A stretch of 54,794 nucleotides of DNA from an uncultured bacterium (GTDB lineage: Bacteria; Ratteibacteria; UBA8468; B48-G9; JAFGKM01). The notes beneath the pieces were generated by a model. The model saw only the letters and a program-made list of their open reading frames with translations, was not told where the DNA came from and ran no database searches. Each line of letters starts with the position of its first letter. Within the stretch, counting starts at the first letter, position 1. This document shows positions 1 to 54,794 of the stretch, in pieces. Position numbers and translations under genes: made by a program. The stretch spans positions 1 to 54,794 of the forward strand of contig CAYOYL010000057.1 of NCBI GenBank assembly GCA_964408175.1, in the 5' to 3' direction.

Positions 1-168
1 TTCGCCTCCCCCTTTGAGGGGGGAGGCAGACACTCTGTTTCTACGTAGAGTGCGGTGGGGGTGAAGGATAGATACCCCCACCTTACTTCCTCCCCCTCAA
101 GGGTGCTAACACGAAGAATAATGAGTGTTGTATAGCACGAAGGGCGAGTCGGTGAGCCCGTTGACCGA
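1..168. repeat. Dispersed non-coding repeat, copy A (the window starts inside it)
   Basis: nt 1-68 match the reverse complement of 13926-13993 almost base for base, with one small indel. Patchy similarity continues to ~168 versus ~13819. Contains the hairpin GCCTCCCCC-TTTGA-GGGGGGAGGC at 4-27. Confidence 0.8.
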
Positions 169-465
169 AGTGCGAAGCACAAGAGGAGGATAAAAGGAAT
201 GAGGGAATTGATCGAGCACTGTATGGCAGGCTCTCCGAGTTGGTGAGGAGAGTGACCGAAGCGTAGTATGCAAGAAATGCTCCCTCACGTCCGGGGGAGA
301 ACAGGAACGGTTTCTGTGACGTTAGGAGGGGGCTTGCCCCCTGCCTAAAAGTGTCGTGTAACGGGAATACAGCAAAAGTAAAGAAATTTATGAGACACGA
401 CACTGGTTTGTGTCAGGAAGAGATGGAGAACCCCCTTTTTCAAAGGGGGACCGCAGGGAGACTAT

Positions 466-1557
466 ATGGATAACGAAAGGATGATACATACGGATGTTTT
501 CATACAGGGTGAAGAGGGCTGTCATACATACCGCATCCCGTCTCTTGTACAATCTACAGATGGTACACTCATCGCACTGGCAGAAGGGAGACGTGACAAT
601 GCCGGAGACCCGGGTTATGGACACATAGACCTTTTTTACAAGGTCAGTTATGACAGGGGTGCAAACTGGTCAACCCGACGTTTTTTTGACAAAAGTCAGG
701 AAGGATGGAGTGCATCAAATCCGACATCTGTCGTGGAAGGTTCTACAGGAAGAATATATGTCCTGTTTAACAGATGGATGCCCGGCTACGGAGGAGAAAA
801 CAGCAGACCCGGCACGCTTGATAACCAACTCTGGATGCGCTATAGCGACAACAACGGGGATTCATGGTCAGAAGCAATAGATATAACAGAGCAGGGTCGT
901 GATATTGAACACTGGGGAAAGGTGGTAGCAGGACCGGGAAGCGGTATTGAAACCAGTAAGAGACGGCTTATAGCCCCTGTATATGCATCAGTCTATTCCG
1001 TCGATACTGTCCAGATAGCATCTTTTGCATTATACAGTGATGACAGCGGACACAACTGGAAGCAGGGACGGCAGATTGACGTACTGACAAATGAAAATCA
1101 GATAGTGGAACTGGATGACGGCAGGTTACTTATGGATGCCCGTCAGGGCGGCAAGAACAAGAAAACCCGATGGTTAGCCATCAGTAATGACCAGGGAGAA
1201 AAATGGAGTAAGCCGGTATCAGGACAGACTGTTCCGCCAATATGCGCCAGCATAATCCGATACAAAACTAATGAGAACAACCACAGCGTTTTACTCTGGT
1301 CTGGGCTAAAAGGGCCTGATAGAAATAACATGGTGCTGCGTTTGAGCAAAGACCAGGGGAAAAGATTCTCTGCGGAACTTATGGTCAGCCAGGGACCCGC
1401 AGCCTACTCCAATATGACTGCACTCGCTGACGGTGATATCAGCATCCTGTGGGAAGGCGGGAAAGAATGGCCTTATGAAAAAATAATATTTACCAGAATA
1501 CCGCACACAACTATTGAATCACTGTTCAACAAATCCGTTGAGGTATCAAAAACATAA
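466..1557 (+). CDS. Exo-alpha-sialidase-like protein (GH33 / BNR-repeat), no signal peptide
   Basis: YRIPSL (the RIP motif) lies near the N-terminus. Five Asp-box-like repeats are present: SYDRGANW, SDNNGDSW, SDDSGHNW, SNDQGEKW, SKDQGKRF. GGGAG sits 5 nt upstream of the ATG. Confidence 0.8.
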   Translation: MDNERMIHTDVFIQGEEGCHTYRIPSLVQSTDGTLIALAEGRRDNAGDPGYGHIDLFYKVSYDRGANWSTRRFFDKSQEGWSASNPTSVVEGSTGRIYVLFNRWMPGYGGENSRPGTLDNQLWMRYSDNNGDSWSEAIDITEQGRDIEHWGKVVAGPGSGIETSKRRLIAPVYASVYSVDTVQIASFALYSDDSGHNWKQGRQIDVLTNENQIVELDDGRLLMDARQGGKNKKTRWLAISNDQGEKWSKPVSGQTVPPICASIIRYKTNENNHSVLLWSGLKGPDRNNMVLRLSKDQGKRFSAELMVSQGPAAYSNMTALADGDISILWEGGKEWPYEKIIFTRIPHTTIESLFNKSVEVSKT

Positions 1558-1716
1558 CGGGTAACGCAAATACTATTATCGCCCCCCATAAATCTCTCAA
1601 ACCTTATTTTCCACCTGATACAACACTTTCATCACAACCCATCGTCATTGTTTAATGTAAAGGTTTCCATTGAGGGTCGTTTTGTACATAGAGTTTTTTA
1701 TAAACAGGTTAACAAC

Positions 1717-1746
1717 TTGAAGGGTATAGAGAAAAAAAGATATAAT
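1717..1746 (+). promoter_or_regulatory. Putative sigma-70 promoter (TTGAAG-N18-TATAAT)
   Basis: TTGAAG at 1717-1722 and TATAAT at 1741-1746, upstream of the lipoamide dehydrogenase-like gene. Confidence 0.4.
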
Positions 1747-1791
1747 AAAGTCCAAAAAGATACAGGACATCAAGAAATGGACAATGGAGGG

Positions 1792-3117
1792 ATGATGTAC
1801 GACGTGATAGTTTTAGGTGGAGGGCCAGGAGGATATTCCTGTGCCATAAGATGCGCCCAGTATGGTCTGAAAGCCTGTCTGGTGGAGGAAAAAGAACTCG
1901 GCGGAGTCTGTTTGAACAAAGGATGTATCCCAACAAAATCCCTCTTTTCAATATCAGAAGAGATAGGAAATTCAAGGTTCAGTTCAATAAAGAAAGAGAC
2001 CTCCTTTGAATGGGGGAAAATCCTTGAGGAAATCAAAACAGATGCTGTAATGAGGCTCAGAAATGGTGTGAGATTTCTATTTAAACAAAATGGCGTTGAC
2101 TTCGTACAGGGCAAAGGAATCATTGCAGGGGAAAATAGTATACGGGTGGGGGAGCAGACCATTGAAGGGAAAAACATTGTTCTTGCAACTGGAAGTGTCC
2201 CCCGCATTCCGAAGATTCTTCAGGATGAAAAACGGACCCTTACGAGTGATGACCTGTGGAGTCTTGAAAACCTGCCTGAAAGTATCGCCATAGTGGGCGG
2301 CGGGGTCATCGGTTGTGAGTTTGCATCAATACTGAACAGGTTCGGGGTTAAGATAACCCTGTATGAAATGGCAGCCACTTTGCTGCCAGGAAGGGATGTG
2401 GACGTGGTAACGAGACTGGAAGGTTCTCTTAAAAAAGCAGGCGTACAGATTTTCACAGGCAGGAAGATAGAGTCTATTGAAGAAATCGCAGAAGAAAAGA
2501 TAATTGTGTCTGTTGGCAGGGGACCCAATATATCCGCATTTGAAAACACAGGACTGGATATGGAAAACGGTGGGATAAGAACCAACAGAAGGATGGAAAC
2601 CAGCACAGAGAACATCTATGCTGTCGGGGACGTCAACGGAAAATTCCTCTACGCCTATGTTGCGACAAGAGAAGGTCTTATAGCCGCTGATAACATATCA
2701 GGTGGAGATTCTGAGATTGACTATGAAAACATACCCGAAACAATATTTTCCCATCCTGAAATAGGGCTGTGCGGACTGACGGAAAAGCAGGCGGTAGAAA
2801 AAGGCATAAAAATCAGGGTTGGGAAATTCCCCTATACAGCTTCGGGAAAAGCACTCGCTGAAAAACACACCGAGGGTTTTGTGAAGGTGGTCGCGGATGC
2901 GTATAATGAAGAAATATTGGGAGTTCACATCATAGGAAAAGGCGCCACAGAACTGGTCTCTTTTTCAACACTCGCCATAAAAAACAGGCTTAAGGTCAGT
3001 AACCTCGAAAAGATACTCTACTGCCATCCAACCTACGCAGAAGGCATAATGGAGGCAGTGGAAGATATCAACAAAAGGAGTATAAACATCCCTCCACACA
3101 GAAAAGTAATGGAGTAG
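1792..3117 (+). CDS. lpdA: Dihydrolipoyl dehydrogenase-like class I pyridine nucleotide-disulfide oxidoreductase
   Basis: N-terminal FAD fold YDVIVLGGGPGGY, redox-active disulfide GGVCLNKGCIPTK, second dinucleotide fold IVGGGVIGCEF, and C-terminal HPTYAEG. The start is uncertain: 1777, 1792 and 1795 are all possible. The ORF-track start at 1648 adds 48 non-homologous residues that span the predicted promoter. Confidence 0.8.
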   Translation: MMYDVIVLGGGPGGYSCAIRCAQYGLKACLVEEKELGGVCLNKGCIPTKSLFSISEEIGNSRFSSIKKETSFEWGKILEEIKTDAVMRLRNGVRFLFKQNGVDFVQGKGIIAGENSIRVGEQTIEGKNIVLATGSVPRIPKILQDEKRTLTSDDLWSLENLPESIAIVGGGVIGCEFASILNRFGVKITLYEMAATLLPGRDVDVVTRLEGSLKKAGVQIFTGRKIESIEEIAEEKIIVSVGRGPNISAFENTGLDMENGGIRTNRRMETSTENIYAVGDVNGKFLYAYVATREGLIAADNISGGDSEIDYENIPETIFSHPEIGLCGLTEKQAVEKGIKIRVGKFPYTASGKALAEKHTEGFVKVVADAYNEEILGVHIIGKGATELVSFSTLAIKNRLKVSNLEKILYCHPTYAEGIMEAVEDINKRSINIPPHRKVME

Positions 3118-3128
3118 TATGAATTAAC

Positions 3129-4520
3129 TCATGTGTAGGCAAGTTGAGCGGACGCAGTACAGGTATCAGAAGAAACAAAACGCACCCAGTGTGCACTGAA
3201 CCCTTCCTCAAAACAATATACTCTGTATCCTCCCTCAGGGACCTCAACCTCGGTCAAAAGATGATAATCCCCATCTCCAAGAGCATCTACTTCTATGCCG
3301 AAGGAAACAGGACGTTTAAGGTTATGGATAAGATGCACACATTTATGTTCAAACCCTGTCATAAGAAACGGGTCTGACGGCACCCCTGCGGTAACAGCAG
3401 TCCGGTGCCATGGACCTCCCCATCCCTTCGGCCTGCCAAAACCCCACAGGTCGTCCGTCTTGCCAAACCACAGATTAGCCTGAGGCTGCCCTACATAGGC
3501 ATTGGTATCGTTGATGGGCGTTGTCTGGTCTCCAGCCAATACCAGCAGACCATTCCATGAACAAAAATCACCTATGATGCGCAGGTGTGTACATATGGGA
3601 CGCACGCCCCAGACGCGGCCTGCATATTGCATGGCTGGAAGTTCATAGAAGATACCTGCCGCATCCATCAACCAGCGTTCAGATTCCACCTCTCTGATGC
3701 GCGGCCATTCTGTAGTCACAGTATGGTCCTGAGTCTGGGTTCCCCGTGGAAGTCTGTATTTCAACCATTTTCCCTCATGGAGAACATAGAAGATTGCAGA
3801 GGCATTGTCCGCCCCTGTTGCAAAGATAGCACTGCCGATTGACGTACGACCCATAACCTCATTATACTGGGCAGTGTCAATAACCGTCCAGTTGTGTCCA
3901 TCCCATTCCGCCAGACGCCCATGTTCAATTAGACCGGCGTAGTCATCTTCATTGCGCGTATTGTTTGCCACAATCAACCTGCCCTGTCCGCAGAACGCAG
4001 CCTTGAAATGAGGCTGGGCATAGTATTTCTGTCCATACTGCACCATGGCAAGTTCTCTGGTGACATCGGTAATGAACTTCACCTTCAGGGTCTTAACATT
4101 CAACTCATAGAGTTCTCCCTCCATACCCAGTATGTAAACCATATTATCCGGGTCAAACAGATGTTTTGTGGTTGCAGTAATGCGGATATCAACAAGTTCC
4201 CTGACAGTCCGCACCTTGCCTTCAACATCAATCAAATGCGGGCCAATAATGAGCTGGCTCGTGGCTGAATGTATCATGCGGTTCGCATAGGTTCCTACGA
4301 CACTCTCCGTATGTTTCTGCATTGACAGGTCATCATCAATAAAAAACAACCCTGTGCCCGCACCACTGCCCTTCTTGTGTGCAACATAGGTAATAAACCA
4401 GAGATTACCCGCCCAGGGCATGAGAGCACCAATACCTGTCTCTGTCCGAACAGGAAGATGTTCTGCCTTAACACCCATGTGAGGAAATACACCGCCTATA
4501 TTAACCTTTTGTTTTGTCAT
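3129..4520 (-). CDS. Hypothetical protein (463 aa), no recognisable motif, no signal peptide
   Basis: Long uninterrupted ORF with a consensus promoter upstream. I do not recognise the family. Confidence 0.6.
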   Translation of the reverse strand: MTKQKVNIGGVFPHMGVKAEHLPVRTETGIGALMPWAGNLWFITYVAHKKGSGAGTGLFFIDDDLSMQKHTESVVGTYANRMIHSATSQLIIGPHLIDVEGKVRTVRELVDIRITATTKHLFDPDNMVYILGMEGELYELNVKTLKVKFITDVTRELAMVQYGQKYYAQPHFKAAFCGQGRLIVANNTRNEDDYAGLIEHGRLAEWDGHNWTVIDTAQYNEVMGRTSIGSAIFATGADNASAIFYVLHEGKWLKYRLPRGTQTQDHTVTTEWPRIREVESERWLMDAAGIFYELPAMQYAGRVWGVRPICTHLRIIGDFCSWNGLLVLAGDQTTPINDTNAYVGQPQANLWFGKTDDLWGFGRPKGWGGPWHRTAVTAGVPSDPFLMTGFEHKCVHLIHNLKRPVSFGIEVDALGDGDYHLLTEVEVPEGGYRVYCFEEGFSAHWVRFVSSDTCTASAQLAYT

Positions 4521-4568
4521 TTCTGAAATGCAATAAAATCAATCATATTTTGGTTATCAGCCGGTGGT

Positions 4569-4597
4569 ATTATAGAATGCAGTTCCGTAAATGTCAA
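4569..4597 (-). promoter_or_regulatory. Consensus sigma-70 promoter (TTGACA-N17-TATAAT) on the minus strand
   Basis: Reverse complement of 4592-4597 is TTGACA and of 4569-4574 is TATAAT, with a 17 nt spacer. It lies ~45 nt upstream of the ATG at 4520. Confidence 0.6.
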
Positions 4598-4634
4598 AAA
4601 CATAAAAAACCACGTATGTTCAGGAGAGATTGCA

Positions 4635-5822
4635 TCACTCTGAGACGATGCGGAGGTGACTGAAACCGCCTGAGGACAGTTTCAAAAAACCTTTCTGTCC
4701 CACGACCGTCCGCAAACAACAGATACCTTTTCTATCTTCAAAAACCATTTTATCTTTTGATATACCCTCCAGTGCCTGACGCTGAGATGCATTTATACCT
4801 TCCAGCAAGACCTGACTGACAATCCCATTATTTAATTCCAGACTTGCAGTTTCGTGATGACCGTCATCAGGGCGGCGAAAATTACAAATTTTCAGGTCCT
4901 GAACGGAAAGGGTGATGAGAATCAGAGCCTCATGGTATCCCTCGTAAGATACAGGAGAGGATTTGACAACATCCACATCTTCAATCAATACCCGTGTAAT
5001 ACGCCCCTTGCCGGGAGGGAAACGCCAGCGGTTAAGGTTTAAGGCATGGTAGCGGCAGCCGCCCCTGATTCCGCGGATATATACATCTTCTACGGGTTCA
5101 TCCTGGCTCAACAGGCGGACAAAGGTATAGGCATCTTCAGCAGTAATGTCTTCAACCTTAATATGTCTGATAGGCCCTGTCTTCATACCAAGGTTTACAG
5201 CGCGGGCAACGTCGTCATCGGCATTGAGAGCCACCATATCATCGTTAGGACAAAATAGCCCTGTGCCCCTGATACGGCGAATGGTTCCCTCTTCACAGAA
5301 ACCCCCGATGTGTATCCCGTCCTGGTTGGGCCGCACATGCGGTGCCTCCAGTGTTATCTCTTCAACCGCAAAATTTCGCACCTCACCCAGCCTGATGAAA
5401 AACGATTCAGGGTCCCTGACGCACAGTCCGCGCAGACTCAAACCGCTGACATTCACAAAATTTATAGCCACTCCTGTGTAACTGTCGAGCGGACCGTCCG
5501 GCCCACGGGGATTACCGGGATTGTTGCCATCCCAGGTTCCTCCTTCTACCGTAATGTTCCTGTTGCCGGAGGTGTAGTCACGGTTGGTAATCAGAAACCC
5601 GGCAGTCCCAGCACGCGGACCGGCTCCGTCAGCAAGACGGATGGTTGCATTAGCATCAAGATGCAGTATTGTATCCGAACCTATAAGCAGTGTTTTCTCT
5701 ATACGATAAAGACCTGCTGGAATATGTACCTCCGGCGCACCGGCATCAAGCACCTGCTGAATCGCATTTGTATCATCCGTAAGGCCATCACCGGTTGCCC
5801 CGCAGTCTTTGACTGAAACCAT
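4635..5822 (-). CDS. Right-handed beta-helix protein (pectate-lyase superfamily / GH28-related), no signal peptide
   Basis: The N-terminus VKDCGATGDGLTDDTNAIQQVLDAG is the typical opening of Pectate_lyase_3-type beta-helix glycosidases. Confidence 0.65.
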   Translation of the reverse strand: MVSVKDCGATGDGLTDDTNAIQQVLDAGAPEVHIPAGLYRIEKTLLIGSDTILHLDANATIRLADGAGPRAGTAGFLITNRDYTSGNRNITVEGGTWDGNNPGNPRGPDGPLDSYTGVAINFVNVSGLSLRGLCVRDPESFFIRLGEVRNFAVEEITLEAPHVRPNQDGIHIGGFCEEGTIRRIRGTGLFCPNDDMVALNADDDVARAVNLGMKTGPIRHIKVEDITAEDAYTFVRLLSQDEPVEDVYIRGIRGGCRYHALNLNRWRFPPGKGRITRVLIEDVDVVKSSPVSYEGYHEALILITLSVQDLKICNFRRPDDGHHETASLELNNGIVSQVLLEGINASQRQALEGISKDKMVFEDRKGICCLRTVVGQKGFLKLSSGGFSHLRIVSE

Positions 5823-5903
5823 CCTGTTACCTTAGGCCTGCTATTGGGTACTCCATATGATTGATTCCTCAAGATAAAAATACAGTCTTTTCAAACTATC
5901 TTA

Positions 5904-7916
5904 TTATCCCTTTATCTGACTGACCCACATCGGACTGGACCAGCCGAAATCACCGTTGACCGTGGTTACACGAAGATAATAATAAACAAATGGTTCTCCG
6001 GAGAGTTTGTGCGGCAGAACCACCTCTTCCACCTTCTGCTTATCTTCCCACTCCAGTTTCACATCATTTTTATCACCACCAACAGATACTGTGTGTACAA
6101 CCTGCCCGTTGCGAATAATTTCCAGGAGGGCAATGGGGTCGCACGTGAGAATACGGCCGGAGAAATTTGGATGGGAATCACCCAGCAGGGCGACCTCATC
6201 TCCCATCATACCTCCGTTTCCCTCAAACCGCAGGGTCATACGCGGACCGCTGGTAGCGAATGTATGACGCGCCATCAGTGCATCAAATATCGCTTCGCGG
6301 GTCAGTTCCCGGGCAAAGATTCCTGTTATGCCGCCGAGGTCGGGATTACCCGGTTCGGCATTGTGGTTGTCTGTCCCGCCGGTAAAACCGAATCTATATC
6401 CCATATCAAGTGCGTGGCGAACGGACTGGAAACGGCCTTCCCCTCCTTCTTCAGAGATTCCCCATGTTGAACATATTTCCACAAGACGCTGGCGGTCAGG
6501 ACGGTGAGGACGGTTCCAGTTTATACCGTGAAATTTTGGAGCGTGCGGAATCAGTATATATTCTGTCCCATCAAGTCTCTGGAAGACATTGTCCATCGTG
6601 ACCCTTTCACCTCCGGGACCCTCCACTATCATCCGGCCTTCGCCATCACGGAAATACACGTTGCGGTGCTGCTCAAGAGTACCAATCTCGTATCCGAGAA
6701 GTGTAACAAAACGCCCTGGGTTATAAAATCTGCGGACAGTCTCCTGCGTAATGTGCCACTTTTCCTCCAGCGTATAGTTGAAAGACTGACCGTCTTCAAA
6801 GTGGTCCGCAAGTGCTGAGAAGTCAAGCCCTTCAACGTCACGTGCCCAGTAAAAATTATCCTCGCACGTACCTGTACCGTCAGAAAGTTCTGTATGACTG
6901 TGTATCTCGCCAAAGTAGACCTGCAGTCCCGGCGGTGCCATATCAGGAGATATGGGATTGGTATGCCCCATCAGTCCGTTCTTTTCATCCACCACGCGGA
7001 CGCGCGTCACGCCCTTACGGGATATGGAAACACCTTCTACCAGCATCGTTCCGTGTTTCTCTTCGGACATCCTGACATTTTTAACCTCTGCACTATCTTT
7101 ACCGGCTGCCTGAAGGCTGATATGTCCGCTGTAGTTATAGGCAGGATTATGGTTAACAGTGTCAGCCGCTACAACGCGAACCCATATCTTTTCTCCCGGT
7201 GCAGGTGTCGCTGGTGCAAAACAACGCAGGTATGCAGCACGGTTTCCTACAACCCTTATAAAAGGGTATTTAGCAACAGGATGAAACTCACCGCTGCCGT
7301 AATCAACCGCCACACGGAAAGGTAAAACCTTGGCCTTTTCACAGACCACCTGTGGCTTTGATGACCTGTCGCCAAAAACAACCTTGACTGCGTCACCCTG
7401 CTGTAACCTTCCGGATTCTACAAAAACCTCAGCACACGTAAATATAGAACCTGTACTGTGAACGCGGACCCTCAGTTCAACACCGTCACGAGATGCCCCC
7501 GCAGTAATACGGGAACCATATCCAGTCTGTCCGTCCGGCCCCTGAAACAACCTGCCAACATTCGCATTCGCCGCTCCTCCGAAGTCTTTCTGACAGTAGA
7601 CTGCGATACGTCCGCCGCTGCACAGCGGCGTCTTACCGATTGTCACGGTCAAGGTTACAGCAGTCGGTACACCGGCTACCGCAAGAGACGGTTCAACTGA
7701 AGATTTTGCGTCACAGGGCTGGCGGCGTGTCCATGCATACAGAACTCCCCGCCAGTAGCCCCGCAGTTTCCAGTAGGTAAACTGATAATAGTGGTAGGGA
7801 CTGACCCTGTCTATGGGACCGATGTAGTTCTCTACATCTGTGATGTATGGTTGTTTGTCTCCAAAAACAGGGATGGTTTCCTTCTCGTTGGCAGGCTTTG
7901 TCTTTTTATTCATCAA
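5904..7916 (-). CDS. PHP-superfamily metallohydrolase-like protein (670 aa) with a beta-rich N-terminal half
   Basis: FGEIHSHTELSDGTG (the PHP-type HxH..SDG motif), then LADHFE, IPHAPKFHG and GGTDNHN as likely further metal ligands. No signal peptide. Confidence 0.55.
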   Translation of the reverse strand: MMNKKTKPANEKETIPVFGDKQPYITDVENYIGPIDRVSPYHYYQFTYWKLRGYWRGVLYAWTRRQPCDAKSSVEPSLAVAGVPTAVTLTVTIGKTPLCSGGRIAVYCQKDFGGAANANVGRLFQGPDGQTGYGSRITAGASRDGVELRVRVHSTGSIFTCAEVFVESGRLQQGDAVKVVFGDRSSKPQVVCEKAKVLPFRVAVDYGSGEFHPVAKYPFIRVVGNRAAYLRCFAPATPAPGEKIWVRVVAADTVNHNPAYNYSGHISLQAAGKDSAEVKNVRMSEEKHGTMLVEGVSISRKGVTRVRVVDEKNGLMGHTNPISPDMAPPGLQVYFGEIHSHTELSDGTGTCEDNFYWARDVEGLDFSALADHFEDGQSFNYTLEEKWHITQETVRRFYNPGRFVTLLGYEIGTLEQHRNVYFRDGEGRMIVEGPGGERVTMDNVFQRLDGTEYILIPHAPKFHGINWNRPHRPDRQRLVEICSTWGISEEGGEGRFQSVRHALDMGYRFGFTGGTDNHNAEPGNPDLGGITGIFARELTREAIFDALMARHTFATSGPRMTLRFEGNGGMMGDEVALLGDSHPNFSGRILTCDPIALLEIIRNGQVVHTVSVGGDKNDVKLEWEDKQKVEEVVLPHKLSGEPFVYYYLRVTTVNGDFGWSSPMWVSQIKG

Positions 7917-7946
7917 CTTCTCCTCATTGTAAAGATGTTGTTGCCT

Positions 7947-9092
7947 TCAACCTTCAGGAGAGAAAAGAGCCTCTTTTGCCGCAGAGATACCCTTTTCTAT
8001 GTCAATACTGCATCCTGCTTCTTTGAGCCCCACACCGACAGCGGTTAAAGACGTGATGACATCAAACTCGTCCAGCCATCCAAGGTGAGATATCCTGAGT
8101 ATCTTACCTTTCAGTTGTTCCTGTCCCCCTGCAACGGATATGCCGTATTTCGTTCTCAAGAACTTTACTATCTTTTCACCATCTATGCCTTCAGGAACAG
8201 AGACAGCCGTCACAGCATCAGAGGGATACTCAGAGAAAATCTTAAGACCTGAAGCCTGTAGAGCTTTTCTTGTGGCCTCCGCTCTTTTGTGGTGTTCCTC
8301 CCACACCTTTTCAATGGTAATGTTTTTTATCATCTGCAGTGACCTCTGTAAACCAACAACGAGAGAGACAGGAATTGTAAATGGAAAATCGCTCTTGGCA
8401 ACTGACTTTTTATACTTTTTTATGTCAAAGTAGTACTTCGGCAGGTTTGAATCAGCGGCTTTTGCCCACGCCTTGTCGCTGAAGGAGATAAAAGATAGTC
8501 CGGGAGGCAGCATAAGTGCTTTCTGCGAGCCTGTAAGAACAACGTCTATCTTCCACTCATCCATACGGCAGGGGACTGCAGCCAGAGAACTGACCGCATC
8601 CACAACAAAAACAGTATCCGCATAACCTGAGACAACCTCTGCTATCTGTTGAATGTCAAAATGGGTTCCTGTGGAGGTCTCACAAAGGGTACCAAAGACC
8701 GCCTTCACCTTTTTATTCCCATCTAAAACTTTTTTTACGGTTTCAGGTGACAGTCTTTTACCCCACTCCACCTCAATTGAAATGACATTAAGGCTATAGG
8801 CGAGTGCAATTTCTCTAAACCTCTCTCCGAACTTTCCGCCGGAGATAACTACAACACTGTCGCCTTCGGAAAGAAGGTTGACAACCGCGGTCTCCATTGT
8901 GCCTGTACCTGAAGAAGCGAGTATAAAAACGCCGCTTTTTGTCTGAAAAACATACTTCAGATTTTCCAGTACTTCCTCCGCTATCTTTTTGAACTCATCA
9001 GTTCTGTGGTGCATAATAGGTCCTGCCATCCCAAGCAGAACCTGTTCCGGTACAGACGTGGGCCCCGGAGTAAAAAGTCTGTTTTTTAACAT
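7947..9092 (-). CDS. Class V PLP-dependent aminotransferase (serine-pyruvate / alanine-glyoxylate type)
   Basis: LFTPGPTSVP at the N-terminus, SGTGTMETAV, and the PLP-lysine context TGSQKALMLPPGLS. I prefer the ATG at 9092 (AAAGGAGAA 5 nt upstream) over the GTG at 9113. Confidence 0.8.
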   Translation of the reverse strand: MLKNRLFTPGPTSVPEQVLLGMAGPIMHHRTDEFKKIAEEVLENLKYVFQTKSGVFILASSGTGTMETAVVNLLSEGDSVVVISGGKFGERFREIALAYSLNVISIEVEWGKRLSPETVKKVLDGNKKVKAVFGTLCETSTGTHFDIQQIAEVVSGYADTVFVVDAVSSLAAVPCRMDEWKIDVVLTGSQKALMLPPGLSFISFSDKAWAKAADSNLPKYYFDIKKYKKSVAKSDFPFTIPVSLVVGLQRSLQMIKNITIEKVWEEHHKRAEATRKALQASGLKIFSEYPSDAVTAVSVPEGIDGEKIVKFLRTKYGISVAGGQEQLKGKILRISHLGWLDEFDVITSLTAVGVGLKEAGCSIDIEKGISAAKEALFSPEG

Positions 9093-9118
9093 CGGTTCTC
9101 CTTTCACCCCCACCTGAA

Positions 9119-9140
9119 TCCTCCCCCCTCAAGGGGAGGA
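9119..9140. repeat. Hairpin repeat TCCTCCCC-CCTCAA-GGGGAGGA (member of a dispersed family)
   Basis: 8 bp GC-rich stem, preceded by CACCCCCAC. The same two motifs recur at 4-27, 52-105, 13888-13993 and 45505-45540. Confidence 0.7.
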
Positions 9141-9176
9141 CAACAAGGAGATGTGCGATAGGTCATACCGCTACAA

Positions 9177-11522
9177 TCATTTCCAGTTGATTATTGCCTG
9201 CTGTATAACCTCACCTATGTTTCTTACTGCTACTACTTTCAGTTCTTCCCTGACCTTTTTAGGAATCTCTTTAAGGTCTTTTTCGTTTTCAGCAGGGATG
9301 ATTATCTTCTTTATGCCTGAACGGTGGGCAGCAAGAATCTTGGACTTCAGACCCCCTATCTTCAGTACCTTGCCCTGCAGGGTAATCTCACCGGTCATGG
9401 CGATATGAGCATCCACTGGCTTGCCTGTAAGACAGGAGATGAGTGCGGTGGCAATAGTAATTCCTGCAGAAGGACCGTCCTTTGGTATTGCTCCTTCAGG
9501 TACGTGTATATGTATATCCAGGTCTTTGTAAAAATCATCCTTCAGCCCCAGTTCTGAGATGTGAGCCCTGACGTAACTCAGAGCGGCCTGTGCGGATTCT
9601 TTCATCACATCACCGAGTTGTCCTGTTAACATAAGGTTGCCCTTTCCCTTCATTGTCAGCACCTCTGTAAACAAAATCTCACCGCCGTATTCGGTCCACG
9701 CCATACCGGTAGCAACACCCACCTTGTTCTCTTTCTCGCCCTCAAGCGGTGAGAACTTTTCAGGCCCAAGATACCTTTCTATGCTTTTTACGCCGATGTT
9801 ATAAGGACCCTCTTTTTTATTTTCAACTATTCTTTTTGTCACCTTTCTACATATATTTGCAATCTCTCTCTCAAGATTTCTCACACCTGCTTCTCTCGTA
9901 TAGTTTCTTATTATGTAAAATATGGCATCGTCTGAAAACTTCAGGTTTTTGTCTGTAAGTCCATGTTCCTTCAGTTGTTTGGGTATAAGATGCCTCTGGG
10001 CAATCTCTTTTTTCTCCCATATTGTATAACCCGGCAGTGGTATTATTTCCATTCTGTCCAGAAGTGCAGGAGGTATTGAAAACTCAGTATTGGCTGTGGT
10101 TATAAAAAGGATTTTGGACAGGTCAAATTCCACCTCAAGGTAGTGGTCTGAAAAAGTATTGTTCTGCTCTGGGTCCAAAACCTCAAGCAGTGCACTTGAA
10201 GGGTCGCCCCTGAAGTCCTGCCCGAGTTTGTCAATCTCATCGAGAAGAAAAACAGGGTTTCTGACACCAACCTTCCTCAAAGATTGTATTATCCTGCCAG
10301 GCAGAGAACCTATGTAGGTTTTTCTGTGCCCTCTTATTTCAGCCTCATCCCGTATCCCTCCGAGAGAAATCCTTATGCACTTCCTGTCCATCGCCCGGGC
10401 GATAGACTTACCCAGTGATGTTTTACCAACACCTGGAGGACCTACAAAGCAGAGGATGGGGCCCTTAAGACCTTCAGACCTTTTACGGACTGCAAGATAC
10501 TCCAGTATACGTTCCTTTACCTTTTCAAGTCCGTAGTGGTCCTCATTCAGTACGTCTTCCGCATGTTTTATATCAAGATTGTCCTGAGTCTGTCCCTCCC
10601 ATGGAAGACTGATAAGCCACTCAAGATATGTCCTGATAACCGTTGCTTCTGGAGAAAGAGGCATTGTCTTTGAAAGACGTGAAAGTTCTTCTGTCGCTTT
10701 GGACTCGGCGGCTTTCGGCATTCTCGCCTTTTTTATCCTTTCCTTCAGTTGGGTTATCTCATCACTCTCGCCCTCTTTCCCAAGTTCTTTTTGAATTTCC
10801 TTGAGTTGTTCACTCAGGAAATACTGTTTCTGGGTATCTTCTATCTTCTTTATAACCTGATTTTGAATCTTTTTCTGTACCTCAAGAACACCGATTTCAC
10901 TATTCAGCGTGTCTATCAACAACTTGAGCCGTTCCTGAATAGGTATAGTTTCTATAATCGTTCCCTTGTCTTTAATCTTCAGCGGCAGATACCCAGCTAT
11001 CGTATCGCAAAGTCTTGAAAGGTCTTCAATTGTGGAGATGGTGCTGTAAAGTTCTTTCGGTACAGAGGTACTCAAACTCAGGTACTTCTCAAGCAGTTCG
11101 AGGAGAAGCCTTGAAAGGGCCTCATTCTCTTTGCTCTTTACCTCCTCGGTTTTTTCTACAACCCTTTCAATCCTGCAGGTAAAACCTTTCTTGTCCTTGG
11201 TAAAATCTTTTATTAAAGTTCTGCTCAACACCTCCACAAGAATCTTCATCACTCCATTCTGTTCCCTGACACTCTGAATAATCTTTGTGGTAACCCCTAC
11301 GGAGTAAAGATGTTTCAGTTCCGGGTCGTCAACCTGCGGGTCTGTCTGAAAAACAACAACCAGTTCCTCTTCATTGGCTAGTGCCTCCTCCACCGCATTG
11401 ATTGACCGGGTTCTCCCAACAAGCAAAGGAACAACCATATTGGGAAAGATTATAAGGTCTCTTAATGGGAGTGCAGACAAAACCTTTTTTTGTGTTTTAT
11501 TATTTTTTTTGAGTATAGCCAT
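9177..11522 (-). CDS. lon: ATP-dependent Lon protease
   Basis: Walker [14 protein letters not shown] and the catalytic serine context [17 protein letters not shown]. 781 aa. GAGGGG lies upstream of the ATG. Confidence 0.95.
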
Positions 11523-12138
11523 TTCCCCTCAATAATGAAATTTTGTCGGACTGTATAATTTTATCTCCCAGTCCGTAGTTTAAAGACTCCTCGGCATTCA
11601 TAAAATAGTCCCTGTCAGTATCTTTTTCAATTCTTTTTATGGACTTGCCGGTATGTAAGGCAAGAATCCCGTTTATAATCCCTTTCAGCCGTATCATCTC
11701 TTTGGTCTGTATGCTAACATCCTTTGTGGTGCCTTCAACACCCCCCCACGGCTGGTGTATCAGAACCCTGCTGTTGGGCAGAAGGTATCTTTTGCCCTTC
11801 GTCCCACCTGCAAGCAGAAGGGCACCCATGCTGGATGCCTGTCCTATACAGTAGGTGGAGACATCGCAGGAAACAAACTGCATCGTATCATATATTGCGA
11901 GCCCTGCGGTTATAGACCCTCCAGGTGTATTCAGATAAAGGTTGATATCCTTCTCAGAAGATTCATTCTGGAGGAATAGAAACTCTGCTATGACAACATT
12001 TGCAAGAGAATCAGTTATTGAAGAGCCGATAAAAATAATTCTGTCTTTCAGAAGGCGGGAATATATGTCATAAGCCCGTTCTCCTCTTTCCGTGGATTCT
12101 ATAACGTATGGTATGAGTTGGTTTTGTAGCGTAGACAT
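11500..12138 (-). CDS. clpP: ATP-dependent Clp protease proteolytic subunit
   Basis: RIIFIGSSI, the catalytic Ser in [10 protein letters not shown], His in LIHQP, and Asp in DTDRD. Start chosen at MSTLQ (AAGGAG upstream). The 3' end overlaps the lon start by 23 nt. Confidence 0.95.
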
Positions 12139-12196
12139 TTTTTCTCCTTCTAATCCCCCCTTCACCCCCTTTCAAAAGAAGGAATGGGGTACCTGT

Positions 12197-13210
12197 TTAT
12201 CTTATCGTCTTCAGACTTTTTTCTTCCCCCGGTAGAATAACCCTTTTGATTGGATGAACATTATCTGTTAAAATTTTGAGAGCCTTCTGAATTCTTATCT
12301 CATCTTTCATATCATCCATCTTCCCCGCCTTCTCAATCTTATCCTTCACCTGTTCATAAGATTCACCTGCTGAACGACTCAGCGCCGTAATCCTTTCTTT
12401 CACATCTTCTTTACTCACTTCAATTTTCTCCGCATCGGCTATTCTGTCAAGAACAAAGTACTTCTTAATGTTTTTTTCAGCCTCCGGCTTTACCTTTTCA
12501 AAGATATCCTTTGCCAGTTTCTCCTTTTCTTCCTGTGTTTTATCCTTAACATCCATACGGCTGAAATAATCTTCCGTGTATCTCAACGCCTGTTCGTTTA
12601 TCATCTTTTCAGGGACAGGGAAATCTGTGTTTTTAAAAATTTCCATCCATAACTCCTTATCTTCCTCCATACGTGCCTTCATTACATTGTAGTCTTCCAT
12701 CTGTTTTCTTATCTTCTCACGCCAGGCTTTTCTTTTAACAGGGTCAATAATGCTTGCTGTAAGTTCCGGCTTCTTCTCCCATTTTGCAAGTTCTTCCTCA
12801 ACATTTTTTTCAGTTACCGGTTCAGGTTCCCTTTTCTTGACAGATATCCCTTTGTATCTCGGCAGATTAACCTCAGGTTTAACCTCTACGTAGACCTTGA
12901 ACTTTAACGTCCCATCATTAAAACTCACCCCGTAAATATCAGGCTCAACCGCTGGTGAAAGTCCTTTCTGTTTAAGAGCATCAAGATAAACCTTCGGAAC
13001 TATTCGCTTCAAAAGGTTTTCTCTTATTGTATCCTGGTATCTTGTTTCTATAATGGAATCCGGAGCATTGCCTTTTCTGAATCCTTCTATATTAACATTA
13101 TTTTTTATTTCTTTTATGATATCAAGGCGTTCATTGTCAAGTACTTCCTTCTCCACCTCAAATGATATTTCCCTGCCCAGTTTTGATTTCTCAAGAAATT
13201 CAGTTATCAT
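12197..13210 (-). CDS. tig: Trigger factor lacking the central PPIase domain (337 aa)
   Basis: The ribosome-binding signature GFRKGNAP is in the N-domain. The K/E-rich helical C-domain follows directly after ~135 aa, with no FKBP-like segment between them. The gene sits upstream of clpP, as usual for tig. Confidence 0.8.
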   Translation of the reverse strand: MITEFLEKSKLGREISFEVEKEVLDNERLDIIKEIKNNVNIEGFRKGNAPDSIIETRYQDTIRENLLKRIVPKVYLDALKQKGLSPAVEPDIYGVSFNDGTLKFKVYVEVKPEVNLPRYKGISVKKREPEPVTEKNVEEELAKWEKKPELTASIIDPVKRKAWREKIRKQMEDYNVMKARMEEDKELWMEIFKNTDFPVPEKMINEQALRYTEDYFSRMDVKDKTQEEKEKLAKDIFEKVKPEAEKNIKKYFVLDRIADAEKIEVSKEDVKERITALSRSAGESYEQVKDKIEKAGKMDDMKDEIRIQKALKILTDNVHPIKRVILPGEEKSLKTIR

Positions 13211-13334
13211 CTTTTTCTGTCTCCAGTCAATCTGTTTAGATGTAATTCCACCTGCAAAGTTTCAATCCATGATTTCACACCTTCACTTTTCCCCCTTACA
13301 TCTGCAGGGGAGAATACAGGTGGTGGTATGCTTG

Positions 13335-13355
13335 CAAAGCGGGGTACGGGAATCG
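13335..13355 (-). repeat. Duplicated 3' end of tRNA-Gly (21 nt, identical to 13463-13483)
   Basis: CAAAGCGGGGTACGGGAATCG occurs at both positions. Only the copy at 13463-13483 belongs to a complete tRNA. Confidence 0.9.
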
Positions 13356-13465
13356 GCGCCCTCGCATCCCGATACTGCTCGGGTCGGCCACCCGCTGAGA
13401 TTGCTCTTACTCATCGCAATCTCTGACTTCGCTCCCTTCGATTCCCTATTCAAAGAAGAGAACAA

Positions 13466-13536
13466 AGCGGGGTACGGGAATCGAACCCGTATAATCAACT
13501 TGGAAGGCTGATGTTTTACCATTAAACCAACCCCGC
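13466..13536 (-). tRNA. tRNA-Gly (anticodon TCC)
   Basis: 71 nt cloverleaf folded by hand: acceptor GCGGGGT/ACCCCGC, D-arm GTTT-AATGGTA-AAAC, anticodon arm TCAGC-CTTCCAA-GTTGA, T-arm ACGGG-TTCGATT-CCCGT, discriminator T. No encoded CCA. Confidence 0.9.
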
Positions 13537-13545
13537 AAGTAAAGC

Positions 13546-13606
13546 AAGTTTTACTACCTTTGCCAACCAATGAACTCAATCACTGCTAAGTGGGCAGGGG
13601 AGGATT
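13546..13606 (-). repeat. 61 bp direct repeat, copy 1 (last 16 nt of tRNA-Tyr plus 45 nt of its downstream flank)
   Basis: Identical to 14051-14111 by direct comparison. This copy is not attached to a tRNA body. Confidence 0.9.
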
Positions 13607-14050
13607 GTGCTACTGAGAAACGCTACGCACGAACTCCTCATCTTTTTTAATGATGATTGCTAACCTTTTTTCTCAAGGAAGCATTCATCGTCGGTACGGC
13701 TCCTCCGCACACAGTGCTTCGGTAGGCCAGCCGCCTATTCTTTGCTCCTGCTCGTCGCAACTCATAAACAGGCTCTAGCCCTGTGGGCTCGATTTCAATC
13801 CATCGAGCCTTACGGGCGTCGGTCAACGGGCTCACCTTCTCGCCCTCCGTGCTATACAGTGCTCGATAAATTCACCCCCTCATTTTATCCTCCCCCCTTG
13901 AGGGGGAGGAAGTAAGGTGGGGGGCATCCTTCACCCCCACCGCACTCTAATAGAAACAGAGTGTCTGCCTCCCCCCTCAAAGGGGGAGGCGAACAAGGTG
14001 AAACTCATTCGCACCAGCACCAATTCGAATCCTGACCTACCAGTTCAGAA
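13607..14050. repeat. 444 bp non-coding insert between the two 61 bp direct repeats, built from dispersed repeat modules
   Basis: 13819-13993 is the inverted counterpart of window nt 1-168. It contains hairpins at 13888-13910 and 13968-13991, and a ~75 nt module related to the insert behind tRNA-Gly (13356-13462). No credible ORF. Confidence 0.75.
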
Positions 14051-14111
14051 AAGTTTTACTACCTTTGCCAACCAATGAACTCAATCACTGCTAAGTGGGC
14101 AGGGGAGGATT
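14051..14111 (-). repeat. 61 bp direct repeat, copy 2 (overlaps the genuine tRNA-Tyr 3' end)
   Basis: Identical to 13546-13606. Confidence 0.9.
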
Positions 14112-14178
14112 CGAACCTCCGTAGGCGTTAGCCAACGACTTTACAGGCCGTCCCCTTTGGCCGCTCGGGTACCTACCC
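14096..14178 (-). tRNA. tRNA-Tyr (anticodon GTA), long variable arm
   Basis: GGGTAGG-TA-CCCG-AGCGGCCAAA-GGGG-ACGGC-CTGTAAA-GTCGT-TGGCTAACGCCTAC-GGAGG-TTCGAAT-CCTCC-CCTGCCC-A. The architecture closely parallels bacterial type II tRNA-Tyr. Confidence 0.9.
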
Positions 14179-14408
14179 AGTATGAAATGGAAGCCCGTCC
14201 CGCCGCAAGAATTGTATCCTTTGAGACCCTCAAGGTAATGTGGGTACCTTCTCTGACGGCTTCGACTTTTCGCTCAAGGCGAACCTGTCGGCCCCATCAG
14301 AACTTGGTTCCCTAACTAATAGTGTTGGCTCAAGGATAATTAATCCCCACGCACGGAACAGGCTGATTATATTTTACCCTTTTTATAAAAAAAAGTAAAA
14401 TACTATTT

Positions 14409-14819
14409 ATGGTAGTATTTACGAAAAGCCCGAAAGAAACAATGAGACTGGGGAGAAAGATTGCTTTAAAAATTAAAAAAGGGGATGTTGTCGGGTTTAC
14501 CGGTGAACTCGGAAGCGGTAAAACCACTATGATTAAGGGTATCGTAAAACAACTGACAGGGTATGAAGCAACAAGCCCTTCATTTGTTTTGATAAATGAG
14601 TATGAGGGAAAGGTTCCTGTTTTCCATTTTGACCTTTACAGAATAAAGGGTAAAATAGAGGTGGAAAAAATTGGATGGGAAGAATACCTCGGGAAAGGAA
14701 TTGTTCTTATTGAATGGGCTGAAAAAATAAAGGATATGTTACCTGCAAAAACAATTTTTGTGATGTTCCGTTCACTGAATAGCAGAAGGAGAATAGAGAT
14801 AACCAGACTGAAAAGGTAA
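14409..14819 (+). CDS. tsaE: tRNA t6A37 biosynthesis ATPase TsaE (YjeE family)
   Basis: P-loop GELGSGKTT, the FDLYR motif, and the typical ~135 aa size. Confidence 0.85.
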   Translation: MVVFTKSPKETMRLGRKIALKIKKGDVVGFTGELGSGKTTMIKGIVKQLTGYEATSPSFVLINEYEGKVPVFHFDLYRIKGKIEVEKIGWEEYLGKGIVLIEWAEKIKDMLPAKTIFVMFRSLNSRRRIEITRLKR

Positions 14820-14876
14820 AACCATAACCCCTCATATGCAAGCGTACCAGAACGAATCCGGGGTAAAGGAGTAAAA

Positions 14877-16271
14877 ATGACAAGTAGAGAACGGGTTTTA
14901 AAAGCATTAAATCATCAGATACCTGATAGAGTCCCAATACACGACGCTCCTTGGAGTTCTACCGTACAAAGGTGGCATAAGGAAGGTCTGCCTGAAGACA
15001 CAACTCCTGAAGAACATTTTGGATTTGAGTTTGAACATTTCGGGGCTGATATATCTCCAAGACTGCCAGTAAAGGTGCTGGAGAAAAACGAAGAGTATAT
15101 CATAACCACGACACCGCAGGGTGGCAAAAGACGTAACCACAGGGACTACTCCACCACACCGGAAATTATTGACTGGCCTGTAAAAACAAAAGATGACTGG
15201 AAAGAGATTAAAAAACTATTGAAACCTGAGTTTACAAGGATTGACTGGGCATCTGGACTGGCAAGAAACAAAACCGCCCATGAAGAAGGGAAATTTCTAT
15301 GCTACGCAGGCGGGTATGGATACGACATACTCCAGTCCTATGTGAGTTCCGAACAACTGCTCACCATAATGGCAGATGACCCTGAGTGGATGAAGGAGAT
15401 GGTAATGACTCTTGCAGAATCTACAATTATTATGGCGGAACTGATGCTAAATAATGGATTCAGGTTTGACGCTGCATTTCTATACAATGATATGGGATAC
15501 AAAAACGGCCTGCTCTTTTCACCTGACACCTATAAAAAAACACACTATGAGGCAGACAGTCTTGTATATGCCTATTTTCACTCAAAGGGAATGAAAACTA
15601 TACTGCACAGTTGCGGGAATGTATCGGAACTGATTCCCATTCTCATTGAAACAGGTCTGGACTGCCTGCAGCCGCTTGAGGTTAAAGCAGGAATGAATGT
15701 CATCAAACTAAAAGAAAAGTACGGTGACAGTCTGTCTTTCATGGGCGGAATAGATGTTCGCCTGATGGCAGACGAGGACCCTTCTAAGATAGAGCAGGAG
15801 ATAAAAACAAAATTTGAAGCCGCCAAGAAAAATGGCGGATACATATACCATTCAGACCATTCAATACCCAACAATGTAAGTTTTCAACAGTACTGCAGGG
15901 TCATAGAACTTGTAAAGCAATACGGTGCATATCCTGAAGAAGAGATAGAGGCACAGAAAGAGCAGCCGCAGGCACCTGAAAAACCTCCCGCGGGTTCCGG
16001 TCAGACAGAGGGTAAAAAGAGACGCGGACTCTTCGGGAAAAAGGGAGAAAAAGCAGCACCTGCCGCACCAAAACCCGCATCTGCACCTCCTCCTGCAGCA
16101 GAGGGAAAAACAGGGAGGGGATTATTTGGCAGGAAGGGCGTTAAAAAAGAAGAGCCGCCGGTGGCTAAACCGGTCCCAGCAAAACCAGCGGTTGCCCCGC
16201 CGAAGACAGAACAACCGTCGGATGACACAAAGAAGAAGAGCTTCAAGATGCCCTTCGGGAAGAAGAGATGA
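14877..16271 (+). CDS. Uroporphyrinogen-decarboxylase (URO-D/MtaA-like) family protein with a 112 aa K/P/A-rich C-terminal tail
   Basis: The N-terminus ERVLKALNHQIPDRVPI and the overall ~350 aa core resemble URO-D-fold proteins. The tail (15933-16268) carries RGLFGKKG and RGLFGRKG repeats. AAAGGAG RBS. Confidence 0.65.
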   Translation: MTSRERVLKALNHQIPDRVPIHDAPWSSTVQRWHKEGLPEDTTPEEHFGFEFEHFGADISPRLPVKVLEKNEEYIITTTPQGGKRRNHRDYSTTPEIIDWPVKTKDDWKEIKKLLKPEFTRIDWASGLARNKTAHEEGKFLCYAGGYGYDILQSYVSSEQLLTIMADDPEWMKEMVMTLAESTIIMAELMLNNGFRFDAAFLYNDMGYKNGLLFSPDTYKKTHYEADSLVYAYFHSKGMKTILHSCGNVSELIPILIETGLDCLQPLEVKAGMNVIKLKEKYGDSLSFMGGIDVRLMADEDPSKIEQEIKTKFEAAKKNGGYIYHSDHSIPNNVSFQQYCRVIELVKQYGAYPEEEIEAQKEQPQAPEKPPAGSGQTEGKKRRGLFGKKGEKAAPAAPKPASAPPPAAEGKTGRGLFGRKGVKKEEPPVAKPVPAKPAVAPPKTEQPSDDTKKKSFKMPFGKKR

Positions 16272-17215
16272 AAAAAGCAGTGGGGATTGACCTTGGCGGC
16301 ACGTATATAAAGGCCGGGCTTACCGACGATAAGGGGTCTATACTTAAAAAACAACAGTTCCCTACGCTCGGAGAAAAGAATGACAGAGAGGTTGTTTTAA
16401 GACAGATGGAAGCCGCCGTTGAATTCGCACTTGAGGGGACTGATGGGAAGGTTGCAGGGATAGGTATAGGGACGCCCGGGGTTGTTGATAATGAAGGGGT
16501 TGTCTTTTCTGCACCGAACCTGCCAGGATGGGACAACCTGCCTCTCAAACAGATATTTACGGATAGATACAAACTGCCTGTTGTAGTAGAAAATGACGTG
16601 AATACCATAGCATGGGGAGAATTTTTATACGGAGCAGGGAAAGGATACAATACCATCATATGCATCACCCTCGGAACAGGCTTAGGCGGAGGTATTGTTA
16701 AAGACGGCAGACTGCTTCGCGGAGGGAAGTATTCCGCCATAGAGATAGGGCATATGACCATTGACTATAAGGGACCGCAGTGCAAATGCGGAAACTATGG
16801 CTGTATAGAAAGATTCGTGGGCAGAGACTACATCGTTGAACGCGCAGTGAATGCCATAAAAGACGGCAAAAAAACACTGATATATGACCTTGTCAACGGG
16901 CATCTTGAAGATATAACTCCCAAAATAATCTCCGATGCATACAAACAGGGAGATAAGGTAGCCACTGATATATGGATAGATGTTGGAGTCTGTCTGGGGG
17001 CATTGTTTACCAGCCTCGTCAATCTTTTGAACCCTGAACTGATAATTATCGGAGGCGGTATCTCTCAGAGAACAGAGATTATGTTTGAGACCATAGAAAA
17101 GAAGATTAAAGAACAGGCGATGCCAAAACTGGCGGAGAATGTAAAGGTTGTAAGGTCAAAACTCGGGACTGACGCAGGCATTATTTCAGCAGGTGCTCTC
17201 GTATTCCAGCAGTAA
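16268..17215 (+). CDS. ROK-family glucokinase
   Basis: AVGIDLGGTYIKAG, the ROK signature region, and the zinc motif CKCGNYGCIE. ATGA overlap with the upstream gene. Confidence 0.85.
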   Translation: MKKAVGIDLGGTYIKAGLTDDKGSILKKQQFPTLGEKNDREVVLRQMEAAVEFALEGTDGKVAGIGIGTPGVVDNEGVVFSAPNLPGWDNLPLKQIFTDRYKLPVVVENDVNTIAWGEFLYGAGKGYNTIICITLGTGLGGGIVKDGRLLRGGKYSAIEIGHMTIDYKGPQCKCGNYGCIERFVGRDYIVERAVNAIKDGKKTLIYDLVNGHLEDITPKIISDAYKQGDKVATDIWIDVGVCLGALFTSLVNLLNPELIIIGGGISQRTEIMFETIEKKIKEQAMPKLAENVKVVRSKLGTDAGIISAGALVFQQ

Positions 17216-17274
17216 AATCTTTCACTCTTCCTCCCCCGGCAAAAAGTTCCACTGTATTTATGCCTTCCCGTTCG

Positions 17275-19149
17275 CTATCGTCCCTTTTTGGGGATTGCCC
17301 AGAGGAGTATCCGGTTTACTGCTACCCCATCCAAAATATGTATCTCCACATCTTTTATACCCTGGGGGATATCTACCGGCAGATGGTAGTTGTTGGACAT
17401 CAGCCAGCCACGCTTGCCATCTTCTCCCACCCATTCAACTATGAGAGATTCAGCGTCTTTAAAATTACCTTTAACCTGCATATAAACGTCAAACTCCGTT
17501 TTGGAAGTGGTCAATACCCCCTGGGTTGCTCCACCGGGCCTTGATATATTGGGCAGTATAAGTGTCCCCCTGACGTCAGGAGACAAATCTTTCTCCTTCT
17601 GGACAATCCATTCCCATCCAGTATTGAAAGCACGTTTTACTGGATGCCTTACTACATTTTTTGTCTGCAGACCCATAGTGGCAATGGAGAAGTCCTCATC
17701 AAAGAGTATATGACCAGGCTTTTCATCAACAAACTCAAGCCTCAAAAGGGTTCCGCCTCCAGCTTCAAGGGTTAGTAATGAACCTGCCAGACTGCTGGAG
17801 TTTTCCTCTCTAACGGCAAGTTCCTTTTTTGCAATAACGTCTTCCACCCTTTTTATGTTGGGCATAAATAAAATCTTTTTTTGCTGTGCCTCTTTAAGGT
17901 TGTCGTTCACTACCACAACATACCGGCATGTGCTATCCGCCTGACTGATGAATGTTGCTGTGGTAAAGGTATCTTCAACAAAAGCCGCAGGGAAGTCTGC
18001 ATCTTTTAGACTCATAAGCAGGTTCTCTATCTCCGATATCACTCCGAAGGTTCTTCCCATCTCTCTCATCTGAGGGGTGGGGACTCCATTTATATACATC
18101 AGGGCTTCAGGCATCTCTGTTTTCACCTGTTTATTGACCACTGGCCATTTCAGCCCTTTCACCCGAGCAGCAGTCTTTGCCATCTTCTCAGGGACTTCCC
18201 CCTTACCATCCCAGTCATTTTTTGCAGGCCAGAGAACGTAGAATACAACTCCCCTGCATCCGTTTCTAACTCCCTCCCATATCTGCCACCGCGTCTCTTC
18301 AACAGTAGGCATACGCCAGTGATGGTATGTACCCGGCTCTATAACAACATTCATATTCTCGTCATACCACCACGGACCCCAGAAATCACCGAATACCCCG
18401 GGCATTATCCACAAATGCCTGCCTGCCTTTCTTACCGCCCCGGCGAGTGCCGATAACGTGTTCCTGTAATATCCCTGCGAACGCAGAGCAGGATTGGGTA
18501 TATTGGGAGACCTGTCCCCTCCAAACGGATATATGTCAACGCACTGGACAGGAAAACCTGTCTGTAGGGCATAGGATTCTGTGTAACCGTGCATTGTAAC
18601 CACAACTGATTCTCTGGATGGGTCAACGGCCTTCATCTCCCGCCTGAAAACCTCCATCTGTTTTGCTATCGCTTTTGAGGGCTCGTCGCGAAGTACATAG
18701 GCAGTTAGGGCTCTCTTCCCGCCGAGTATATTAAAGGACTGAACTGCCGCATTCTTTATATCTTCAACACCCTTAATACCATGGTAGGAAAGGGATAAAA
18801 AAGGATTGATGTTGGGCATAACACCTATATGATACCTTTCAGCAATATCGCATACCCTCGCCGCATCTTCCATGCCGATATTCACAAACCACACAACATT
18901 ACAGTTAAGGTCATTCTTCAGGATTTTAAGCGTATTCTCGACAAATACCCAGAACTCAATACCTGCCTTTTCTGCAACAGCACCTGTTCTTTCCCAAGGC
19001 CAGTACACACCCCGCATGTAATGGTCTTTGATATCCATTGAAGGACCTGACCGGCGTTCCTGAGAAATCCCCGGCCGTACACTGCAAAAAAGAATAGTTG
19101 CAAAAAATACCGCATAAAAAATCTGCCATCCCATCTGTCTGTTTCCCAT
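17275..19149 (-). CDS. Secreted hypothetical protein (624 aa), possible TIM-barrel glycosidase-like module
   Basis: N-terminal signal peptide (QIFYAVFFATILFCSV). It shares motif order with the C-terminal half of the 913 aa protein: LRDEP vs LTEEI, DIYPF vs DRYPF, HLWIMP vs NLWIVL. Family not recognised. Confidence 0.55.
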   Translation of the reverse strand: MGNRQMGWQIFYAVFFATILFCSVRPGISQERRSGPSMDIKDHYMRGVYWPWERTGAVAEKAGIEFWVFVENTLKILKNDLNCNVVWFVNIGMEDAARVCDIAERYHIGVMPNINPFLSLSYHGIKGVEDIKNAAVQSFNILGGKRALTAYVLRDEPSKAIAKQMEVFRREMKAVDPSRESVVVTMHGYTESYALQTGFPVQCVDIYPFGGDRSPNIPNPALRSQGYYRNTLSALAGAVRKAGRHLWIMPGVFGDFWGPWWYDENMNVVIEPGTYHHWRMPTVEETRWQIWEGVRNGCRGVVFYVLWPAKNDWDGKGEVPEKMAKTAARVKGLKWPVVNKQVKTEMPEALMYINGVPTPQMREMGRTFGVISEIENLLMSLKDADFPAAFVEDTFTTATFISQADSTCRYVVVVNDNLKEAQQKKILFMPNIKRVEDVIAKKELAVREENSSSLAGSLLTLEAGGGTLLRLEFVDEKPGHILFDEDFSIATMGLQTKNVVRHPVKRAFNTGWEWIVQKEKDLSPDVRGTLILPNISRPGGATQGVLTTSKTEFDVYMQVKGNFKDAESLIVEWVGEDGKRGWLMSNNYHLPVDIPQGIKDVEIHILDGVAVNRILLWAIPKKGR

Positions 19150-19182
19150 TTTCTCCCCCGTGGTTTTTAAAAAATATTCTTA

Positions 19183-21600
19183 CTACCTTACCCCTGCCTT
19201 CACAAGTTTCTCTATCATATCAGCGACATCCTGCCTGATGTCATCTATATACTGAGGGTTTTTTATAGGCTCAAGAGCAAGGTACCAGTCATCGCCAAAG
19301 TAGTCTCTTATCCAGTTCATCAGCCCTTCCGCTTCTTCTTTAAGAGCCGCATCCTTACACCTTGATGTAAGCGTTTCAAGTGTATGCAGATAGTTAAGGT
19401 CTATCAGAGCCTGCCTTATATTCTCCCTGCCCAGTCTCGGGAGAACATCAGTACCGGCAAAACCTGCCATCTGGTGGTTAGTGAATGTGGGTGCTACCGA
19501 ATCATCTCCCCAGTCAAGTATGCCATCCACAGGTTCTTTCCATAGATAGATACCCCTGAATACGCGTTGCTCAACAGTCGCTGCAGCCTGACCGGTTCTG
19601 TACCAGTATACCTGCCTTCCCTCATTCTTATATCTCCTTGTGGCATCTATGCCGTACGCCAGGTTTCCACTCATCGCGATTATCGGAACTATCTTTTCAA
19701 GGTTATCTGCCATAAGAAGTCCGACCGGGACATTTGGAGTGAAAGAAGGTGTCAGAAGCCCCTTCGCTATAAAACTCTTGTATCTCTTCACACCTACAGG
19801 TATCTGGCTGTATCTTACAGGTTCGTCTATACCCCACCCCATTATGTTGTGTTTTTTCTTCAACCCCGTAATATCCTCTGCGGTGAGATTCCCTGACCTG
19901 ACAAGAACAAAACCTCCCAACATCCCAAGTTCGCGGCACCTTTCCATTACCCACAAAAGGTCCTCCCTTTTTGAGACATAAACAATGAGCCCATTATATC
20001 CCACATCAGCAATACATTTTAGTGCCTTAAGGTATTCTTCCCTCCCAATGGCATACTTTCCTGCACTCTCTTTATCCGTATCCTGAGACCTTATGAAATA
20101 ACGAAAAAACGTGCCGTATGTCTTATGTTTGGCCTGAAGTAAACTGAAAGGTCTTACCGTAAGATTTACGTCTATCTCTACTATCCTCCCGTCTATTGAA
20201 ACCGTATATTTACCCCTGTAATCTCCCGATGCCGCATCAACAGGGATTCTCACTGCATTGTAGATATATGCAACCTCTCCAGTCTTTATTGAAAATGGTG
20301 TCATTCTCTCTGCATCTTTTATATCGTTGTTGATTGCTAATATCTCATCAAAAGGTACATTTTGAGACAACCCCCAATCCTTCACCAGCAGAAGACTCTT
20401 ACCGGCTACATACCTTGATTCAATGGAGGATGCAGGTATCTGGCTTCTCAGCCTGCCGTCAAGGTTTCCACAGGATACATTCCCTGTTGATATGTCTTCT
20501 GTTGCTCTTATCCCAATAACAAGTGGAACTACCTCTCCGGGTGTTCCATAAAGATGCACACTCTTCAGTGTCCTGCCGTATTCAGGCGTGGTCCTGCCTT
20601 CCAGTGCACCATCTGCAAGGTGTACGGGGAAAACCACAACCTTCCCCTTCCTGTAAGGCATCTCCATAACACTGTCATAAGGCAGTCCTGTCCTTATACC
20701 CATTTCCATGCTGCGGGCAAGATACCGGTTTATATTTCCAGCCGCCAGCAGGTGAGCAAAACTACTGTCTAACGTTTCCGGATTAGATGGGGAAAAGAGA
20801 GTGTATCTCAGTTCCATCTCCCATGAGCCGCCCGGAGACAGTTTTTTACGCGGGAAGAAAATCTCTGCTGTTCTGCTTAAAGGGTCACTGCCTGAACCCC
20901 AGAAAAATATTGCCGCAACATCCGTTTTTTCCACTGTGACAACAAGCCCCTTATCACCGGTTATGTCCGCAAGGGCAAACCACCGACCTGAAGGCTTAAT
21001 AAAAGGCCTGTGAAAATATCCCGTACCTCCCAGATGATAAAATGCGAACGGCTCCCCTTCTGTCCACGGTACAACAAAAACGCTGTCTATGCCCCTGTTA
21101 AGCCCTGTTCCTAACCAGTCCTGAACCCTGTAATATATCACCCTGTCCTCACTACCTGTATTGGTTACCTTTACAGAATATATGAGAGCAGGCCCTTCAA
21201 TGGATATCTTTTTCTCCTCCCTGAGGCCGTCAAGAAACATATACCTGTTGTCATATGTAAAACTCGCTTCCGCTGGAGAACTTCTTACAACTGTATATTG
21301 CTCCTGAGGCTGTGAAGACTTGTAACTTCCGGACATCATACCTGTAAGGGCACCTCCACTCACTGTCCCTGCATCCCTTCCTTCTTTAACAGGCTCCCAC
21401 ATTGAAACAAAATCATATCCGTGCTTGACAGAATACAGACTGCTCGCTCTGGCTCCCCAGCGGGGCTCAATCTTAATCTGCCAGTAGTCATTCTTCATTA
21501 CCATCTGGTCTCCCCTTTCTGTCTCTCCTAAAAGAATCCCTGAAAATAAAAACATCCCTATCACAAGCATTATCCTATCCACTCTCAGCAGAGTAATCAT
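19183..21600 (-). CDS. Secreted hypothetical protein (805 aa), possibly DUF4091/GH123-like at the C-terminus
   Basis: Signal-peptide-like N-terminus (MLVIGMFLFSGILLG). The C-terminal WGIDEP, VYWYRTG and GILDWGDD resemble DUF4091 from memory only. Confidence 0.45.
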   Translation of the reverse strand: MITLLRVDRIMLVIGMFLFSGILLGETERGDQMVMKNDYWQIKIEPRWGARASSLYSVKHGYDFVSMWEPVKEGRDAGTVSGGALTGMMSGSYKSSQPQEQYTVVRSSPAEASFTYDNRYMFLDGLREEKKISIEGPALIYSVKVTNTGSEDRVIYYRVQDWLGTGLNRGIDSVFVVPWTEGEPFAFYHLGGTGYFHRPFIKPSGRWFALADITGDKGLVVTVEKTDVAAIFFWGSGSDPLSRTAEIFFPRKKLSPGGSWEMELRYTLFSPSNPETLDSSFAHLLAAGNINRYLARSMEMGIRTGLPYDSVMEMPYRKGKVVVFPVHLADGALEGRTTPEYGRTLKSVHLYGTPGEVVPLVIGIRATEDISTGNVSCGNLDGRLRSQIPASSIESRYVAGKSLLLVKDWGLSQNVPFDEILAINNDIKDAERMTPFSIKTGEVAYIYNAVRIPVDAASGDYRGKYTVSIDGRIVEIDVNLTVRPFSLLQAKHKTYGTFFRYFIRSQDTDKESAGKYAIGREEYLKALKCIADVGYNGLIVYVSKREDLLWVMERCRELGMLGGFVLVRSGNLTAEDITGLKKKHNIMGWGIDEPVRYSQIPVGVKRYKSFIAKGLLTPSFTPNVPVGLLMADNLEKIVPIIAMSGNLAYGIDATRRYKNEGRQVYWYRTGQAAATVEQRVFRGIYLWKEPVDGILDWGDDSVAPTFTNHQMAGFAGTDVLPRLGRENIRQALIDLNYLHTLETLTSRCKDAALKEEAEGLMNWIRDYFGDDWYLALEPIKNPQYIDDIRQDVADMIEKLVKAGVR

Positions 21601-21660
21601 ATTCCCCCCATATCCTCCTGTTTATCACTTATCCCTGATAAAATTAAAACAGGAGATTTT

Positions 21661-24402
21661 TTATTCCCCCACACGAAAGATTCGTCCGCTGCCTGGAGAA
21701 ATGGTTAAAGCACCAAGTTCCTGTGTTGTAAGTTTTTTACCTGTTGAAACGTCATACACAGGTCCGGAAATAGAACAGACAAATTTAAAGGTCCTCTCTT
21801 TTACCCAGTCTGCATTCACCGCTATGAGATATGTCCCGGGAACATCCTCTTTAGGCCTTGCTCTAAAGGTTGTTACCCATATCCTGTCGTCTTCACTCTC
21901 AGCAACGCTTTTTTCCTGTCTCTGCAGTTTTAACAATAGTTCTTTGTGGGGAGTTATCTCGGCAAGCGCCTCTGCCCATGCCTTATAAGCAGGGGTATCA
22001 TCTCCCGTCAATGTTTTGAAAGCAGTTCCACCACCTTCCTCGCCCCCCCTTAAAGAGTAAAGATAGGCATACAATCCTGTTGCACCCCTTCCCACGGCAA
22101 CCCATGCCTGTGCCTTCATCTGTAAAGGATGGCTTATATGTCTCGCATAATAGGTATTCCCACCGGGTGTTTTGACAGACTGGCTGTATGACTGTAATAC
22201 TATCCACAGATTGGCATCTATTGAACGGGCAACACGATAGTGCTTATCAATCTCTGAAGCCCACGTTTTTAATGGGTCTGCCCAGTACTGGCGGAAAGGG
22301 TATCTGTCCCATGCCAGAACCTTTGTATCGGGAAAAACCTCTGCATGTTTTTTCTGAGGCTCCAGATGATTGTGGAGCACCACAATATCGTCATCAAGAG
22401 ATATATCCTTCATAAGAGCATAGTACTGTCTGAGAGACTCCACCATATCTATGTCTATCTCTTCAGTCAGCCCCCATGCCAGTAGTCCCCACCTGTCTCT
22501 GGCAGCAGGAGCAAGATTTCTTGCACCCGGCTCTATCCTTGACTTAAACCATCTCTCATTTTTCTCCGTACTTCCCTGGTCATGAAAATAGACCGGTCCG
22601 TAGGTCCATGAACGGATGCCTGACTCTTCCAAAAGGTCAAAATATCTTCCATTGTCCTGATAAAAAGGGTGACCGCTGCCCATTATTGAGTTCATATTAT
22701 GTTTCCTGAGGTCGTGGAGCACAGCCTTGAATCCATTCCACCTGTCCATCCCCAGCGTCTCAGCCGCAGACATTGCTCCGCTGGCGTTTAACCATACACC
22801 CATAGGGAAGAATTTTTTTACAGTAGATTTTTTCTCATCGTCAGTTAGAGGCTCCGGTTTGCAGCCGAGCCATCCTATAATGTTTTCTTTTAACCGTTTT
22901 GTCTGTTCAACCGTCAACCCTCTAATTATATGCCTACTCTCCACCTCTGGTTCTCTCTCTTCAGGATAGCGGGCAAGCCTCACATCATCCAGGGAAAAAG
23001 AGAATTTTTCTTCAGTTGACCATCTCTGTCCGTACGTTGAAATCTTCAGCCATCTCACGCTGCTCCTTCCCATCCTGCTTATATCTATGCTGTACTTCTG
23101 CCATGTATCACTCTTTTCTATCCACAGAAGATGCGAGTAACCTTCAGGACGGCTGTACATCCCTATGCGGACCCGCTGGAAGACATCCCCGGGGGATTTT
23201 CCTGCTGTATTTATTGCCAATTCAAGACGGTTATAGTCTCTCCAGTCCGCCTGCGGTATTTTTGTAACCATAACACTGGACTGTTTCACGCCTCCCTTAC
23301 CGTCATCCTGAGGGTCAAGAAGAACAGATAGGCATCCTTCTCCTTTATACGCACCCGAAGGTGCACCTTCATTCCATCTGATAGATGCATTTTCCGAAAC
23401 CACCCAGTCATCTGTCCCCTTTTCGAAACTGTAAAGAACAAACTCCTTTTCAGGTTTTGGAGGCAGTTTTATCAAAACCTCAGCCTTATGCGAAGAGATA
23501 TCAGCATCGGCATACGTAATTATGTTCTCACCGGGTTTGAGAGCAGGCAAATGAATTCCAGATGTATCAAGCCATGCAGTTATGTGAACAGGACCTATAA
23601 GCGTCCACTTTTTGCCTTCGCCCTTAAGGCTGAGAGACAGGTATGCCTTTGAACAGCCAATCTTTTCAAACCTCATACCAATGCCGTCAACAGAAGCATA
23701 GAGGCTCTTTTCAGATAGGGAAATCGGATGACGGACACCTTTTTCACTGAAAGATTCGGGAACTATGCCGCCGGAAGAAACGGTATAGGTACCTATAACA
23801 TCTTCACCTCCCGTATCCCTGCTGACTGTTATTTCTACCTGCTGGTTTGAATCCAGAGTCCTGTATCCTGTTATCAGCCTTAAGGAATTTATTTTAATCC
23901 CTCCGGGAAATTCTATCGGATATGTAACCCTGTTACCACTTGTAAGTCTGAGAAAAAGAACATTCGCAGGGTGAGAATAACCCCTCGCTTTCCCGCCAAG
24001 TGCATCCCACTGATGCTTGAGATATTCAAGAGGATTGTCAGCCTGTTCAAAGGTTACAGTCGGGTCAAAACCGTTAAAGCCCCCGTCATACATCCACACC
24101 CCGGTACCGTTTGGGTTAAGAGTAAGTATGCTGTCGGTAAGAAGTCTTCCTGCAATCAGACTTCCGTTCAAGACAGGACCTTCTGTAAACCTTACAGTAT
24201 CGGCAGAATAATCAGTAATGCCCTTTATCAAAACTGCAGGATAAACAACCTCCTCAAAGGGATTTTTTACGACAAGCCTATCTCCTGACTTGTTAACCTT
24301 CTTGTAAAACTCCTGGGCAGGAAACAAAGAACTGCTGCTAAAGAGTAAAATTAGAGATATAGACAAGATACACACACGCAGACCTGCAGATTTTTCAAGC
24401 AT
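21661..24402 (-). CDS. Secreted hypothetical protein (913 aa), N-terminal beta-rich region plus C-terminal TIM-barrel-like module
   Basis: Signal peptide (LRVCILSISLILLFSSSSLFPA). The C-terminal half shows the same motif order as the 624 aa protein. Confidence 0.5.
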   Translation of the reverse strand: MLEKSAGLRVCILSISLILLFSSSSLFPAQEFYKKVNKSGDRLVVKNPFEEVVYPAVLIKGITDYSADTVRFTEGPVLNGSLIAGRLLTDSILTLNPNGTGVWMYDGGFNGFDPTVTFEQADNPLEYLKHQWDALGGKARGYSHPANVLFLRLTSGNRVTYPIEFPGGIKINSLRLITGYRTLDSNQQVEITVSRDTGGEDVIGTYTVSSGGIVPESFSEKGVRHPISLSEKSLYASVDGIGMRFEKIGCSKAYLSLSLKGEGKKWTLIGPVHITAWLDTSGIHLPALKPGENIITYADADISSHKAEVLIKLPPKPEKEFVLYSFEKGTDDWVVSENASIRWNEGAPSGAYKGEGCLSVLLDPQDDGKGGVKQSSVMVTKIPQADWRDYNRLELAINTAGKSPGDVFQRVRIGMYSRPEGYSHLLWIEKSDTWQKYSIDISRMGRSSVRWLKISTYGQRWSTEEKFSFSLDDVRLARYPEEREPEVESRHIIRGLTVEQTKRLKENIIGWLGCKPEPLTDDEKKSTVKKFFPMGVWLNASGAMSAAETLGMDRWNGFKAVLHDLRKHNMNSIMGSGHPFYQDNGRYFDLLEESGIRSWTYGPVYFHDQGSTEKNERWFKSRIEPGARNLAPAARDRWGLLAWGLTEEIDIDMVESLRQYYALMKDISLDDDIVVLHNHLEPQKKHAEVFPDTKVLAWDRYPFRQYWADPLKTWASEIDKHYRVARSIDANLWIVLQSYSQSVKTPGGNTYYARHISHPLQMKAQAWVAVGRGATGLYAYLYSLRGGEEGGGTAFKTLTGDDTPAYKAWAEALAEITPHKELLLKLQRQEKSVAESEDDRIWVTTFRARPKEDVPGTYLIAVNADWVKERTFKFVCSISGPVYDVSTGKKLTTQELGALTISPGSGRIFRVGE

Positions 24403-24574
24403 ATGCTGTCTCCTTTTATTTAAAACGCTGGAAATCTGGTTCGCATAACCTATATGTGTTTAAAAACGGTAACACATCATCCTACAAAAATCAAGTCCCG
24501 TCCCAACTGTCTGTTGACCTCGGGAGGGAAAAAGATTACCATAAAAGGAATATTCTACTGTCACACAATATAAA

Positions 24575-25507
24575 ATGAAAATAATATATTTTGGGAGTGA
24601 TGAGTTTGGAATACCTTCACTTGAGGAACTAAAAAAAAGGGATGTACTTCTGGGAACTGTAACTGCGCCTGACAGACCCAAAGGCAGGGGATTGAAAACC
24701 TCCTGTACTGCCGTAAAAAAATGGGCTATACAGAACAACATACCTGTTCACCAGCCTGAAACACTGTCGGATAAAATGTTCATAGATACCCTTAAGGTTT
24801 TAGAACCTGAACTTATTATACTGATATCCTACGGGAAAATTCTTCCGCCCCCTGTTATCAGAATACCTTCTGTGGCGGCAATAAACCTTCATCCTTCCCT
24901 CCTTCCAAAATACAGGGGAGCCGCTCCCATGGAGTGGACACTGATAAACGGAGAAAAAGAGACAGGGATAACGGTAATAACAATCAAGGATAAGATAGAC
25001 ACCGGTAACATTATAATGCAGAAAAAAGTGGTCATTGATGAAACCGATGACATCTTTTCTTTGAAAAAGAGGCTGTCTGAGACTTCTTCGGGGGTACTTA
25101 TTGAGAGCATAGAAGAAATAAAAAGAGGCATCCGTCCTGCTCCCCAAAGGGGAAACCCTTCATATGCCAGAAAGTTGACTAAAGAAGACGGACTTATAAG
25201 ATGGGAAAAGACGGCATCTGAGATACACAACCTTATCAGGGGAACAAAAGAATGGCCGGGAGCATACACATACATCAACGGTAGATACCTGAAGATATTC
25301 CATTCCATCCCCGGCATGGAATGGGGGGAGAAGGGAGCAAAAACAGGGGAAGTGATAAAGACAGACAGGGACTCAATATATGTTGCCTGCGGAGAAGGGA
25401 TTCTGCAAATAGATGAAGTCCAGATGGAGGGGAAAAAAAGAATGCCTGTATCAGAATTTCTGAAAGGGTACAGGATAAAAACTGGAGACAGGTTCTTCTC
25501 TTCATAA
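24575..25507 (+). CDS. fmt: Methionyl-tRNA formyltransferase
   Basis: MKIIYFGSDEFGIPSL, the HPSLLPKYRGAAP motif, 310 aa. Confidence 0.93.
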   Translation: MKIIYFGSDEFGIPSLEELKKRDVLLGTVTAPDRPKGRGLKTSCTAVKKWAIQNNIPVHQPETLSDKMFIDTLKVLEPELIILISYGKILPPPVIRIPSVAAINLHPSLLPKYRGAAPMEWTLINGEKETGITVITIKDKIDTGNIIMQKKVVIDETDDIFSLKKRLSETSSGVLIESIEEIKRGIRPAPQRGNPSYARKLTKEDGLIRWEKTASEIHNLIRGTKEWPGAYTYINGRYLKIFHSIPGMEWGEKGAKTGEVIKTDRDSIYVACGEGILQIDEVQMEGKKRMPVSEFLKGYRIKTGDRFFSS

Positions 25508-25517
25508 AGGGAATCAT

Positions 25518-26843
25518 ATGTTCTTTAACAGTTTAATTAACGTTGAAACGGGTTCGGCTGTAAACGACGCGGAGATTATTATTCACATCCTCAACAAAAT
25601 CTTTGCCCCATTCTTTGACCTCCCTTCATATTTTTTAACCCTCCCCTATCCCAGAACTCAGATTATTTCCTGGCTCCTCTGGCTCTTAGCCGTATGGGTC
25701 ATCTACTCTCTTATCAGATTAAAGGGCAGATGGACAAAAAAATCCCTGTCACTATTCAGAGGGATGACAGTAATCACAGTCTCTTTTTTGCTCTTTATCC
25801 TTTACTGCATATTCTGCCCGCTGCCACAGAACCTACTGAAATCAAAAAATCCTGATGAGTTTTTTATTGACCTGCACTCCCACACCATATATTCCCACGA
25901 TGGCATCGTTACCCCCGAAAGGAGTTTCTACTGGCACGTTAACCATGGATTTAACGGCTGGGCAACCACTGAACACGACTGGATAGGTGGTGCCCCTGCC
26001 ATACAGAAAAAAATCATACAAAAGAATTTTATTGATGCTGCCGTAATTGAAGGAGAAGAGATAAGTTTTAAGGGTATTCATCTTAATCTCTTAGGGATTA
26101 AAGAGAATATTGATGCAAAAAAGTATAAAGACCTGGATGGCATGGTGGAAGACGTTCACAACCAGGGCGGGGCGGTCATCGTTCCACATCTTTGGGCTGA
26201 AACAAGGTCCACATATTCTATGGATGACCTGTATGAAGCAGGCGTTGACGGATTTGAGATAGCAGGAAACGCCTCTGTCTATCTTACGCAAGAGAGACAA
26301 CAGGAGATAATTGCCTTCTGCCAAAAGAAGGGGCTGGTAATGGTAAGCGGCACAAACTGGCACGGATGGAGAAATTCTTGTAACGTATGGACAGGCATCA
26401 GGTCAGAAGACTGGAAGCAGATGGATATGAAATCCCGGGAGAAATATATTATCTCTTCCTTGAGAGACAGGGAGGTCAACAGGTTCAGGGTTATCGGATA
26501 CCCGCAGAAAAGAACCTCCAACATTCATTATATCTTTGAACCCTTTACCGGCTTTTATTTCTATTTTCTATCCCTGGACATATGGCAAAAACTCTCGTGG
26601 CTCTTCTGGATATTGGTTATATATTTTCTTTTAAGACTTCTTAAAGGCAAGAGGTATTCGGCCCTTATTCTCTGGTCAGTGATAACTCTGGTATTACTGG
26701 CAAAATCTATATCAGTCCACAGTATCTGGAAAACTGTATCTGAATACAATGACATCCTACCTGATATAACCAAAGGTTTTTTAATTATGACATTGGTTAC
26801 CACCATCCTTGCCCTCACAAATATCAGAAGACGCCATACCTGA
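25518..26843 (+). CDS. Membrane-anchored PHP-domain phosphoesterase-like protein
   Basis: Hydrophobic segments at both ends (~aa 40-105 and ~345-440) flank DLHSHTIYSHDG (PHP motif), TTEHDW and VPHLW. Confidence 0.6.
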   Translation: MFFNSLINVETGSAVNDAEIIIHILNKIFAPFFDLPSYFLTLPYPRTQIISWLLWLLAVWVIYSLIRLKGRWTKKSLSLFRGMTVITVSFLLFILYCIFCPLPQNLLKSKNPDEFFIDLHSHTIYSHDGIVTPERSFYWHVNHGFNGWATTEHDWIGGAPAIQKKIIQKNFIDAAVIEGEEISFKGIHLNLLGIKENIDAKKYKDLDGMVEDVHNQGGAVIVPHLWAETRSTYSMDDLYEAGVDGFEIAGNASVYLTQERQQEIIAFCQKKGLVMVSGTNWHGWRNSCNVWTGIRSEDWKQMDMKSREKYIISSLRDREVNRFRVIGYPQKRTSNIHYIFEPFTGFYFYFLSLDIWQKLSWLFWILVIYFLLRLLKGKRYSALILWSVITLVLLAKSISVHSIWKTVSEYNDILPDITKGFLIMTLVTTILALTNIRRRHT

Positions 26844-26845
26844 TG

Positions 26846-26963
26846 AAAAGGGGACAGGCTACTTTTTTCATATTCAATGTGCCGGTTGGAGCAATTTCAA
26901 AAAACAATCAGAGATTTTCTTCTCTCTTATAATTTAAGGATAAAAAGTAGCCTGTCCCCTTTT
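26846..26963. repeat. Perfect 22 bp inverted repeat with a 74 nt spacer
   Basis: AAAAGGGGACAGGCTACTTTTT (26846-26867) is the exact reverse complement of 26942-26963. It begins 3 nt after the stop of the PHP gene. Confidence 0.85.
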
Positions 26964-26969
26964 CCCCGT

Positions 26970-26999
26970 TTGATTTGGGAACATTTCCCATGCTATAAT
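26970..26999 (+). promoter_or_regulatory. Putative sigma-70 promoter with extended -10 (TTGATT-N18-TGcTATAAT)
   Basis: TTGATT at 26970-26975 and TGCTATAAT at 26991-26999, 35 nt upstream of the lysC ATG. Confidence 0.5.
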
Positions 27000-27002
27000 T
27001 AC

Positions 27003-27030
27003 CTACGGAGGTCCGACCTCCGTAGGGAGG
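27003..27030 (+). promoter_or_regulatory. lysC leader hairpin with an SD / anti-SD / SD arrangement
   Basis: CTACGGAGG (27003-27011) pairs with CCTCCGTAG (27017-27025). The same CCTCC could instead pair with the real RBS GGAGG (27026-27030). Confidence 0.45.
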
Positions 27031-27033
27031 GAA

Positions 27034-28239
27034 ATGCTGATAGTACAGAAATACGGGGGAAGTTCTCTTGCCACAACGGAGAAGATAAAGGCCGTTGCGG
27101 AAAAAGTCGTTGAGACAAAAAGAGAGGGAAATAAGGTTATTGTTGTTGTCTCCGCAATGGGCAAGACCACGGACAACCTTATCAGTATGGCAAAAGACAT
27201 CACTCCTGCTCCCCCTGAAAGAGAGATGGACATTCTCCTCTCAACAGGAGAGATGGTCTCTGTTGCCCTGCTGTGTATGGCTATAGAAGATTATGGAGAA
27301 TCCGCTGAAGGCCTGCCCGGATATTTTGCGGGTATCAAAACCGACAGTTTCCACACCAAAGCACGGATACAGATGATTGAGCCGCTCAGGGTCATGGAAG
27401 AACTGGGAAAAAACAATATCGTTGTTATAGCGGGCTTTCAGGGTTTAAGTCCCGAAAGCGCCATAACAACCCTCGGTAGAGGAGGCTCTGACCTTACGGC
27501 AATAGCTCTTGCCGCGGCGGTCAGGGCAGACAGGTGTGACATATACACCGACGTTGACGGAGTCTTCACCGCCGACCCCAACCTGGTTCCTGAGGCAAAG
27601 ATGATACCTGAGATATCCTACGATGAGATGCTTGAGATGGCATCCACCGGTGCCAAGGTGATGTTGTCAAGAGCTGTAGAGTTTGCTAAAAGATATAATG
27701 TCCCGTTTTCCGTGAAATCAACGTTTGGGAAAGGAGAAGGAACGATGGTAAAGAAACTCTCATTGAAGGAAGGCACTGATGTTTCAGCAGTATCTCTCGA
27801 TGAAAAACAGGCAAAGATAACCATATTCAGGGTACCTGACAAACCCGGGGTCTCTTCAAAAATATTTACTGCACTCGGAAAGGAAAATATAAACGTGGAC
27901 GTTATAGTTCAGAACGTCAGTAAAGAAAATTTTGCTGACGTTTCATTCACCATAAACATTTCTGACGTGGAAAAAACTCTGAAGATTACCGAATCCATCG
28001 GGAAAGAGATTATGGCGGAGAGTGTTATCTGCGACAGGGAAATAGCGAAAATTTCCATCATAGGCATAGGGATGATGAACCACCCAGGCGTTGCAGGAAG
28101 GATGTTCCAGGCACTGGCAAAGGAAGGAATCAACATTGAGATGATAAGCACCTCTGAAATAAAGATATCCTGTGTCATTAAAAGAGTGGATGGGCAGAAG
28201 GCGCTTAAATCAGTTCACAAAGAATTTATAGAATCTTAA
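27034..28239 (+). CDS. lysC: Aspartate kinase
   Basis: VQKYGGSSLA, the GRGGSD motif, and two C-terminal ACT-like repeats. 401 aa. Confidence 0.93.
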   Translation: MLIVQKYGGSSLATTEKIKAVAEKVVETKREGNKVIVVVSAMGKTTDNLISMAKDITPAPPEREMDILLSTGEMVSVALLCMAIEDYGESAEGLPGYFAGIKTDSFHTKARIQMIEPLRVMEELGKNNIVVIAGFQGLSPESAITTLGRGGSDLTAIALAAAVRADRCDIYTDVDGVFTADPNLVPEAKMIPEISYDEMLEMASTGAKVMLSRAVEFAKRYNVPFSVKSTFGKGEGTMVKKLSLKEGTDVSAVSLDEKQAKITIFRVPDKPGVSSKIFTALGKENINVDVIVQNVSKENFADVSFTINISDVEKTLKITESIGKEIMAESVICDREIAKISIIGIGMMNHPGVAGRMFQALAKEGINIEMISTSEIKISCVIKRVDGQKALKSVHKEFIES

Positions 28240-29869
28240 TCTTCTTCCAGGGTTTATTGCTGTCCTGAGTTAATCCTCCAAGGTAGGCGTTCATATCAAT
28301 CCCCTCTTCCCTGAAGCTTTCTTCCCATAAAGAAAATCTGAAAAACTCACTCCAGTTTTCCATCTTACCACCCTTCTCCCACGTCCTGTATATCACATCT
28401 GCAAGTCTTTCGTCACCCCTGCCGAGGAACGCCTCCACGCAACTCATATCATATGGATGGAAAGTAAGTCTTATATGTCTGTTACTTCTGACATTTTCAA
28501 CCAGCAGACGCTTTTTGTGGAGGTACTCTTCTTCAGATATAAACCTTTTGTCTTCAAAGACGGTATGCGGCTTGGGAATAAATGTATTGAAGGAGACCTT
28601 TACATTTATGATTTCGGAAATCTCGTTTATAAGGGTGGCGATGTCAAAAATATCATTGTCTTCTTCACCCGGTAAGCCCAGAATAAAATATAGTTTTATC
28701 TGTCTCCAACCACTGTTGTGCGCCTGCAAAGTAAGTTCAACAAGTTCACTGTCCTTTATCTCCTTGCCGATAGAGAAACGCAGGTCTTCACTGGTTTCAG
28801 GGGCAAAGGTAAGACCTGTCTTCTTAATCGCCTTTATCTTTGTCGCGAGTTCAAAAGAAAAGGTGTCTATCCTCAACGACGGAAATGAGAGCATCACCTT
28901 CTTGGAAGCAAACCTGCTTAAAAGACCTTCAACTATCTGTTCAATCCTCGGATGGTCACCTGCCGAAAAAGAGAGCAGTGAGAATTCTTCATATCCGGTG
29001 TTCTTGTATGTCTGCAGTGCAATATCCACCAGTCTCTCTACACTCCTTGTCCTTACCGGCTTCCAGCAACTTCCTGCCTGACAGAAAAAGCATCCCTGTC
29101 CACAGCCCCTCATAACCTCCAGTTGCACCCTGTCATGTACCACCTCGGTCACAGGAACAAGCCACCTTACAGGGAAAAAAGCACTATCAAACTTTTTAAC
29201 GAACCTTTTTTTCACTGATTCGGCAGGAAAGAGAGGTACATATGTACCCGGTATGGAAGCAAGAGCGGAAAGTATCTCTTCCCTCTTTTTACCCTTCATC
29301 TCTGCCAGTACCTCAGTTAATTCAAGTATAACCTCTTCCCCCTCCCCTACTATAAAACAATCTATAAAAGGGACAAGTGGTGCAAAATTAAAGGCACAAT
29401 TTCCACCAGCAACAACCACAGGGTCATCGCCACCTCTTTTTGAGGAAAAGATGGGTATCCCCGAAAGATGAAGTACATTAAGAATGTTGGTATAGTTAAG
29501 TTCCGAAGAAAGACTGAAAGCCAGAACGTCAAAATTTTTAACCGGCTGCTTTGATTCAAGTGTAAAAAGCGGCAGGTTGTTTTCTCTGAGGAGTCTTTCC
29601 ATGTCATCAGCAGGAGAAAAGACCCTTTCACATACAACATTTTCCGCCTCATTCAAAACACCGTAAAGAATCCTGATGCCGAGTGAGGACATCCCGAGTT
29701 CATAAATATCCGGGTAACACAAAGCAATCCTGACATCCCCATCCTTCAAGGGCTTACGATAAACATTTATCTCATTTCCCGTATAACGGGAAGGTACCTG
29801 AACATGCGGCAAAAATTTCAGTATCTTGTCTTCCATGGACAGATTATCACAATCTCTGGTTTGGACCAT
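28226..29869 (-). CDS. Radical SAM protein (TIGR03960-like, B12-binding-like N-domain)
   Basis: CxxxCxxC cluster motif in MRGCGQGCFFCQAG. 547 aa. Lies immediately downstream of rodA. An alternative start at 29836 is possible. Confidence 0.8.
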   Translation of the reverse strand: MVQTRDCDNLSMEDKILKFLPHVQVPSRYTGNEINVYRKPLKDGDVRIALCYPDIYELGMSSLGIRILYGVLNEAENVVCERVFSPADDMERLLRENNLPLFTLESKQPVKNFDVLAFSLSSELNYTNILNVLHLSGIPIFSSKRGGDDPVVVAGGNCAFNFAPLVPFIDCFIVGEGEEVILELTEVLAEMKGKKREEILSALASIPGTYVPLFPAESVKKRFVKKFDSAFFPVRWLVPVTEVVHDRVQLEVMRGCGQGCFFCQAGSCWKPVRTRSVERLVDIALQTYKNTGYEEFSLLSFSAGDHPRIEQIVEGLLSRFASKKVMLSFPSLRIDTFSFELATKIKAIKKTGLTFAPETSEDLRFSIGKEIKDSELVELTLQAHNSGWRQIKLYFILGLPGEEDNDIFDIATLINEISEIINVKVSFNTFIPKPHTVFEDKRFISEEEYLHKKRLLVENVRSNRHIRLTFHPYDMSCVEAFLGRGDERLADVIYRTWEKGGKMENWSEFFRFSLWEESFREEGIDMNAYLGGLTQDSNKPWKKIKIL

Positions 29870-29874
29870 TGTTT

Positions 29875-30957
29875 TCAGAACATCAGAGAATTTTCTTTTA
29901 TATTTACCAGCAGGGCAACGGAAAGAATAGAAACTATGAGAGAAGAACCTCCATAACTTATGAATGGAAGAGGGATACCAACCACAGGGAAAAGTCCCAT
30001 AGTCATACTCATATTTACCACAACCTGCGCAATAAAAATAGACAGTATGCCGGTTCCCATAAGCTGGGCGAATCTATCACGGGTGGAGGAGATAATTTCC
30101 GCGGCAATCCTGAAAAAAACAAAGTATAGGAAGATAATCAGCAATACCCCGAAGAATCCGAATTCCTCTGCAAGGACACAAAAAATAAAGTCTGTATGAT
30201 ATTCAGGTAAAAAAGCAAGCTTTGTTTGCGTCCCCCTTAAAAATCCCCTGCCCCAGAATCCCCCTGAACCTATCGTTATTATAGATTGTATAAGGTTGTA
30301 TCCTTTACCGAGCGGGTCCCTCATGGGGTTTATAAAGGTAAGTATCCTTTCCTGCTGGTACGCCTTCATTGTAAACCATAGGACAGGACTTGAAATAATG
30401 CCTGTTACCAAAAGAGATATTATCTGTTTTCTGGTACCGCCTGCCTGATAAAATATCGCAAAGAATATAACAATGAATATAAATGCGGTTCCAAGGTCGG
30501 GCTGCCTGAGAACAAAGATAAAGGGAAGTCCTACGAGAATCAGACCAAAGAGAAGCACAGGGAGACGTCTAACATCTTTTTCGGCAAAGTATGCAGAAAG
30601 CGTTATGACGGTTATGAGTTTAGCAAACTCAGAGGGTTGGAAATTAAACCAGCCCAGTCTTATCCACCTTGAAACACCACTACCCCTACCCATAAGTAGA
30701 ACAGTAAATAACAAAAATACTATGATTATGTAAAGTAGCGGAGTTGCTTTTTGAAAATTCCGGTAATCCAACCTCCTTATGAATATTGCAGTAAATGTGC
30801 TTAAAATCAACCATAAAAACTGTTTGAGAAAAAGCACCTCTTTAACAAATACACCCCTTGACGCAGTGAAAAGTAAAAGGAGGCCCACACATATCAGTAT
30901 GTAAGCCCAGACAAAAAGGTCTTCCCCCTTAATTAATTTCCTCATATATTTCAACAT
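29875..30957 (-). CDS. rodA: Rod shape-determining protein RodA (SEDS family)
   Basis: Polytopic membrane protein with the typical FtsW/RodA C-terminus (LPFISYGGSS), positioned after mrdA. Confidence 0.9.
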   Translation of the reverse strand: MLKYMRKLIKGEDLFVWAYILICVGLLLLFTASRGVFVKEVLFLKQFLWLILSTFTAIFIRRLDYRNFQKATPLLYIIIVFLLFTVLLMGRGSGVSRWIRLGWFNFQPSEFAKLITVITLSAYFAEKDVRRLPVLLFGLILVGLPFIFVLRQPDLGTAFIFIVIFFAIFYQAGGTRKQIISLLVTGIISSPVLWFTMKAYQQERILTFINPMRDPLGKGYNLIQSIITIGSGGFWGRGFLRGTQTKLAFLPEYHTDFIFCVLAEEFGFFGVLLIIFLYFVFFRIAAEIISSTRDRFAQLMGTGILSIFIAQVVVNMSMTMGLFPVVGIPLPFISYGGSSLIVSILSVALLVNIKENSLMF

Positions 30958-32704
30958 CTTCTACCTCTCGTCCATTCTCTTCCTCTATAATATCCAATAT
31001 CTCATCCAACTCCTCTACAGCCTCTTTTTCAGGCACAAGCACCCTCTTTAGAATTCTGCCTGCAATAAAAGCAGCCTCCGAACTGGAAGCGTTATCCAGA
31101 AAAACAACCAGAGATATCTGGGGATTATCTACTGGTGCGTAACAGACAAAAAGTCCATGGGTCCCCAGTTCCATATCCCTGTGAGCCCTCTGAACCGTAC
31201 CTGTCTTACCTGCAACCTCTACGTTAGGGACCCTTGCCCGGCCACCTGTCCCGAACAAAACCACATTATTCAATCCCCTTTTCAGTATATCAATACTTTC
31301 AGAACTGACGTATACCGTCTTCTTGACAACAGGAGAGAACTCCTTGATTTTCTTACCGTCCGGTGAAACTATTTCTTTTACTATGTAAGGTTTCCATATG
31401 TTACCGCCATTGGCCACCGTAGATATCAGAGATAAAAGTTGAATCGGCGTTGTAAGTATGGGACCCTGCCCTATTGACAGGTTTAGAGCATCTATTTCGC
31501 GTCTTGACGGCAGGTGGCCATCTTTTTCCCCTGGCAGGTCAATACCTGTGGCATGACCAAGGTCAAAAAGAGCAGCAAACTCAAGCATCTTTGACACCCC
31601 GACTTTCAAACCCACTGTCCCAAAAAAGATATTGCAGGAATAAGGCAGGGCAAGGTTTATATCAACCCAGCCGTGGCCTTCTTCTTCCCAGCAGTGAAAT
31701 ACTCTCTCCGCAGCCTCAATGTAACCTGTACATTCAACACGGTCATATTCTTCTATTGCTCCTGTCTCGAGAGCTGCAAGTTCAGTAATAATCTTAAAGA
31801 CTGAGCCTGGAGAATAGGTACCCTTTATTACCCTGTTAAGAAATGGGTGCCCTTCCTTTTTCCCCAGATAACCCTGCAGGTCTGCAGGGTCAAAACCGGG
31901 TCTACTGACAAGTGCAAGTATCTGACCATTCCTCGGGTCCATCGCTACAACACATCCTCTCATGGGCTCAAGTTCATCATAGGCTATTTCCTGAATAACA
32001 TGGTCAACAGTCAATATCAGGTCATTCCCGGGCAGGGACATCTTTCTATTCAAGACCTTTCTCTGATGCCCCAGGGCATCAACCTCAACCTGTAAGCCAC
32101 CTGCCTTACCCCTCAGATACTCGTCATAGACCCTCTCTATACCGTCCTGCCCCACAAAATCTCCTGATTTATAGCCTTTCTCTCTATACGACTGCAACTG
32201 CTGTTCTGTCACCTCTCCTGTATAACCTACAATATGACAGGTCTTCTCTCCGAGTTGATGTTCTCTTACCAAACCCTCCTGGATAAATACCCCAGGGAGT
32301 CTGAGTGCTTTCTCTTCTATGAGAGAAACCTCCTCTTTCGTAATCTTCTTTTTTAGGATTACCCTGTCAAAAGGATTGACATATCGCGCCTTGAATTTTT
32401 GCAGTATCTGCGTCTTGTTCATTGATATGATTTCAGTGAGAATCTCCGCCTCTTCTTCAGGATGCTCCAGGTCGTAAGGGACGAAAACAAGGTTTAGTGA
32501 TGGGGCATCCTTAACAAGCAGTCTCTTATTCCTGTCATAGATATTCCCTCTCGGAGTTCCTGTTTCTATAATCCTTATGCAATTTCTGTTGGCAAGTTCC
32601 CTGTAGTAAGAATACCTCACAACCTGAAGATAGAAGCACCTGAGTATGATTATGGCGAAAGCAATCCTGGTCAGATTGATAAGTATTGTTTTTTCTCTTT
32701 CCAT
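30929..32704 (-). CDS. mrdA: Penicillin-binding protein 2 (elongasome transpeptidase)
   Basis: SxxK (SPGSVFK), SxN (YSCN) and KTG (GKTGT) motifs, with an N-terminal membrane anchor. Confidence 0.9.
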   Translation of the reverse strand: MEREKTILINLTRIAFAIIILRCFYLQVVRYSYYRELANRNCIRIIETGTPRGNIYDRNKRLLVKDAPSLNLVFVPYDLEHPEEEAEILTEIISMNKTQILQKFKARYVNPFDRVILKKKITKEEVSLIEEKALRLPGVFIQEGLVREHQLGEKTCHIVGYTGEVTEQQLQSYREKGYKSGDFVGQDGIERVYDEYLRGKAGGLQVEVDALGHQRKVLNRKMSLPGNDLILTVDHVIQEIAYDELEPMRGCVVAMDPRNGQILALVSRPGFDPADLQGYLGKKEGHPFLNRVIKGTYSPGSVFKIITELAALETGAIEEYDRVECTGYIEAAERVFHCWEEEGHGWVDINLALPYSCNIFFGTVGLKVGVSKMLEFAALFDLGHATGIDLPGEKDGHLPSRREIDALNLSIGQGPILTTPIQLLSLISTVANGGNIWKPYIVKEIVSPDGKKIKEFSPVVKKTVYVSSESIDILKRGLNNVVLFGTGGRARVPNVEVAGKTGTVQRAHRDMELGTHGLFVCYAPVDNPQISLVVFLDNASSSEAAFIAGRILKRVLVPEKEAVEELDEILDIIEEENGREVEDVEIYEEIN

Positions 32705-33171
32705 CTCAATTTTCTCATCCCGACTTCAATAACAAAAAGTATTAAAGCATTATAAAAAGCGAAGAGAGCAGAATATTTTAAGAGAGCATACGTACTCCAC
32801 AGAAAACTTTTCTGGAATTCGAATAACAACATCAGGAAGTAACATATACTGAATAGAAAAACCCCTGCAAGCCTGCCCGCCAGACTCGCAGGTCTCAAAA
32901 AACAGTTGATATAGACAATGATAAGGAAGATAAGACTGGAAACACCCGTTGTTCCCCTCGAAATAGAATCGTAAACAATGCCTGTAAAGACAGACAGCAC
33001 AAGAGCAATTTCTTTATCCCCTTCCCACGTAAGAATAAGAAGCCACACAAGAAAAAACGACGGGACAATAGCCATCTTCAGATAGTTCATAACAAATACC
33101 TGAAGCCCTCCCATAATCAAAAATTGCTCACTCAACCTTATCGCCTTTTTATTCACCCGCCAGTACCTCAT
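32671..33171 (-). CDS. mreD: Rod shape-determining protein MreD
   Basis: Small polytopic membrane protein between mreC and mrdA. The start is uncertain; a later ATG (e.g. 33090) is possible. Confidence 0.7.
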   Translation of the reverse strand: MRYWRVNKKAIRLSEQFLIMGGLQVFVMNYLKMAIVPSFFLVWLLILTWEGDKEIALVLSVFTGIVYDSISRGTTGVSSLIFLIIVYINCFLRPASLAGRLAGVFLFSICYFLMLLFEFQKSFLWSTYALLKYSALFAFYNALILFVIEVGMRKLRWKEKKQYLSI

Positions 33172-33823
33172 AGAGACAAGAAAAACAACCGTAAGGTTTC
33201 ACGGCAATCTTAAGAAAAAGCGAATCCGGTATCTTTTCAATCTTTGTTATTTCACCCACCTCTATACCCCTGAGATAAAAATCACTGTAGCCTGAGGTTA
33301 AAACCCTATCTCCTCTTTTAATCTTACTATCCGACGGGATATATTTAAGGAAAACATAAGGAACACTCCCACCTTCTAATATCCCTATTTCTCCTGTGCT
33401 CTCGGCAACAACGCTAATCTTGGATTTCAGGTTAAAGATAGTCATCACAGTAGATGTGTCATCCCTCGTTGATAATATCCTACCTATCAAAAACAGGTCT
33501 TTGGAAAGAACTGCCATGCCTTCTCTTAACCCATCACGTTCACCCTTGTTTATAACAATCTCTGCAGGAAAGACGAAAGGTCTTATAGAGATAACTTCTA
33601 CCACGGTAAATTTTTTTAGATAATCTTTGTCCTTCTTTATGTCAAGGATTTCCCTGAGACGTACATTTTCTGCTATCAGTTCCTCATAGTTTATCTTCAA
33701 CTCTTCTGAATGCTTTTTCTTTTCAACAGACCTGATTTCTCTTACGTAACTTCTGTTTACCATAAGTAAGGAGAGAGCCAACCCCAAGAGGAATAGAACT
33801 TCCCTTCTAAAACGCCATAACAT
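33149..33823 (-). CDS. mreC: Rod shape-determining protein MreC
   Basis: N-terminal anchor, a coiled-coil segment, then a beta-barrel region (GDRVLTSG). Position after mreB. Confidence 0.8.
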   Translation of the reverse strand: MLWRFRREVLFLLGLALSLLMVNRSYVREIRSVEKKKHSEELKINYEELIAENVRLREILDIKKDKDYLKKFTVVEVISIRPFVFPAEIVINKGERDGLREGMAVLSKDLFLIGRILSTRDDTSTVMTIFNLKSKISVVAESTGEIGILEGGSVPYVFLKYIPSDSKIKRGDRVLTSGYSDFYLRGIEVGEITKIEKIPDSLFLKIAVKPYGCFSCLYEVLAGE

Positions 33824-33828
33824 TATTG

Positions 33829-34854
33829 TCAGTCCTGCGGGAACTGTTTAAAATAATCCACTTCTTCCAGCATCTTCCCTGTTCCCCTAACCACAGCGGT
33901 TAGTGGGTCATCAGGAAGGAACACCGGCAGTTTGGTTTCCTGCGATATGAGTTTATCAATCCCTTTCAGGAGCGCTCCTCCACCTGCAACGGCGACTCCT
34001 CCTTCAATAAGGTCACTGGACAATTCAGGAGGAGTCTCCTCAAGAATATCTCTTATTGAGTTGACTATCTGGGAAAGTGTATCTTTCAGTGCTTCTCTGA
34101 TTTCCTCAGAATTTACTTTGACCATTTTGGGAAGTCCCTCCACAAGACTTCTGCCATTCACATCCATCGTCAGTTCCTCCTCAAGGGGAAATGCCGAACC
34201 AATCTTAATCTTTATCTCCTCTGCAGTACGTTCTCCTATGAGAAGGTTATACTTCTTTTTCAGGTACTCAATAATTGCTTCATCCATTTCGTTACCAGCA
34301 ACCCTCAAACTTCTCGTAAGAACAATGCCTCCGAGAGAAATAATCGCCATTTCCGTTGTTCCACCACCTATGTCAAGGATAAAACTCCCTTGTGGCTCGG
34401 CCACCGGCAAACCAACTCCTATAGCCGCTGCCATAGGCTCTTCAACCAGGTGAACCACCCTTGCTCCGGCTTTTAGAGCAGTCTCTTTCACGGCTCTCCT
34501 TTCAACGCTGGTTATGCCGGAAGGAATAGCAATGACTATCCGTGGGGGCAGAATAAATCTATGCCTTGGGGTCTTGACCCTCATAATAAAATACCTCAGC
34601 ATAGATTCACAGGCCTCAAAATCAGCAATAACACCATCCTTCATCGGCTTCATCGCAACAATATTTGATGGTGTCTTCCCCAGCATCCTTTTTGCTTCGT
34701 TCCCGACAGCCACAACCTCTTTGGTAGTAAGATTTATCGTAACTATGGACGGCTCCATCAGGATAACTCCCTTTCCGTTGACAAATACACAGGTATTAGC
34801 CGTCCCCAGGTCAATACCCATGTCATTGGAAAAGAAACGCAAAAGTTTAACCAT
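33829..34854 (-). CDS. mreB: Rod shape-determining protein MreB
   Basis: FSNDMGIDLGTANT, the DIGGGTTE phosphate-2 motif, 341 aa. GGGAGAAG RBS. The start overlaps the upstream stop by 8 nt. Confidence 0.95.
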   Translation of the reverse strand: MVKLLRFFSNDMGIDLGTANTCVFVNGKGVILMEPSIVTINLTTKEVVAVGNEAKRMLGKTPSNIVAMKPMKDGVIADFEACESMLRYFIMRVKTPRHRFILPPRIVIAIPSGITSVERRAVKETALKAGARVVHLVEEPMAAAIGVGLPVAEPQGSFILDIGGGTTEMAIISLGGIVLTRSLRVAGNEMDEAIIEYLKKKYNLLIGERTAEEIKIKIGSAFPLEEELTMDVNGRSLVEGLPKMVKVNSEEIREALKDTLSQIVNSIRDILEETPPELSSDLIEGGVAVAGGGALLKGIDKLISQETKLPVFLPDDPLTAVVRGTGKMLEEVDYFKQFPQD

Positions 34855-36265
34855 GTTCTTCTCCCTTTTCTGCTTTAGTTCCTTTCTCCTCCAGAAGTTT
34901 TACAAAAATGTTTACTATCCCACTGTCAAATTGTATACCTGCCCATCTTTTCAGTTCGGAGACGGCCTCCTCCTTCATCATCCTTTTTCTGTATGGTCTC
35001 TCGGAAGTCATCGCACTATAGGCATCAGCAACAGCCAGGATTTTTGCAAAAATGGGTATATCTTCTCCTTTCAACCCTTTCGGATAGCCTTTCCCGTCAA
35101 TCCTTTCATGATGATATAAACAGGCATCTATCTCTCCCTCCCTCAGTCCCAGCGGCTCCAGTATTCTAACGGTCATCTCCGGATGTTGTTTGATAATACT
35201 CATCTCTTCTTCATTGAGAGGTCCGGGTTTTAAAAGTACCACATCCCTGATGCCTACCTTCCCAAGGTCGTGGAGATAAGACGCATTTCTTAAAATTTCA
35301 ATATCTCTGCCCGAAAACCCAAGTTGCTTACCAATAACAACTGAGTAGTAAGCAACCTGTTCGGAATGGCCCTTGGTATATGTATCCCTGGTCTCGAGGG
35401 AGTTAACAAGGGACCGTATGGAATTAAGATAAGAGTTTTTCACAACCTCAAAAAGAGTTGCATTCTCTACACCTATACCTACCTGTGTAGCAAATACCTC
35501 CAAAAATTTAATCTCCTCTTCTTTTATTTTCTTGTTTTCAGGAAATATTATACTGATAAATCCTATCTCCTTTTCTTTGCCGAAAAGGGGTATTATAACA
35601 GTCTCTGTCTCTGTTCCCGTGATGCGAGACTTCCTGTTAGCAAAAATATCCTGCATTTCCCCATGCTCATAACTGACAGGTAATTTTTTTCCCCTACCAT
35701 CTCTGGGAAAGCGCTTACGCAAAATAAAATTTCCATCTTCTTTAAAATAGACAGCCGCGCTTTCCGGCTGGAATATGTTATGAATTATGGCAACGACCTT
35801 CTCAATCAGTGAATCAAGGTTTGTTAGAGAAACAATTATCCTGTTCAGTTCCAGTATCGCTTCTACCATCTTTAACTTTGAAATCTCACCCGAAGGTTTA
35901 CCAACTTCCAGATTATTCTTTACAGTCTGAAGGAAATTCTGGATGTCGAATGGTTTAACAATAAAATCTGAAGCCCCGGATTTCAGGGCTTTCACGGCGT
36001 TTTCAACGGTGCCAAAACCTGTCATTACAACAACAGGTATATCTTTATCCTTTTCCCTCACTGCCGAGATAAAATCAAAACCATTAATCAAAGGCATCTG
36101 TATATCAAGAAGGATGAGGTCAAAGGTATCATTTCCCAGTTTATCTATACCCTCCCTGCCATCTGATGCTAAAGATACGTCATAACCTTCTCTTTCAAGA
36201 ATACGACTGACCAAATCTCTAATACCTACTTCGTCATCAACCACCAGAATTTTTTTTCTATTCAT
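34847..36265 (-). CDS. Response regulator with REC-GAF-HD-GYP architecture (putative c-di-GMP phosphodiesterase)
   Basis: REC (KILVVDDE, LILLDIQMP, VKPF), a central GAF-like region, then HDLGK and HHERIDGKGYPKGL. Confidence 0.85.
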   Translation of the reverse strand: MNRKKILVVDDEVGIRDLVSRILEREGYDVSLASDGREGIDKLGNDTFDLILLDIQMPLINGFDFISAVREKDKDIPVVVMTGFGTVENAVKALKSGASDFIVKPFDIQNFLQTVKNNLEVGKPSGEISKLKMVEAILELNRIIVSLTNLDSLIEKVVAIIHNIFQPESAAVYFKEDGNFILRKRFPRDGRGKKLPVSYEHGEMQDIFANRKSRITGTETETVIIPLFGKEKEIGFISIIFPENKKIKEEEIKFLEVFATQVGIGVENATLFEVVKNSYLNSIRSLVNSLETRDTYTKGHSEQVAYYSVVIGKQLGFSGRDIEILRNASYLHDLGKVGIRDVVLLKPGPLNEEEMSIIKQHPEMTVRILEPLGLREGEIDACLYHHERIDGKGYPKGLKGEDIPIFAKILAVADAYSAMTSERPYRKRMMKEEAVSELKRWAGIQFDSGIVNIFVKLLEEKGTKAEKGEEHG

Positions 36266-36327
36266 TTTTAATATTTGTTGTACCGATAAGACAGGTGAAC
36301 AACGCTACATAACAAAGTGCAGTATTA

Positions 36328-37674
36328 TCAAACAAGTTTATATTTCTGCATCTTATACCTTAAAATTCTCCTTGTAGTTTTAAGATGTTCCGCTGTTTTT
36401 GTCTGGTTCCCGCGATAACTTTCAATTACCTCTTTTATGAGCCGTTTTTCAAAACTTTCGACCGCCTCCTTGAGAGAGTAAACGTCCTGCCTGTGTGAAG
36501 TTTTCAATTCAACAGGCAGGTCATCCACATCTATTATAACCTTATTTCCCCTAAGAACCAAAATCCTCTCAATGATATTTTTAAGTTCTCTGACATTACC
36601 AGGCCAGTCATAATTGTATAGAACATCCAGAGCACTGTGTGAAAATTCTCTGGTCTTACAGAGAAATTGTTTGCTGAGAATATCAAGGTAGAAATCCACC
36701 AATAAACCTATATCTTCTCTTCTTTCCTGCAAAGGGGGGATATAAATGGGTATAACCCCCAGTCTATAAAACAGGTCATCCCTGAACCTTTTTTCTTTTA
36801 CCATATCTGGCAGAGACACAGAAGATGCAGAGATTATCCTTGCATCACTTTTAATTGTATTATTACCACCCAGCCTTGAAAACTCCTTCTCCTGTAAAAA
36901 CCTGAGCAGTTTAACCTGAACAGGCATGGGTATCTCACTAACTTCGTCAAAGAATATCGTACCCGAACCAGCGGTTTCAATCTTCCCTTTTTTACTCTTA
37001 AAAGCATTGGTAAATGCCCCTCTTTCATAACCAAATACTTCGCTTTCAAAAAGTCCTTCAGGGATTGCAGCGCAATGTACTGGAACAAAAGGGTCCCCTG
37101 CTCTCTTACCGTTTTCATGCATAAAACGGGCTACAAGTTCCTTCCCCACCCCAGTAGGTCCTGTCAGAAGAACGTTTGAATCCGTTGCCGCAACCTTCTT
37201 TCCCTCTTTCAGAACCCTTGCCATAACATCACTTTTATATACAATCCTGTCCACGGGATACTCACGGATAACCTCCTCCTTTAAGAAAGAAACCTGCCTT
37301 GACAGTTTGCCCGTCTTCAGAACATTTTCAATGAGCAGTTTCATCTCTTCCGCGTCAAAAGGCTTGGAAATATATTCACAGGCCCCTGCCTTCATAGCTT
37401 CAACCGCTGTTTTAATATGTGAAACAGCGGTTAACATTATGACAGGAACTTCGTCATCATTGTTTTTTATCGTTTTTAAAACCTCAATCCCGCCTATATC
37501 CGGCAGTATAATATCAAGAATAACAAGGTCTATGTTATTATCCTTGAACAGTTCAATAGCCTGATAACCGTTTTCAGCAAGAATAATCTTGTATTTCTCT
37601 TTCAGCAGAAATCTCAGAGATTCCCTGACTCCAGATTCATCATCAACAACAAGTATTTTATCCATTCTTTTCAC
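36328..37674 (-). CDS. Sigma-54-dependent response regulator (NtrC family: REC-AAA+-Fis HTH)
   Basis: REC (ILVVDDE, LVILDIILPD), Walker A GPTGVGKE, a GAFTGA-type loop (ERGAFTNA), and C-terminal HTH NQTKTAEHLKTTRRILRYK. Confidence 0.9.
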   Translation of the reverse strand: MKRMDKILVVDDESGVRESLRFLLKEKYKIILAENGYQAIELFKDNNIDLVILDIILPDIGGIEVLKTIKNNDDEVPVIMLTAVSHIKTAVEAMKAGACEYISKPFDAEEMKLLIENVLKTGKLSRQVSFLKEEVIREYPVDRIVYKSDVMARVLKEGKKVAATDSNVLLTGPTGVGKELVARFMHENGKRAGDPFVPVHCAAIPEGLFESEVFGYERGAFTNAFKSKKGKIETAGSGTIFFDEVSEIPMPVQVKLLRFLQEKEFSRLGGNNTIKSDARIISASSVSLPDMVKEKRFRDDLFYRLGVIPIYIPPLQERREDIGLLVDFYLDILSKQFLCKTREFSHSALDVLYNYDWPGNVRELKNIIERILVLRGNKVIIDVDDLPVELKTSHRQDVYSLKEAVESFEKRLIKEVIESYRGNQTKTAEHLKTTRRILRYKMQKYKLV

Positions 37675-39592
37675 CGTTTTTCGGAAGTGAGATAACCAGA
37701 TTTCTGGCAGATAGAGTTAGAACACATTTGAAACTACCGCCGTGGGACTCCAGAATTTTACGGGTGAGCACCATACCTATAGAAACAGGACTTCTGGTTT
37801 TAGAGTTAAAGGGGACAAAAAAGTCTTCAGAATCGGTCAGATTAATCCTGTTTCCATTTTCAGAGATGGTAACCTCAACATCTTTATCTGTATTCTCAAA
37901 ACAGATACGGGCCTCTCCAACTCCTGCAGTATCTTCATGTATGAAATCAAAGATGTACCCGATAGCCTCTTTGAACTTTTCAGGGTCAATAGGGACAAAA
38001 ACCCCGCTGCTTCCCTCAATATTAAACCTTAAACTGTCTCCCTTTTCTACCTCTTTTATTTTGCTGCGAAACAACTCTACTACATCAACCTCTACAGGCC
38101 TGAGTTCCATTGAATACGCAAGTTTGTTTATCCTGTCTATTATCTCATTTATCCTCTGCACCTCTCCCTGCATAACATCAGAAAATTTTGTCCTGAACTC
38201 CTCGTCGTTATATTTTAGAGGCAGCATCTGGGCAAATGTTTTTATTGCTACGAGGGGATTTTTAAGTTCATGAGAAAGACGGGAAGCAAGTAAATTCCAA
38301 TATCTATTCTTTTCCACCTCTTTCTCCTTATTTTCCATCTCTTTCACAAAGGTCAGGTCATGGAATATGGCAACAGCCCCTTTTCTCACTCCATCCCCGT
38401 TTTTTATAAGGTTTGTACTTAACCCAAGGATAATCCTGCTCGGCACATAGTTTATCTCCACCCTGTCGAATACCTCTCCGGAAATTAAACTTCTCCTGAT
38501 AAAATCTGCTATCTGGGACCCAACCTTTTCCACAGGTTTTCCCATAACCTCTTCAGACTTCAGCCCAAAAATAGTCTCTGCATAAGGATTAAATACCTCC
38601 ACCTTGCCCTCTGTGTCAACTGCTATAATTCCAATGGGGATATTTTTGAAAATTGATTCCTGAGAATCCTTGCGGAATGCTACCTCCCTGTAAAGAGACA
38701 GGTTGTCAAAGACGGTGGCAAGATAATCCATTGTTGTACTTAAAAAAGAGATGTCGGCAAAGGTGGTATCAACGCCAGTAAGTTTGTCACCTGCCAGAAA
38801 GACACCAATAAGTCTGCCGTCAAAGGTCCTGAGAGGAAAAGCAATGCGGCATTTCAAAATGTCCATGAAATTGTTGCAGTCAAAAGGGAGGTCTTTTTCG
38901 GTCGCAAGATTTAGTATGCGGTTTTTGCCCAGAAGCCACATTATCAAAGGATGACTGTGGGCGGCTTCAACCTTGCTTAAAATACTTTCCTCTATACCGA
39001 GAGAAGCAGAGGTTATAAAAGTCTCTTTTTCTTTCAGCAACAGGAGCATTTTGTTAAAATAGAACCTTCTTTTAAGTGTTTTCAATATCTCAACACCAGT
39101 TCTATCTATATCAGGAAAGTTTTCAGTTATTGTCTGGAAGAGTTCCTGAAAAAAATGCTCTCCGTTCTCACTTCTGTCAGTAATCTTGTTCATTCCCCTC
39201 ACGGATAGGTCTTCCCGCAAACGGATGTTCTCCTTCAAAAGTTTTTCTCTCTCAACGGCTTTATTGATAAGGTGCGTTATCCTTTCCGCAGAAAGTGGTT
39301 TCTCAACCATATCAAATACACCGGACCCAATTGCTTGCCTTGCAGCAGTACCAAAAGAAGAGACAATCTTTATCACCGTTAGAGTCGGGTCATACTCAAG
39401 CAGTCTTACCAGTAAATCTCTGGAATCCATGGTTAACTGAGAATCCAGAAAAATTGCTGTAGGTCTACTCTCTGTGATTGCTTTTAAAGCATTCACAGGC
39501 ATAACACCATCCACTATGAATTCTTTTCCCAGTATTGCCTTTAACGAAGAAGTGAGATCTTTATCCTCTGTTATCAAAAGTATGTAACCCAT
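37658..39592 (-). CDS. REC-GAF-PAS-HisKA protein with a degenerate ATP-binding (HATPase) domain
   Basis: Receiver-like N-terminus (ILLITEDKD, AIFLDSQL, VEKPL) and H-box LSHELKNPLVAIKTF. The N/G1/G2 boxes are replaced by FDFIHED, ENGNRI and SPVSIGM. Start set at MGYILL (39592, GGAGAAAGGAA upstream) rather than 39655. Confidence 0.75.
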   Translation of the reverse strand: MGYILLITEDKDLTSSLKAILGKEFIVDGVMPVNALKAITESRPTAIFLDSQLTMDSRDLLVRLLEYDPTLTVIKIVSSFGTAARQAIGSGVFDMVEKPLSAERITHLINKAVEREKLLKENIRLREDLSVRGMNKITDRSENGEHFFQELFQTITENFPDIDRTGVEILKTLKRRFYFNKMLLLLKEKETFITSASLGIEESILSKVEAAHSHPLIMWLLGKNRILNLATEKDLPFDCNNFMDILKCRIAFPLRTFDGRLIGVFLAGDKLTGVDTTFADISFLSTTMDYLATVFDNLSLYREVAFRKDSQESIFKNIPIGIIAVDTEGKVEVFNPYAETIFGLKSEEVMGKPVEKVGSQIADFIRRSLISGEVFDRVEINYVPSRIILGLSTNLIKNGDGVRKGAVAIFHDLTFVKEMENKEKEVEKNRYWNLLASRLSHELKNPLVAIKTFAQMLPLKYNDEEFRTKFSDVMQGEVQRINEIIDRINKLAYSMELRPVEVDVVELFRSKIKEVEKGDSLRFNIEGSSGVFVPIDPEKFKEAIGYIFDFIHEDTAGVGEARICFENTDKDVEVTISENGNRINLTDSEDFFVPFNSKTRSPVSIGMVLTRKILESHGGSFKCVLTLSARNLVISLPKNGEKNG

Positions 39593-42059
39593 TTCCTTTC
39601 TCCCCGTCAGTATGCAAAGGCAGTTCCACTGAAACGGTGGTACCCTCTCCTTCAATACTATCCACTTTCACAAAACCACCGTGTTCTTCTATTATTCTTG
39701 TCACTATGGACAGCCCCAGCCCTGTCCCCTTCTCCTTGGTAGTAAAAAAAGGCTCAAATATTTTATCTAAAAGGTCATGTCTAATCCCACATCCATTATC
39801 CTGTATCTTCACAACTGCACGTCCATCTTTCTTCTCTATATTAACATTTATGGCTCCTTTTGTATCTATTGACTGAGCACTGTTAATACAGACGTTCAGA
39901 AAAGCCTGCCTCAACTTACCCTCATCGCCCTTAAGAATAATCTTATCCGAACAGTAGTTTTCCTTTATCTCTATCTCTTTATCAGGGAATTGTCCGGACA
40001 ACAGAACAATAGTATTTCCCAACACATCTACAAGGTCAATTTCTTTCAATACAGGGCCTCTCGGCTTCGCAAAAACGAGTATCTGCTCCACCAGTGTATT
40101 TATCCTTTCAACCTCTTTTATGGTAAGCGCAGAAAATTTTTCACGGAACTCCCTGTCGTTATATTTCTCAGGCAGAAGGTGCGCGAATGTCTGTATTGAG
40201 ACAAGAGGGTTTTTTATTTCATGTGCTATCCCTGCCGCCATAATTCCCAGAGAGGCATATTTTTCCGCACGCTGCATTTCTTCTTCCAGTTTTTCTATAA
40301 GAGTAACGTCAGCAAAGATTATCTGGACACCTGCAAGGCTGCCGTCTCTATCCGAGAAAACTGAAGAACTTGCATTAAGAGAGATTTCAGATTCATCCTT
40401 TTTTATCTTAAACTGAAGATGTCTGATACCTTCCTTCTTTTCAATTGAATAAGCAAGAATTTTTTTTATTTCTTCAGGCAGGGTTTTACTAAAATGTTCG
40501 TGCTCAATCTGCAACTTCCCCAGACCTGTGATTCTTTCAGCCTCTTTATTAACCACAGTAACGGCTCCATTTTTATCTATGCCTATAACTCCTATGGGCA
40601 GGTTTTCAAGCAGAGACTCCTGATAAATCTTCCCCCTTTCAAGTTGTTCATAAAACAGGAAGTTTTGCAACTTAAGAGAAAGATAGTGAGAAAGTCTCGC
40701 AAAAATCTCTTCGTCCTGCGGACTGTAAAACCGGCCTGAAACCTTTTCTCCAAAACAAAGTATGCCAAATAGATGATTTTGTTCACCAAGTAAAGGAATC
40801 ACTATCTCGGACTCCAATGCATCCATCTCTTTGATGACCTCTAAATTCTCATCGGTTTGAATCCTCCTCTCAATTTCACCCTTTATTAAAGGTGAGTGTG
40901 TCCTGCGGATAAAGCCTTCTAACTGAGAGGGATAAAGTGACCCTTCAATATCAACAAATTCCTGGAGGTTATGCGAAATAGAAAAGATAATTTTTTTCTC
41001 GCCAGGCCCCAAAAAGTAGACCTTCCCGCTCGTTATCCCAACACTCTCAAGAATTATCTTCATGCACCTGCTAAGAAATACCTTTACATCTCCCACAGTA
41101 TAAAGAAGTTTCTCTAACCCCGCGAGGATATTTTCAGTTGAATATTCCAGATTAAAAACCCTGAAACTGACAAGGTCATTTATCTTCCTGCGGATGGGTT
41201 CAAACGCAAAGATGACAACCAGTATGGCAAGCGTCTCTTCCAGCAGGGAGCCCGGGGTAAGGTATGGAAATAACAACCACTTCAAGATAAAGAGCGATAG
41301 GTTATAGAGAAGAAAAATGGATAGGACAACAAAAGAGTAGGATAGAACTTTTTGCATCAGCACAGAGACGTCCAGAATCTTATACTTTGCTATACCATAT
41401 CCTATGATGCCGTTCATTATCACCACGCCTAAAGGACTGAACTGAGCAAGCAACTGTGTTTTTAAGATTATATGCAAAACAAAGTTACACAGAATCACAA
41501 AAATGAATCCAAAAAAACACCCTAAAAGTATATATTGGACCTCAGCGCGCGCCAGACCTTTTTTTATCTTCAGTTTCTTCAACAATACTGCAAAAGCGTA
41601 AGCCGCAACAGTTAAAAATAAAACAAAGTATACAAAGAAAGGCCACCCATAGGTAGCATGCGGCAGGTTAACCGCCTCACCCTTTTTTACTACCACCTCT
41701 TTGACAAAAGAAGGCAGGAAGCCGAGAGAAAAATTGACGGCTGTTAATACCGCCATCAGTAAAAACCCCTTCTTCTTAAGAAAATCTACCTTCTTCTCCC
41801 CAATTGTATATACCAGAGATAGAAGAGATAAGGTAACAGTACTGCCCGCAATAAATGAACCCCTTATCCATATCTCTGCCATTAACGGGGTACTCGCATT
41901 GACAATTAACAGTATAACTGTATTCCATATCCATATATCTATACCGAGATAAGAAAAAACGCGGTTGGAAAGCCGCTTTGGATTACTCTTATAGACAAGG
42001 TAGATAATAAGTGCGTTGAACAAGAGGGTAAATATCAAAACTACCGTCGTAATATTCAT
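39561..42059 (-). CDS. Membrane sensor histidine kinase (polytopic N-domain, GAF, PAS, HisKA, HATPase)
   Basis: ~300 aa of hydrophobic helices, H-box AHEIKNPLVSIQTF, N-box LNVCINSAQ, G1 DNGCGI, G2 GTGLGLSIV. Confidence 0.9.
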   Translation of the reverse strand: MNITTVVLIFTLLFNALIIYLVYKSNPKRLSNRVFSYLGIDIWIWNTVILLIVNASTPLMAEIWIRGSFIAGSTVTLSLLSLVYTIGEKKVDFLKKKGFLLMAVLTAVNFSLGFLPSFVKEVVVKKGEAVNLPHATYGWPFFVYFVLFLTVAAYAFAVLLKKLKIKKGLARAEVQYILLGCFFGFIFVILCNFVLHIILKTQLLAQFSPLGVVIMNGIIGYGIAKYKILDVSVLMQKVLSYSFVVLSIFLLYNLSLFILKWLLFPYLTPGSLLEETLAILVVIFAFEPIRRKINDLVSFRVFNLEYSTENILAGLEKLLYTVGDVKVFLSRCMKIILESVGITSGKVYFLGPGEKKIIFSISHNLQEFVDIEGSLYPSQLEGFIRRTHSPLIKGEIERRIQTDENLEVIKEMDALESEIVIPLLGEQNHLFGILCFGEKVSGRFYSPQDEEIFARLSHYLSLKLQNFLFYEQLERGKIYQESLLENLPIGVIGIDKNGAVTVVNKEAERITGLGKLQIEHEHFSKTLPEEIKKILAYSIEKKEGIRHLQFKIKKDESEISLNASSSVFSDRDGSLAGVQIIFADVTLIEKLEEEMQRAEKYASLGIMAAGIAHEIKNPLVSIQTFAHLLPEKYNDREFREKFSALTIKEVERINTLVEQILVFAKPRGPVLKEIDLVDVLGNTIVLLSGQFPDKEIEIKENYCSDKIILKGDEGKLRQAFLNVCINSAQSIDTKGAINVNIEKKDGRAVVKIQDNGCGIRHDLLDKIFEPFFTTKEKGTGLGLSIVTRIIEEHGGFVKVDSIEGEGTTVSVELPLHTDGEKGNGLHTFDNRG

Positions 42060-43279
42060 TCAAAACTCCTGAGGAGAACAGACGAATTGGCACCTCCAAA
42101 ACCATGAGAATTAACCAAGGCGGTTCTTATCTTATTAAACCTCGGGTAGTTAGGAACGTAGTCCAGGTCACACTCAGGGTCAGGATATTCATAATTTAAC
42201 GTGGGAATTATTATATCGTCACGCATACCGAGGACGACAGATATTACCTGCAGGACCCCAGCGGCCGAATAGGGATTACCTATATGTCCTTTTATGGAAC
42301 TTACCGGTATCCTGTATATTGATGAACCGAAGACTGATTTAAGAGTATTTGTTTCGCATAAATCCAGCATTACGTCTGACGGAGCATGTGCAGAAACATA
42401 ACTTATTTCATCCGTACCTACATCCGCATCGGCAAAAGACCTCAATATCGCCCTGTAAAGACCTGAACCCATTTCTTCTTTCCCTTCTATACTCTGGCCA
42501 TAACCGATAACCTCTCCGTAGATATCTGCACCTCTTGTCACAGCCATGTCCATATCTTCAAGCATGAGCACCGCAGCCCCTTCTGAAAGAATACCCCCGT
42601 CGCGAAATCTGTCAAAGGGTCTGCTTGCCTTTTCCGGATTTTCATTTTTAGACATAATGTCTGCGGCACACAATGTGGCAAGCATCAGTGGGGTAACGGG
42701 ACAATCTGAGCCCCCTGCAAGAACACTCTCTGCCTCGCCGTTTTTTATCATCTGGTACCCATGCCCTACAGCATCCAAACCGGAAGCGCACCCTGTTGAA
42801 ACGGTGATATTAAAGTTCGTAAGACCCAGGGCACCTGCAATCTCACCTGATGGAGCGTTGGGCACGCTGACAAAGGATGAAACAGGGTTTATTCTCTTCA
42901 ACCCTTTTGAATACAATGTCCTGCATTGTTCCTCCATAGTCTTGAAGTCAGTACTGGAGATGCCCATAATAATACCTGGGGACATTCCTCTTACACCCTT
43001 TATATCAAACATGGCATCTTCCAGTGCCATCTTAGCACAGGCAACTGCAAACTGCGAAAACCTGGCCATTTTTCTCGCCTTCTTTTTTTCTATAAAGTCA
43101 TCAGGATTAAAATCTGTAACCTCTCCTGCAATTCGGACGGGATATTCAGAGGCATCAAAAAAACTTATTTCTTTTATCCCGCTTTTTCCGGTCTTTAATG
43201 CATCCCAGAAGTCATTCTTCCCTATACCGTTGGGAGCCACCACCCCTATACCTGTGATTACAACCCTGTGTCTCTTCAT
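42056..43279 (-). CDS. Beta-ketoacyl synthase (KAS II / type II PKS-like KS)
   Basis: VVITGIGVVAPNG, the active-site Cys in STGCASGLDAV, His in SAHAPSD and KGHIGNPYSAAG, and C-terminal NSHGFGGANSSVLL. ATGA overlap with the downstream kinase gene. Confidence 0.85.
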   Translation of the reverse strand: MKRHRVVITGIGVVAPNGIGKNDFWDALKTGKSGIKEISFFDASEYPVRIAGEVTDFNPDDFIEKKKARKMARFSQFAVACAKMALEDAMFDIKGVRGMSPGIIMGISSTDFKTMEEQCRTLYSKGLKRINPVSSFVSVPNAPSGEIAGALGLTNFNITVSTGCASGLDAVGHGYQMIKNGEAESVLAGGSDCPVTPLMLATLCAADIMSKNENPEKASRPFDRFRDGGILSEGAAVLMLEDMDMAVTRGADIYGEVIGYGQSIEGKEEMGSGLYRAILRSFADADVGTDEISYVSAHAPSDVMLDLCETNTLKSVFGSSIYRIPVSSIKGHIGNPYSAAGVLQVISVVLGMRDDIIIPTLNYEYPDPECDLDYVPNYPRFNKIRTALVNSHGFGGANSSVLLRSFE

Positions 43280-43282
43280 TCT

Positions 43283-43393
43283 TTAGGCCTTCCCGTTAAT
43301 AAAATCTATCTCATCCTCCAGCCCTTTCCTGTTGCCTGAGTAAAAGAAACACCTGTGTCTCTCTAAAAATTCATTCAGTGAACTGAACCTGCT
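43283..43393 (-). pseudogene. Orphaned 3' end (36 codons plus stop) of the IS-interrupted radical SAM gene
   Basis: Removing 43402-45670 in silico joins this segment in frame to 45671-47228. It reads SRFSSLNEFLERHRCFFYSGNRKGLEDEIDFINGKA and ends at a TAA 3 nt before the KS ATG. Confidence 0.7.
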
Positions 43394-43467
43394 GTGTTTG
43401 TCAATGATTTCTGATTAAGGCCACAGAGTAGTACCCACCTACCAAAACAAACATTTTTCAAGAAGCC

Positions 43468-43496
43468 TTGACAGCGGGGCGGGATTCTGGTATAAT
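43468..43496 (+). promoter_or_regulatory. Consensus sigma-70 promoter inside the IS left end (TTGACA-N17-TATAAT)
   Basis: TTGACA at 43468-43473 and TATAAT at 43491-43496, 35 nt upstream of the orfA ATG. Confidence 0.65.
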
Positions 43497-43531
43497 CCTA
43501 AGTGATTAATAATATAGAACAGGCGGAAAAG

Positions 43532-43966
43532 ATGAAAACACTAAGCGAGACAAGGAAAAGGATAGTAGATTTGCAGAAGGAGAAATACCGGATAGAGAAG
43601 AGTTTGCTTCGTCCGCTGCCGATGGTGCCGTATGCCCTGATAGAACATTATGGGGAATGCGGCAAGAAGGTCTGCCGTTGCCACGGTGGGCAGTTACACG
43701 GTCCATACTGGTATTTAAGCCAGCATAGGGACGGCAAGACCCGCAACATCTACGTACCGAAAGAAAAAGCAGAAAAGATACAGGTATTGGCAGACAGGTA
43801 CAAACAATACGAAGGCAAACTGACACAGTTACGGGCGATACAGAAAGAGATAATGGATTTGTTGAAGGAGATAGAGAAAAGCGCATATGTACCGCCATCC
43901 AAGATGAACCTTAAACGACCAGCGGAGAGGAAATGGAAAAGAAAGAACAAGCAAGGGAAACCGTAA
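43532..43966 (+). CDS. IS accessory protein (small Cys/His-containing, basic)
   Basis: ECGKKVCRCHGGQLHGPYWYL is a zinc-ribbon-like motif often seen upstream of transposase genes. Start set at ATG 43532 rather than GTG 43502. Confidence 0.6.
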   Translation: MKTLSETRKRIVDLQKEKYRIEKSLLRPLPMVPYALIEHYGECGKKVCRCHGGQLHGPYWYLSQHRDGKTRNIYVPKEKAEKIQVLADRYKQYEGKLTQLRAIQKEIMDLLKEIEKSAYVPPSKMNLKRPAERKWKRKNKQGKP

Positions 43967-45444
43967 TCGGGATAATGCCTTATGACCGTGAGAAAGTATT
44001 AAGCAAACTGAAGCAGAAGAAATACGACGACATATTTATTCGGGACAGGGGAAGGCTGGATGATTTTGTAGGGTTTTTGTACCAGACAGGGGTACTGGGG
44101 CTGTTTGACGGGATAGACAGCAGGATGGAGAGAAAGCCTGAGATACCCCGGCAGTTTTTGCATTACTGCATATCCTTAAAACCGGTGGTGGACAGCGCCA
44201 GCATAAATCAACTGCCCGGCAGACTGCTTGAGGATACTGATAGTCTGCGGACGCTGGGGTTCACGATGGTAGCGATGGAAAAAGGGTTTTCGGTGAAGAA
44301 CAAAAACGGGAACAATGTGCCGGTAAATATAAACGCGTTTTATGATGAACTGGCACGGCTGCCGGAAACAGAGAGCAAGAAGTTTTTCACCTCGGGTGTA
44401 GAGTTATTGGACAAGAAACGGTTTTTATCAAAGAAGTCCGGGGTATACGCGTTGGACGGCGTGAAGTTGCTGATTACCGGCGATAAGAAATACGAGAATT
44501 ACGGAAAGATAACAATAGAGGACAAAAATGGCAAACGGGTAAAGGAAAAAGGGTATAAACTGGTGTTCCTGCAAAGGGTAGATGGCGATGACCATTATAT
44601 AGTTGCGGCTAAGTTGATCCCGTTAAACCAGCAGGAGATAACGGTAGCAGAAGAACTGGTTGAAGAAGCGCTTTGCGTGCTGGGTGAAAACAGCATAAAA
44701 ACACTCCTGATAGACAGAGGGTTTCTTTCAGGTTCGTTTTTTGATTATCTGGGCGGTAAGGGGATTGATTTTATCTGCCCGACAAAAGATACATTACACC
44801 TTACCCGGCATATGCAGGGGCTGCACCGCGCAGGCGAAGGGGTTAAGACAACACTTGCCGACGGTACGGTATTGGCAGGATATAACTGCCTGATACCGAT
44901 GGACGGCTGCAAGAGGAAAATCAACGGAGTATTGATAATCAAACAGGGTAACAAGGCGCGCAAGAAGGTAATAGAAGGTAACGAGTTCGGATTCCTTACC
45001 AGTTTGCCTACCGGACAGAATCAACAGATTGAAAAGGTTTATAACCTTTACAGCCGGCGCTGGAAGATTGAGGTTAACGGCAACAGGGAACTAAAGAGCC
45101 AGTGGTATATCAACAAATTTCCCTCGCAGAAGTGGAACGGTTTATGCACGCATATTTACTTTACCCTGTTTATGTTCAACGTGGTGGCTGCCTTTAAAAG
45201 CAAGAAAGGACGTGCATTAACGGAAAAAGGGATGTTGTCCATTCGGAATAAGTATTTCACCTCTTGGAGTAAAACCCACACGGTCAATGTAATTGCCGGC
45301 GGATACTGCGCCACTTTCCCGTTTAAAGATTTCGTCCAAATCTTCGGACTGCCGCCGCCCTCAGGCAAGTATGAGAATTCCTTCTGGGTAACCAAACCTG
45401 ACGGAAGGAAAGAACTCTGGTACGTAGAAAACTCCAAACTGTAG
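43933..45444 (+). CDS. DDE transposase (IS4 / IS1634-like)
   Basis: YSRRWKIEVNGNRELK fits the IS4-type Y-x2-R-x3-E...K signature. 503 aa, lying between the inverted repeats. It has its own ATG after GGAGAGG. Confidence 0.8.
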   Translation: MEKKEQARETVIGIMPYDREKVLSKLKQKKYDDIFIRDRGRLDDFVGFLYQTGVLGLFDGIDSRMERKPEIPRQFLHYCISLKPVVDSASINQLPGRLLEDTDSLRTLGFTMVAMEKGFSVKNKNGNNVPVNINAFYDELARLPETESKKFFTSGVELLDKKRFLSKKSGVYALDGVKLLITGDKKYENYGKITIEDKNGKRVKEKGYKLVFLQRVDGDDHYIVAAKLIPLNQQEITVAEELVEEALCVLGENSIKTLLIDRGFLSGSFFDYLGGKGIDFICPTKDTLHLTRHMQGLHRAGEGVKTTLADGTVLAGYNCLIPMDGCKRKINGVLIIKQGNKARKKVIEGNEFGFLTSLPTGQNQQIEKVYNLYSRRWKIEVNGNRELKSQWYINKFPSQKWNGLCTHIYFTLFMFNVVAAFKSKKGRALTEKGMLSIRNKYFTSWSKTHTVNVIAGGYCATFPFKDFVQIFGLPPPSGKYENSFWVTKPDGRKELWYVENSKL

Positions 45445-45517
45445 AGCCGGTATGTCTACAAGAATCCTCCATACGCATGTTTTGGTGAATATTGTGTCTT
45501 TTGCACCCTCACCCGGA

Positions 45518-45540
45518 CCCTCTCCCTTCAAGGGAGAGGG
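45518..45540. repeat. Hairpin repeat CCCTCTCCC-TTCAA-GGGAGAGGG inside the IS right arm
   Basis: 9-10 bp stem preceded by CACCCTCACCC. Same motif style as the hairpins at 9119, 13888 and 13968. Confidence 0.6.
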
Positions 45541-45656
45541 ACAAAGACAATTTACGTCTCTTCCTTATCTGTAATATCTGGGAAAATATTGCCCCTGGTA
45601 TGAAAATGTTCGCCTGCTCTCTTTTTTTCTGGTTTTCAGGTATCCTTAATCAGAAA

Positions 45657-47228
45657 TTATTGGTGTTTGTATAACAGATATGCCTCATCTGGCACTGATG
45701 TTATAATACCCTCTTTCTGGATATCCCTCTGAAACCTTTCGGTTTCCCGGGCAAACTCCTTAAAAGACATCCCGTTTATTTTATAAGGCAGGGGTTCCCA
45801 GTAACTTGGAGGGAAGAGACTCTTTATCTGGTAGGTCATCATTCTCAAAGGATAAGCCTTTCTGTCCTCCATTGTAAAGTTAAACCTTTCCGGCGTTTTA
45901 AACCACTGAGTCCCAGGATATATACCTGAGAACTGTACAAGTGCTGAGTCAGGTCTTACCTCTCTTATAAAATTTATCGTTTTTTCCCTGCTCTTTTCGG
46001 TTTCAAAGGGAGCAGGATATATCAAACTGACCACCGTGAATATACCCGCAGACCTACATCTCTGCAGAACCTTTTTAGCCGATTCAATGTCAATCTTCTT
46101 GTTCATACCCTCTTTCAGTATCTCTTCATCAGCGGACTCTATCCCGAAAAAAATTGATTCGCAGCCGGACTGCTTCAATAGATTAAAGTCTGTATCAGTA
46201 TCAGTCACGAGACCAAAACTTGAATACCTGACGCTGATTTTTTCATCAATTATCCTTTTCGCCACCTCCATCATAAGACCTGAAGGGGTACTTGAACCTG
46301 CATACCTGAAAAGGTTGAATCCATACCTTTCCCTCCCATGCTTTATCTCCTCTATTATCCTGTCAGCAGATTTTTCTCTCCTCTTACCGCTCTTTACCGG
46401 ATGTATGCAAAAATAACAACTGTTGGGACACCCGCGACTCTCGTCCAGAACGAGCATCTTCAGTTTCTTATCTATGTTAAGGTAGACATCCGGCGTATAA
46501 ACGGGCAGGGGCAGTTTATCAAGTTTATCTACATACTTTCTCCTGGTCTTTACAATAGTTCCATCCCCATTTTTAAAAATAATGTTCGGTATATCTTCCA
46601 GTCTCTCTTTGCCCTGTACATAATTGTACAGCAGTTTTATTGTCTCCTCCCCTTCTCCATAGCACAGCGCGTCAAAAAAACCTCCGACCTTGTAAATCTC
46701 CTGTCCAAAAATGTCCACCTGTGGTCCGCCACCGATAATCTTCAGTTCAGGATACCTCTCTTTAAGATATCTACCTGCTTTAATGGACCACATAAAACCG
46801 TCCCCTGCCCACAGTTTAAAACCGATGCATCCTATATTTTCCTCCTTTATAAGGTCAGCAAGATACACATTAAATCTTTCGGAGAAAACATTCTTCCTCT
46901 TTTCAAGAGAGTTGCTCACTGACCTAAGCCGTATTATATCCAGCAGAGAGGGTTTCTTCCCCTCAATAAACACCTTATGCGAAAACTTTCCAAGAAATCC
47001 TGATATTCTGTCTGTAAAAACCTCTGAAAAGAGAGAGGGCTGGTTTATATCCAGTATCTTCACCTTACAACCTTCTTCTATCAAAGAAGCGGCGAGAATA
47101 GCCAGTCCATTATCGGGGATAAAACTGGAGATTATGTTGGGAAGCCCTGCAGCAGATACCAGCAAAAAATTTTCTTTCATAGTTTGTATTATACAAAAAT
47201 GTACAGTCCCCTGCAAATTTTTTCTCAC
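45657..47228 (-). CDS. B12-binding-domain radical SAM protein, 3' end clipped by the IS
   Basis: The N-terminal Rossmann-like B12-binding region (LKIIGGGPQ) is followed by ESRGCPNSCYFCIHP (CxxxCxxC). The last sense codon (CAA) and the TAA stop lie inside the IS right inverted repeat. An alternative start at 47180 (MKENF) is possible. Confidence 0.8.
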   Translation of the reverse strand: MRKNLQGTVHFCIIQTMKENFLLVSAAGLPNIISSFIPDNGLAILAASLIEEGCKVKILDINQPSLFSEVFTDRISGFLGKFSHKVFIEGKKPSLLDIIRLRSVSNSLEKRKNVFSERFNVYLADLIKEENIGCIGFKLWAGDGFMWSIKAGRYLKERYPELKIIGGGPQVDIFGQEIYKVGGFFDALCYGEGEETIKLLYNYVQGKERLEDIPNIIFKNGDGTIVKTRRKYVDKLDKLPLPVYTPDVYLNIDKKLKMLVLDESRGCPNSCYFCIHPVKSGKRREKSADRIIEEIKHGRERYGFNLFRYAGSSTPSGLMMEVAKRIIDEKISVRYSSFGLVTDTDTDFNLLKQSGCESIFFGIESADEEILKEGMNKKIDIESAKKVLQRCRSAGIFTVVSLIYPAPFETEKSREKTINFIREVRPDSALVQFSGIYPGTQWFKTPERFNFTMEDRKAYPLRMMTYQIKSLFPPSYWEPLPYKINGMSFKEFARETERFQRDIQKEGIITSVPDEAYLLYKHQ

Positions 47229-47297
47229 ATCCCTTCAAAAACTCTTATTAAGAAATATAAAGATGCAACATCCCATTATGAAATGAATCCGTCATTT

Positions 47298-47316
47298 TCT
47301 GAATGGTATCTTCAGA
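47298..47316. promoter_or_regulatory. Perfect palindrome TCTGAA-N7-TTCAGA, candidate enhancer-binding-protein site
   Basis: Centred ~66 bp upstream of the -24 element. The half-site TTCAGA recurs at 47352-47357, next to GCTGAC. Confidence 0.35.
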
Positions 47317-47371
47317 TTGAGGTTATTATTAATTTATACAGGCTGACATTTTTCAGAGATATTCTGGCAGT

Positions 47372-47387
47372 TGGCACACTTTTTGCA
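47372..47387 (+). promoter_or_regulatory. Sigma-54 promoter (TGGCAC-N5-TTGCA)
   Basis: TGGCACACTTTTTGCA matches the -24/-12 consensus exactly, with correct GG-to-GC spacing. It sits ~27 nt upstream of the FadL-like ATG, with GGAGG in between. Confidence 0.75.
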
Positions 47388-47413
47388 CATAATATAATGG
47401 AGGTGCGACCAAA

Positions 47414-48625
47414 ATGGGAAAAAAATGTAAATTGCTTTTTTTGTGGAGGTTGGTATCTATTATTATGTTTTTGTTTTTCAATGTTTCTTTAATCCTTGCG
47501 CAGGGATTTAAAAATCCGCCGGAAGGAATCTCTGCCCTTTCGCAGGCAGGTGCCTTTATCGCACAGTGCGATGATGCCTCAGCCGTCTCCCACAACCCTG
47601 CAGGATTAGCACAGATTGAGGGAGAGCAGATAATGTTTGGCAGTGTATTCCTTTATCCAACCACCTCATATAAAAACGGGGGGAGTGAAGATGCAGTATC
47701 CAACATGGCCTACCTGCCCTTTATCTATTATGCAACAAATATGGGCAGAGAAAATCTAAGATTCGGCATAGGTCTCTCCTCACCATACGGACAGGCAACA
47801 GAGTGGAGTGACGACGTTATAAAAAATTGGGGTGTCAATCTTATAACCGGGACATACACCATCCCTTATTACTCTTCAATGCAGACGATTAACGCCTCCC
47901 CTGTCCTTGCATATAAATTCACTCCGCAGTTTTCTGCCGGTCTTGGGCTGAATCTTTACTACAGCAAACTGGGCGTAAATTATTTAACTCTGGCAGATAT
48001 GCCCGCCAAGATAGAGACGGCTGGTACAGGACTCGGAGGCATACTCGGGCTGCTGTACAAAGAAAAAAACTACAGCATCGGGTTCAACTATAAAAGCGGT
48101 TTTGACATTGACTATGACGGGAACTTCAAGGTTCCGGGAGTTTTGAAAACGGATGCATCATTAGAGATGAAATACCCGCAGATAGCAGGAATCGGTCTTG
48201 CCGTCTATCCTAACCAGAAGATGAAGATTGAGTTTGATGCGGAATGGACGGACTATTCCTGTTTAGAAAAAATCCCGGTTGACATAACAGGTGTTACTTC
48301 CTACGATGTTCCAAAAAAGTGGAAGGATTGCTATATGTTTTCACTCGGGACAGAATACAAAAAATCTGAGAGTATAAAATTAAGAGGCGGCATTGCCTAC
48401 CTCACAAACCCTGTCCCTGATTCAACGTGGGACCCGAGCCTGCCGGCCTCTGACAGTATCGTGGTTGTAGTGGGAGGTGAATCCCTAAGCAGATTTGGCA
48501 GTTTCAGCCTCTCTCTCGGCGCAAACATTTACAGGGAAAGGAAGTTAGAAAAAGGAGAATTATACGATGGGAAATACAGGTCAACAGGATACTTTTGCAC
48601 ACTCGGATACAAAAAATCGTTTTAG
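47414..48625 (+). CDS. Outer-membrane hydrophobic-compound channel (FadL/TodX/OmpP1 family)
   Basis: Signal peptide, then the N-terminal hatch motif GFKNPPEGISALSQAGAFIAQCDDASAVSHNPAGLA. Alternating beta-strand pattern and a C-terminal aromatic residue (KKSF). Confidence 0.8.
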   Translation: MGKKCKLLFLWRLVSIIMFLFFNVSLILAQGFKNPPEGISALSQAGAFIAQCDDASAVSHNPAGLAQIEGEQIMFGSVFLYPTTSYKNGGSEDAVSNMAYLPFIYYATNMGRENLRFGIGLSSPYGQATEWSDDVIKNWGVNLITGTYTIPYYSSMQTINASPVLAYKFTPQFSAGLGLNLYYSKLGVNYLTLADMPAKIETAGTGLGGILGLLYKEKNYSIGFNYKSGFDIDYDGNFKVPGVLKTDASLEMKYPQIAGIGLAVYPNQKMKIEFDAEWTDYSCLEKIPVDITGVTSYDVPKKWKDCYMFSLGTEYKKSESIKLRGGIAYLTNPVPDSTWDPSLPASDSIVVVVGGESLSRFGSFSLSLGANIYRERKLEKGELYDGKYRSTGYFCTLGYKKSF

Positions 48626-49748
48626 TACTGATGATGTAAAAGAAACCATTCTGGTCATTGATGATGAACTGGGACCGAGAGAATCTCTGAGGATGCTGTT
48701 CAAGGATGACTACCATGTTATTACCGTAGAAAACGGAGATGAAGGCATTGCAGCCCTGAAAGAAAACAATCCAGATGTGGTCATTCTTGACCTTAAGATG
48801 CCCGGGAAAAACGGTATTGAAACATTTGAAGATATAAGAGACATTGATGAAAAGGTCCCCGTAATAATACTGACAGGCTATGGGGATATGGATGCTGCAA
48901 AAAAAGCGATACACCTGGGTGCTCTTGAGTTTATAAACAAACCCTTTGATATAAAAGAGATGCGGAGTATTGTAAGAGAAGCCTGTGAAAAAATATCTAT
49001 TGAAAAACGCTCGGAGAGGTTGATTTATCAACTGAATACACTGAACAACAGCCTGAAGGAACGGATGGAACAGCTTGAAAATATGGCGACAATAGGACAG
49101 TTTTCTGCAGAAGTTATACACGAGATTAACAATATGCTTACGGTTATTTACGGATATGCTCAGATTCTTATGAGTGAGATAGACAAGGGCAGCCTGCAGA
49201 ACGGGAATAAAAAATATATAAGCATTATAGAGAATGAGATAAAGCGGTGCAGAAACATAACAAAAAGCGTGATTGAACTGGCAAGGACAAAGATGGATAA
49301 AAAAGATGTCAATATCAACAGTATTATAGATAAAATAGTGGAACTGTTTGAAAACTCCAACATCGCAAAAGAGGTAAGGTTCATAACTGAATACGACAGA
49401 AGTTTACCCGACATCAAGGCAGACCCAAACCAGATACATCAGGCAATAATCAATGTCGTGCTCAACAGCATTCAGGCAATAGACTCAGATGGTCAGATTG
49501 TCATAAAAACCTCCATTAATGGAACCAGCCTGTCTGTTTCTATAAAAGACAACGGCAGGGGTATGACCGAGGAAACAATCAGTAGAATAACCGAGCCTTA
49601 TTTTACAAACAACAAAAAGGATGGAACAGGACTGGGACTTTCCATAACAAACAGGGTAGTAAAAAACCATAACGGCAGAATAGAAATCAGAAGTGAACTG
49701 AGCAAAGGGACTGAATTTATTATCTACCTACCTCTTACGGAGGTATGA
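48567..49748 (+). CDS. REC-HisKA-HATPase hybrid histidine kinase
   Basis: REC (ILVIDDE, VVILDLKMPG, INKPF), H-box EVIHEINNMLTVI, N-box VVLNSIQA, G1 DNGRGM, G2 GTGLGLSI. AAGGAG RBS. Overlaps the porin gene by 59 nt. Confidence 0.85.
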   Translation: MGNTGQQDTFAHSDTKNRFSTDDVKETILVIDDELGPRESLRMLFKDDYHVITVENGDEGIAALKENNPDVVILDLKMPGKNGIETFEDIRDIDEKVPVIILTGYGDMDAAKKAIHLGALEFINKPFDIKEMRSIVREACEKISIEKRSERLIYQLNTLNNSLKERMEQLENMATIGQFSAEVIHEINNMLTVIYGYAQILMSEIDKGSLQNGNKKYISIIENEIKRCRNITKSVIELARTKMDKKDVNINSIIDKIVELFENSNIAKEVRFITEYDRSLPDIKADPNQIHQAIINVVLNSIQAIDSDGQIVIKTSINGTSLSVSIKDNGRGMTEETISRITEPYFTNNKKDGTGLGLSITNRVVKNHNGRIEIRSELSKGTEFIIYLPLTEV

Positions 49749-50960
49749 GTTGAGTATTCCCTGTTGATGCCTGTATTTATTTACCGTCCTGACAGAAATT
49801 TTTATACCATCCTTTGTAAGTTTTTTAACAATCTGTCTGTCAGAAAGAGGTTTCCCTTCCTTCCACAGTATATCTTTTATCCTGTCAATAATAAAGTGCT
49901 TGCTTATAGAATCTCCCACGCTCCCTGAGAAAAAACTTCTCATTTTCATAAATCCTGCAGGTGTTTCCAAATACTTTCTGTTAACCGCGCGGCTTATGGT
50001 AGAAATACTCACGCCCCTTCTCTCCGCTATATCTTTCTCCCTTAAAGGTAAAAGGCTTCCACCCTCAAGATACTTCTTCTGATATTCCACAATCTCCTGA
50101 AAGACATCCGTGAGAAACCTGTGCCTCTCGGAAAGAATCCTCAAAAGAGTTCTTGCCTGCTCCAGTTTCTTCCTGAGAAATCTACGTTCTCTGGCAGAAA
50201 TCAACGGATTTTCAGCCTCCTTCTCGTACAGGGCATTTATCTTGAGAAGCGGATACATCTTCTCATCAAGGTAAACCCTGAAGTGCCCCCTTTTTTTAAC
50301 CACCCTTCCCTCTGGCATTATATAACGGGCAGTCTTCTTAAATAGACCTCTCAGGGGTGCGGAAGTAAATTTTTTTAGATTCTCTATTTCCTTCCTGACA
50401 TCAGAAACGTCAATGTGCAGACCGCCGCTTATTTTCTTGTGTTCTCTCTTTACAACTGCCTGCCAGTAGTCCCTTACAATCAGGTAAAGGATTGAGTCCT
50501 TATCTAAATATCTCTCAATCTGTAAAAGCAAAGACTCCTGCAGGTCTCTTGCACCAAGTCCTGCAGGCTCAAGAGACTGGACAATCTTTAAAGCATCTTC
50601 AACCTTCCTTTCTCCGGTTCCCAAAACCCTGACAATCTCGGAAAGAGGCTTTCTAAGGTATCCGTCTTCATCAAGGTTTTCTATTATGTACTCCCCTATT
50701 TTTAACATCTCTTTTGAATCCGTTGAAAGACGCAGATTGTGTACCAACTGGTCAAAATATGCATTGTCATCAGGAACGTCAGAGGCTACAAATCCTGTCT
50801 CTTTCAACTTCTCAAACTCCAGAAAGGGGTTTGACTCAGCCTGCTTCTTTACAAAATCCACCACCTCAAAAAACGGCATGTTCACAAGACTCAGGAATAA
50901 CTGCTGCCTCGGAGCAAGCAGCAGTCTGTGTTGAAGTTTTGTTTCTACCTTAATCTGCAT
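49728..50960 (-). CDS. rpoN: RNA polymerase sigma-54 factor
   Basis: Region I MQIKVETKLQHRLLLAPRQQLFLSL, a C-terminal HTH, and the RpoN box ISVRTVNKYR. Start set at 50960 (GGAGG 7 nt upstream). ~410 aa, so region II is short. Confidence 0.9.
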   Translation of the reverse strand: MQIKVETKLQHRLLLAPRQQLFLSLVNMPFFEVVDFVKKQAESNPFLEFEKLKETGFVASDVPDDNAYFDQLVHNLRLSTDSKEMLKIGEYIIENLDEDGYLRKPLSEIVRVLGTGERKVEDALKIVQSLEPAGLGARDLQESLLLQIERYLDKDSILYLIVRDYWQAVVKREHKKISGGLHIDVSDVRKEIENLKKFTSAPLRGLFKKTARYIMPEGRVVKKRGHFRVYLDEKMYPLLKINALYEKEAENPLISARERRFLRKKLEQARTLLRILSERHRFLTDVFQEIVEYQKKYLEGGSLLPLREKDIAERRGVSISTISRAVNRKYLETPAGFMKMRSFFSGSVGDSISKHFIIDRIKDILWKEGKPLSDRQIVKKLTKDGIKISVRTVNKYRHQQGILNSYLRKR

Positions 50961-51051
50961 TGTCATCCCTCCATATAGATTATTACCTTTCTTCCCCTTT
51001 TTTTCAACCCCCATTCCATGCCGGGGATGAAACGGGGAAATCTGAAAAGGG

Positions 51052-51080
51052 TTGCCTTAAAAATTCTGATGGTGTAAAAT
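51052..51080 (+). promoter_or_regulatory. Putative sigma-70 promoter (TTGCCT-N17-TAAAAT) ending 6 nt before the nth ATG
   Basis: The spacing implies a leaderless or near-leaderless nth mRNA. No SD is present. Confidence 0.35.
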
Positions 51081-51086
51081 AGTTGT

Positions 51087-51719
51087 ATGGACAAAAGAAT
51101 AGATAAAATCATACAGATACTGGAAAAGGAGTATCCCTCGGCAAAAACGGAACTGAGGTTTTCAACCCCCTTTCAGTTACTTGTGGCTACGATACTGTCC
51201 GCACAGACCACAGACACTACAGTTAATAAGATAACGCCCTCCCTTTTTGAAAGATACCCTGACCCGGGAAGTATGGCAGAAGCTCCTCTTTATAACATAA
51301 AACAGGCAATAAGGTCTGTAAACTACTACAACAACAAGGCATTCAATATAAAAAAACTTTCACAAATACTCGTCAAGGAGTTCAAGGGAGAAACACCCGA
51401 CACAATGGAAGACCTTATAAAACTGCCGGGTGTGGCAAGAAAAACCGCCAACGTCCTGCTTTCACAGGCATTCGGCAAGACTGAAGGCATCGTGGTAGAC
51501 ACCCACGTGAAACGGCTGAGCGAAAGGCTGGGATTGAGTAAACAAAAAACGCCAGAAAAGATTGAAATTGACCTTATGAAAAACATACCGAGGGAGAAAT
51601 GGATTTCATTCCCTTATGCACTGATAACTCACGGCAGAAAGGTATGTAATGCCAAAAAACCTCTCTGTCCCATCTGTCCGCTGGCAAAACTATGTCCTTA
51701 TTCAGACAAAACAAGATGA
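51087..51719 (+). CDS. nth: Endonuclease III
   Basis: HhH motif LPGVARKTANVL and the 4Fe-4S ligand pattern C-x6-C-x2-C-x5-C (CNAKKPLCPICPLAKLC). Confidence 0.93.
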   Translation: MDKRIDKIIQILEKEYPSAKTELRFSTPFQLLVATILSAQTTDTTVNKITPSLFERYPDPGSMAEAPLYNIKQAIRSVNYYNNKAFNIKKLSQILVKEFKGETPDTMEDLIKLPGVARKTANVLLSQAFGKTEGIVVDTHVKRLSERLGLSKQKTPEKIEIDLMKNIPREKWISFPYALITHGRKVCNAKKPLCPICPLAKLCPYSDKTR

Positions 51720-52483
51720 TACATATAATAAAAACTAAAATTGAGTTGTTCCTGCTCCTTATCCTGATATCCGGATGTACAATTACAGTAGGCACGACAT
51801 CCAGAAATACATCAGGCACTTCAGAATATACCTACCACTATGTACGAAGGGGTGAAAACCTTTTCAGAATCTCCAGATATTACTATGATACTGAGTCGGT
51901 CAAAGCCATCAATGCAGGTATTGAAAAAATCATAAAAGCCAATAACATCAGGCCAGAACAGATATCTGTGGGACAGAGACTGTTAATCCCGGGGACAACG
52001 AAAAAACAGCCTTCTGACCCCCTCCTTCCACCTACAACTACTCCACCTGTTATTGAACCTCAGGTGAGCCCTACAGAACAGAGACCGGCAGAAGAATTCC
52101 ACCCTATGATAACGGATAAGGCATTCATATGGCCCGTCACAGGAAAGGTCACCTGCGGGTTTGGAGAACTTGACAACCAGGGAATAGATATACTTGCCAA
52201 ACCAGGGGCAGATATTCTGGCGGCAGACAGCGGCAGTGTGGTCTTTTCCGGCACAACGCCAAAGTACCAGGAAACTATTATTCTGGAACACCAGGACAGC
52301 ATCTATACGGTCTATGGACATGACCTTGAAATTCTTGTCAAACAGGGGGATGCAATCAAAAAAGGCGACACCATAGGTAAGGTTAAAAGCGGCACACACA
52401 GGATAAGATACCTGCATTTTGAGATAAGAATTGACAACGTGGCGGTTAATCCGCTTGTTTACCTGCCGGAGCAGCAGAACTAA
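51716..52483 (+). CDS. LysM-domain M23 metallopeptidase lipoprotein
   Basis: Lipobox LISGC, LysM (YHYVRRGENLFRISRYY), a Pro-rich linker, and M23 motifs (YTVYGH, HLHFEIR). Start chosen at the ATGA overlap with nth. Confidence 0.85.
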   Translation: MIHIIKTKIELFLLLILISGCTITVGTTSRNTSGTSEYTYHYVRRGENLFRISRYYYDTESVKAINAGIEKIIKANNIRPEQISVGQRLLIPGTTKKQPSDPLLPPTTTPPVIEPQVSPTEQRPAEEFHPMITDKAFIWPVTGKVTCGFGELDNQGIDILAKPGADILAADSGSVVFSGTTPKYQETIILEHQDSIYTVYGHDLEILVKQGDAIKKGDTIGKVKSGTHRIRYLHFEIRIDNVAVNPLVYLPEQQN

Positions 52484-52484
52484 A

Positions 52485-53627
52485 ATGGGAAATATGGAGA
52501 ACCCGAATCTTGCAGAATATGCAGTAAGTTCTTCTGAAACCAAGGGAAGAAGGTATCCTGAAACAGAACATCCCTTGAGAACCCCGTTTCAGCGTGACAG
52601 GGACAGGATAATACACTCCACGGCATTCCGACGCCTTGAGTACAAAACGCAGGTCTTCATATACTACGAAGGTGACTACTACAGGAATCGTCTTACCCAT
52701 ACCCTTGAGGTCCAGCAGCTGGCAAGGACCGTCGCAAGGGTTCTGAATGTCAACGAAGACCTCGTTGAAGCCATATCTCTTGCCCACGACCTCGGGCATA
52801 CCCCCTTCGGTCACAAGGGAGAAAACGTCCTTGACGAGATTATGAAAGAACTGGGATATGAAGGGTTTGAACACAACAGCCACGGACTGAAGGTCGTTGA
52901 CGAAATTGAAAGAAGGATATCAAAATATCCCGGTCTTAACCTTACCTATGAGGTCCGTGAAGGGATAATAAGACACACCACAAGTTATGACGTCCCAAGA
53001 AGGAAAGGGATGGAAGAATTTACGCAGTTCCCATCTCCATCCGTAGAGACACAGATAGTAAGCCTGTGCGATGAAATTGCCTATACCTGCCATGACCTTG
53101 ACGACGGAATAAAATCCGAAGTGATAAAAACCAGTGCTCTCAAGCACATTGTTCTGTGGAAAGAGGTTGAAGAGATGAGCAAAGACAACTCCACCGACCT
53201 TGGACTAAAGAGAAGGCTTATGGTCAGAAACTTTATAAACTATCTCGTAAGCGACCTTGTTGAACAGAGCAGGAAAAACATTAAAAACTCCGCGGTGAAG
53301 AATGTGGAAGAAGTAAGAAAATCCAACTCCTATTTAATATCACACTCCGAGGCGATGAAAACAAAACACACTGAACTGAGAAAATTCCTTGAAGACAATA
53401 TGTACTTTCACTACAGGGTAATAAGGATGGCACAAAAAGCCGCAAGAGTTATAAGAGACCTTTTTTATGCATATCTTGCAGAACCCAGACAGATGCCTCC
53501 GGGGACTCAGACAAGACTGGAGAAGGAGCCGAAAGAGATAGTGATATGTGACTATATCGCCGGGATGACTGACCGTTTTGCCCATCTTGAACACCAGAAA
53601 CTTTTTGACCCGCATATCTCCGTATAA
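52485..53627 (+). CDS. dgt: dGTP triphosphohydrolase-like HD-domain protein
   Basis: RTPFQRDRDRIIHSTAFRRLEYKTQVF, HDLGHTPFGH, and C-terminal DYIAGMTDRFA. Confidence 0.88.
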   Translation: MGNMENPNLAEYAVSSSETKGRRYPETEHPLRTPFQRDRDRIIHSTAFRRLEYKTQVFIYYEGDYYRNRLTHTLEVQQLARTVARVLNVNEDLVEAISLAHDLGHTPFGHKGENVLDEIMKELGYEGFEHNSHGLKVVDEIERRISKYPGLNLTYEVREGIIRHTTSYDVPRRKGMEEFTQFPSPSVETQIVSLCDEIAYTCHDLDDGIKSEVIKTSALKHIVLWKEVEEMSKDNSTDLGLKRRLMVRNFINYLVSDLVEQSRKNIKNSAVKNVEEVRKSNSYLISHSEAMKTKHTELRKFLEDNMYFHYRVIRMAQKAARVIRDLFYAYLAEPRQMPPGTQTRLEKEPKEIVICDYIAGMTDRFAHLEHQKLFDPHISV

Positions 53628-53634
53628 GATAAAA

Positions 53635-54720
53635 ATGGATGAGACAAAAAAATTCTGGCTCTGTTCCAATCTTGTCGGAATTGGACCTGTCCGTCTGAAA
53701 AAACTCCTTGAATCCTTTGGCAGTCTTGAAAAAGCATTCAGTTCCTCCTACTCCGAACTGCTGAATGCTGACATTCCAAAAAACATCGCAATAAAAATGA
53801 AGGAGTGGGAATCACTGCCGTGGGAAAAAGAGATGGACTTCTGTAAACACAGCGGTATATCCATTGTCACCCTGCAGGATAAGGAATATCCTGCACTCCT
53901 AAAACAGGTATTTGACCCGCCAATACTTCTCTATGTAAAAGGCATCCTGCCTGTTAAAGGCAGCATTATGTTTGCCATAGTGGGAACCCGCAATCCTTCA
54001 ACCTACGGGCTGAGGATGGCAGAAAAATTTGCAGAAGAACTCTCATACTACGGGATTGTCATCGTAAGCGGTATGGCAAGAGGTATTGACACCGCGGCGC
54101 ACAAAGGGGCACTGAAGGCAGGAGGAACAACAGTGGCAGTGATAGGCTCAGGTTTTAAATACTGCTATCCCCGCGAAAACACATCCCTCGCAAAAGATAT
54201 CGCAAAGACAGGTGCAGTAATAACCGAATTTCCATCAGACATCCCTCCAGAACCGCAAAATTTTCCAAGAAGAAACAGGATTGTCTCCGGGCTGTCAAGG
54301 GGCGTTCTGGTCGTTGAGGCAGGACAAAAAAGCGGGGCACTGATAACAGCACACCTTGCCGCTGACCAGGGACGCGAGGTATTCGCCCTGCCCGGAAGAG
54401 TGGACACCCTCTCCTCAAAAGGCACAAACCAGTTGTTAAAGGAAGGGGCGTCACTTGCAGAAAGCACTGAAGAGGTCATAGATGGACTGAACCTTGAGAT
54501 AAAAAAGCCCGAAAAAAAACCGGAGATACAGCAAGTCTCTCTATCCGGGGAAGAGAGGTCTGTACTTGCCTGCATAAAGGAAAAGGGGACCCCTAACATA
54601 GACCAACTGCTTGCAGATACAGGCATAGAAAGGAATAAACTCTTTCAGGCACTTCTCGCACTCATTGTCAAAAATCTCATAACGGAACTTCCCGGTAAGT
54701 CCTACACAATAAAGGTCTGA
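53635..54720 (+). CDS. dprA: DNA-processing protein DprA (Smf)
   Basis: Rossmann-like core with VSGMARGIDTAAHKGAL and RNRIVSGLS, plus a C-terminal winged-helix-like extension. Confidence 0.9.
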   Translation: MDETKKFWLCSNLVGIGPVRLKKLLESFGSLEKAFSSSYSELLNADIPKNIAIKMKEWESLPWEKEMDFCKHSGISIVTLQDKEYPALLKQVFDPPILLYVKGILPVKGSIMFAIVGTRNPSTYGLRMAEKFAEELSYYGIVIVSGMARGIDTAAHKGALKAGGTTVAVIGSGFKYCYPRENTSLAKDIAKTGAVITEFPSDIPPEPQNFPRRNRIVSGLSRGVLVVEAGQKSGALITAHLAADQGREVFALPGRVDTLSSKGTNQLLKEGASLAESTEEVIDGLNLEIKKPEKKPEIQQVSLSGEERSVLACIKEKGTPNIDQLLADTGIERNKLFQALLALIVKNLITELPGKSYTIKV

Positions 54721-54794
54721 CCTTTATCAGAAATTCTGGTGGTTTTAATGTAAACTTGTCACTGATGATACTTTGTGGTATAATAAGGTGGAGG

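Follow-up and report, generated by a model that had tools for sequence, protein, structure and literature searches.

The window, i.e., the whole 54,794-nt stretch of DNA analysed here, carries on its minus strand two intact tRNA genes, tRNA-Tyr(GTA) (14095..14178) and tRNA-Gly(TCC) (13466..13536), both called by ARAGORN and scoring 54.7 and 71.7 bits, respectively, with the Rfam tRNA model. Each of them is followed by an ORF-less insert. The one behind tRNA-Tyr is 444 nt long (13607-14050) and is bracketed by perfect 61-nt direct repeats (13546-13606 and 14051-14111), and the one behind tRNA-Gly is 107 nt long (13356-13462) and lies between perfect 21-nt direct repeats (13335-13355 and 13463-13483). 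An earlier note on this DNA had described this layout, and all of it was found to be present; the repeats begin in the T-loop of the respective tRNA. Neither insert contains a credible ORF or gene debris; their content consists wholly of repeat-family modules. Directly upstream of tRNA-Tyr lies a 6S RNA gene (14188..14367, minus strand; Rfam RF00013, 94.1 bits). Since the promoter scan revealed a promoter-like site just 5' of this gene (14399-14371, minus strand), the 6S RNA gene probably heads a transcription unit running through both tRNAs and both inserts. No promoter or terminator was detected between the tRNAs and the inserts in the promoter/terminator scan, and the elements are probably co-transcribed with their tRNA. 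In a search of the region against Rfam 15, only the 6S RNA and the two tRNAs reached the thresholds, while the cores described below gave nothing credible even at E ≤ 10.

The 107-nt insert is well supported as a single plain unit. Read along the minus strand, the first copy of the 21-nt repeat (13463..13483, 100% identity) extends from C56 of tRNA-Gly to that tRNA's 3' terminus plus TTG. It is followed by a leader of family A, TTCTCTTCTTTGAATA (13462..13447), a 10-nt "anti-T" arm, GGGAATCGAA (13446..13437), which is the exact reverse complement of TTCGATTCCC in tRNA-Gly, a junction dinucleotide GG between the arm and the core (within 13435..13462), and a family-A core (13355..13434) that ends in GGCGCC. 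The core matches covariance model R1 with 116.8 bits (E = 1e-31), and its three-way junction is backed by covariation. The second, perfect copy of the repeat (13335..13355) is a spare tRNA-Gly 3' end, the first 8 nt of which pair with the anti-T arm and thereby close the junction (helix P0). The family-A core itself is composed of a GAGCGAAG joiner, hairpin P1, a AGCGGGTGG joiner, and an irregular hairpin P2/P3 with tandem G.A pairs.

The 444-nt insert, which is well supported as a nested composite, consists of one unit into which three sequences were taken up later, namely an additional module, a dispersed repeat and a further module that seeks T-loops. Its first repeat copy (14051..14111, 61 nt, 100% identity) comprises the last 17 nt of tRNA-Tyr, starting from the T-loop, and the first 44 nt of a family-B leader. 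After the remainder of the leader (14050..14034) comes an anti-T arm, AGGATTCGAA (14033..14024), which is complementary in reverse to the T-loop and the 3' strand of the T-stem of tRNA-Tyr. The extra module "C" (13772..14023; GGTGCTGGTGCGA...CACAGGGCTAGA) was identified by blastn against the Val-GAC element of the sister species G002 and contigs C21, C3 and C162 of the genome studied here. It is interrupted by a nested copy of an abundant CCTCCCCC/GGGGGAGG dispersed repeat (about 14013..13865), recognised by its dispersed-repeat matches; this sequence is 82.7% identical over 179 nt to window positions 1-168, in agreement with the earlier observation that the larger insert carries the dispersed repeat of the window start. 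Next comes a family-B core (13697..13776; GAGCCTGTTTATGAGTTGCGACGAG...GCGGAGGAGCC; nhmmer E = 4e-11), a homologue of the core in the 107-nt insert. The ~90-nt module "Z" (13607..13696; GTACCGACGATGAATGC...GTAGCAC) is inserted exactly at the junction of the core and the tRNA copy (GCC^GAATCC), a T-loop mimic. In the G002 ortholog, the same family-B core is joined directly to the tRNA-Tyr copy and module Z is absent, and at L053 a Z-like sequence is found inside the T-loop of a tRNA-Gly-like sequence. The perfect second copy of the 61-nt repeat (13546..13606) harbours the displaced 3' part of tRNA-Tyr.

The long repeat had been interpreted in the earlier note as the tRNA end plus 45 nt of native flank. 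The repeat was confirmed, and the native flank was not: the 44-nt stretch after tRNA-Tyr is 86% identical to the leader at tRNA-Trp on contig C40 and is the element's own leader. The long repeat therefore consists of the tRNA 3' part and the beginning of a second, truncated unit, and the spacer between tRNA-Tyr and tRNA-Gly in the ancestral layout, previously put at ~54 nt, was shorter. The homology of the two cores, estimated by eye at about 70% in a shared module, is real, and amounts to 65% identity (54/83 aligned positions). A profile built from 11 cores of the same genome, core B included, places both window cores; a later covariance model, for which family-A units alone were used, gives core B a weak score (15.6 bits, E 0.03).

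Comparison of the units across loci revealed a common plan: a short leader, an anti-T arm, 2 variable nt, a three-way-junction core and a tRNA copy. The anti-T arm is a 10-13-nt reverse complement of the T-loop and T-stem (positions 54-65) of the unit's own tRNA, the core comprises ~80 nt and the whole unit ~100 nt, and the tRNA copy, of 18-22 nt, extends from C56 to the 3' end. Upstream of the unit the host tRNA remains intact, as is seen for both tRNAs of the window. Of 84 unique units, 75 have a direct repeat that begins at C56, and in 47 the repeat ends between -1 and +4 nt from the tRNA end; lengths of 18-22 nt are the most frequent. In most cases, 8-10 bp of the closing helix are perfect, with a maximum of 13. 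The inverted copy stops at the T-stem boundary, and the dinucleotide between the arm and the core is variable. Units always lie on the tRNA strand, at a distance of 0-5 nt in family A and ~60 nt in family B. Leaders with anti-T arms that lack a core are found at tRNA-Met and tRNA-Pro and are conserved between species; at tRNA-Met they are followed by a T-run. These core-less versions hint that the units either serve the host or arose in two steps. The presence of a 10-nt reverse complement of the local T-loop/T-stem in each of the two window inserts (GGGAATCGAA at tRNA-Gly, AGGATTCGAA at tRNA-Tyr) had been overlooked in the earlier note.

The fold of the units is under selection, and its helices are backed by compensatory changes beyond those seen in the controls. 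Paired cells account for 90.8% of the total compared to 75.4% in shuffled alignments (none of the 500 shuffles reached the observed value), and 34-46% of cells are paired in slid controls. Double-sided changes were observed 250 times versus 80, and are present in 19 of the 26 pairs. Among 59 diverse units, 27 positions are invariant, including GAGCGAAG and GGCCGACC of the core, and most of these are unpaired. Judged by eye from their joiner and helix sequences, the cores do not correspond to known ribozyme cores such as the hammerhead, nor to box C/D or K-turn motifs, as the lengths and sequences of the joiners do not fit.

The earlier note had proposed looking for further copies of the shared module at tRNA 3' ends. 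In the same genome, all 15 core matches are located just 3' of a same-strand tRNA gene or a tRNA-like 3' end (two of them, on contigs C193 and C110, follow tRNA-like ends not called by ARAGORN), and chance is thus excluded. Units of families A-D stand behind 19 of the 38 tRNA genes of this genome, and a single core family occupies more than 20 different tRNA species, each unit with its own arms. When all loci are considered, 117 of 196 matches are found within 120 nt of a same-strand tRNA, the remainder being mostly later units of arrays or matches at locus ends. According to the covariance model, 56 of the 65 genomes of the candidate phylum, representing 17 of its 18 genera, contain the family (the labels "TA06", "Omnitrophota" and "Ratteibacteria" are GenBank names of MAGs that belong to one GTDB phylum), with 1-39 copies per genome and 14 matches in the genome studied here. 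A wider, cross-phylum spread suggested by a pattern scan was rejected in part: the matches in large genomes of Planctomycetota, Dehalococcoidales, Elusimicrobia and Hyphomonadaceae are due to chance and include no model matches. The assignment of the two inserts to a family of structured elements that hold no gene, lodge at tRNA genes and extend across the phylum is well supported. No published description of such elements was found in the literature, and the ~100-base units behind tRNA genes apparently represent an undescribed family.

Comparison with relatives showed that the same tRNAs may lack a unit, which identifies the units as insertions. Twelve relatives retain the synteny of tRNA-Gly(TCC) and trigger factor, mostly with tRNA-Tyr just upstream; in none of them is there anything behind tRNA-Gly, and only in G020 is there an element behind tRNA-Tyr. 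The sister species G002 is empty at Gly-GCC, His, Leu-GAG and Glu-CTC, all of which are filled here. The Gly-GCC site is also empty in G003, G005 and G008, so that, among the five genus members with a readable site, it is filled only in this genome. The closest relative of the Gly-GCC unit (93%) resides at tRNA-Ala(GGC); the T-arm of the two tRNAs is the same, and the acceptor strand differs in both copies. As each unit of this pair holds its local acceptor strand twice, the spare tRNA end is target-derived, and Campbell insertion of an element-borne tRNA end was rejected. Further signs of turnover are tandem arrays of up to six units, mosaic orthologs, near-identical cores with different arms and leaders, and distinct, barely related core families that occupy one tRNA in different lineages. 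Of 121 nearest-neighbour pairs of cores, only 4 have the 10-nt T-arm sequence in common (background, 0.6%). As close core relatives so rarely share arms, the idea of the arm as a heritable guide that limits jumps to tRNAs with the same T-arm is unsupported. In other MAGs, variants resembling interrupted T-loops were noted, the "exons" of which would lack T54-T55; an intact tRNA copy adjoins them. A tRNA intron (bacterial group I or archaeal bulge-helix-bulge) does not account for the two inserts either, as neither tRNA is interrupted, an intact gene preceding the unit in each case.

A mobilising enzyme was searched for both in cis and in trans. Clustering of 1459 ORFs around 110 loci yielded only housekeeping families, with no recurrent transposase or related autonomous IS, and large inserts between distant tRNA-end copies, as expected of autonomous versions, are absent from this genome. 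Presence/absence profiling in trans covered three families, RVT_1, Phage_integrase and Y1_Tnp. RVT_1 was found in 4 of 41 relatives and is absent from this genome and from most element-rich genomes, although very divergent reverse transcriptases could escape such a search; target-primed reverse transcription, the geometry of which is attractive, was dropped for want of these enzymes. The Y1 (HUH) transposase PF01797 is present in 38 of 65 genomes and is missing from G027 (39 copies of the element), G029 (28 copies), G005 and G007. The content of Phage_integrase genes does not track the elements, and most genomes have only two Xer-like recombinases. In the genome studied here, island-type integrases adjoin other tRNAs (contigs C252, C174 and C90), including tRNA-Leu(TAG) and tRNA-Ser(TGA), and integrases of this type also occur in element-free relatives. 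The cognate integrase that the earlier note had suggested looking for did not emerge, neither integrases nor Y1 transposases nor reverse transcriptases co-varying with the elements. As these genomes are metagenome-assembled, and this one is 85% complete, absent genes are weak evidence.

Based on these results, we consider that the units are best explained, with a probability of roughly 55%, as non-autonomous, T-loop-targeting DNA insertion elements moved by trans-acting machinery. The second proposal of the earlier note, miniature non-autonomous elements at tRNA 3' ends, is in this respect borne out as regards the family, its adjacency to tRNAs, the start at C56 and the empty sites, and not as regards mobilisation in trans by a cognate integrase. 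We infer a DNA-level insertion step that would be aimed at the T-loop and would leave an 18-22-bp target duplication from C56 to the tRNA 3' end. Once a single strand, be it DNA or RNA, has folded, its anti-T arm would pair with the duplicated T-arm strand, and the closing helix would then be a duplex copy of the target site that presents the conserved core. The fold of the core and helix may be recognised by the trans-acting machinery, candidates for which are a housekeeping enzyme of recombination or replication and a factor encoded on transient phage or plasmid DNA. As the duplicated end recreates the target, tandem arrays could arise by re-insertion or unequal crossing-over, and recombination between the direct repeats could remove a unit precisely. 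Cores may be shuffled between loci by gene conversion. Moreover, since the tRNA sequence on either side of the element varies little between species, ordinary homologous recombination could also carry it into empty alleles. Among the points that speak against the insertion reading, no mobilising enzyme was found, the matching of the arms to each new tRNA is left unaccounted for, and core-less leaders with anti-T arms exist at tRNA-Met and tRNA-Pro. In a bolder version of it, which we regard as rather unlikely, the arms of a folded RNA or single-stranded DNA would pair with both T-arm strands, and the unit would be a self-addressed module free of protein genes, joined by a ubiquitous host enzyme or by the core's own chemistry, with arms copied from the target; this would amount to a general, undescribed form of DNA mobility via the universal T-arm.

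A serious rival, if a less probable one, is that the units are host-functional RNAs of the tRNA trailer. In this case, the three-way junction would be co-transcribed with the tRNA and freed by tRNA 3' processing, and the closing helix would serve for switching, for insulation or for the binding of a protein, e.g., when the tRNA 3' end matures, in quality control, or by acting as a decoy. Multiplication would have occurred through local duplication and gene conversion, not transposition. The many invariant unpaired bases and the retention of the family across the phylum would also fit a host-useful RNA, as would the strong compensatory covariation. Such a role would also be in line with units that lie at a set distance on the tRNA strand without a promoter or terminator of their own, with the conserved core-less leaders and anti-T arms at tRNA-Met followed by a T-run, and with the lack of an enzyme in the neighbour clustering and the three profiles. 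In addition, the anti-T arm is able to pair with either the T-arm of the tRNA itself or that of the spare copy, in an attenuator-like manner. However, many relatives have no unit at the same tRNAs, and occupancy varies even between sister species. The perfect direct repeats reaching into the trailer or leader, the arrays, nesting and truncation look selfish and recent, and barely related core families at one tRNA are not what such an RNA would lead one to expect. Counts of G.U pairs and A.C mismatches (45 versus 44 in P0; 36 versus 21 in P1) give no clear preference for G.U, and the fold may matter either as RNA or as single-stranded DNA.

Decidedly unlikely is a third possibility, namely that the units are by-products of replication or repair. 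In tRNA genes, which are heavily transcribed, the palindrome of the T-arm would provoke fold-back synthesis or a switch of template, by which the core of a neighbouring locus would be copied together with inverted and direct pieces of the local T-arm, with no dedicated enzyme or function. This would account for the end of the inverted copy at the T-stem boundary, for a variable arm/core dinucleotide that resembles template-switch joints, for arms that match the local tRNA even when the cores are nearly identical, and for the lack of an enzyme correlate among RVT_1, integrases and Y1. It leaves unexplained the phylum-wide conservation of core sequence and fold, the joints at a single nucleotide in 75 of 84 units, and the architecture common to unrelated core families; multi-step switches would be expected to be rare and messy rather than present at half of the tRNA genes.

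Direct repeats that begin in the T-loop and end where the tRNA does are the classic signature of T-loop-class integrases, such as that of phage Ms6. The earlier note considered the extreme decay of two islands. The inserts would then be remnants of integrase-borne islands or prophages (attL/attR scars, a "mini-CIME") with the interior deleted, and the island-type integrases beside other tRNAs of this genome would suit such an origin. This reading is already largely refuted and very improbable: the inserts belong to a conserved, structured multi-copy family without gene debris, the same core occurs at more than 20 tRNA species with arms of its own at each, integrase content does not follow the elements, and in related units on different tRNAs the acceptor sequence is the local one in each of the two tRNA-end copies, unlike in Campbell insertion of an element-borne end. 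The arm complementary to the target and the covarying three-way-junction core, both missed in the earlier note, set the units apart from classic integrase scars. Finally, an assembly artefact (repeat collapse or chimera), which a repeat-rich MAG split into 281 contigs might suggest, is practically negligible, as the same architecture is seen at orthologous and other tRNAs in dozens of genomes assembled independently in different studies, and sister species carry orthologous units at both window tRNAs with species-specific differences.

The insertion elements proposed here resemble several known systems in part. T-loop-class integrative elements (Ms6-type phages and islands, tycheposons and integrase-less CIMEs) have in common with them the T-loop junction, an intact tRNA, a displaced copy of the tRNA 3' end at the far side and tandem arrays at one tRNA. 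However, these elements measure kilobases, whereas the units described here span 100 nt, lack an integrase or any other gene, occupy more than 20 tRNA species in one genome, and hold an inverted target copy and a three-way-junction core; both of their tRNA-end copies are local, and integrase content does not follow them. REP/REPIN sequences with RAYT (Y1/HUH) and MITEs are likewise short, gene-less, hairpin-forming, multi-copy and non-autonomous, and their fold is conserved as the recognition feature of the machinery. In contrast to the units, which are found only at tRNA 3' ends and the outer arms of which change with the target, they are scattered between genes and have constant terminal repeats. 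The MITE assignment was rejected: each tRNA has outer inverted arms of a different sequence, which corresponds to its own T-arm, no constant terminal inverted repeats exist, and the duplication is one of 18-22 bp anchored at C56 of the tRNA, not a short fixed-length TSD at varied sites. Besides, the genomes richest in elements lack Y1, and no related autonomous IS was seen.

In integron attC sites and the attP of CTX phage (XerCD), a folded single strand with two inverted segments also rebuilds a duplex recombination site, and no element-encoded enzyme is needed when host recombinases act. The duplex rebuilt in the units differs in that it copies the tRNA T-arm and varies by copy, with no dif-like or attC-type signature. 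The bridge RNA of IS110/IS1111, the omega RNA of TnpB/IscB and the EBS-IBS pairing of group II introns share with the units a structured scaffold flanked by short target-matching segments, and bridge RNAs address both target strands, as the two arms here would. Unlike these guide-bearing RNAs, the units have no recombinase, nuclease or reverse transcriptase gene attached or correlated; their sense arm is a genomic target duplication rather than a programmed loop, and close cores rarely share arms.

In practical terms, the units are unannotated, break assemblies, and are easily confused with scars of integration, with tRNA pseudogenes or with introns in the T-loop. If they are host RNAs, they would constitute an unrecognised, isoacceptor-specific layer of tRNA gene expression across a candidate phylum. 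If they are mobile, they reach half of the tRNA genes of a genome while encoding no protein and leaving the tRNAs unharmed. Their address would be the most conserved hairpin in biology, their mechanism would be new to mobile-DNA biology, and, as an insertion system that is compact and addressed by sequence, they could prove interesting.

The tRNA genes and inserts of the locus all lie on the minus strand. A 6S RNA gene (14367..14188; 94 bits) is located 9 nt upstream of tRNA-Tyr(GTA) (14178..14095), which is followed by a 444-nt insert (14050..13607) with a perfect 61-nt direct repeat on either side, then by tRNA-Gly(TCC) (13536..13466) and a 107-nt insert (13462..13356) flanked by perfect 21-nt direct repeats; a trigger-factor-like gene lies ~125 nt beyond the latter unit. 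Neither insert (13356-13462, 13607-14050) contains a credible ORF, and both repeats start in the T-loop of the respective tRNA. The earlier note, which described two tRNAs followed by ORF-less inserts within repeated tRNA ends, was correct in this; the module it saw in both inserts was confirmed as a core of 65% identity, and repeat matches verified that the larger insert carries the dispersed repeat of the window start. A promoter-like site upstream of the 6S gene (14399-14371) was the sole one found on the minus strand, and neither promoters nor terminators were detected by the scans between the tRNAs and the inserts. Thus, the inserts are probably co-transcribed with the tRNAs, and 6S, tRNA-Tyr, tRNA-Gly and trigger factor may form a single transcription unit. 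The order tRNA-Tyr, tRNA-Gly, trigger factor is kept across the taxonomic order.

More than 12 relatives of the 107-nt insert were found in the same genome (2.36 Mb, 281 contigs), and alignment with their flanks revealed that each lies directly 3' of a same-strand tRNA gene whose 3' end is repeated beyond the insert. When 230 nt downstream of all 38 tRNAs predicted by ARAGORN were surveyed, units from four related families were found behind 19: family A behind Gly-TCC, Lys, Gly-GCC, Glu-CTC, Leu-TAG (twice), Leu-GAG, Asn, Ser-CGA and Gln-TTG, family B behind Trp, Tyr, Val-TAC and Val-GAC, family C behind Ser-GCT, His and Gly-CCC, and family D behind Pro-CGG (twice). All 15 cores recovered from this genome by profile search lie behind a tRNA or tRNA-like 3' end.

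The units share a common anatomy. Each opens with a trailer of 0-5 nt, replaced in family B by an element-borne leader of ~60 nt; a pyrimidine-rich leader (consensus TCTTCTTTGAA) comes next. An anti-T arm follows, reverse-complementary to the stretch from T54 to about N65 in the tRNA concerned (GGGAATCGAA in Gly-TCC, GGGGGATTTGAA in Leu-GAG, TAGGACTCGAA in Asn), then two variable nucleotides, a conserved core of ~80 nt (GAGCGAAG...GGCGCC) and, finally, the tRNA sequence repeated from C56 on. In measurements on 84 unique first units, C56 is the first position of the direct repeat in 75, its length peaks at 18-22 nt, and it ends -1 to +4 nt from the tRNA 3' end in 47. Longer repeats (up to 52 nt in this set) include the start of a truncated second unit, and the same holds for the 61-nt repeat of the window. 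That repeat is perfect, as had been noted, but the 44 nt taken for tRNA flank are an element leader, 86% identical to that of tRNA-Trp on another contig. Helix P0 results from pairing of the anti-T arm with the spare T-arm strand; its perfect part mostly spans 8-10 bp and never exceeds 13, so the helix stops near the T-stem/acceptor boundary.

The fold was analyzed in 59 diverse family-A units, no pair of which exceeds 86% identity. The core forms a three-way junction closed by P0, with a hairpin (P1) whose stem is wholly replaced between subfamilies (GAGATTGC/GCAATCTC, TTGGCTCC/GGAGCCAT, TCCGATGC/GCATCGGA) and an irregular hairpin (P2/P3) with a conserved tandem G.A/A.G pair. Paired cells amount to 90.8% versus 75.4% in shuffles (the observed value was reached by 0 of 500) and both-sided changes to 250 cells versus 80, while sliding the partners by 1-3 columns left 34-46% paired. 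Invariant positions number 27, chiefly in purine-rich joiners, and G.U pairs are no commoner than A.C mismatches, so that selection may act on the fold either as RNA or as single-stranded DNA. The conserved G.A pairs, like the purine joiners, are indicative of the tRNA-sense strand. The cores had no Rfam match at gathering or permissive thresholds.

The 444-nt insert is a composite that comprises, in minus-strand order, the leader and anti-T arm of family B (14050..14024), an extra family-C module (14023..13772) split by a nested CCTCCCCC/GGGGGAGG dispersed repeat, the family-B core (13776..13697) and a further module, "Z", of ~90 nt (13696..13607). The latter sits exactly at the junction of core and tRNA copy, and its insertion point, GCC^GAATCC, imitates a T-loop. 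The ortholog in the sister species, G002, is a plain unit lacking the nested parts. The CCTCCCCC...GGGGGAGG hairpin repeat, a family separate from the units, is very abundant, with dozens of copies, many at contig ends, and is probably a main cause of the fragmented assembly. It occurs in the window at 1-168 and, nested in the tRNA-Tyr unit, at about 13865-14013; it is also nested in units on contigs C162 and C3.

Some other MAGs have an additional copy of tRNA-Val or tRNA-Ser upstream, with the core located within its T-loop (L063:1836-2309, L093:4573-5299, L031:170-521, L018/L019), in the order tRNA 5' part, hairpin CTGAAATCC-loop-GGATTTCAG, core, tRNA 3' part and adjoining intact tRNA copy. 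Splicing could not regain T54-T55, so these variants are not introns; they resemble units in which the first acceptor strand has been lost, and gene callers and readers could mistake them for T-loop introns or broken duplicates.

Leader and anti-T arm also occur alone, lacking core and spare tRNA end, at tRNA-Met (C46:5005-5040, and its G002 ortholog L189) and at tRNA-Pro(TGG) of G002 (L193). These solo arms are kept between the sister species, and at tRNA-Met a T-run follows (…TCTTTGAAAAGGGATTTGAACC TTTTTATATT). A solo arm could form a terminator-like hairpin with the T-arm of its tRNA, or else represent the initial stage or the remnant of a unit.

Two more tRNAs of this genome are followed by other inserts between repeats of the tRNA end. 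Among the inserts bounded by duplicated tRNA 3' ends, family D is in tandem behind tRNA-Pro(CGG) (C80 and C222), tRNA-Glu(TTC) has a ~190-nt insert with only acceptor strand and trailer duplicated (C200; G002 L207), and tRNA-Ala(CGC) a 130-nt insert with the whole T-arm duplicated (C148; G002 L197). These three look unrelated, and tRNA ends appear to be used by several element families in this genome. Some 75 nt downstream of the Gly-GCC unit there is an inverted tRNA 3' fragment (GGTGGTACGGGATTCGAACC; C72:15640-15680), with a T9 run and then the promoter region of tRNA-Thr beyond it. Another dispersed repeat, GTCATTGCGAG...GCGGCAATC, is in tandem behind tRNA-Phe (C221) and lies beside the Gly-TCC unit of G005 (L162).

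Comparison with relatives indicates that the units are insertions with changing occupancy. The order tRNA-Gly(TCC)-trigger factor is kept in 12 relatives of the same family or order, mostly with tRNA-Tyr just upstream; in none is there anything behind tRNA-Gly(TCC), and only G020 has an element behind tRNA-Tyr, a diverged homolog whose repeat measures 39 nt and whose anti-T arm measures 13 nt. G002 is 96% identical across the tRNA-Tyr/6S region. The sites at Gly-GCC, His, Leu-GAG and Glu-CTC are occupied in the present genome and empty in G002, and the sequence beyond the spare tRNA end of the filled alleles matches the trailer of the empty one. The Gly-GCC unit is a recent gain: of five genus members whose site could be read, G002, G003, G005 and G008 have it empty and only the present genome has it filled. 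Asn, Gly-CCC, Gly-TCC, Ser-CGA, Trp and Val-GAC are filled in both species, with differing subfamilies, leaders or repeat lengths. In the T-loop of tRNA-Asn, the two species differ (TTCGAGT versus TTCGAAT), and both arm and spare copy track the difference. Tandem arrays also occur, e.g., about six units behind tRNA-Val in G027.

A covariance model built from family-A units (R1) matched 56 of 65 genomes and 17 of 18 genera of the host GTDB phylum, with 1-39 copies per genome; GenBank labels these MAGs Ca. Ratteibacteria, Ca. Omnitrophota or candidate division TA06. Weak, divergent matches were found in a few small "Planctomycetia"- or "Omnitrophota"-labelled genomes. A scan of 596 Gb with a 23-base gapped pattern gave further hits in large genomes of Planctomycetota, Dehalococcoidales, Elusimicrobia and Hyphomonadaceae; R1 was silent in the five of these checked, so such matches are due to chance, and distribution claims resting on pattern scans call for caution.

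No partner gene was found in cis, as ORFs around 110 loci form housekeeping clusters only. RVT_1 occurs in 4 of 41 relatives and is absent from the present genome, Xer-like tyrosine recombinases number just two in nearly all genomes, and Y1 transposases (38 of 65 genomes) are absent from the element-richest ones. Island-type tyrosine integrases (365-385 aa) adjoin tRNA-Leu(TAG) and tRNA-Ser(TGA) (C252:1137-1607, C174:617-1084, C90:573-1040) and also occur in element-free relatives. The tRNA-Leu(TAG) locus is present on a pair of near-duplicate contigs, and on one of them the unit contains a nested insertion; the locus may combine a classical integrative element and a mini-element on one tRNA.

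The joints are fixed at T54, where the anti-T arm ends, and C56, from which the tRNA is duplicated to its end. The Gly-GCC and Ala-GGC units are 93% identical and share the T-arm, but each spare copy has the local acceptor strand, which argues for a target-derived duplication and against Campbell insertion of an element-borne tRNA end. Near-identical cores (97-99%) often lie at different tRNAs with other arms and leaders, and in only 4 of 121 cases is the 10-nt T-arm the same for a core and its nearest relative; thus, either cores would be swapped between loci by gene conversion, or arms written from the target at each insertion. Direct evidence for core gene conversion comes from mosaic Gly-TCC orthologs of G000, G002 and G005, which share the core 3' half and differ in the 5' half.

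The units resemble integrase-borne islands in their T-loop junction and displaced tRNA end, REP/REPIN elements and MITEs in being small, folded and gene-less, integron attC and CTX attP in the idea of a folded single-strand site, and bridge and omega RNAs in having target-matching segments beside a scaffold, yet they fail one defining test of each. No description of such elements was found in Rfam or by full-text literature search. We rate the units, compared among MAGs throughout and with a mechanism that we infer, as outside the described kinds.

We propose, with a probability of about 0.55, that the unit is a DNA insertion element, non-autonomous and directed at the T-loop. Putative machinery would recognize its folded, single-stranded form, in which the closing helix mimics the duplex of the target, and would handle it in trans; arrays would arise by re-insertion or unequal crossing-over, units would be lost through repeat-mediated recombination, cores would be subject to gene conversion, and homologous recombination would spread the elements. 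A tRNA-trailer RNA that functions in the host, a reading that we consider less likely, is favored by unpaired bases that never vary, by retention throughout the phylum and by the conservation of the solo arms of tRNA-Met and tRNA-Pro. The two readings are compatible.

Follow-up and report, generated by a model that had tools for sequence, protein, structure and literature searches.

A lipid-signal synthase is encoded beside a polytopic kinase in cqsA-cqsS-LuxO, rpfF-rpfC-rpfG and phcBSR. The region described here, which lies on a contig of 54,794 nt (the whole of it hereafter the window) from an uncultured bacterium of the Ratteibacteria, represents a widespread and so far undescribed cassette in which a B12-binding radical SAM enzyme (rSAM) and a ketosynthase (KS) are encoded together with sensor kinases. 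The alpha-hydroxyketone systems of Vibrio (CqsA/CqsS-LuxO) and Legionella (LqsA/LqsS/LqsR) resemble it in having a synthase that uses an acyl thioester beside a polytopic, loop-poor kinase, and the output of the Vibrio system, LuxO, is likewise an NtrC-type sigma-54 activator. However, CqsA is a PLP-dependent acyl-CoA transferase where the cassette has rSAM and KS, LuxU acts in the relay of Vibrio, the NtrC-type protein of the cassette scores 312.7 against the NCBIfam LuxO cutoff of 800, and the Vibrio and Legionella systems lack FadL, a pseudokinase and an HD-GYP protein. The initial annotation had likened the region to the Rpf/DSF circuit of Xanthomonas, and RpfF-RpfC-RpfG indeed has fatty-acid-signal logic, a multi-TM kinase and a REC-HD-GYP regulator that degrades c-di-GMP. 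This analogy extends to the logic only, as no Rpf component save the HD-GYP receiver protein is present: RpfF is a crotonase, of which the cassette has none, RpfC is a hybrid kinase whose REC and HPt domains set it apart from the cassette kinases, and Rpf has no sigma-54 branch, while HD-GYP is only a lineage-specific accessory in the cassette. PhcBSRQ of Ralstonia (methyl 3-hydroxy fatty acids) combines in one operon a SAM-using enzyme acting on an FAS intermediate and a membrane kinase, and includes a receiver-kinase-like fusion comparable to the REC-kinase and HK2 of the cassette. PhcB is, however, a classical methyltransferase, and Phc is confined to proteobacteria and lacks KS, B12-rSAM and sigma-54.

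Likenesses are also found among lipid-modifying systems. In the ladderane clusters of anammox bacteria, the B12-rSAM Kuste2803 is encoded beside the divergent FabB/F paralogue Kuste2805, whose active-site residues are altered (PMC2649909), but these clusters lack kinases and contain FAS genes, among them ACP, FabZ and FabG. Clusters designated 'ladderane' by antiSMASH have been reported from Omnitrophota and Verrucomicrobiota MAGs (PMC9902471); they may include the rSAM-KS pair of the cassette. DesK/DesR-Des of Bacillus likewise places a multi-TM, intramembrane-sensing kinase beside a lipid-modifying enzyme, but DesK belongs to the HisKA_3 kinases and acts with a NarL-type regulator, and Des is a regulated target on a separate transcript; the system has a single kinase and neither a sigma-54 nor a c-di-GMP output. 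HpnI/HpnJ, which act on the hopanoid side chain, pair a class-B rSAM with a lipid glycosyltransferase, as do the Brocadiia homologues of the cassette rSAM, whereas in the window the rSAM partner is KS and no glycosyltransferase is encoded.

Pfam and NCBIfam profile searches recovered the nine genes at the positions first assigned to them, with the expected domains. On the minus strand are encoded a REC-GAF-HD-GYP response regulator (34847-36265; REC, GAF and HD_5, motif HHERIDGKGYP), predicted to be a c-di-GMP phosphodiesterase; an NtrC-type sigma-54 activator (36328-37674; REC, sigma-54 AAA+ with a GAFTNA loop, HTH_8); HK2 (37658-39655; weak REC, PAS, HisKA and a degenerate HATPase); the polytopic sensor histidine kinase HK1 (39561-42059; HisKA_7TM, GAF-like, PAS, HisKA, HATPase); the FabF-like KS (42056-43279; ketoacyl-synt N and C domains); and the rSAM (45657-47228; motif CPNSCYFC, Pfam scores of 82 bits for Radical_SAM and 40.9 bits for B12-binding), the likely start codon of which is the ATG at 47180. 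On the plus strand, a FadL/TodX-family outer-membrane channel with a signal peptide (47414-48625; Toluene_X, 149.6 bits) precedes a REC-HisKA-HATPase kinase (48567-49748), and rpoN (49728-51014, minus strand; 301.8 bits with TIGR02395, for which the cutoff is 277.35) is convergent with the latter. Neighbouring ORFs overlap by 4 to about 30 nt across the cassette, with a 62-nt gap between NtrC and HD-GYP as the sole exception, and the end of the HD-GYP gene shares 8 nt with the beginning of mreB. These overlaps leave no space for ACP or tailoring genes within the cassette, in which no ACP, reductase or dehydratase is encoded, suggesting a minimal pathway.

The rSAM ORF is interrupted 38 codons short of its end by an IS4-like insertion sequence of 2261 bp (43402-45662, plus strand) with 19-nt terminal inverted repeats, which carries a DUF6788 ORF (43502-43966), a DDE transposase (43933-45444) and a perfect sigma-70 promoter (43468-43496) and is flanked by an 8-bp target duplication, GTGTTTGT (43394-43401 and 45663-45670). 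The truncated rSAM now stops at a codon within the inverted repeat. Its displaced 3' end (37 codons and the stop) lies at 43283-43401 on the minus strand, including the left copy of the target duplication; the tail at 43283-43396 retains the reading ...SRFSSLNEFLERHRCFFYSGNRKGLEDEIDFINGKA* and aligned to the C-termini of the 545-aa homologues P0002 and P0005, and only AGA separates its stop codon from the KS ATG. The target duplication, inverted repeats and displaced tail confirm the initial view that rSAM and KS were originally 3 nt apart and were split by an IS. This disrupted allele was present in at least five samples, and the insertion is fixed in the population; none of the related loci examined had an IS at this position. 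As the insertion has cost the rSAM its last 38 residues and separates the KS and kinase genes from their promoter, the synthase half is probably impaired in this genome.

The rSAM, the homologues of which are about 545 aa long with an invariant CxxxCxxC, reached no NCBIfam family cutoff; HpnJ, its second-best match, scored 111.8 bits against 577.6, and the ladderane-type TIGR04072 scored 76.3 bits against 360. The KS shares its fold and about 45% identity with true FabFs, but scored 399 bits with the NCBIfam fabF model, under the cutoff of 493.75. Its active site is Cys-His-Asn (C165, H298, N335) instead of the canonical Cys-His-His, and the second catalytic His is replaced by Asn or Gln in every cluster copy and in 103 of the 120 nearest KS homologues. 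HAPSD stands in place of the HGTST of FabF, the DAYHxT loop is deleted and the gating Phe has been lost. Judged on these sequence features, the KS is a dedicated paralogue distinct from FabF. We know of no characterised Cys-His-Asn site within a FabF fold, and the KS may thus not be a condensing enzyme at all.

The start of HK1, which has about eight to nine hydrophobic segments and few loops, overlaps the KS stop by 4 nt. HK2 is paralogous to HK1 but has no 7TM domain, and the DHp helices of the two are about 75% identical. It retains the HisKA His, its receiver is degenerate and, because its N, G1 and G2 ATP-binding boxes are degenerate, it is a predicted pseudokinase.

The textbook sigma-54 promoter noted earlier ahead of FadL is the only exact match to the consensus in the window: the putative -24/-12 element TGGCACACTTTTTGC (47372-47386, plus strand) lies 28 nt upstream of the FadL ATG and would serve FadL and the REC-kinase gene. 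The REC-kinase is a conserved partner of FadL, and its ORF overlaps the FadL end, consistent with co-transcription. The presence of the promoter tracks that of NtrC across loci, strengthening the proposed sigma-54 branch. Every NtrC-bearing locus with FadL has a sigma-54 promoter upstream of FadL; five complete loci without NtrC and rpoN (L001, L002, L013, L014 and L028) lack the promoter; and rpoN, ntrC and the promoter have been lost together in a sister clade. In Elusimicrobia the sigma-54 promoter precedes KS instead of FadL. The site in the window also fits a sigma-70 promoter (TTGGCA-16-TATAAT), a point against the explanation favoured below. About 180 bp from it, a palindrome, TATACAAAAATGTACA (47190-47205; TGTACA-N4-TGTACA with one mismatch), overlaps a sigma-70-type promoter of the rSAM (47217-47188; TTTGCA-18-TATAAT). 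In NtrC-type loci the palindrome is enriched at approximately -100 and -20 relative to the rSAM start, and the clade without NtrC lacks it; it is a candidate NtrC binding site.

The conservation test proposed in the initial annotation was borne out from both sides. Among 29 rSAM-seeded loci with full context (at least 8 kb on both flanks), KS was found in 22, all 22 with at least two histidine-kinase genes, and the seven loci without KS had only 0-1 kinase genes each. The reciprocal search, seeded on the 7TM kinase domain, found KS immediately upstream in 20 of 20 metagenome loci. The cassette occurs in Omnitrophota, Ratteibacteria, Elusimicrobia, Verrucomicrobiota, Armatimonadota, Zipacnadia, Auribacterota and others, with varying gene order and different flanking genes, and one Zipacnadia MAG carries two copies (L071 and L082). 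Since a core of rSAM, KS, 7TM kinase, second kinase and usually REC-kinase is kept across many phyla in several gene orders, these genes form a genuine unit maintained by selection. FadL, NtrC, HD-GYP and rpoN are lineage-variable accessories. FadL adjoins rSAM in 36 of 83 loci; Armatimonadota and Zipacnadia cassettes have no FadL, NtrC or HD-GYP, and FadL is also missing from those of Auribacterota and from L019 and L020, which retain KS, rSAM and kinases. In agreement with the initial interpretation, HD-GYP nevertheless recurs within the cassette, at three different positions in different lineages. Elsewhere, rSAM homologues pair with FeeM-type N-acyl synthases (Woesearchaeota, Methanosarcinales and Phycisphaerae) or, in Brocadiia, lie beside an HpnI-like lipid glycosyltransferase, not KS, and a lipid or acyl substrate is thus favoured.

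Considering these results, we regard it as about an even chance that the cassette is self-contained, making and sensing a putative lipid-derived signal with sigma-54 and c-di-GMP outputs. KS would draw an acyl thioester from fatty-acid synthesis, as the cassette has no ACP, reductase or dehydratase, and with the rSAM would convert it to a modified hydrophobic small molecule. This molecule may partition into membranes and be sensed there by the loop-poor HisKA_7TM kinase HK1, which would be translated directly after KS from the same mRNA. HK1, modulated by an ATP-blind HK2, may phosphorylate the NtrC-type activator and the REC-GAF-HD-GYP protein, both of which have the appropriate domains, and the latter would lower c-di-GMP. 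NtrC may bind the palindrome overlapping the rSAM promoter and with sigma-54 would activate the divergent FadL/REC-kinase operon, making the outer membrane more permeable to the molecule and adding a second kinase input. FadL homologues aid long-chain AHL uptake in Sinorhizobium; the absence of FadL in Armatimonadota and Zipacnadia indicates that export or uptake through FadL is dispensable for the core.

A possible but less probable explanation is that a two-component system controls the remodelling of membrane lipids, much as in DesK/Des. In this scheme the rSAM would branch or otherwise modify a growing acyl-ACP, the specialised KS would extend this unnatural acyl chain to yield fatty acids for the bulk membrane, and the 7TM kinase would read the physical state of the membrane and tune expression; FadL and the link to mreBCD would then be part of envelope homeostasis. 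Polytopic, loop-poor sensors typically sense within the membrane, and the anammox precedent and the Brocadiia homologue fit this explanation. The elongasome operon adjoins or overlaps the cassette in Omnitrophota and Ratteibacteria; in Omnitrophota the cassette continues directly into mreBCD-pbp2-rodA, a linkage that could reflect a cell-envelope rather than a communication role. Solo receptors are common in true quorum-sensing families, and the lack of any without the synthase among the 20 7TM-seeded loci supports remodelling and counts against a signal. However, two enzymes face a large excess of five signalling genes, and in all phyla and gene orders surveyed this KS type is obligately linked to at least two kinases, a pattern not usually seen with bulk-lipid pathways. 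In addition, the enzymes are co-translated with the kinases instead of being their regulated target, the NtrC-dependent promoter serves FadL rather than the enzymes in most lineages, and the change of the second His to Asn and the loss of the gating Phe speak against ordinary chain elongation.

It is unlikely that the cassette serves to sense, import and process an exogenous hydrophobic compound, such as host or prey lipids, by TodX/TodST-like logic in small-celled, possibly host-dependent bacteria, with FadL importing, the kinases detecting and KS and rSAM converting the compound. FadL/TodX channels often lie beside two-component systems in hydrocarbon pathways, and the FadL and REC-kinase operon as sigma-54/NtrC target and the lack of ACP agree with such a role, but many cassettes lack FadL yet retain KS, rSAM and kinases, there is no linkage to genes of catabolism (CoA ligase, beta-oxidation), and the condensing-enzyme fold is anabolic. 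Modification of a protein or peptide by the rSAM, for example C-methylation of a kinase or of KS, with KS as acyltransferase or scaffold, is very improbable. The closest characterised relatives of the rSAM are generic class-B methyltransferases (MgmA, CysS and TokK), some of which modify proteins, and this counts against the signal reading; the best PDB and NCBIfam similarities include MgmA (9ccb, 1e-16), ApyD (108 bits) and rSAM_ocin_1 (103 bits). However, these NCBIfam scores are far beneath the family cutoffs, the cassette has neither a precursor-peptide ORF nor space for one, and other lineages pair the rSAM with lipid or acyl enzymes. That a housekeeping FabF and an unrelated rSAM adjoin a regulator block by chance, as the identity and fold shared with true FabFs might suggest, is ruled out for practical purposes by conservation in rearranged orders, reciprocity, the non-canonical KS site and the sub-cutoff fabF score.

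The initial interpretation is thus retained for the selected unit, the dedicated KS and the sigma-54 branch, and revised in that the accessories vary, KS lacks the Cys-His-His site and this copy, disrupted by a population-fixed IS, may be non-functional here. The constant pairing of two unusual lipid-type enzymes with a membrane sensor kinase and its relay proteins, across many phyla of uncultivated bacteria, suggests undescribed production and sensing of a fatty-acid-derived signal.

The radical SAM enzyme (rSAM) of the window belongs to a large family of proteins of about 545 amino acids from uncultivated lineages, and the same neighbours were found around homologues with 41-68% identity. 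A scan of species-representative genomes, in which genes were tagged by BLASTP with domain queries from the window, yielded 80 loci (numbered below with the prefix L). The core, consisting of the genes for rSAM, a ketosynthase (KS), a kinase with a HisKA_7TM sensor (7TM kinase), and a kinase resembling its window paralogue HK2, usually accompanied by a kinase with a receiver domain (REC-kinase), was present in Omnitrophota, Ratteibacteria, TA06, Elusimicrobia/Endomicrobiales, a Chlamydiota-labelled MAG, Verrucomicrobiota, Auribacterota, Armatimonadota, and Zipacnadia. Both the flanking genes and the gene order of the core varied between lineages. In the Omnitrophota type, the REC-kinase and FadL genes diverge from rSAM-KS-7TM kinase-HK2-NtrC-HD-GYP, and in Armatimonadota and Zipacnadia, rSAM is followed by REC-kinase, HK2, 7TM kinase, and KS, all on the opposite strand. 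The genes run in a single direction in Elusimicrobia (NtrC-KS-rSAM-rSAM), in Auribacterota (7TM kinase-KS-rSAM-7TM kinase-HK2-NtrC), and in locus L043 (rSAM-KS-kinase-HK2-REC-HD-GYP-FadL). Of the loci flanked on both sides by 8 kb or more, 22 of 29 had KS, and all 22 carried at least two kinase genes; the seven KS-less loci had none or one. Metagenome contigs were also scanned in the reciprocal direction, from the 7TM domain (10-sequence subset); this search, reaching only Omnitrophota-type relatives, yielded 22 loci. KS lay immediately upstream in 20 of the 20 with upstream sequence, and no solo 7TM receptors were found in this clade. Because the core recurs in varied orders and the link between the 7TM kinase and KS is reciprocal, the adjacency is selected rather than incidental. 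Conservation of the neighbourhood, which the initial annotation had named as a check on its proposal, was thus seen across phyla. Two cassettes occur in the same Zipacnadia MAG (L071 and L082), and 7TM kinase or rSAM genes are duplicated within one cassette in L007 and L068.

In the window, open reading frames and profile searches (Pfam and NCBIfam) bore out the gene map that had been proposed. The genes for the B12-binding rSAM (45657-47228, likely start at 47180), KS (42056-43279), the HisKA_7TM-PAS-HisKA-HATPase kinase HK1 (39561-42059), the receiver-like PAS-HisKA protein HK2 with a degenerate ATPase domain (37658-39655), an NtrC-type activator (36328-37674), and a REC-GAF-HD-GYP protein (34847-36265) lie on the minus strand. 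Those for a FadL-family channel (47414-48625) and, after it, the REC-HisKA-HATPase kinase (48567-49748) are divergent on the plus strand, and rpoN (49728-51014) is convergent with this pair. No cobalamin, c-di-GMP, or other riboswitch was detected in the module by an Rfam scan.

This copy of the cassette is disrupted by an insertion sequence of 2.26 kb (43402-45662) between rSAM and KS, with 19-nt inverted repeats (95%) and an 8-bp target duplication. The DDE_Tnp_1 transposase (PF01609, 57.2 bits), terminal inverted repeats, and target-site duplication are features of the IS4 family, though the NCBIfam IS4_1 score, 79.5, did not reach the cutoff of 115 and no subfamily was assigned. The rSAM stop codon now falls within the right inverted repeat, and the 37 codons to the left of the element still specify the family's conserved C-terminus. 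Since this displaced tail ends 3 nt ahead of the KS ATG, the original 3-nt gap between rSAM and KS reconstructed in the initial annotation was exact. At least five independent metagenome samples yielded contigs with the truncated allele, which is therefore a fixed feature of the population, not an assembly error; no insertion at the same position was present in the related loci examined. The element further encodes DUF6788 in an upstream ORF, and its TTGACA-17-TATAAT promoter (43468-43496) is perfect and has a TG extension. Short assemblies end inside it, suggesting several copies in the genome.

The rSAM contains the B12-binding (PF02310, 40.9 bits; cutoff 32.1) and radical SAM (PF04055, 82.4 bits) domains of class B enzymes, with an invariant CxxxCxxC motif (C251, C255, and C258). 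It matched no curated NCBIfam family above cutoff, scoring 76.3 bits against a cutoff of 360 for the ladderane-type lipid rSAM (TIGR04072) and 111.8 bits against 577.6 for HpnJ (TIGR03471), and a PDB search with its profile returned only generic class-B methyltransferase matches (MgmA, CysS, and TokK). In sister subfamilies (L008, L009, L073, L074, L079, L083; L059, L060, L064, L070, L072, L087), rSAM has other, translationally coupled partners. Woesearchaeota, Methanosarcinales, and Phycisphaerae pair it with a FeeM/LuxI-like N-acyl synthase, and Brocadiia with an HpnI-like glycosyltransferase, a SPASM rSAM, a hexapeptide transferase, and DUF362. The N-acyl synthases and the HpnI-like glycosyltransferase place rSAM homologues in lipid-type surroundings. 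An extended -10 element (TGTATAAT) lies just 5-10 nt before the rSAM start, without a Shine-Dalgarno sequence, in the window (47181-47217) and in L001, L002, L014, L017, L025, and L067, and the first gene of the operon is thus probably translated from a leaderless mRNA.

The fold of KS is FabF-like, with the thiolase-fold ketoacyl-synt N and C domains (PF00109, 168.5 bits; PF02801, 74.1 bits; PDB FabF 4ls5 at 3e-94), though its score of 399.1 bits for FabF/KAS II (TIGR03150) is below the equivalog threshold of 493.75. Alignment with Bacillus subtilis FabF and about 50 cluster KSs indicated that the Cys and the first catalytic His are kept, whereas the second His is replaced by Asn in the window (IG-N-PYS versus TG-H-LLG in B. 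subtilis FabF). Every cluster KS has Asn or Gln at this position, as do 103 of the 120 nearest database homologues; in this set of 120, canonical Cys-His-His FabFs are confined to identities of 47% or less. The KGHIG motif, considered as an alternative source of the catalytic His, was displaced and clade-specific in the alignment of B. subtilis FabF and 50 orthologues, the true site being Asn/Gln. The neighbouring loops also differ: HAPSD or a variant stands in place of HGTST, the DAYHxT loop is missing or altered, and the gating Phe varies. In KAS III enzymes, Asn fills the malonyl-decarboxylation role. In FabB/F, both histidines have been reported to be indispensable for malonyl decarboxylation (PMC2649909). 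Genes for an ACP, a reductase, a dehydratase, or a thioesterase are absent from the cassette.

HK1 has approximately eight or nine hydrophobic segments joined by short loops, and its isolated 7TM domain matched no NCBIfam model. HK2 is a paralogue of HK1 (29% identity over 395 amino acids) with a nearly identical DHp helix. It keeps the H-box His (SHELKNPL), lacks the N-box Asn, and has ENGNRI and PVSIGM as G1 and G2; with HATPase_c at 21.9 bits (cutoff 26.4), it does not qualify as a canonical histidine kinase. The N, G1, and G2 boxes of HK2 are degenerate in the Omnitrophota and Armatimonadota/Zipacnadia clades and canonical in intermediate clades, and the acceptor Asp of its receiver is kept in the Omnitrophota type and lost in Armatimonadota. 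The activator has the REC, sigma-54 interaction AAA+, and HTH_8 domains of the NtrC class (PF00072, PF00158, and PF02954 at 105.5, 209.2, and 45.6 bits). Its sigma-54 contact loop is GAFTNA instead of GAFTGA, retaining the GAFT core, and orthologues have GAFT[G/N/D]A or GSFTGA. As a named equivalog it scored below the cutoffs for AtoC (451 versus 714), PrsR/PEP-CTERM (368.7 versus 502.6), LuxO (312.7 versus 800), and NtrC (366.5 versus 558.6), and membership of the PrsK/PrsR and AtoS/AtoC systems was likewise rejected on NCBIfam cutoffs. The HD-GYP protein, with an HD_5 domain (PF13487) at 117.6 bits, YLHDLGK, and a full HHExxDGxGYP motif (HHERIDGKGYP), is a predicted c-di-GMP phosphodiesterase. 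The REC-HD-GYP architecture is the sole feature in common with the Rpf/DSF system, which uses the crotonase-type synthase RpfF and the hybrid kinase RpfC (HisKA-HATPase-REC-HPt), whereas the cassette has neither a crotonase nor an HPt domain.

The rpoN product scores above the cutoff for RpoN (TIGR02395, 301.8 bits; cutoff 277.35), with the AID, CBD, and DBD Pfam domains all present. The only exact match to TGGCAC-N5-TTGC in the window is at 47372-47386, with the FadL and REC-kinase genes downstream, and in NtrC-bearing loci with FadL, a sigma-54 promoter with at most one mismatch precedes FadL by 10-130 nt. A sister clade, represented by five complete loci (L001, L002, L013, L014, and L028), retains FadL, HD-GYP, and the cassette's enzymes and kinases and has no ntrC, no adjacent rpoN, and no sigma-54 promoter before FadL, all three of which it has lost together. 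Sigma-54 in these small genomes may mainly serve this module. Because the presence of the regulator matches that of the promoter, the FadL operon is the best-supported NtrC target. The sigma-54 site of the window can also be read as a sigma-70 promoter (TTGGCA-16-TATAAT), but this reading was dismissed as window-specific and not conserved in related loci. The sigma-54 site lies before KS in Elusimicrobia and before rSAM in Brocadiia.

Inspection of intergenic alignments by eye, together with a pattern count, revealed a TGTACA-N4-TGTACA palindrome approximately 100 and 20 nt before the rSAM start in NtrC-type loci and none in the clade without NtrC. In the window, the palindrome at 47190-47205 overlaps the TTTGCA-18-TATAAT promoter of rSAM. 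We infer that it is a candidate NtrC binding site. For the divergent sigma-54 promoter, at a distance of about 180 bp, it would be an upstream activating sequence, and it would probably double as an operator on the rSAM promoter. Two more such palindromes, 87 nt apart and one of them exact, lie inside the rSAM coding region (46615-46630 and 46702-46717). They were not counted as regulatory, the second encoding the invariant VDIFGQ motif. In relatives without NtrC, however, both are degraded by synonymous changes; in L013, L014, and L028, the second is eroded with the same amino acids kept, which hints at regulator sites within the gene.

FadL was found in 36 of 83 loci, NtrC in 21, HD-GYP in 16, and rpoN in 18, in a set with many truncated contigs, and each is missing from entire lineages. 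The window channel belongs to the FadL/TodX family (PF03349, 149.6 bits; gathering threshold 29.7) and is not the Escherichia coli FadL equivalog (67.2 versus a cutoff of 585). Three placements of HD-GYP were seen, behind NtrC, next to FadL as a split REC and HD-GYP pair (L005 and L037), and behind HK2 (L043), which argues for a functional tie to the cassette where it is present. In the window, the HD-GYP stop codon overlaps the start of mreB, which is followed on the same strand by mreC, mreD, and the PBP2 and rodA genes (29875-34854), and in L031 and L107, the HD-GYP-mreB pair has been relocated jointly to the opposite side of the cassette. A tie between the c-di-GMP output and the cell-elongation operon may thus exist. 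After rodA, this operon ends with another, unrelated radical SAM protein of the Radical_SAM_N2 type (28226-29869). Elsewhere in the window are three consecutive large minus-strand ORFs (17275-24402; 624, 805, and 913 amino acids) without a Pfam match at E ≤ 1e-5, and a 6S RNA gene (14188-14367, 94 bits) beside tRNA-Tyr and tRNA-Gly (region 13466-14367), upstream of trigger factor, ClpP, and Lon.

Among these results, four discriminate most: a minimal pathway of two enzymes has an obligate, reciprocal, and rearrangement-proof tie to a sensor embedded in the membrane; the KS active site is non-housekeeping; rSAM relatives in other lineages have lipid or acyl partners; and an outer-membrane channel for hydrophobic molecules is regulator-dependent. 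Together these features fit a synthase-receptor cassette for a lipid-derived signal. Its logic is comparable to that of the Cqs/LuxO, Rpf, and Phc systems, though every component comes from a different family. Read in this way, the cassette is a synthase plus sensor-kinase type of signalling, known in kind and built from uncharacterised families. The initial annotation proposed a lipid-signal/c-di-GMP/sigma-54 module with KS and rSAM as the signal synthase, which is partly supported; the module is real and its sigma-54 and c-di-GMP links are credible, whereas the signal chemistry, its diffusibility, and the role of FadL are inferred. The main rival explanation is that the enzymes remodel envelope lipids that are sensed within the membrane. 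It is favoured by the linkage of the cassette to the elongasome and by the precedent of anammox, in which a B12-rSAM adjoins a divergent FabB/F (PMC2649909). No description of the cassette was found in full-text searches of the accessible literature, and a 2026 review of B12-rSAM enzymes mentions neither lipids nor ketosynthases. The 'ladderane' label given by automated tools in Omnitrophota and Verrucomicrobiota MAGs (PMC9902471) may cover such rSAM-KS pairs.

A bolder proposal, which we regard as rather unlikely at present, is that these cassettes, in uncultivated diderm phyla (Omnitrophota, Ratteibacteria, Elusimicrobia, Verrucomicrobiota, Armatimonadota, Zipacnadia, and Auribacterota), form a widespread and so far unrecognised class of quorum-sensing-like signalling between cells. 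The autoinducer would be the joint product of the cobalamin-dependent radical SAM enzyme and the Cys-His-Asn ketosynthase and would be read by a HisKA_7TM kinase, with the signal of sister versions in archaea and Planctomycetes built on an N-acyl amino acid scaffold. As the small cassette comprises just two enzymes and one receptor, and a defined sigma-54 promoter can serve as reporter, the hypothesis can be tested in a heterologous host, with no need to grow the source organisms. The joint loss of ntrC, rpoN, and the promoter provides a clean natural experiment on the dismantling of a sigma-54 regulon in small genomes. If the synthase-receptor reading is true, functions would be assigned to three uncharacterised families, namely a large class-B radical SAM clade, a FabF-derived ketosynthase with a KAS III-like triad, and the HisKA_7TM sensor domain, and the cassette would be a chemical communication or lipid-sensing system in phyla with almost no experimentally known signalling biology.

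Follow-up and report, generated by a model that had tools for sequence, protein, structure and literature searches.

Transposases of the IS4 family carry a DDE triad with the spacing D(60-110)D(100-150)E and the signature Y-(2)-R-(3)-E-(6)-K, and are encoded by one open reading frame without a frameshift; the elements have 5'-CA-type ends and duplicate about one helix turn of target DNA (7-13 bp), with duplications of 8-10 bp for IS4Sa and 7-8 bp for ISPepr1 (De Palmenaer, Siguier and Mahillon 2008, PMC2266710). This family, and within it the IS4Sa and ISPepr1 subgroups, is the best-matching known system for an element that we find in the genome of an uncultured Omnitrophota bacterium from Mahoney Lake sediment. 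The window, the whole 54,794-nucleotide stretch of DNA that was analyzed, contains a module conserved across the order, which comprises a FadL porin, a B12 radical SAM enzyme, a ketosynthase (KS), and kinases. What has happened to this module? The best explanation of the locus as a whole, and in our judgment a highly probable one, is that a young insertion of an IS4-like element truncated the radical SAM gene and split the operon, as an earlier note on this DNA had proposed.

The element is a complete insertion sequence of 2261 bp (43402-45662, + strand), and its genes are oriented opposite to the operon. Its 19-bp terminal inverted repeats, read from the sequence as CAATGATTTCTGATTAAGG on the left (43402-43420, + strand) and CAATAATTTCTGATTAAGG on the right (- strand, the reverse complement of 45644-45662), match at 18 of 19 positions, and similarity ends beyond them. 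Both flanks carry the target-site duplication GTGTTTGT (43394-43401 and 45663-45670), identical at 8/8 positions, so that the repeats and the perfect duplication reported earlier are both borne out. The lone mismatch between the repeats is a family feature and not decay, because the G variant of the left repeat is shared with the C256 and G022 copies of the element. A match of 8 bp between the flanks has a chance probability of ~1.5e-5; taken together with the repeats and with the way in which a conserved protein end is restored gap-free (see below), it excludes chance. The empty-site junction would read ...CTGCTGTGTTTGT|ATAACAG.... Foreign base composition was considered as a further mark of the element and rejected, since its 45.6% GC shows no contrast with the 43.8% of the genome.

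Could IS reads have been misjoined into the operon during assembly? The host bin is fragmented into 281 contigs, and Logan contigs break inside the IS, at 43518 and at 45171 or 45265. A misjoin, however, makes no 8-bp duplication exactly flanking inverted repeats, and taking one out would not bring back a conserved protein end gap-free. Moreover, assemblies of three kinds read through the two junctions with 100% identity to the window: two from JGI cover the element from end to end, and Logan contigs of three runs bridge its right and its left junction. An assembly artifact is thus effectively refuted. The insertion is present in every assembly found (JGI, Logan), and the filled site is the sole allele seen at assembly-consensus level. 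The polymorphism that the earlier note thought possible thus finds no support, although the single allele says little about the population because the assemblies could share a source: SRR2989655 and MLSed represent one July 2008 sediment sample, and with the others (including SRR1179181, SRR1179191, and JGI 3300077317) all possibly come from one lake sample. A scan of metagenome contigs gave 0 matches for the empty-site 26-mer and likewise 0 for the control, a filled left-junction 28-mer known to occur in JGI contigs.

The element encodes two proteins. The first gene, orfA (43533-43966, + strand), specifies a small DUF6788 protein (Pfam PF20586, 70.5 bits against a cut-off of 27.2) with the motif CGKKVCRCH...HGPYWY. 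JGI annotations call both a 144-aa version from ATG 43533 and a 154-aa version from GTG 43502; the ATG is favored because the -10 box of the IS promoter ends at 43496. This sigma-70 promoter (43468-43496, + strand) is the strong internal promoter that had been noted, a perfect TTGACA-17-TATAAT with a TG before the -10 and 12/12 consensus positions. The second gene, orfB (43933-45444, + strand), overlaps orfA by 34 nt in a different frame and specifies a DDE transposase of 503 aa, of which residues 169-416 match Pfam DDE_Tnp_1 (PF01609) at 57.2 bits, above the gathering threshold of 23; the presence of this transposase marks the element as an IS. Among 18 family members, D175, D261, E380, Y373, and R376 are invariant and K388 is near-invariant.

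How closely does this element resemble IS4? The orfB spacing, D(85)D(118)E, falls inside the family range, Y-x2-R-x3-E is conserved, and orfB alone provides the whole DDE domain with no frameshift. The ends read CAATAATTT, with the 5'-CA and the T at position 9 of the IS4Sa pattern CA------T, and the target duplication, 8 bp here and 7 bp in the G022 copy, is of family length. Yet E-x7-K (K388) replaces the E-x6-K of the family, position E+7 being an invariant Leu (L387), so that the complete Y-(2)-R-(3)-E-(6)-K signature is absent. The element measures 2261 bp compared with 1150-1750 bp for the family, because it contains the DUF6788 orfA and ~200 bp of 3' non-coding DNA with a REP-like repeat; such a separate upstream orfA is absent from typical IS4 members. 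Furthermore, no NCBIfam IS4 model reaches its cut-off, the best being NF033592 (79.5 vs 115 bits), followed by NF033591 (32.3 vs 152) and NF049925 (31.8 vs 250). Searched against PDB sequences, the transposase matched nothing even at E = 10, and a literature search for DUF6788 or Omnitrophota insertion sequences returned nothing relevant. The IS family is rare and IS4-like; it is seen only in Omnitrophota metagenome bins, in 24 protein clusters. A programmed -1 frameshift fusing orfA and orfB was rejected, as the 34-nt overlap holds no slippery heptamer, and the one 593-aa "fusion" in the databases (P0107) is an out-of-frame upstream extension, not orfA.

The interrupted gene (45657-47180, - strand) encodes a B12-binding radical SAM protein. 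Its true start is ATG 47180, as homologs begin MKENFLL, and the protein equals P0001. Both the Radical_SAM (PF04055, 82.4 vs 29.5 bits) and B12-binding (PF02310, 40.9 vs 32.1 bits) domains exceed their cut-offs, placing it in class B, and the three Cys of its CPNSCYFC motif (CxxxCxxC) are invariant in 72 homologs. Models for the named B12 radical SAM subfamilies all fall short: PhpK (115 vs 600 bits), HpnJ (112 vs 578), ApyD (108 vs 750), and the ladderane-type TIGR04072 (76 vs 360). As in the class B structures of TsrM (6wte), OxsB (5ul4), MgmA (9ccb), CysS (9n1b), and TokK (7kdx), a B12-binding Rossmann domain occupies the N-terminus and a CxxxCxxC-bearing radical SAM core comes next; Foldseek aligns a homolog model with class B structures at E values of 1e-21 to 1e-14 and TM-scores of ~0.55-0.63, and phmmer matches TokK at 5.6e-15. 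Sequence similarity to the solved enzymes stops near residue 434, and the C-terminal domain (435-542), which contains the segment lost here, is therefore family-specific.

The present ORF is 507 aa long, 506 native residues plus one Gln encoded by the IS. It ends ...LLYKH-Q-TAA, with the Gln codon (45660-45662) and the stop (45657-45659) both supplied by the right inverted repeat. When the IS and one duplication copy (43402-45670) are removed in silico, 36 codons (SRFSSLNEFLERHRCFFYSGNRKGLEDEIDFINGKA) reopen and end at TAA 43283-43285; this orphaned 3' end of the gene (43283-43393, - strand) aligns gap-free with 23 homologs. The tail is identical to P0002, the closest homolog, at 27/36 positions (75%), the same level as over the remainder of the protein, and its R, G, and N are invariant. 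The radical SAM gene occurs in 33 of 41 relatives, where complete matches reach residues 539-542, and only the match of the present genome stops at 510. Homologs thus run past the present stop and match the reconstructed tail, and the loss of the native C-terminus is upheld. An AlphaFold model of P0002, with a mean pLDDT of 95, places helices at residues 512-525 and 528-541 (pLDDT 92-97). The lost segment is accordingly modeled as two conserved terminal helices, part of the conserved fold of the family, and because these are conserved and confidently modeled, the truncated enzyme probably lacks activity or stability. Residues 1-506, which the truncated protein retains, include the entire B12 domain and radical SAM core, and activity might persist.

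The next gene encodes an intact FabF-like beta-ketoacyl synthase of 407 aa (42056-43279, - strand), classed as FabF-like and not as an equivalog because both Pfam ketoacyl-synt domains (N and C) are present while TIGR03150 (FabF, beta-ketoacyl-ACP synthase II) scores 399.1 against a cut-off of 493.75 bits. In the restored operon its ATG (43277-43279) lies 3 nt past the radical SAM stop, at the junction TAA-AGA-ATG. One same-genus genome has the identical TAAAGAATG junction, and within the genus the junction is tight, L025 and L026 showing either 3 nt between the genes or an ATGA overlap. In 12/12 related loci the gene immediately after the radical SAM gene is that for the KS, with an overlap or a gap of <=5 nt in nine, in agreement with the tight coupling described in the earlier note. 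The next co-directional gene, for a 7TM-PAS histidine kinase of 832 aa (39561-42059, - strand), has a start that overlaps the KS stop by 4 nt, and this gene order is common to relatives.

Are the downstream genes affected? Classical IS1 and IS2 insertions in the gal and lac operons are polar. The present locus has the same classical setting for Rho-dependent polarity, an IS within an operon that creates a premature stop with a long stretch of untranslated RNA behind it, with the difference that here, in an uncultured host, polarity is read only from the sequence. In the mechanism that we propose, a two-gene IS4-like IS (DUF6788 orfA and DDE orfB) transposed into the 3' end of the conserved class B radical SAM gene, generating the 8-bp target duplication expected from staggered DDE strand transfer. 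The radical SAM protein has lost its last 36 residues and gained one Gln, and 2269 bp now separate its gene from that of the KS. The IS promoter is aimed at the radical SAM 3' end, antisense to the gene, and the genome encodes Rho (680 bits against a cut-off of 509). The radical SAM transcript would therefore have to cross ~2.3 kb of untranslated antisense RNA, against an opposing consensus promoter, in a cell whose genome encodes Rho. The KS and the following kinases would therefore probably be under-expressed unless they have promoters of their own, which makes polarity on the downstream genes plausible.

An insertion that is real yet neutral downstream, hitting only the radical SAM enzyme while the KS and kinases use their own promoter or an outward one in the left end of the IS, seems to us unlikely, with perhaps a minor share of the probability. 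Every downstream gene is intact and matches its relatives in length, the orphaned tail keeps the KS ribosome-binding site (GGGAAGG), and in relatives with wider radical SAM-KS gaps (126 nt in L023/L027, 53 nt in L031) the KS may have its own promoter; at the same-genus junctions of L025 and L026, however, any such promoter would have to lie within the radical SAM coding sequence. Weak outward promoter-like sites occur on the minus strand of the element (43538-43509, 9/12), but such sites are no commoner in the region than in shuffled sequence (12 vs 8.2 +/- 2.9). The IS end and the target together form TTG|ACA, a perfect -35 hexamer facing the KS; this hybrid promoter was rejected, as the candidates 16-18 nt past the junction (TTCACT, TCACTG, and CACTGA) include no acceptable -10. 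No sigma-54 promoter was found before the radical SAM gene or the KS, and the only perfect sigma-54 site, TGGCACACTTTTTGCA (47372-47387, + strand), serves the divergent FadL-like gene.

How old is the insertion? Since nothing has decayed, the event is apparently young on an evolutionary scale, and the recent origin suggested earlier is retained. An old, fixed insertion in a decaying pseudo-operon would be consistent with the IS being carried by all assemblies, with the lack of an intact radical SAM allele in a protein collection of ~15 billion proteins, and with the other family copies in the genome, which have either diverged (83% identity) or survive only as isolated ends. Such an origin is hard to reconcile with a perfect 8-bp duplication, intact orfA and orfB, a full-length KS and both kinases at full length, and a 111-nt orphaned tail that has no stop and is as similar to P0002 as the selected part of the gene, and we consider it quite improbable.

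Taken as a young insertion, the event is a real, clean, and ordinary gene disruption by an IS. It provides base-pair boundaries, repeats, and a duplication length for a rare, Omnitrophota-only IS4-like family that pairs its transposase with a DUF6788 protein. It also provides a natural mutant of an order-wide radical SAM-KS-kinase module whose radical SAM family is uncharacterized and whose truncated product is what gene callers report here (P0001, 507 aa); comparing populations with and without the insertion could help to assign the function of the module. More tentatively, and with somewhat less than an even chance in our estimation, the element may be an undescribed two-gene IS4-related lineage confined to Omnitrophota (a DUF6788 Cys3-His protein together with a DDE transposase whose signature is shifted to Y(2)R(3)E(7)K), and the insertion at the same time a natural knock-out. 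If so, the FadL porin-B12 radical SAM-ketosynthase-kinase module would be dispensable in Mahoney Lake sediment.

Allowing <=2 mismatches, the genome contains 13 sites of the right-repeat 19-mer. A second full copy (C256:49-2309), also of 2261 bp, is 83% identical to the element, and a distant copy on C11 retains the two-gene order. Over the IS promoter, a search for an operator palindrome found only a weak ATTAAT palindrome. The hairpin that had been noted in the element is present as CCCTCTCCCT-TCAA-GGGAGAGGG (45517-45541); a role as an intrinsic terminator was rejected, as it has no T-run on either strand and was not flagged by a terminator scan. It lies within a 38-bp REP-like palindromic repeat in the 3' non-coding region of the IS (45503-45541), which is missing from the C256 copy and has at least 12 further copies in the genome, often at contig ends.

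What has the insertion sequence (IS) removed from the radical SAM gene? Reading of 43100-45900 together with a script recovered each element that the earlier note had listed. Copies of the target duplication GTGTTTGT (43394-43401 and 45663-45670) enclose 2261 bp, whose left end CAATGATTTCTGATTAAGG (43402-43420) and right end, on the other strand, CAATAATTTCTGATTAAGG (45662-45644) are identical at 18 of 19 positions, with no similarity beyond 19 bp by script. The minus-strand radical SAM reading frame closes with LLYKH, a Gln codon and TAA; Gln codon and TAA both lie within the right repeat, which supplies the stop as had been stated. Joining the flanks with a single duplication copy gives an empty site in which CTGCTGTGTTTGT runs directly into ATAACAGAT, and the anticipated 36 extra codons are restored, ending at TAA 43283-43285; the ketosynthase (KS) ATG at 43279 follows after 3 nt.

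Is this tail the native end of the protein? Sequence comparison answers yes. With the restored protein as query, 99 relatives were found, nearly all of 540-548 aa, and for most the match takes in 97-100% of residues 300-558, the region searched, with the tail; the truncated protein (507 aa) reaches 86% of it. The proposed alignment against homologous C-termini is free of gaps between LLYKH and SRFSSL and has three invariant tail residues (R, G and N), and the tail matches the closest homologue, P0002, at 27/36 positions, the same 75% identity as the whole protein. The gene is present in 33/41 related genomes, where complete matches extend to residues 539-542 and the sole match ending early, at residue 510, is the window's own. 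Loss of the native C-terminus, as the earlier note claimed, is thus borne out by homologues that align through the tail. P0002 was modeled with AlphaFold2 from 72 homologues; the model has a mean pLDDT of 95 and places helices at 512-525 and 528-541 (pLDDT 92-97). Because the tail is conserved without gaps and its modeled helices are confident, the lost piece is a structured, conserved part of the fold. That fold is of the class-B cobalamin radical SAM type, shared with TsrM, OxsB, MgmA, CysS and TokK; none of the curated subfamily models attains its cut-off. The true start is ATG 47180 (MKENFLL, shared with homologues) rather than GTG 47228. A minus-strand TTTGCA-18-TATAAT promoter (47217-47188) ends 7 nt upstream of this ATG, so the mRNA is predicted to be leaderless or nearly so.

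The KS gene lies directly 3' of the radical SAM gene in 12/12 related loci. The two overlap (TAATG or ATGA) or are spaced by at most 5 nt in nine, and the junction TAAAGAATG is identical in one genome of the same genus; in the remaining three 53-126 nt separate the genes, and two of these loci are apparently one sequence. The pair is therefore tightly coupled, as had been proposed. The wider order is also kept: a divergent FadL-like porin, radical SAM, KS, 7TM-PAS kinase and receiver-PAS kinase. This module (window 34847-50960 and loci L021-L033), with an NtrC-type or HD-GYP regulator after the receiver-PAS kinase, has the same arrangement of genes throughout the order, and 33 of the 41 relatives carry the radical SAM gene. 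A perfect sigma-54 consensus, TGGCACACTTTTTGCA, stands at 47372-47387 (+) upstream of the divergent FadL/TodX-like porin gene (47414-48625), and rpoN lies at 49728-51014; no sigma-54 site was found upstream of the radical SAM gene or KS.

Could the repeats be artefacts of assembly? The arrangement is complete in two JGI assemblies. The right junction is crossed by Logan contigs from three runs and the left by one Logan contig (window 40069-43518) seen in three samples, all 100% identical to the window, which excludes misassembly. Logan contigs end within the IS, as expected of a repeat. SRR2989655 and the MLSed assembly come from one sediment sample, taken at Mahoney Lake, British Columbia, in July 2008 (PMC4846661). 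The duplication is perfect, both IS reading frames are open, the downstream genes are full length, and the orphaned tail still reads as an open frame and has diverged no further than the remainder of the gene. This absence of decay argues for a young insertion, in agreement with the earlier note. No intact allele more than 75% identical was found among the proteins searched. An empty-site scan of metagenome contigs gave no match, and neither did a control 28-mer that is present in JGI 3300001533 and 3300077317, so that a missing match in this collection carries no weight for the genome's own population.

The IS carries two plus-strand genes: orfA (43533-43966, ATG start), encoding a DUF6788 protein with a Cys3-His-like motif, and orfB (43933-45444), encoding a 503-aa DDE_Tnp_1 transposase. 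The strong internal promoter reported earlier is a perfect TTGACA-17-TATAAT with an upstream TG (43468-43496), directed at the radical SAM gene's 3' end. D175, D261, E380, Y373 and R376 do not vary among 18 members of the transposase family, and K388 hardly varies. By the published IS4 criteria (PMC2266710), the DDE spacing, CA ends and 8-bp duplication agree, but the Lys is one residue farther from the Glu and the element carries an additional, second gene; all NCBIfam IS4 models score orfB under cut-off. Given this mixed fit, we call the element IS4-like rather than a strict member of IS4. The family is both rare, with 24 protein clusters whose named sources are all Omnitrophota, and patchy, being present in 4/41 relatives; one copy (G022) has a 7-bp duplication, and another (G008) contains an internal stop and lacks a duplication.

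What follows for the operon? The radical SAM protein is shortened by 36 residues, and its gene is now separated from KS by 2269 bp. Translation would end at 45657, leaving 2.3 kb of untranslated RNA antisense to the consensus IS promoter; Rho is encoded in the genome. We infer that truncation costs the enzyme its function or stability and that genes distal to the IS suffer polarity. The KS ribosome-binding site is kept within the orphaned tail. No convincing outward promoter was found from the IS toward KS; a TTGACA created at the junction and facing KS was rejected as a hybrid promoter, no -10 box following it. The earlier note's finding stands and was described well; it is an ordinary IS disruption of a gene, useful chiefly to annotation and as a naturally occurring mutant of a conserved module that is uncharacterised.

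Elsewhere in the genome there is one further complete copy, on C256 (2261 bp, 83% identical, without a clean duplication), two contigs (C10, C127) that terminate in an IS left end, and a right-end-like piece (C181). The suggested count of further 19-bp repeats returned three lone exact ones (C32:20855-20873, C89:5437-5455, C111:11918-11900), with no partner repeat (up to 5 mismatches) within 3.5 kb and no transposase nearby; these may be IS ends remaining after deletions. The outer flank of the C89 repeat, CTGTTTGC, resembles the target GTGTTTGT. A lone DUF6788 gene lies at C66:2-298. At C11:246-2152 (-), a distant element pairs a DUF6788-like frame (35% identical) with a downstream DDE transposase (27%), in the same overlapping orfA-orfB order despite only 27-35% identity. 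The hairpin noted within the IS is present; it is not a canonical terminator, a reading we reject. It belongs to a palindromic REP-like repeat of 38 bp, CACCCTCACCCGGACCCTCTCCCCTCAAGGGAGAGGGA (45503-45541 in the window), with at least 12 genome copies, which often lie at contig ends (C42:8848, C227:3603, C32:18, C17:4708, C160:22138, C27:6371, C253:1, C63:1, C250:35, C269:1, C123:1, C171:3549 and C129:212). It is placed in the 3' non-coding region of the window IS and is absent from the C256 copy.
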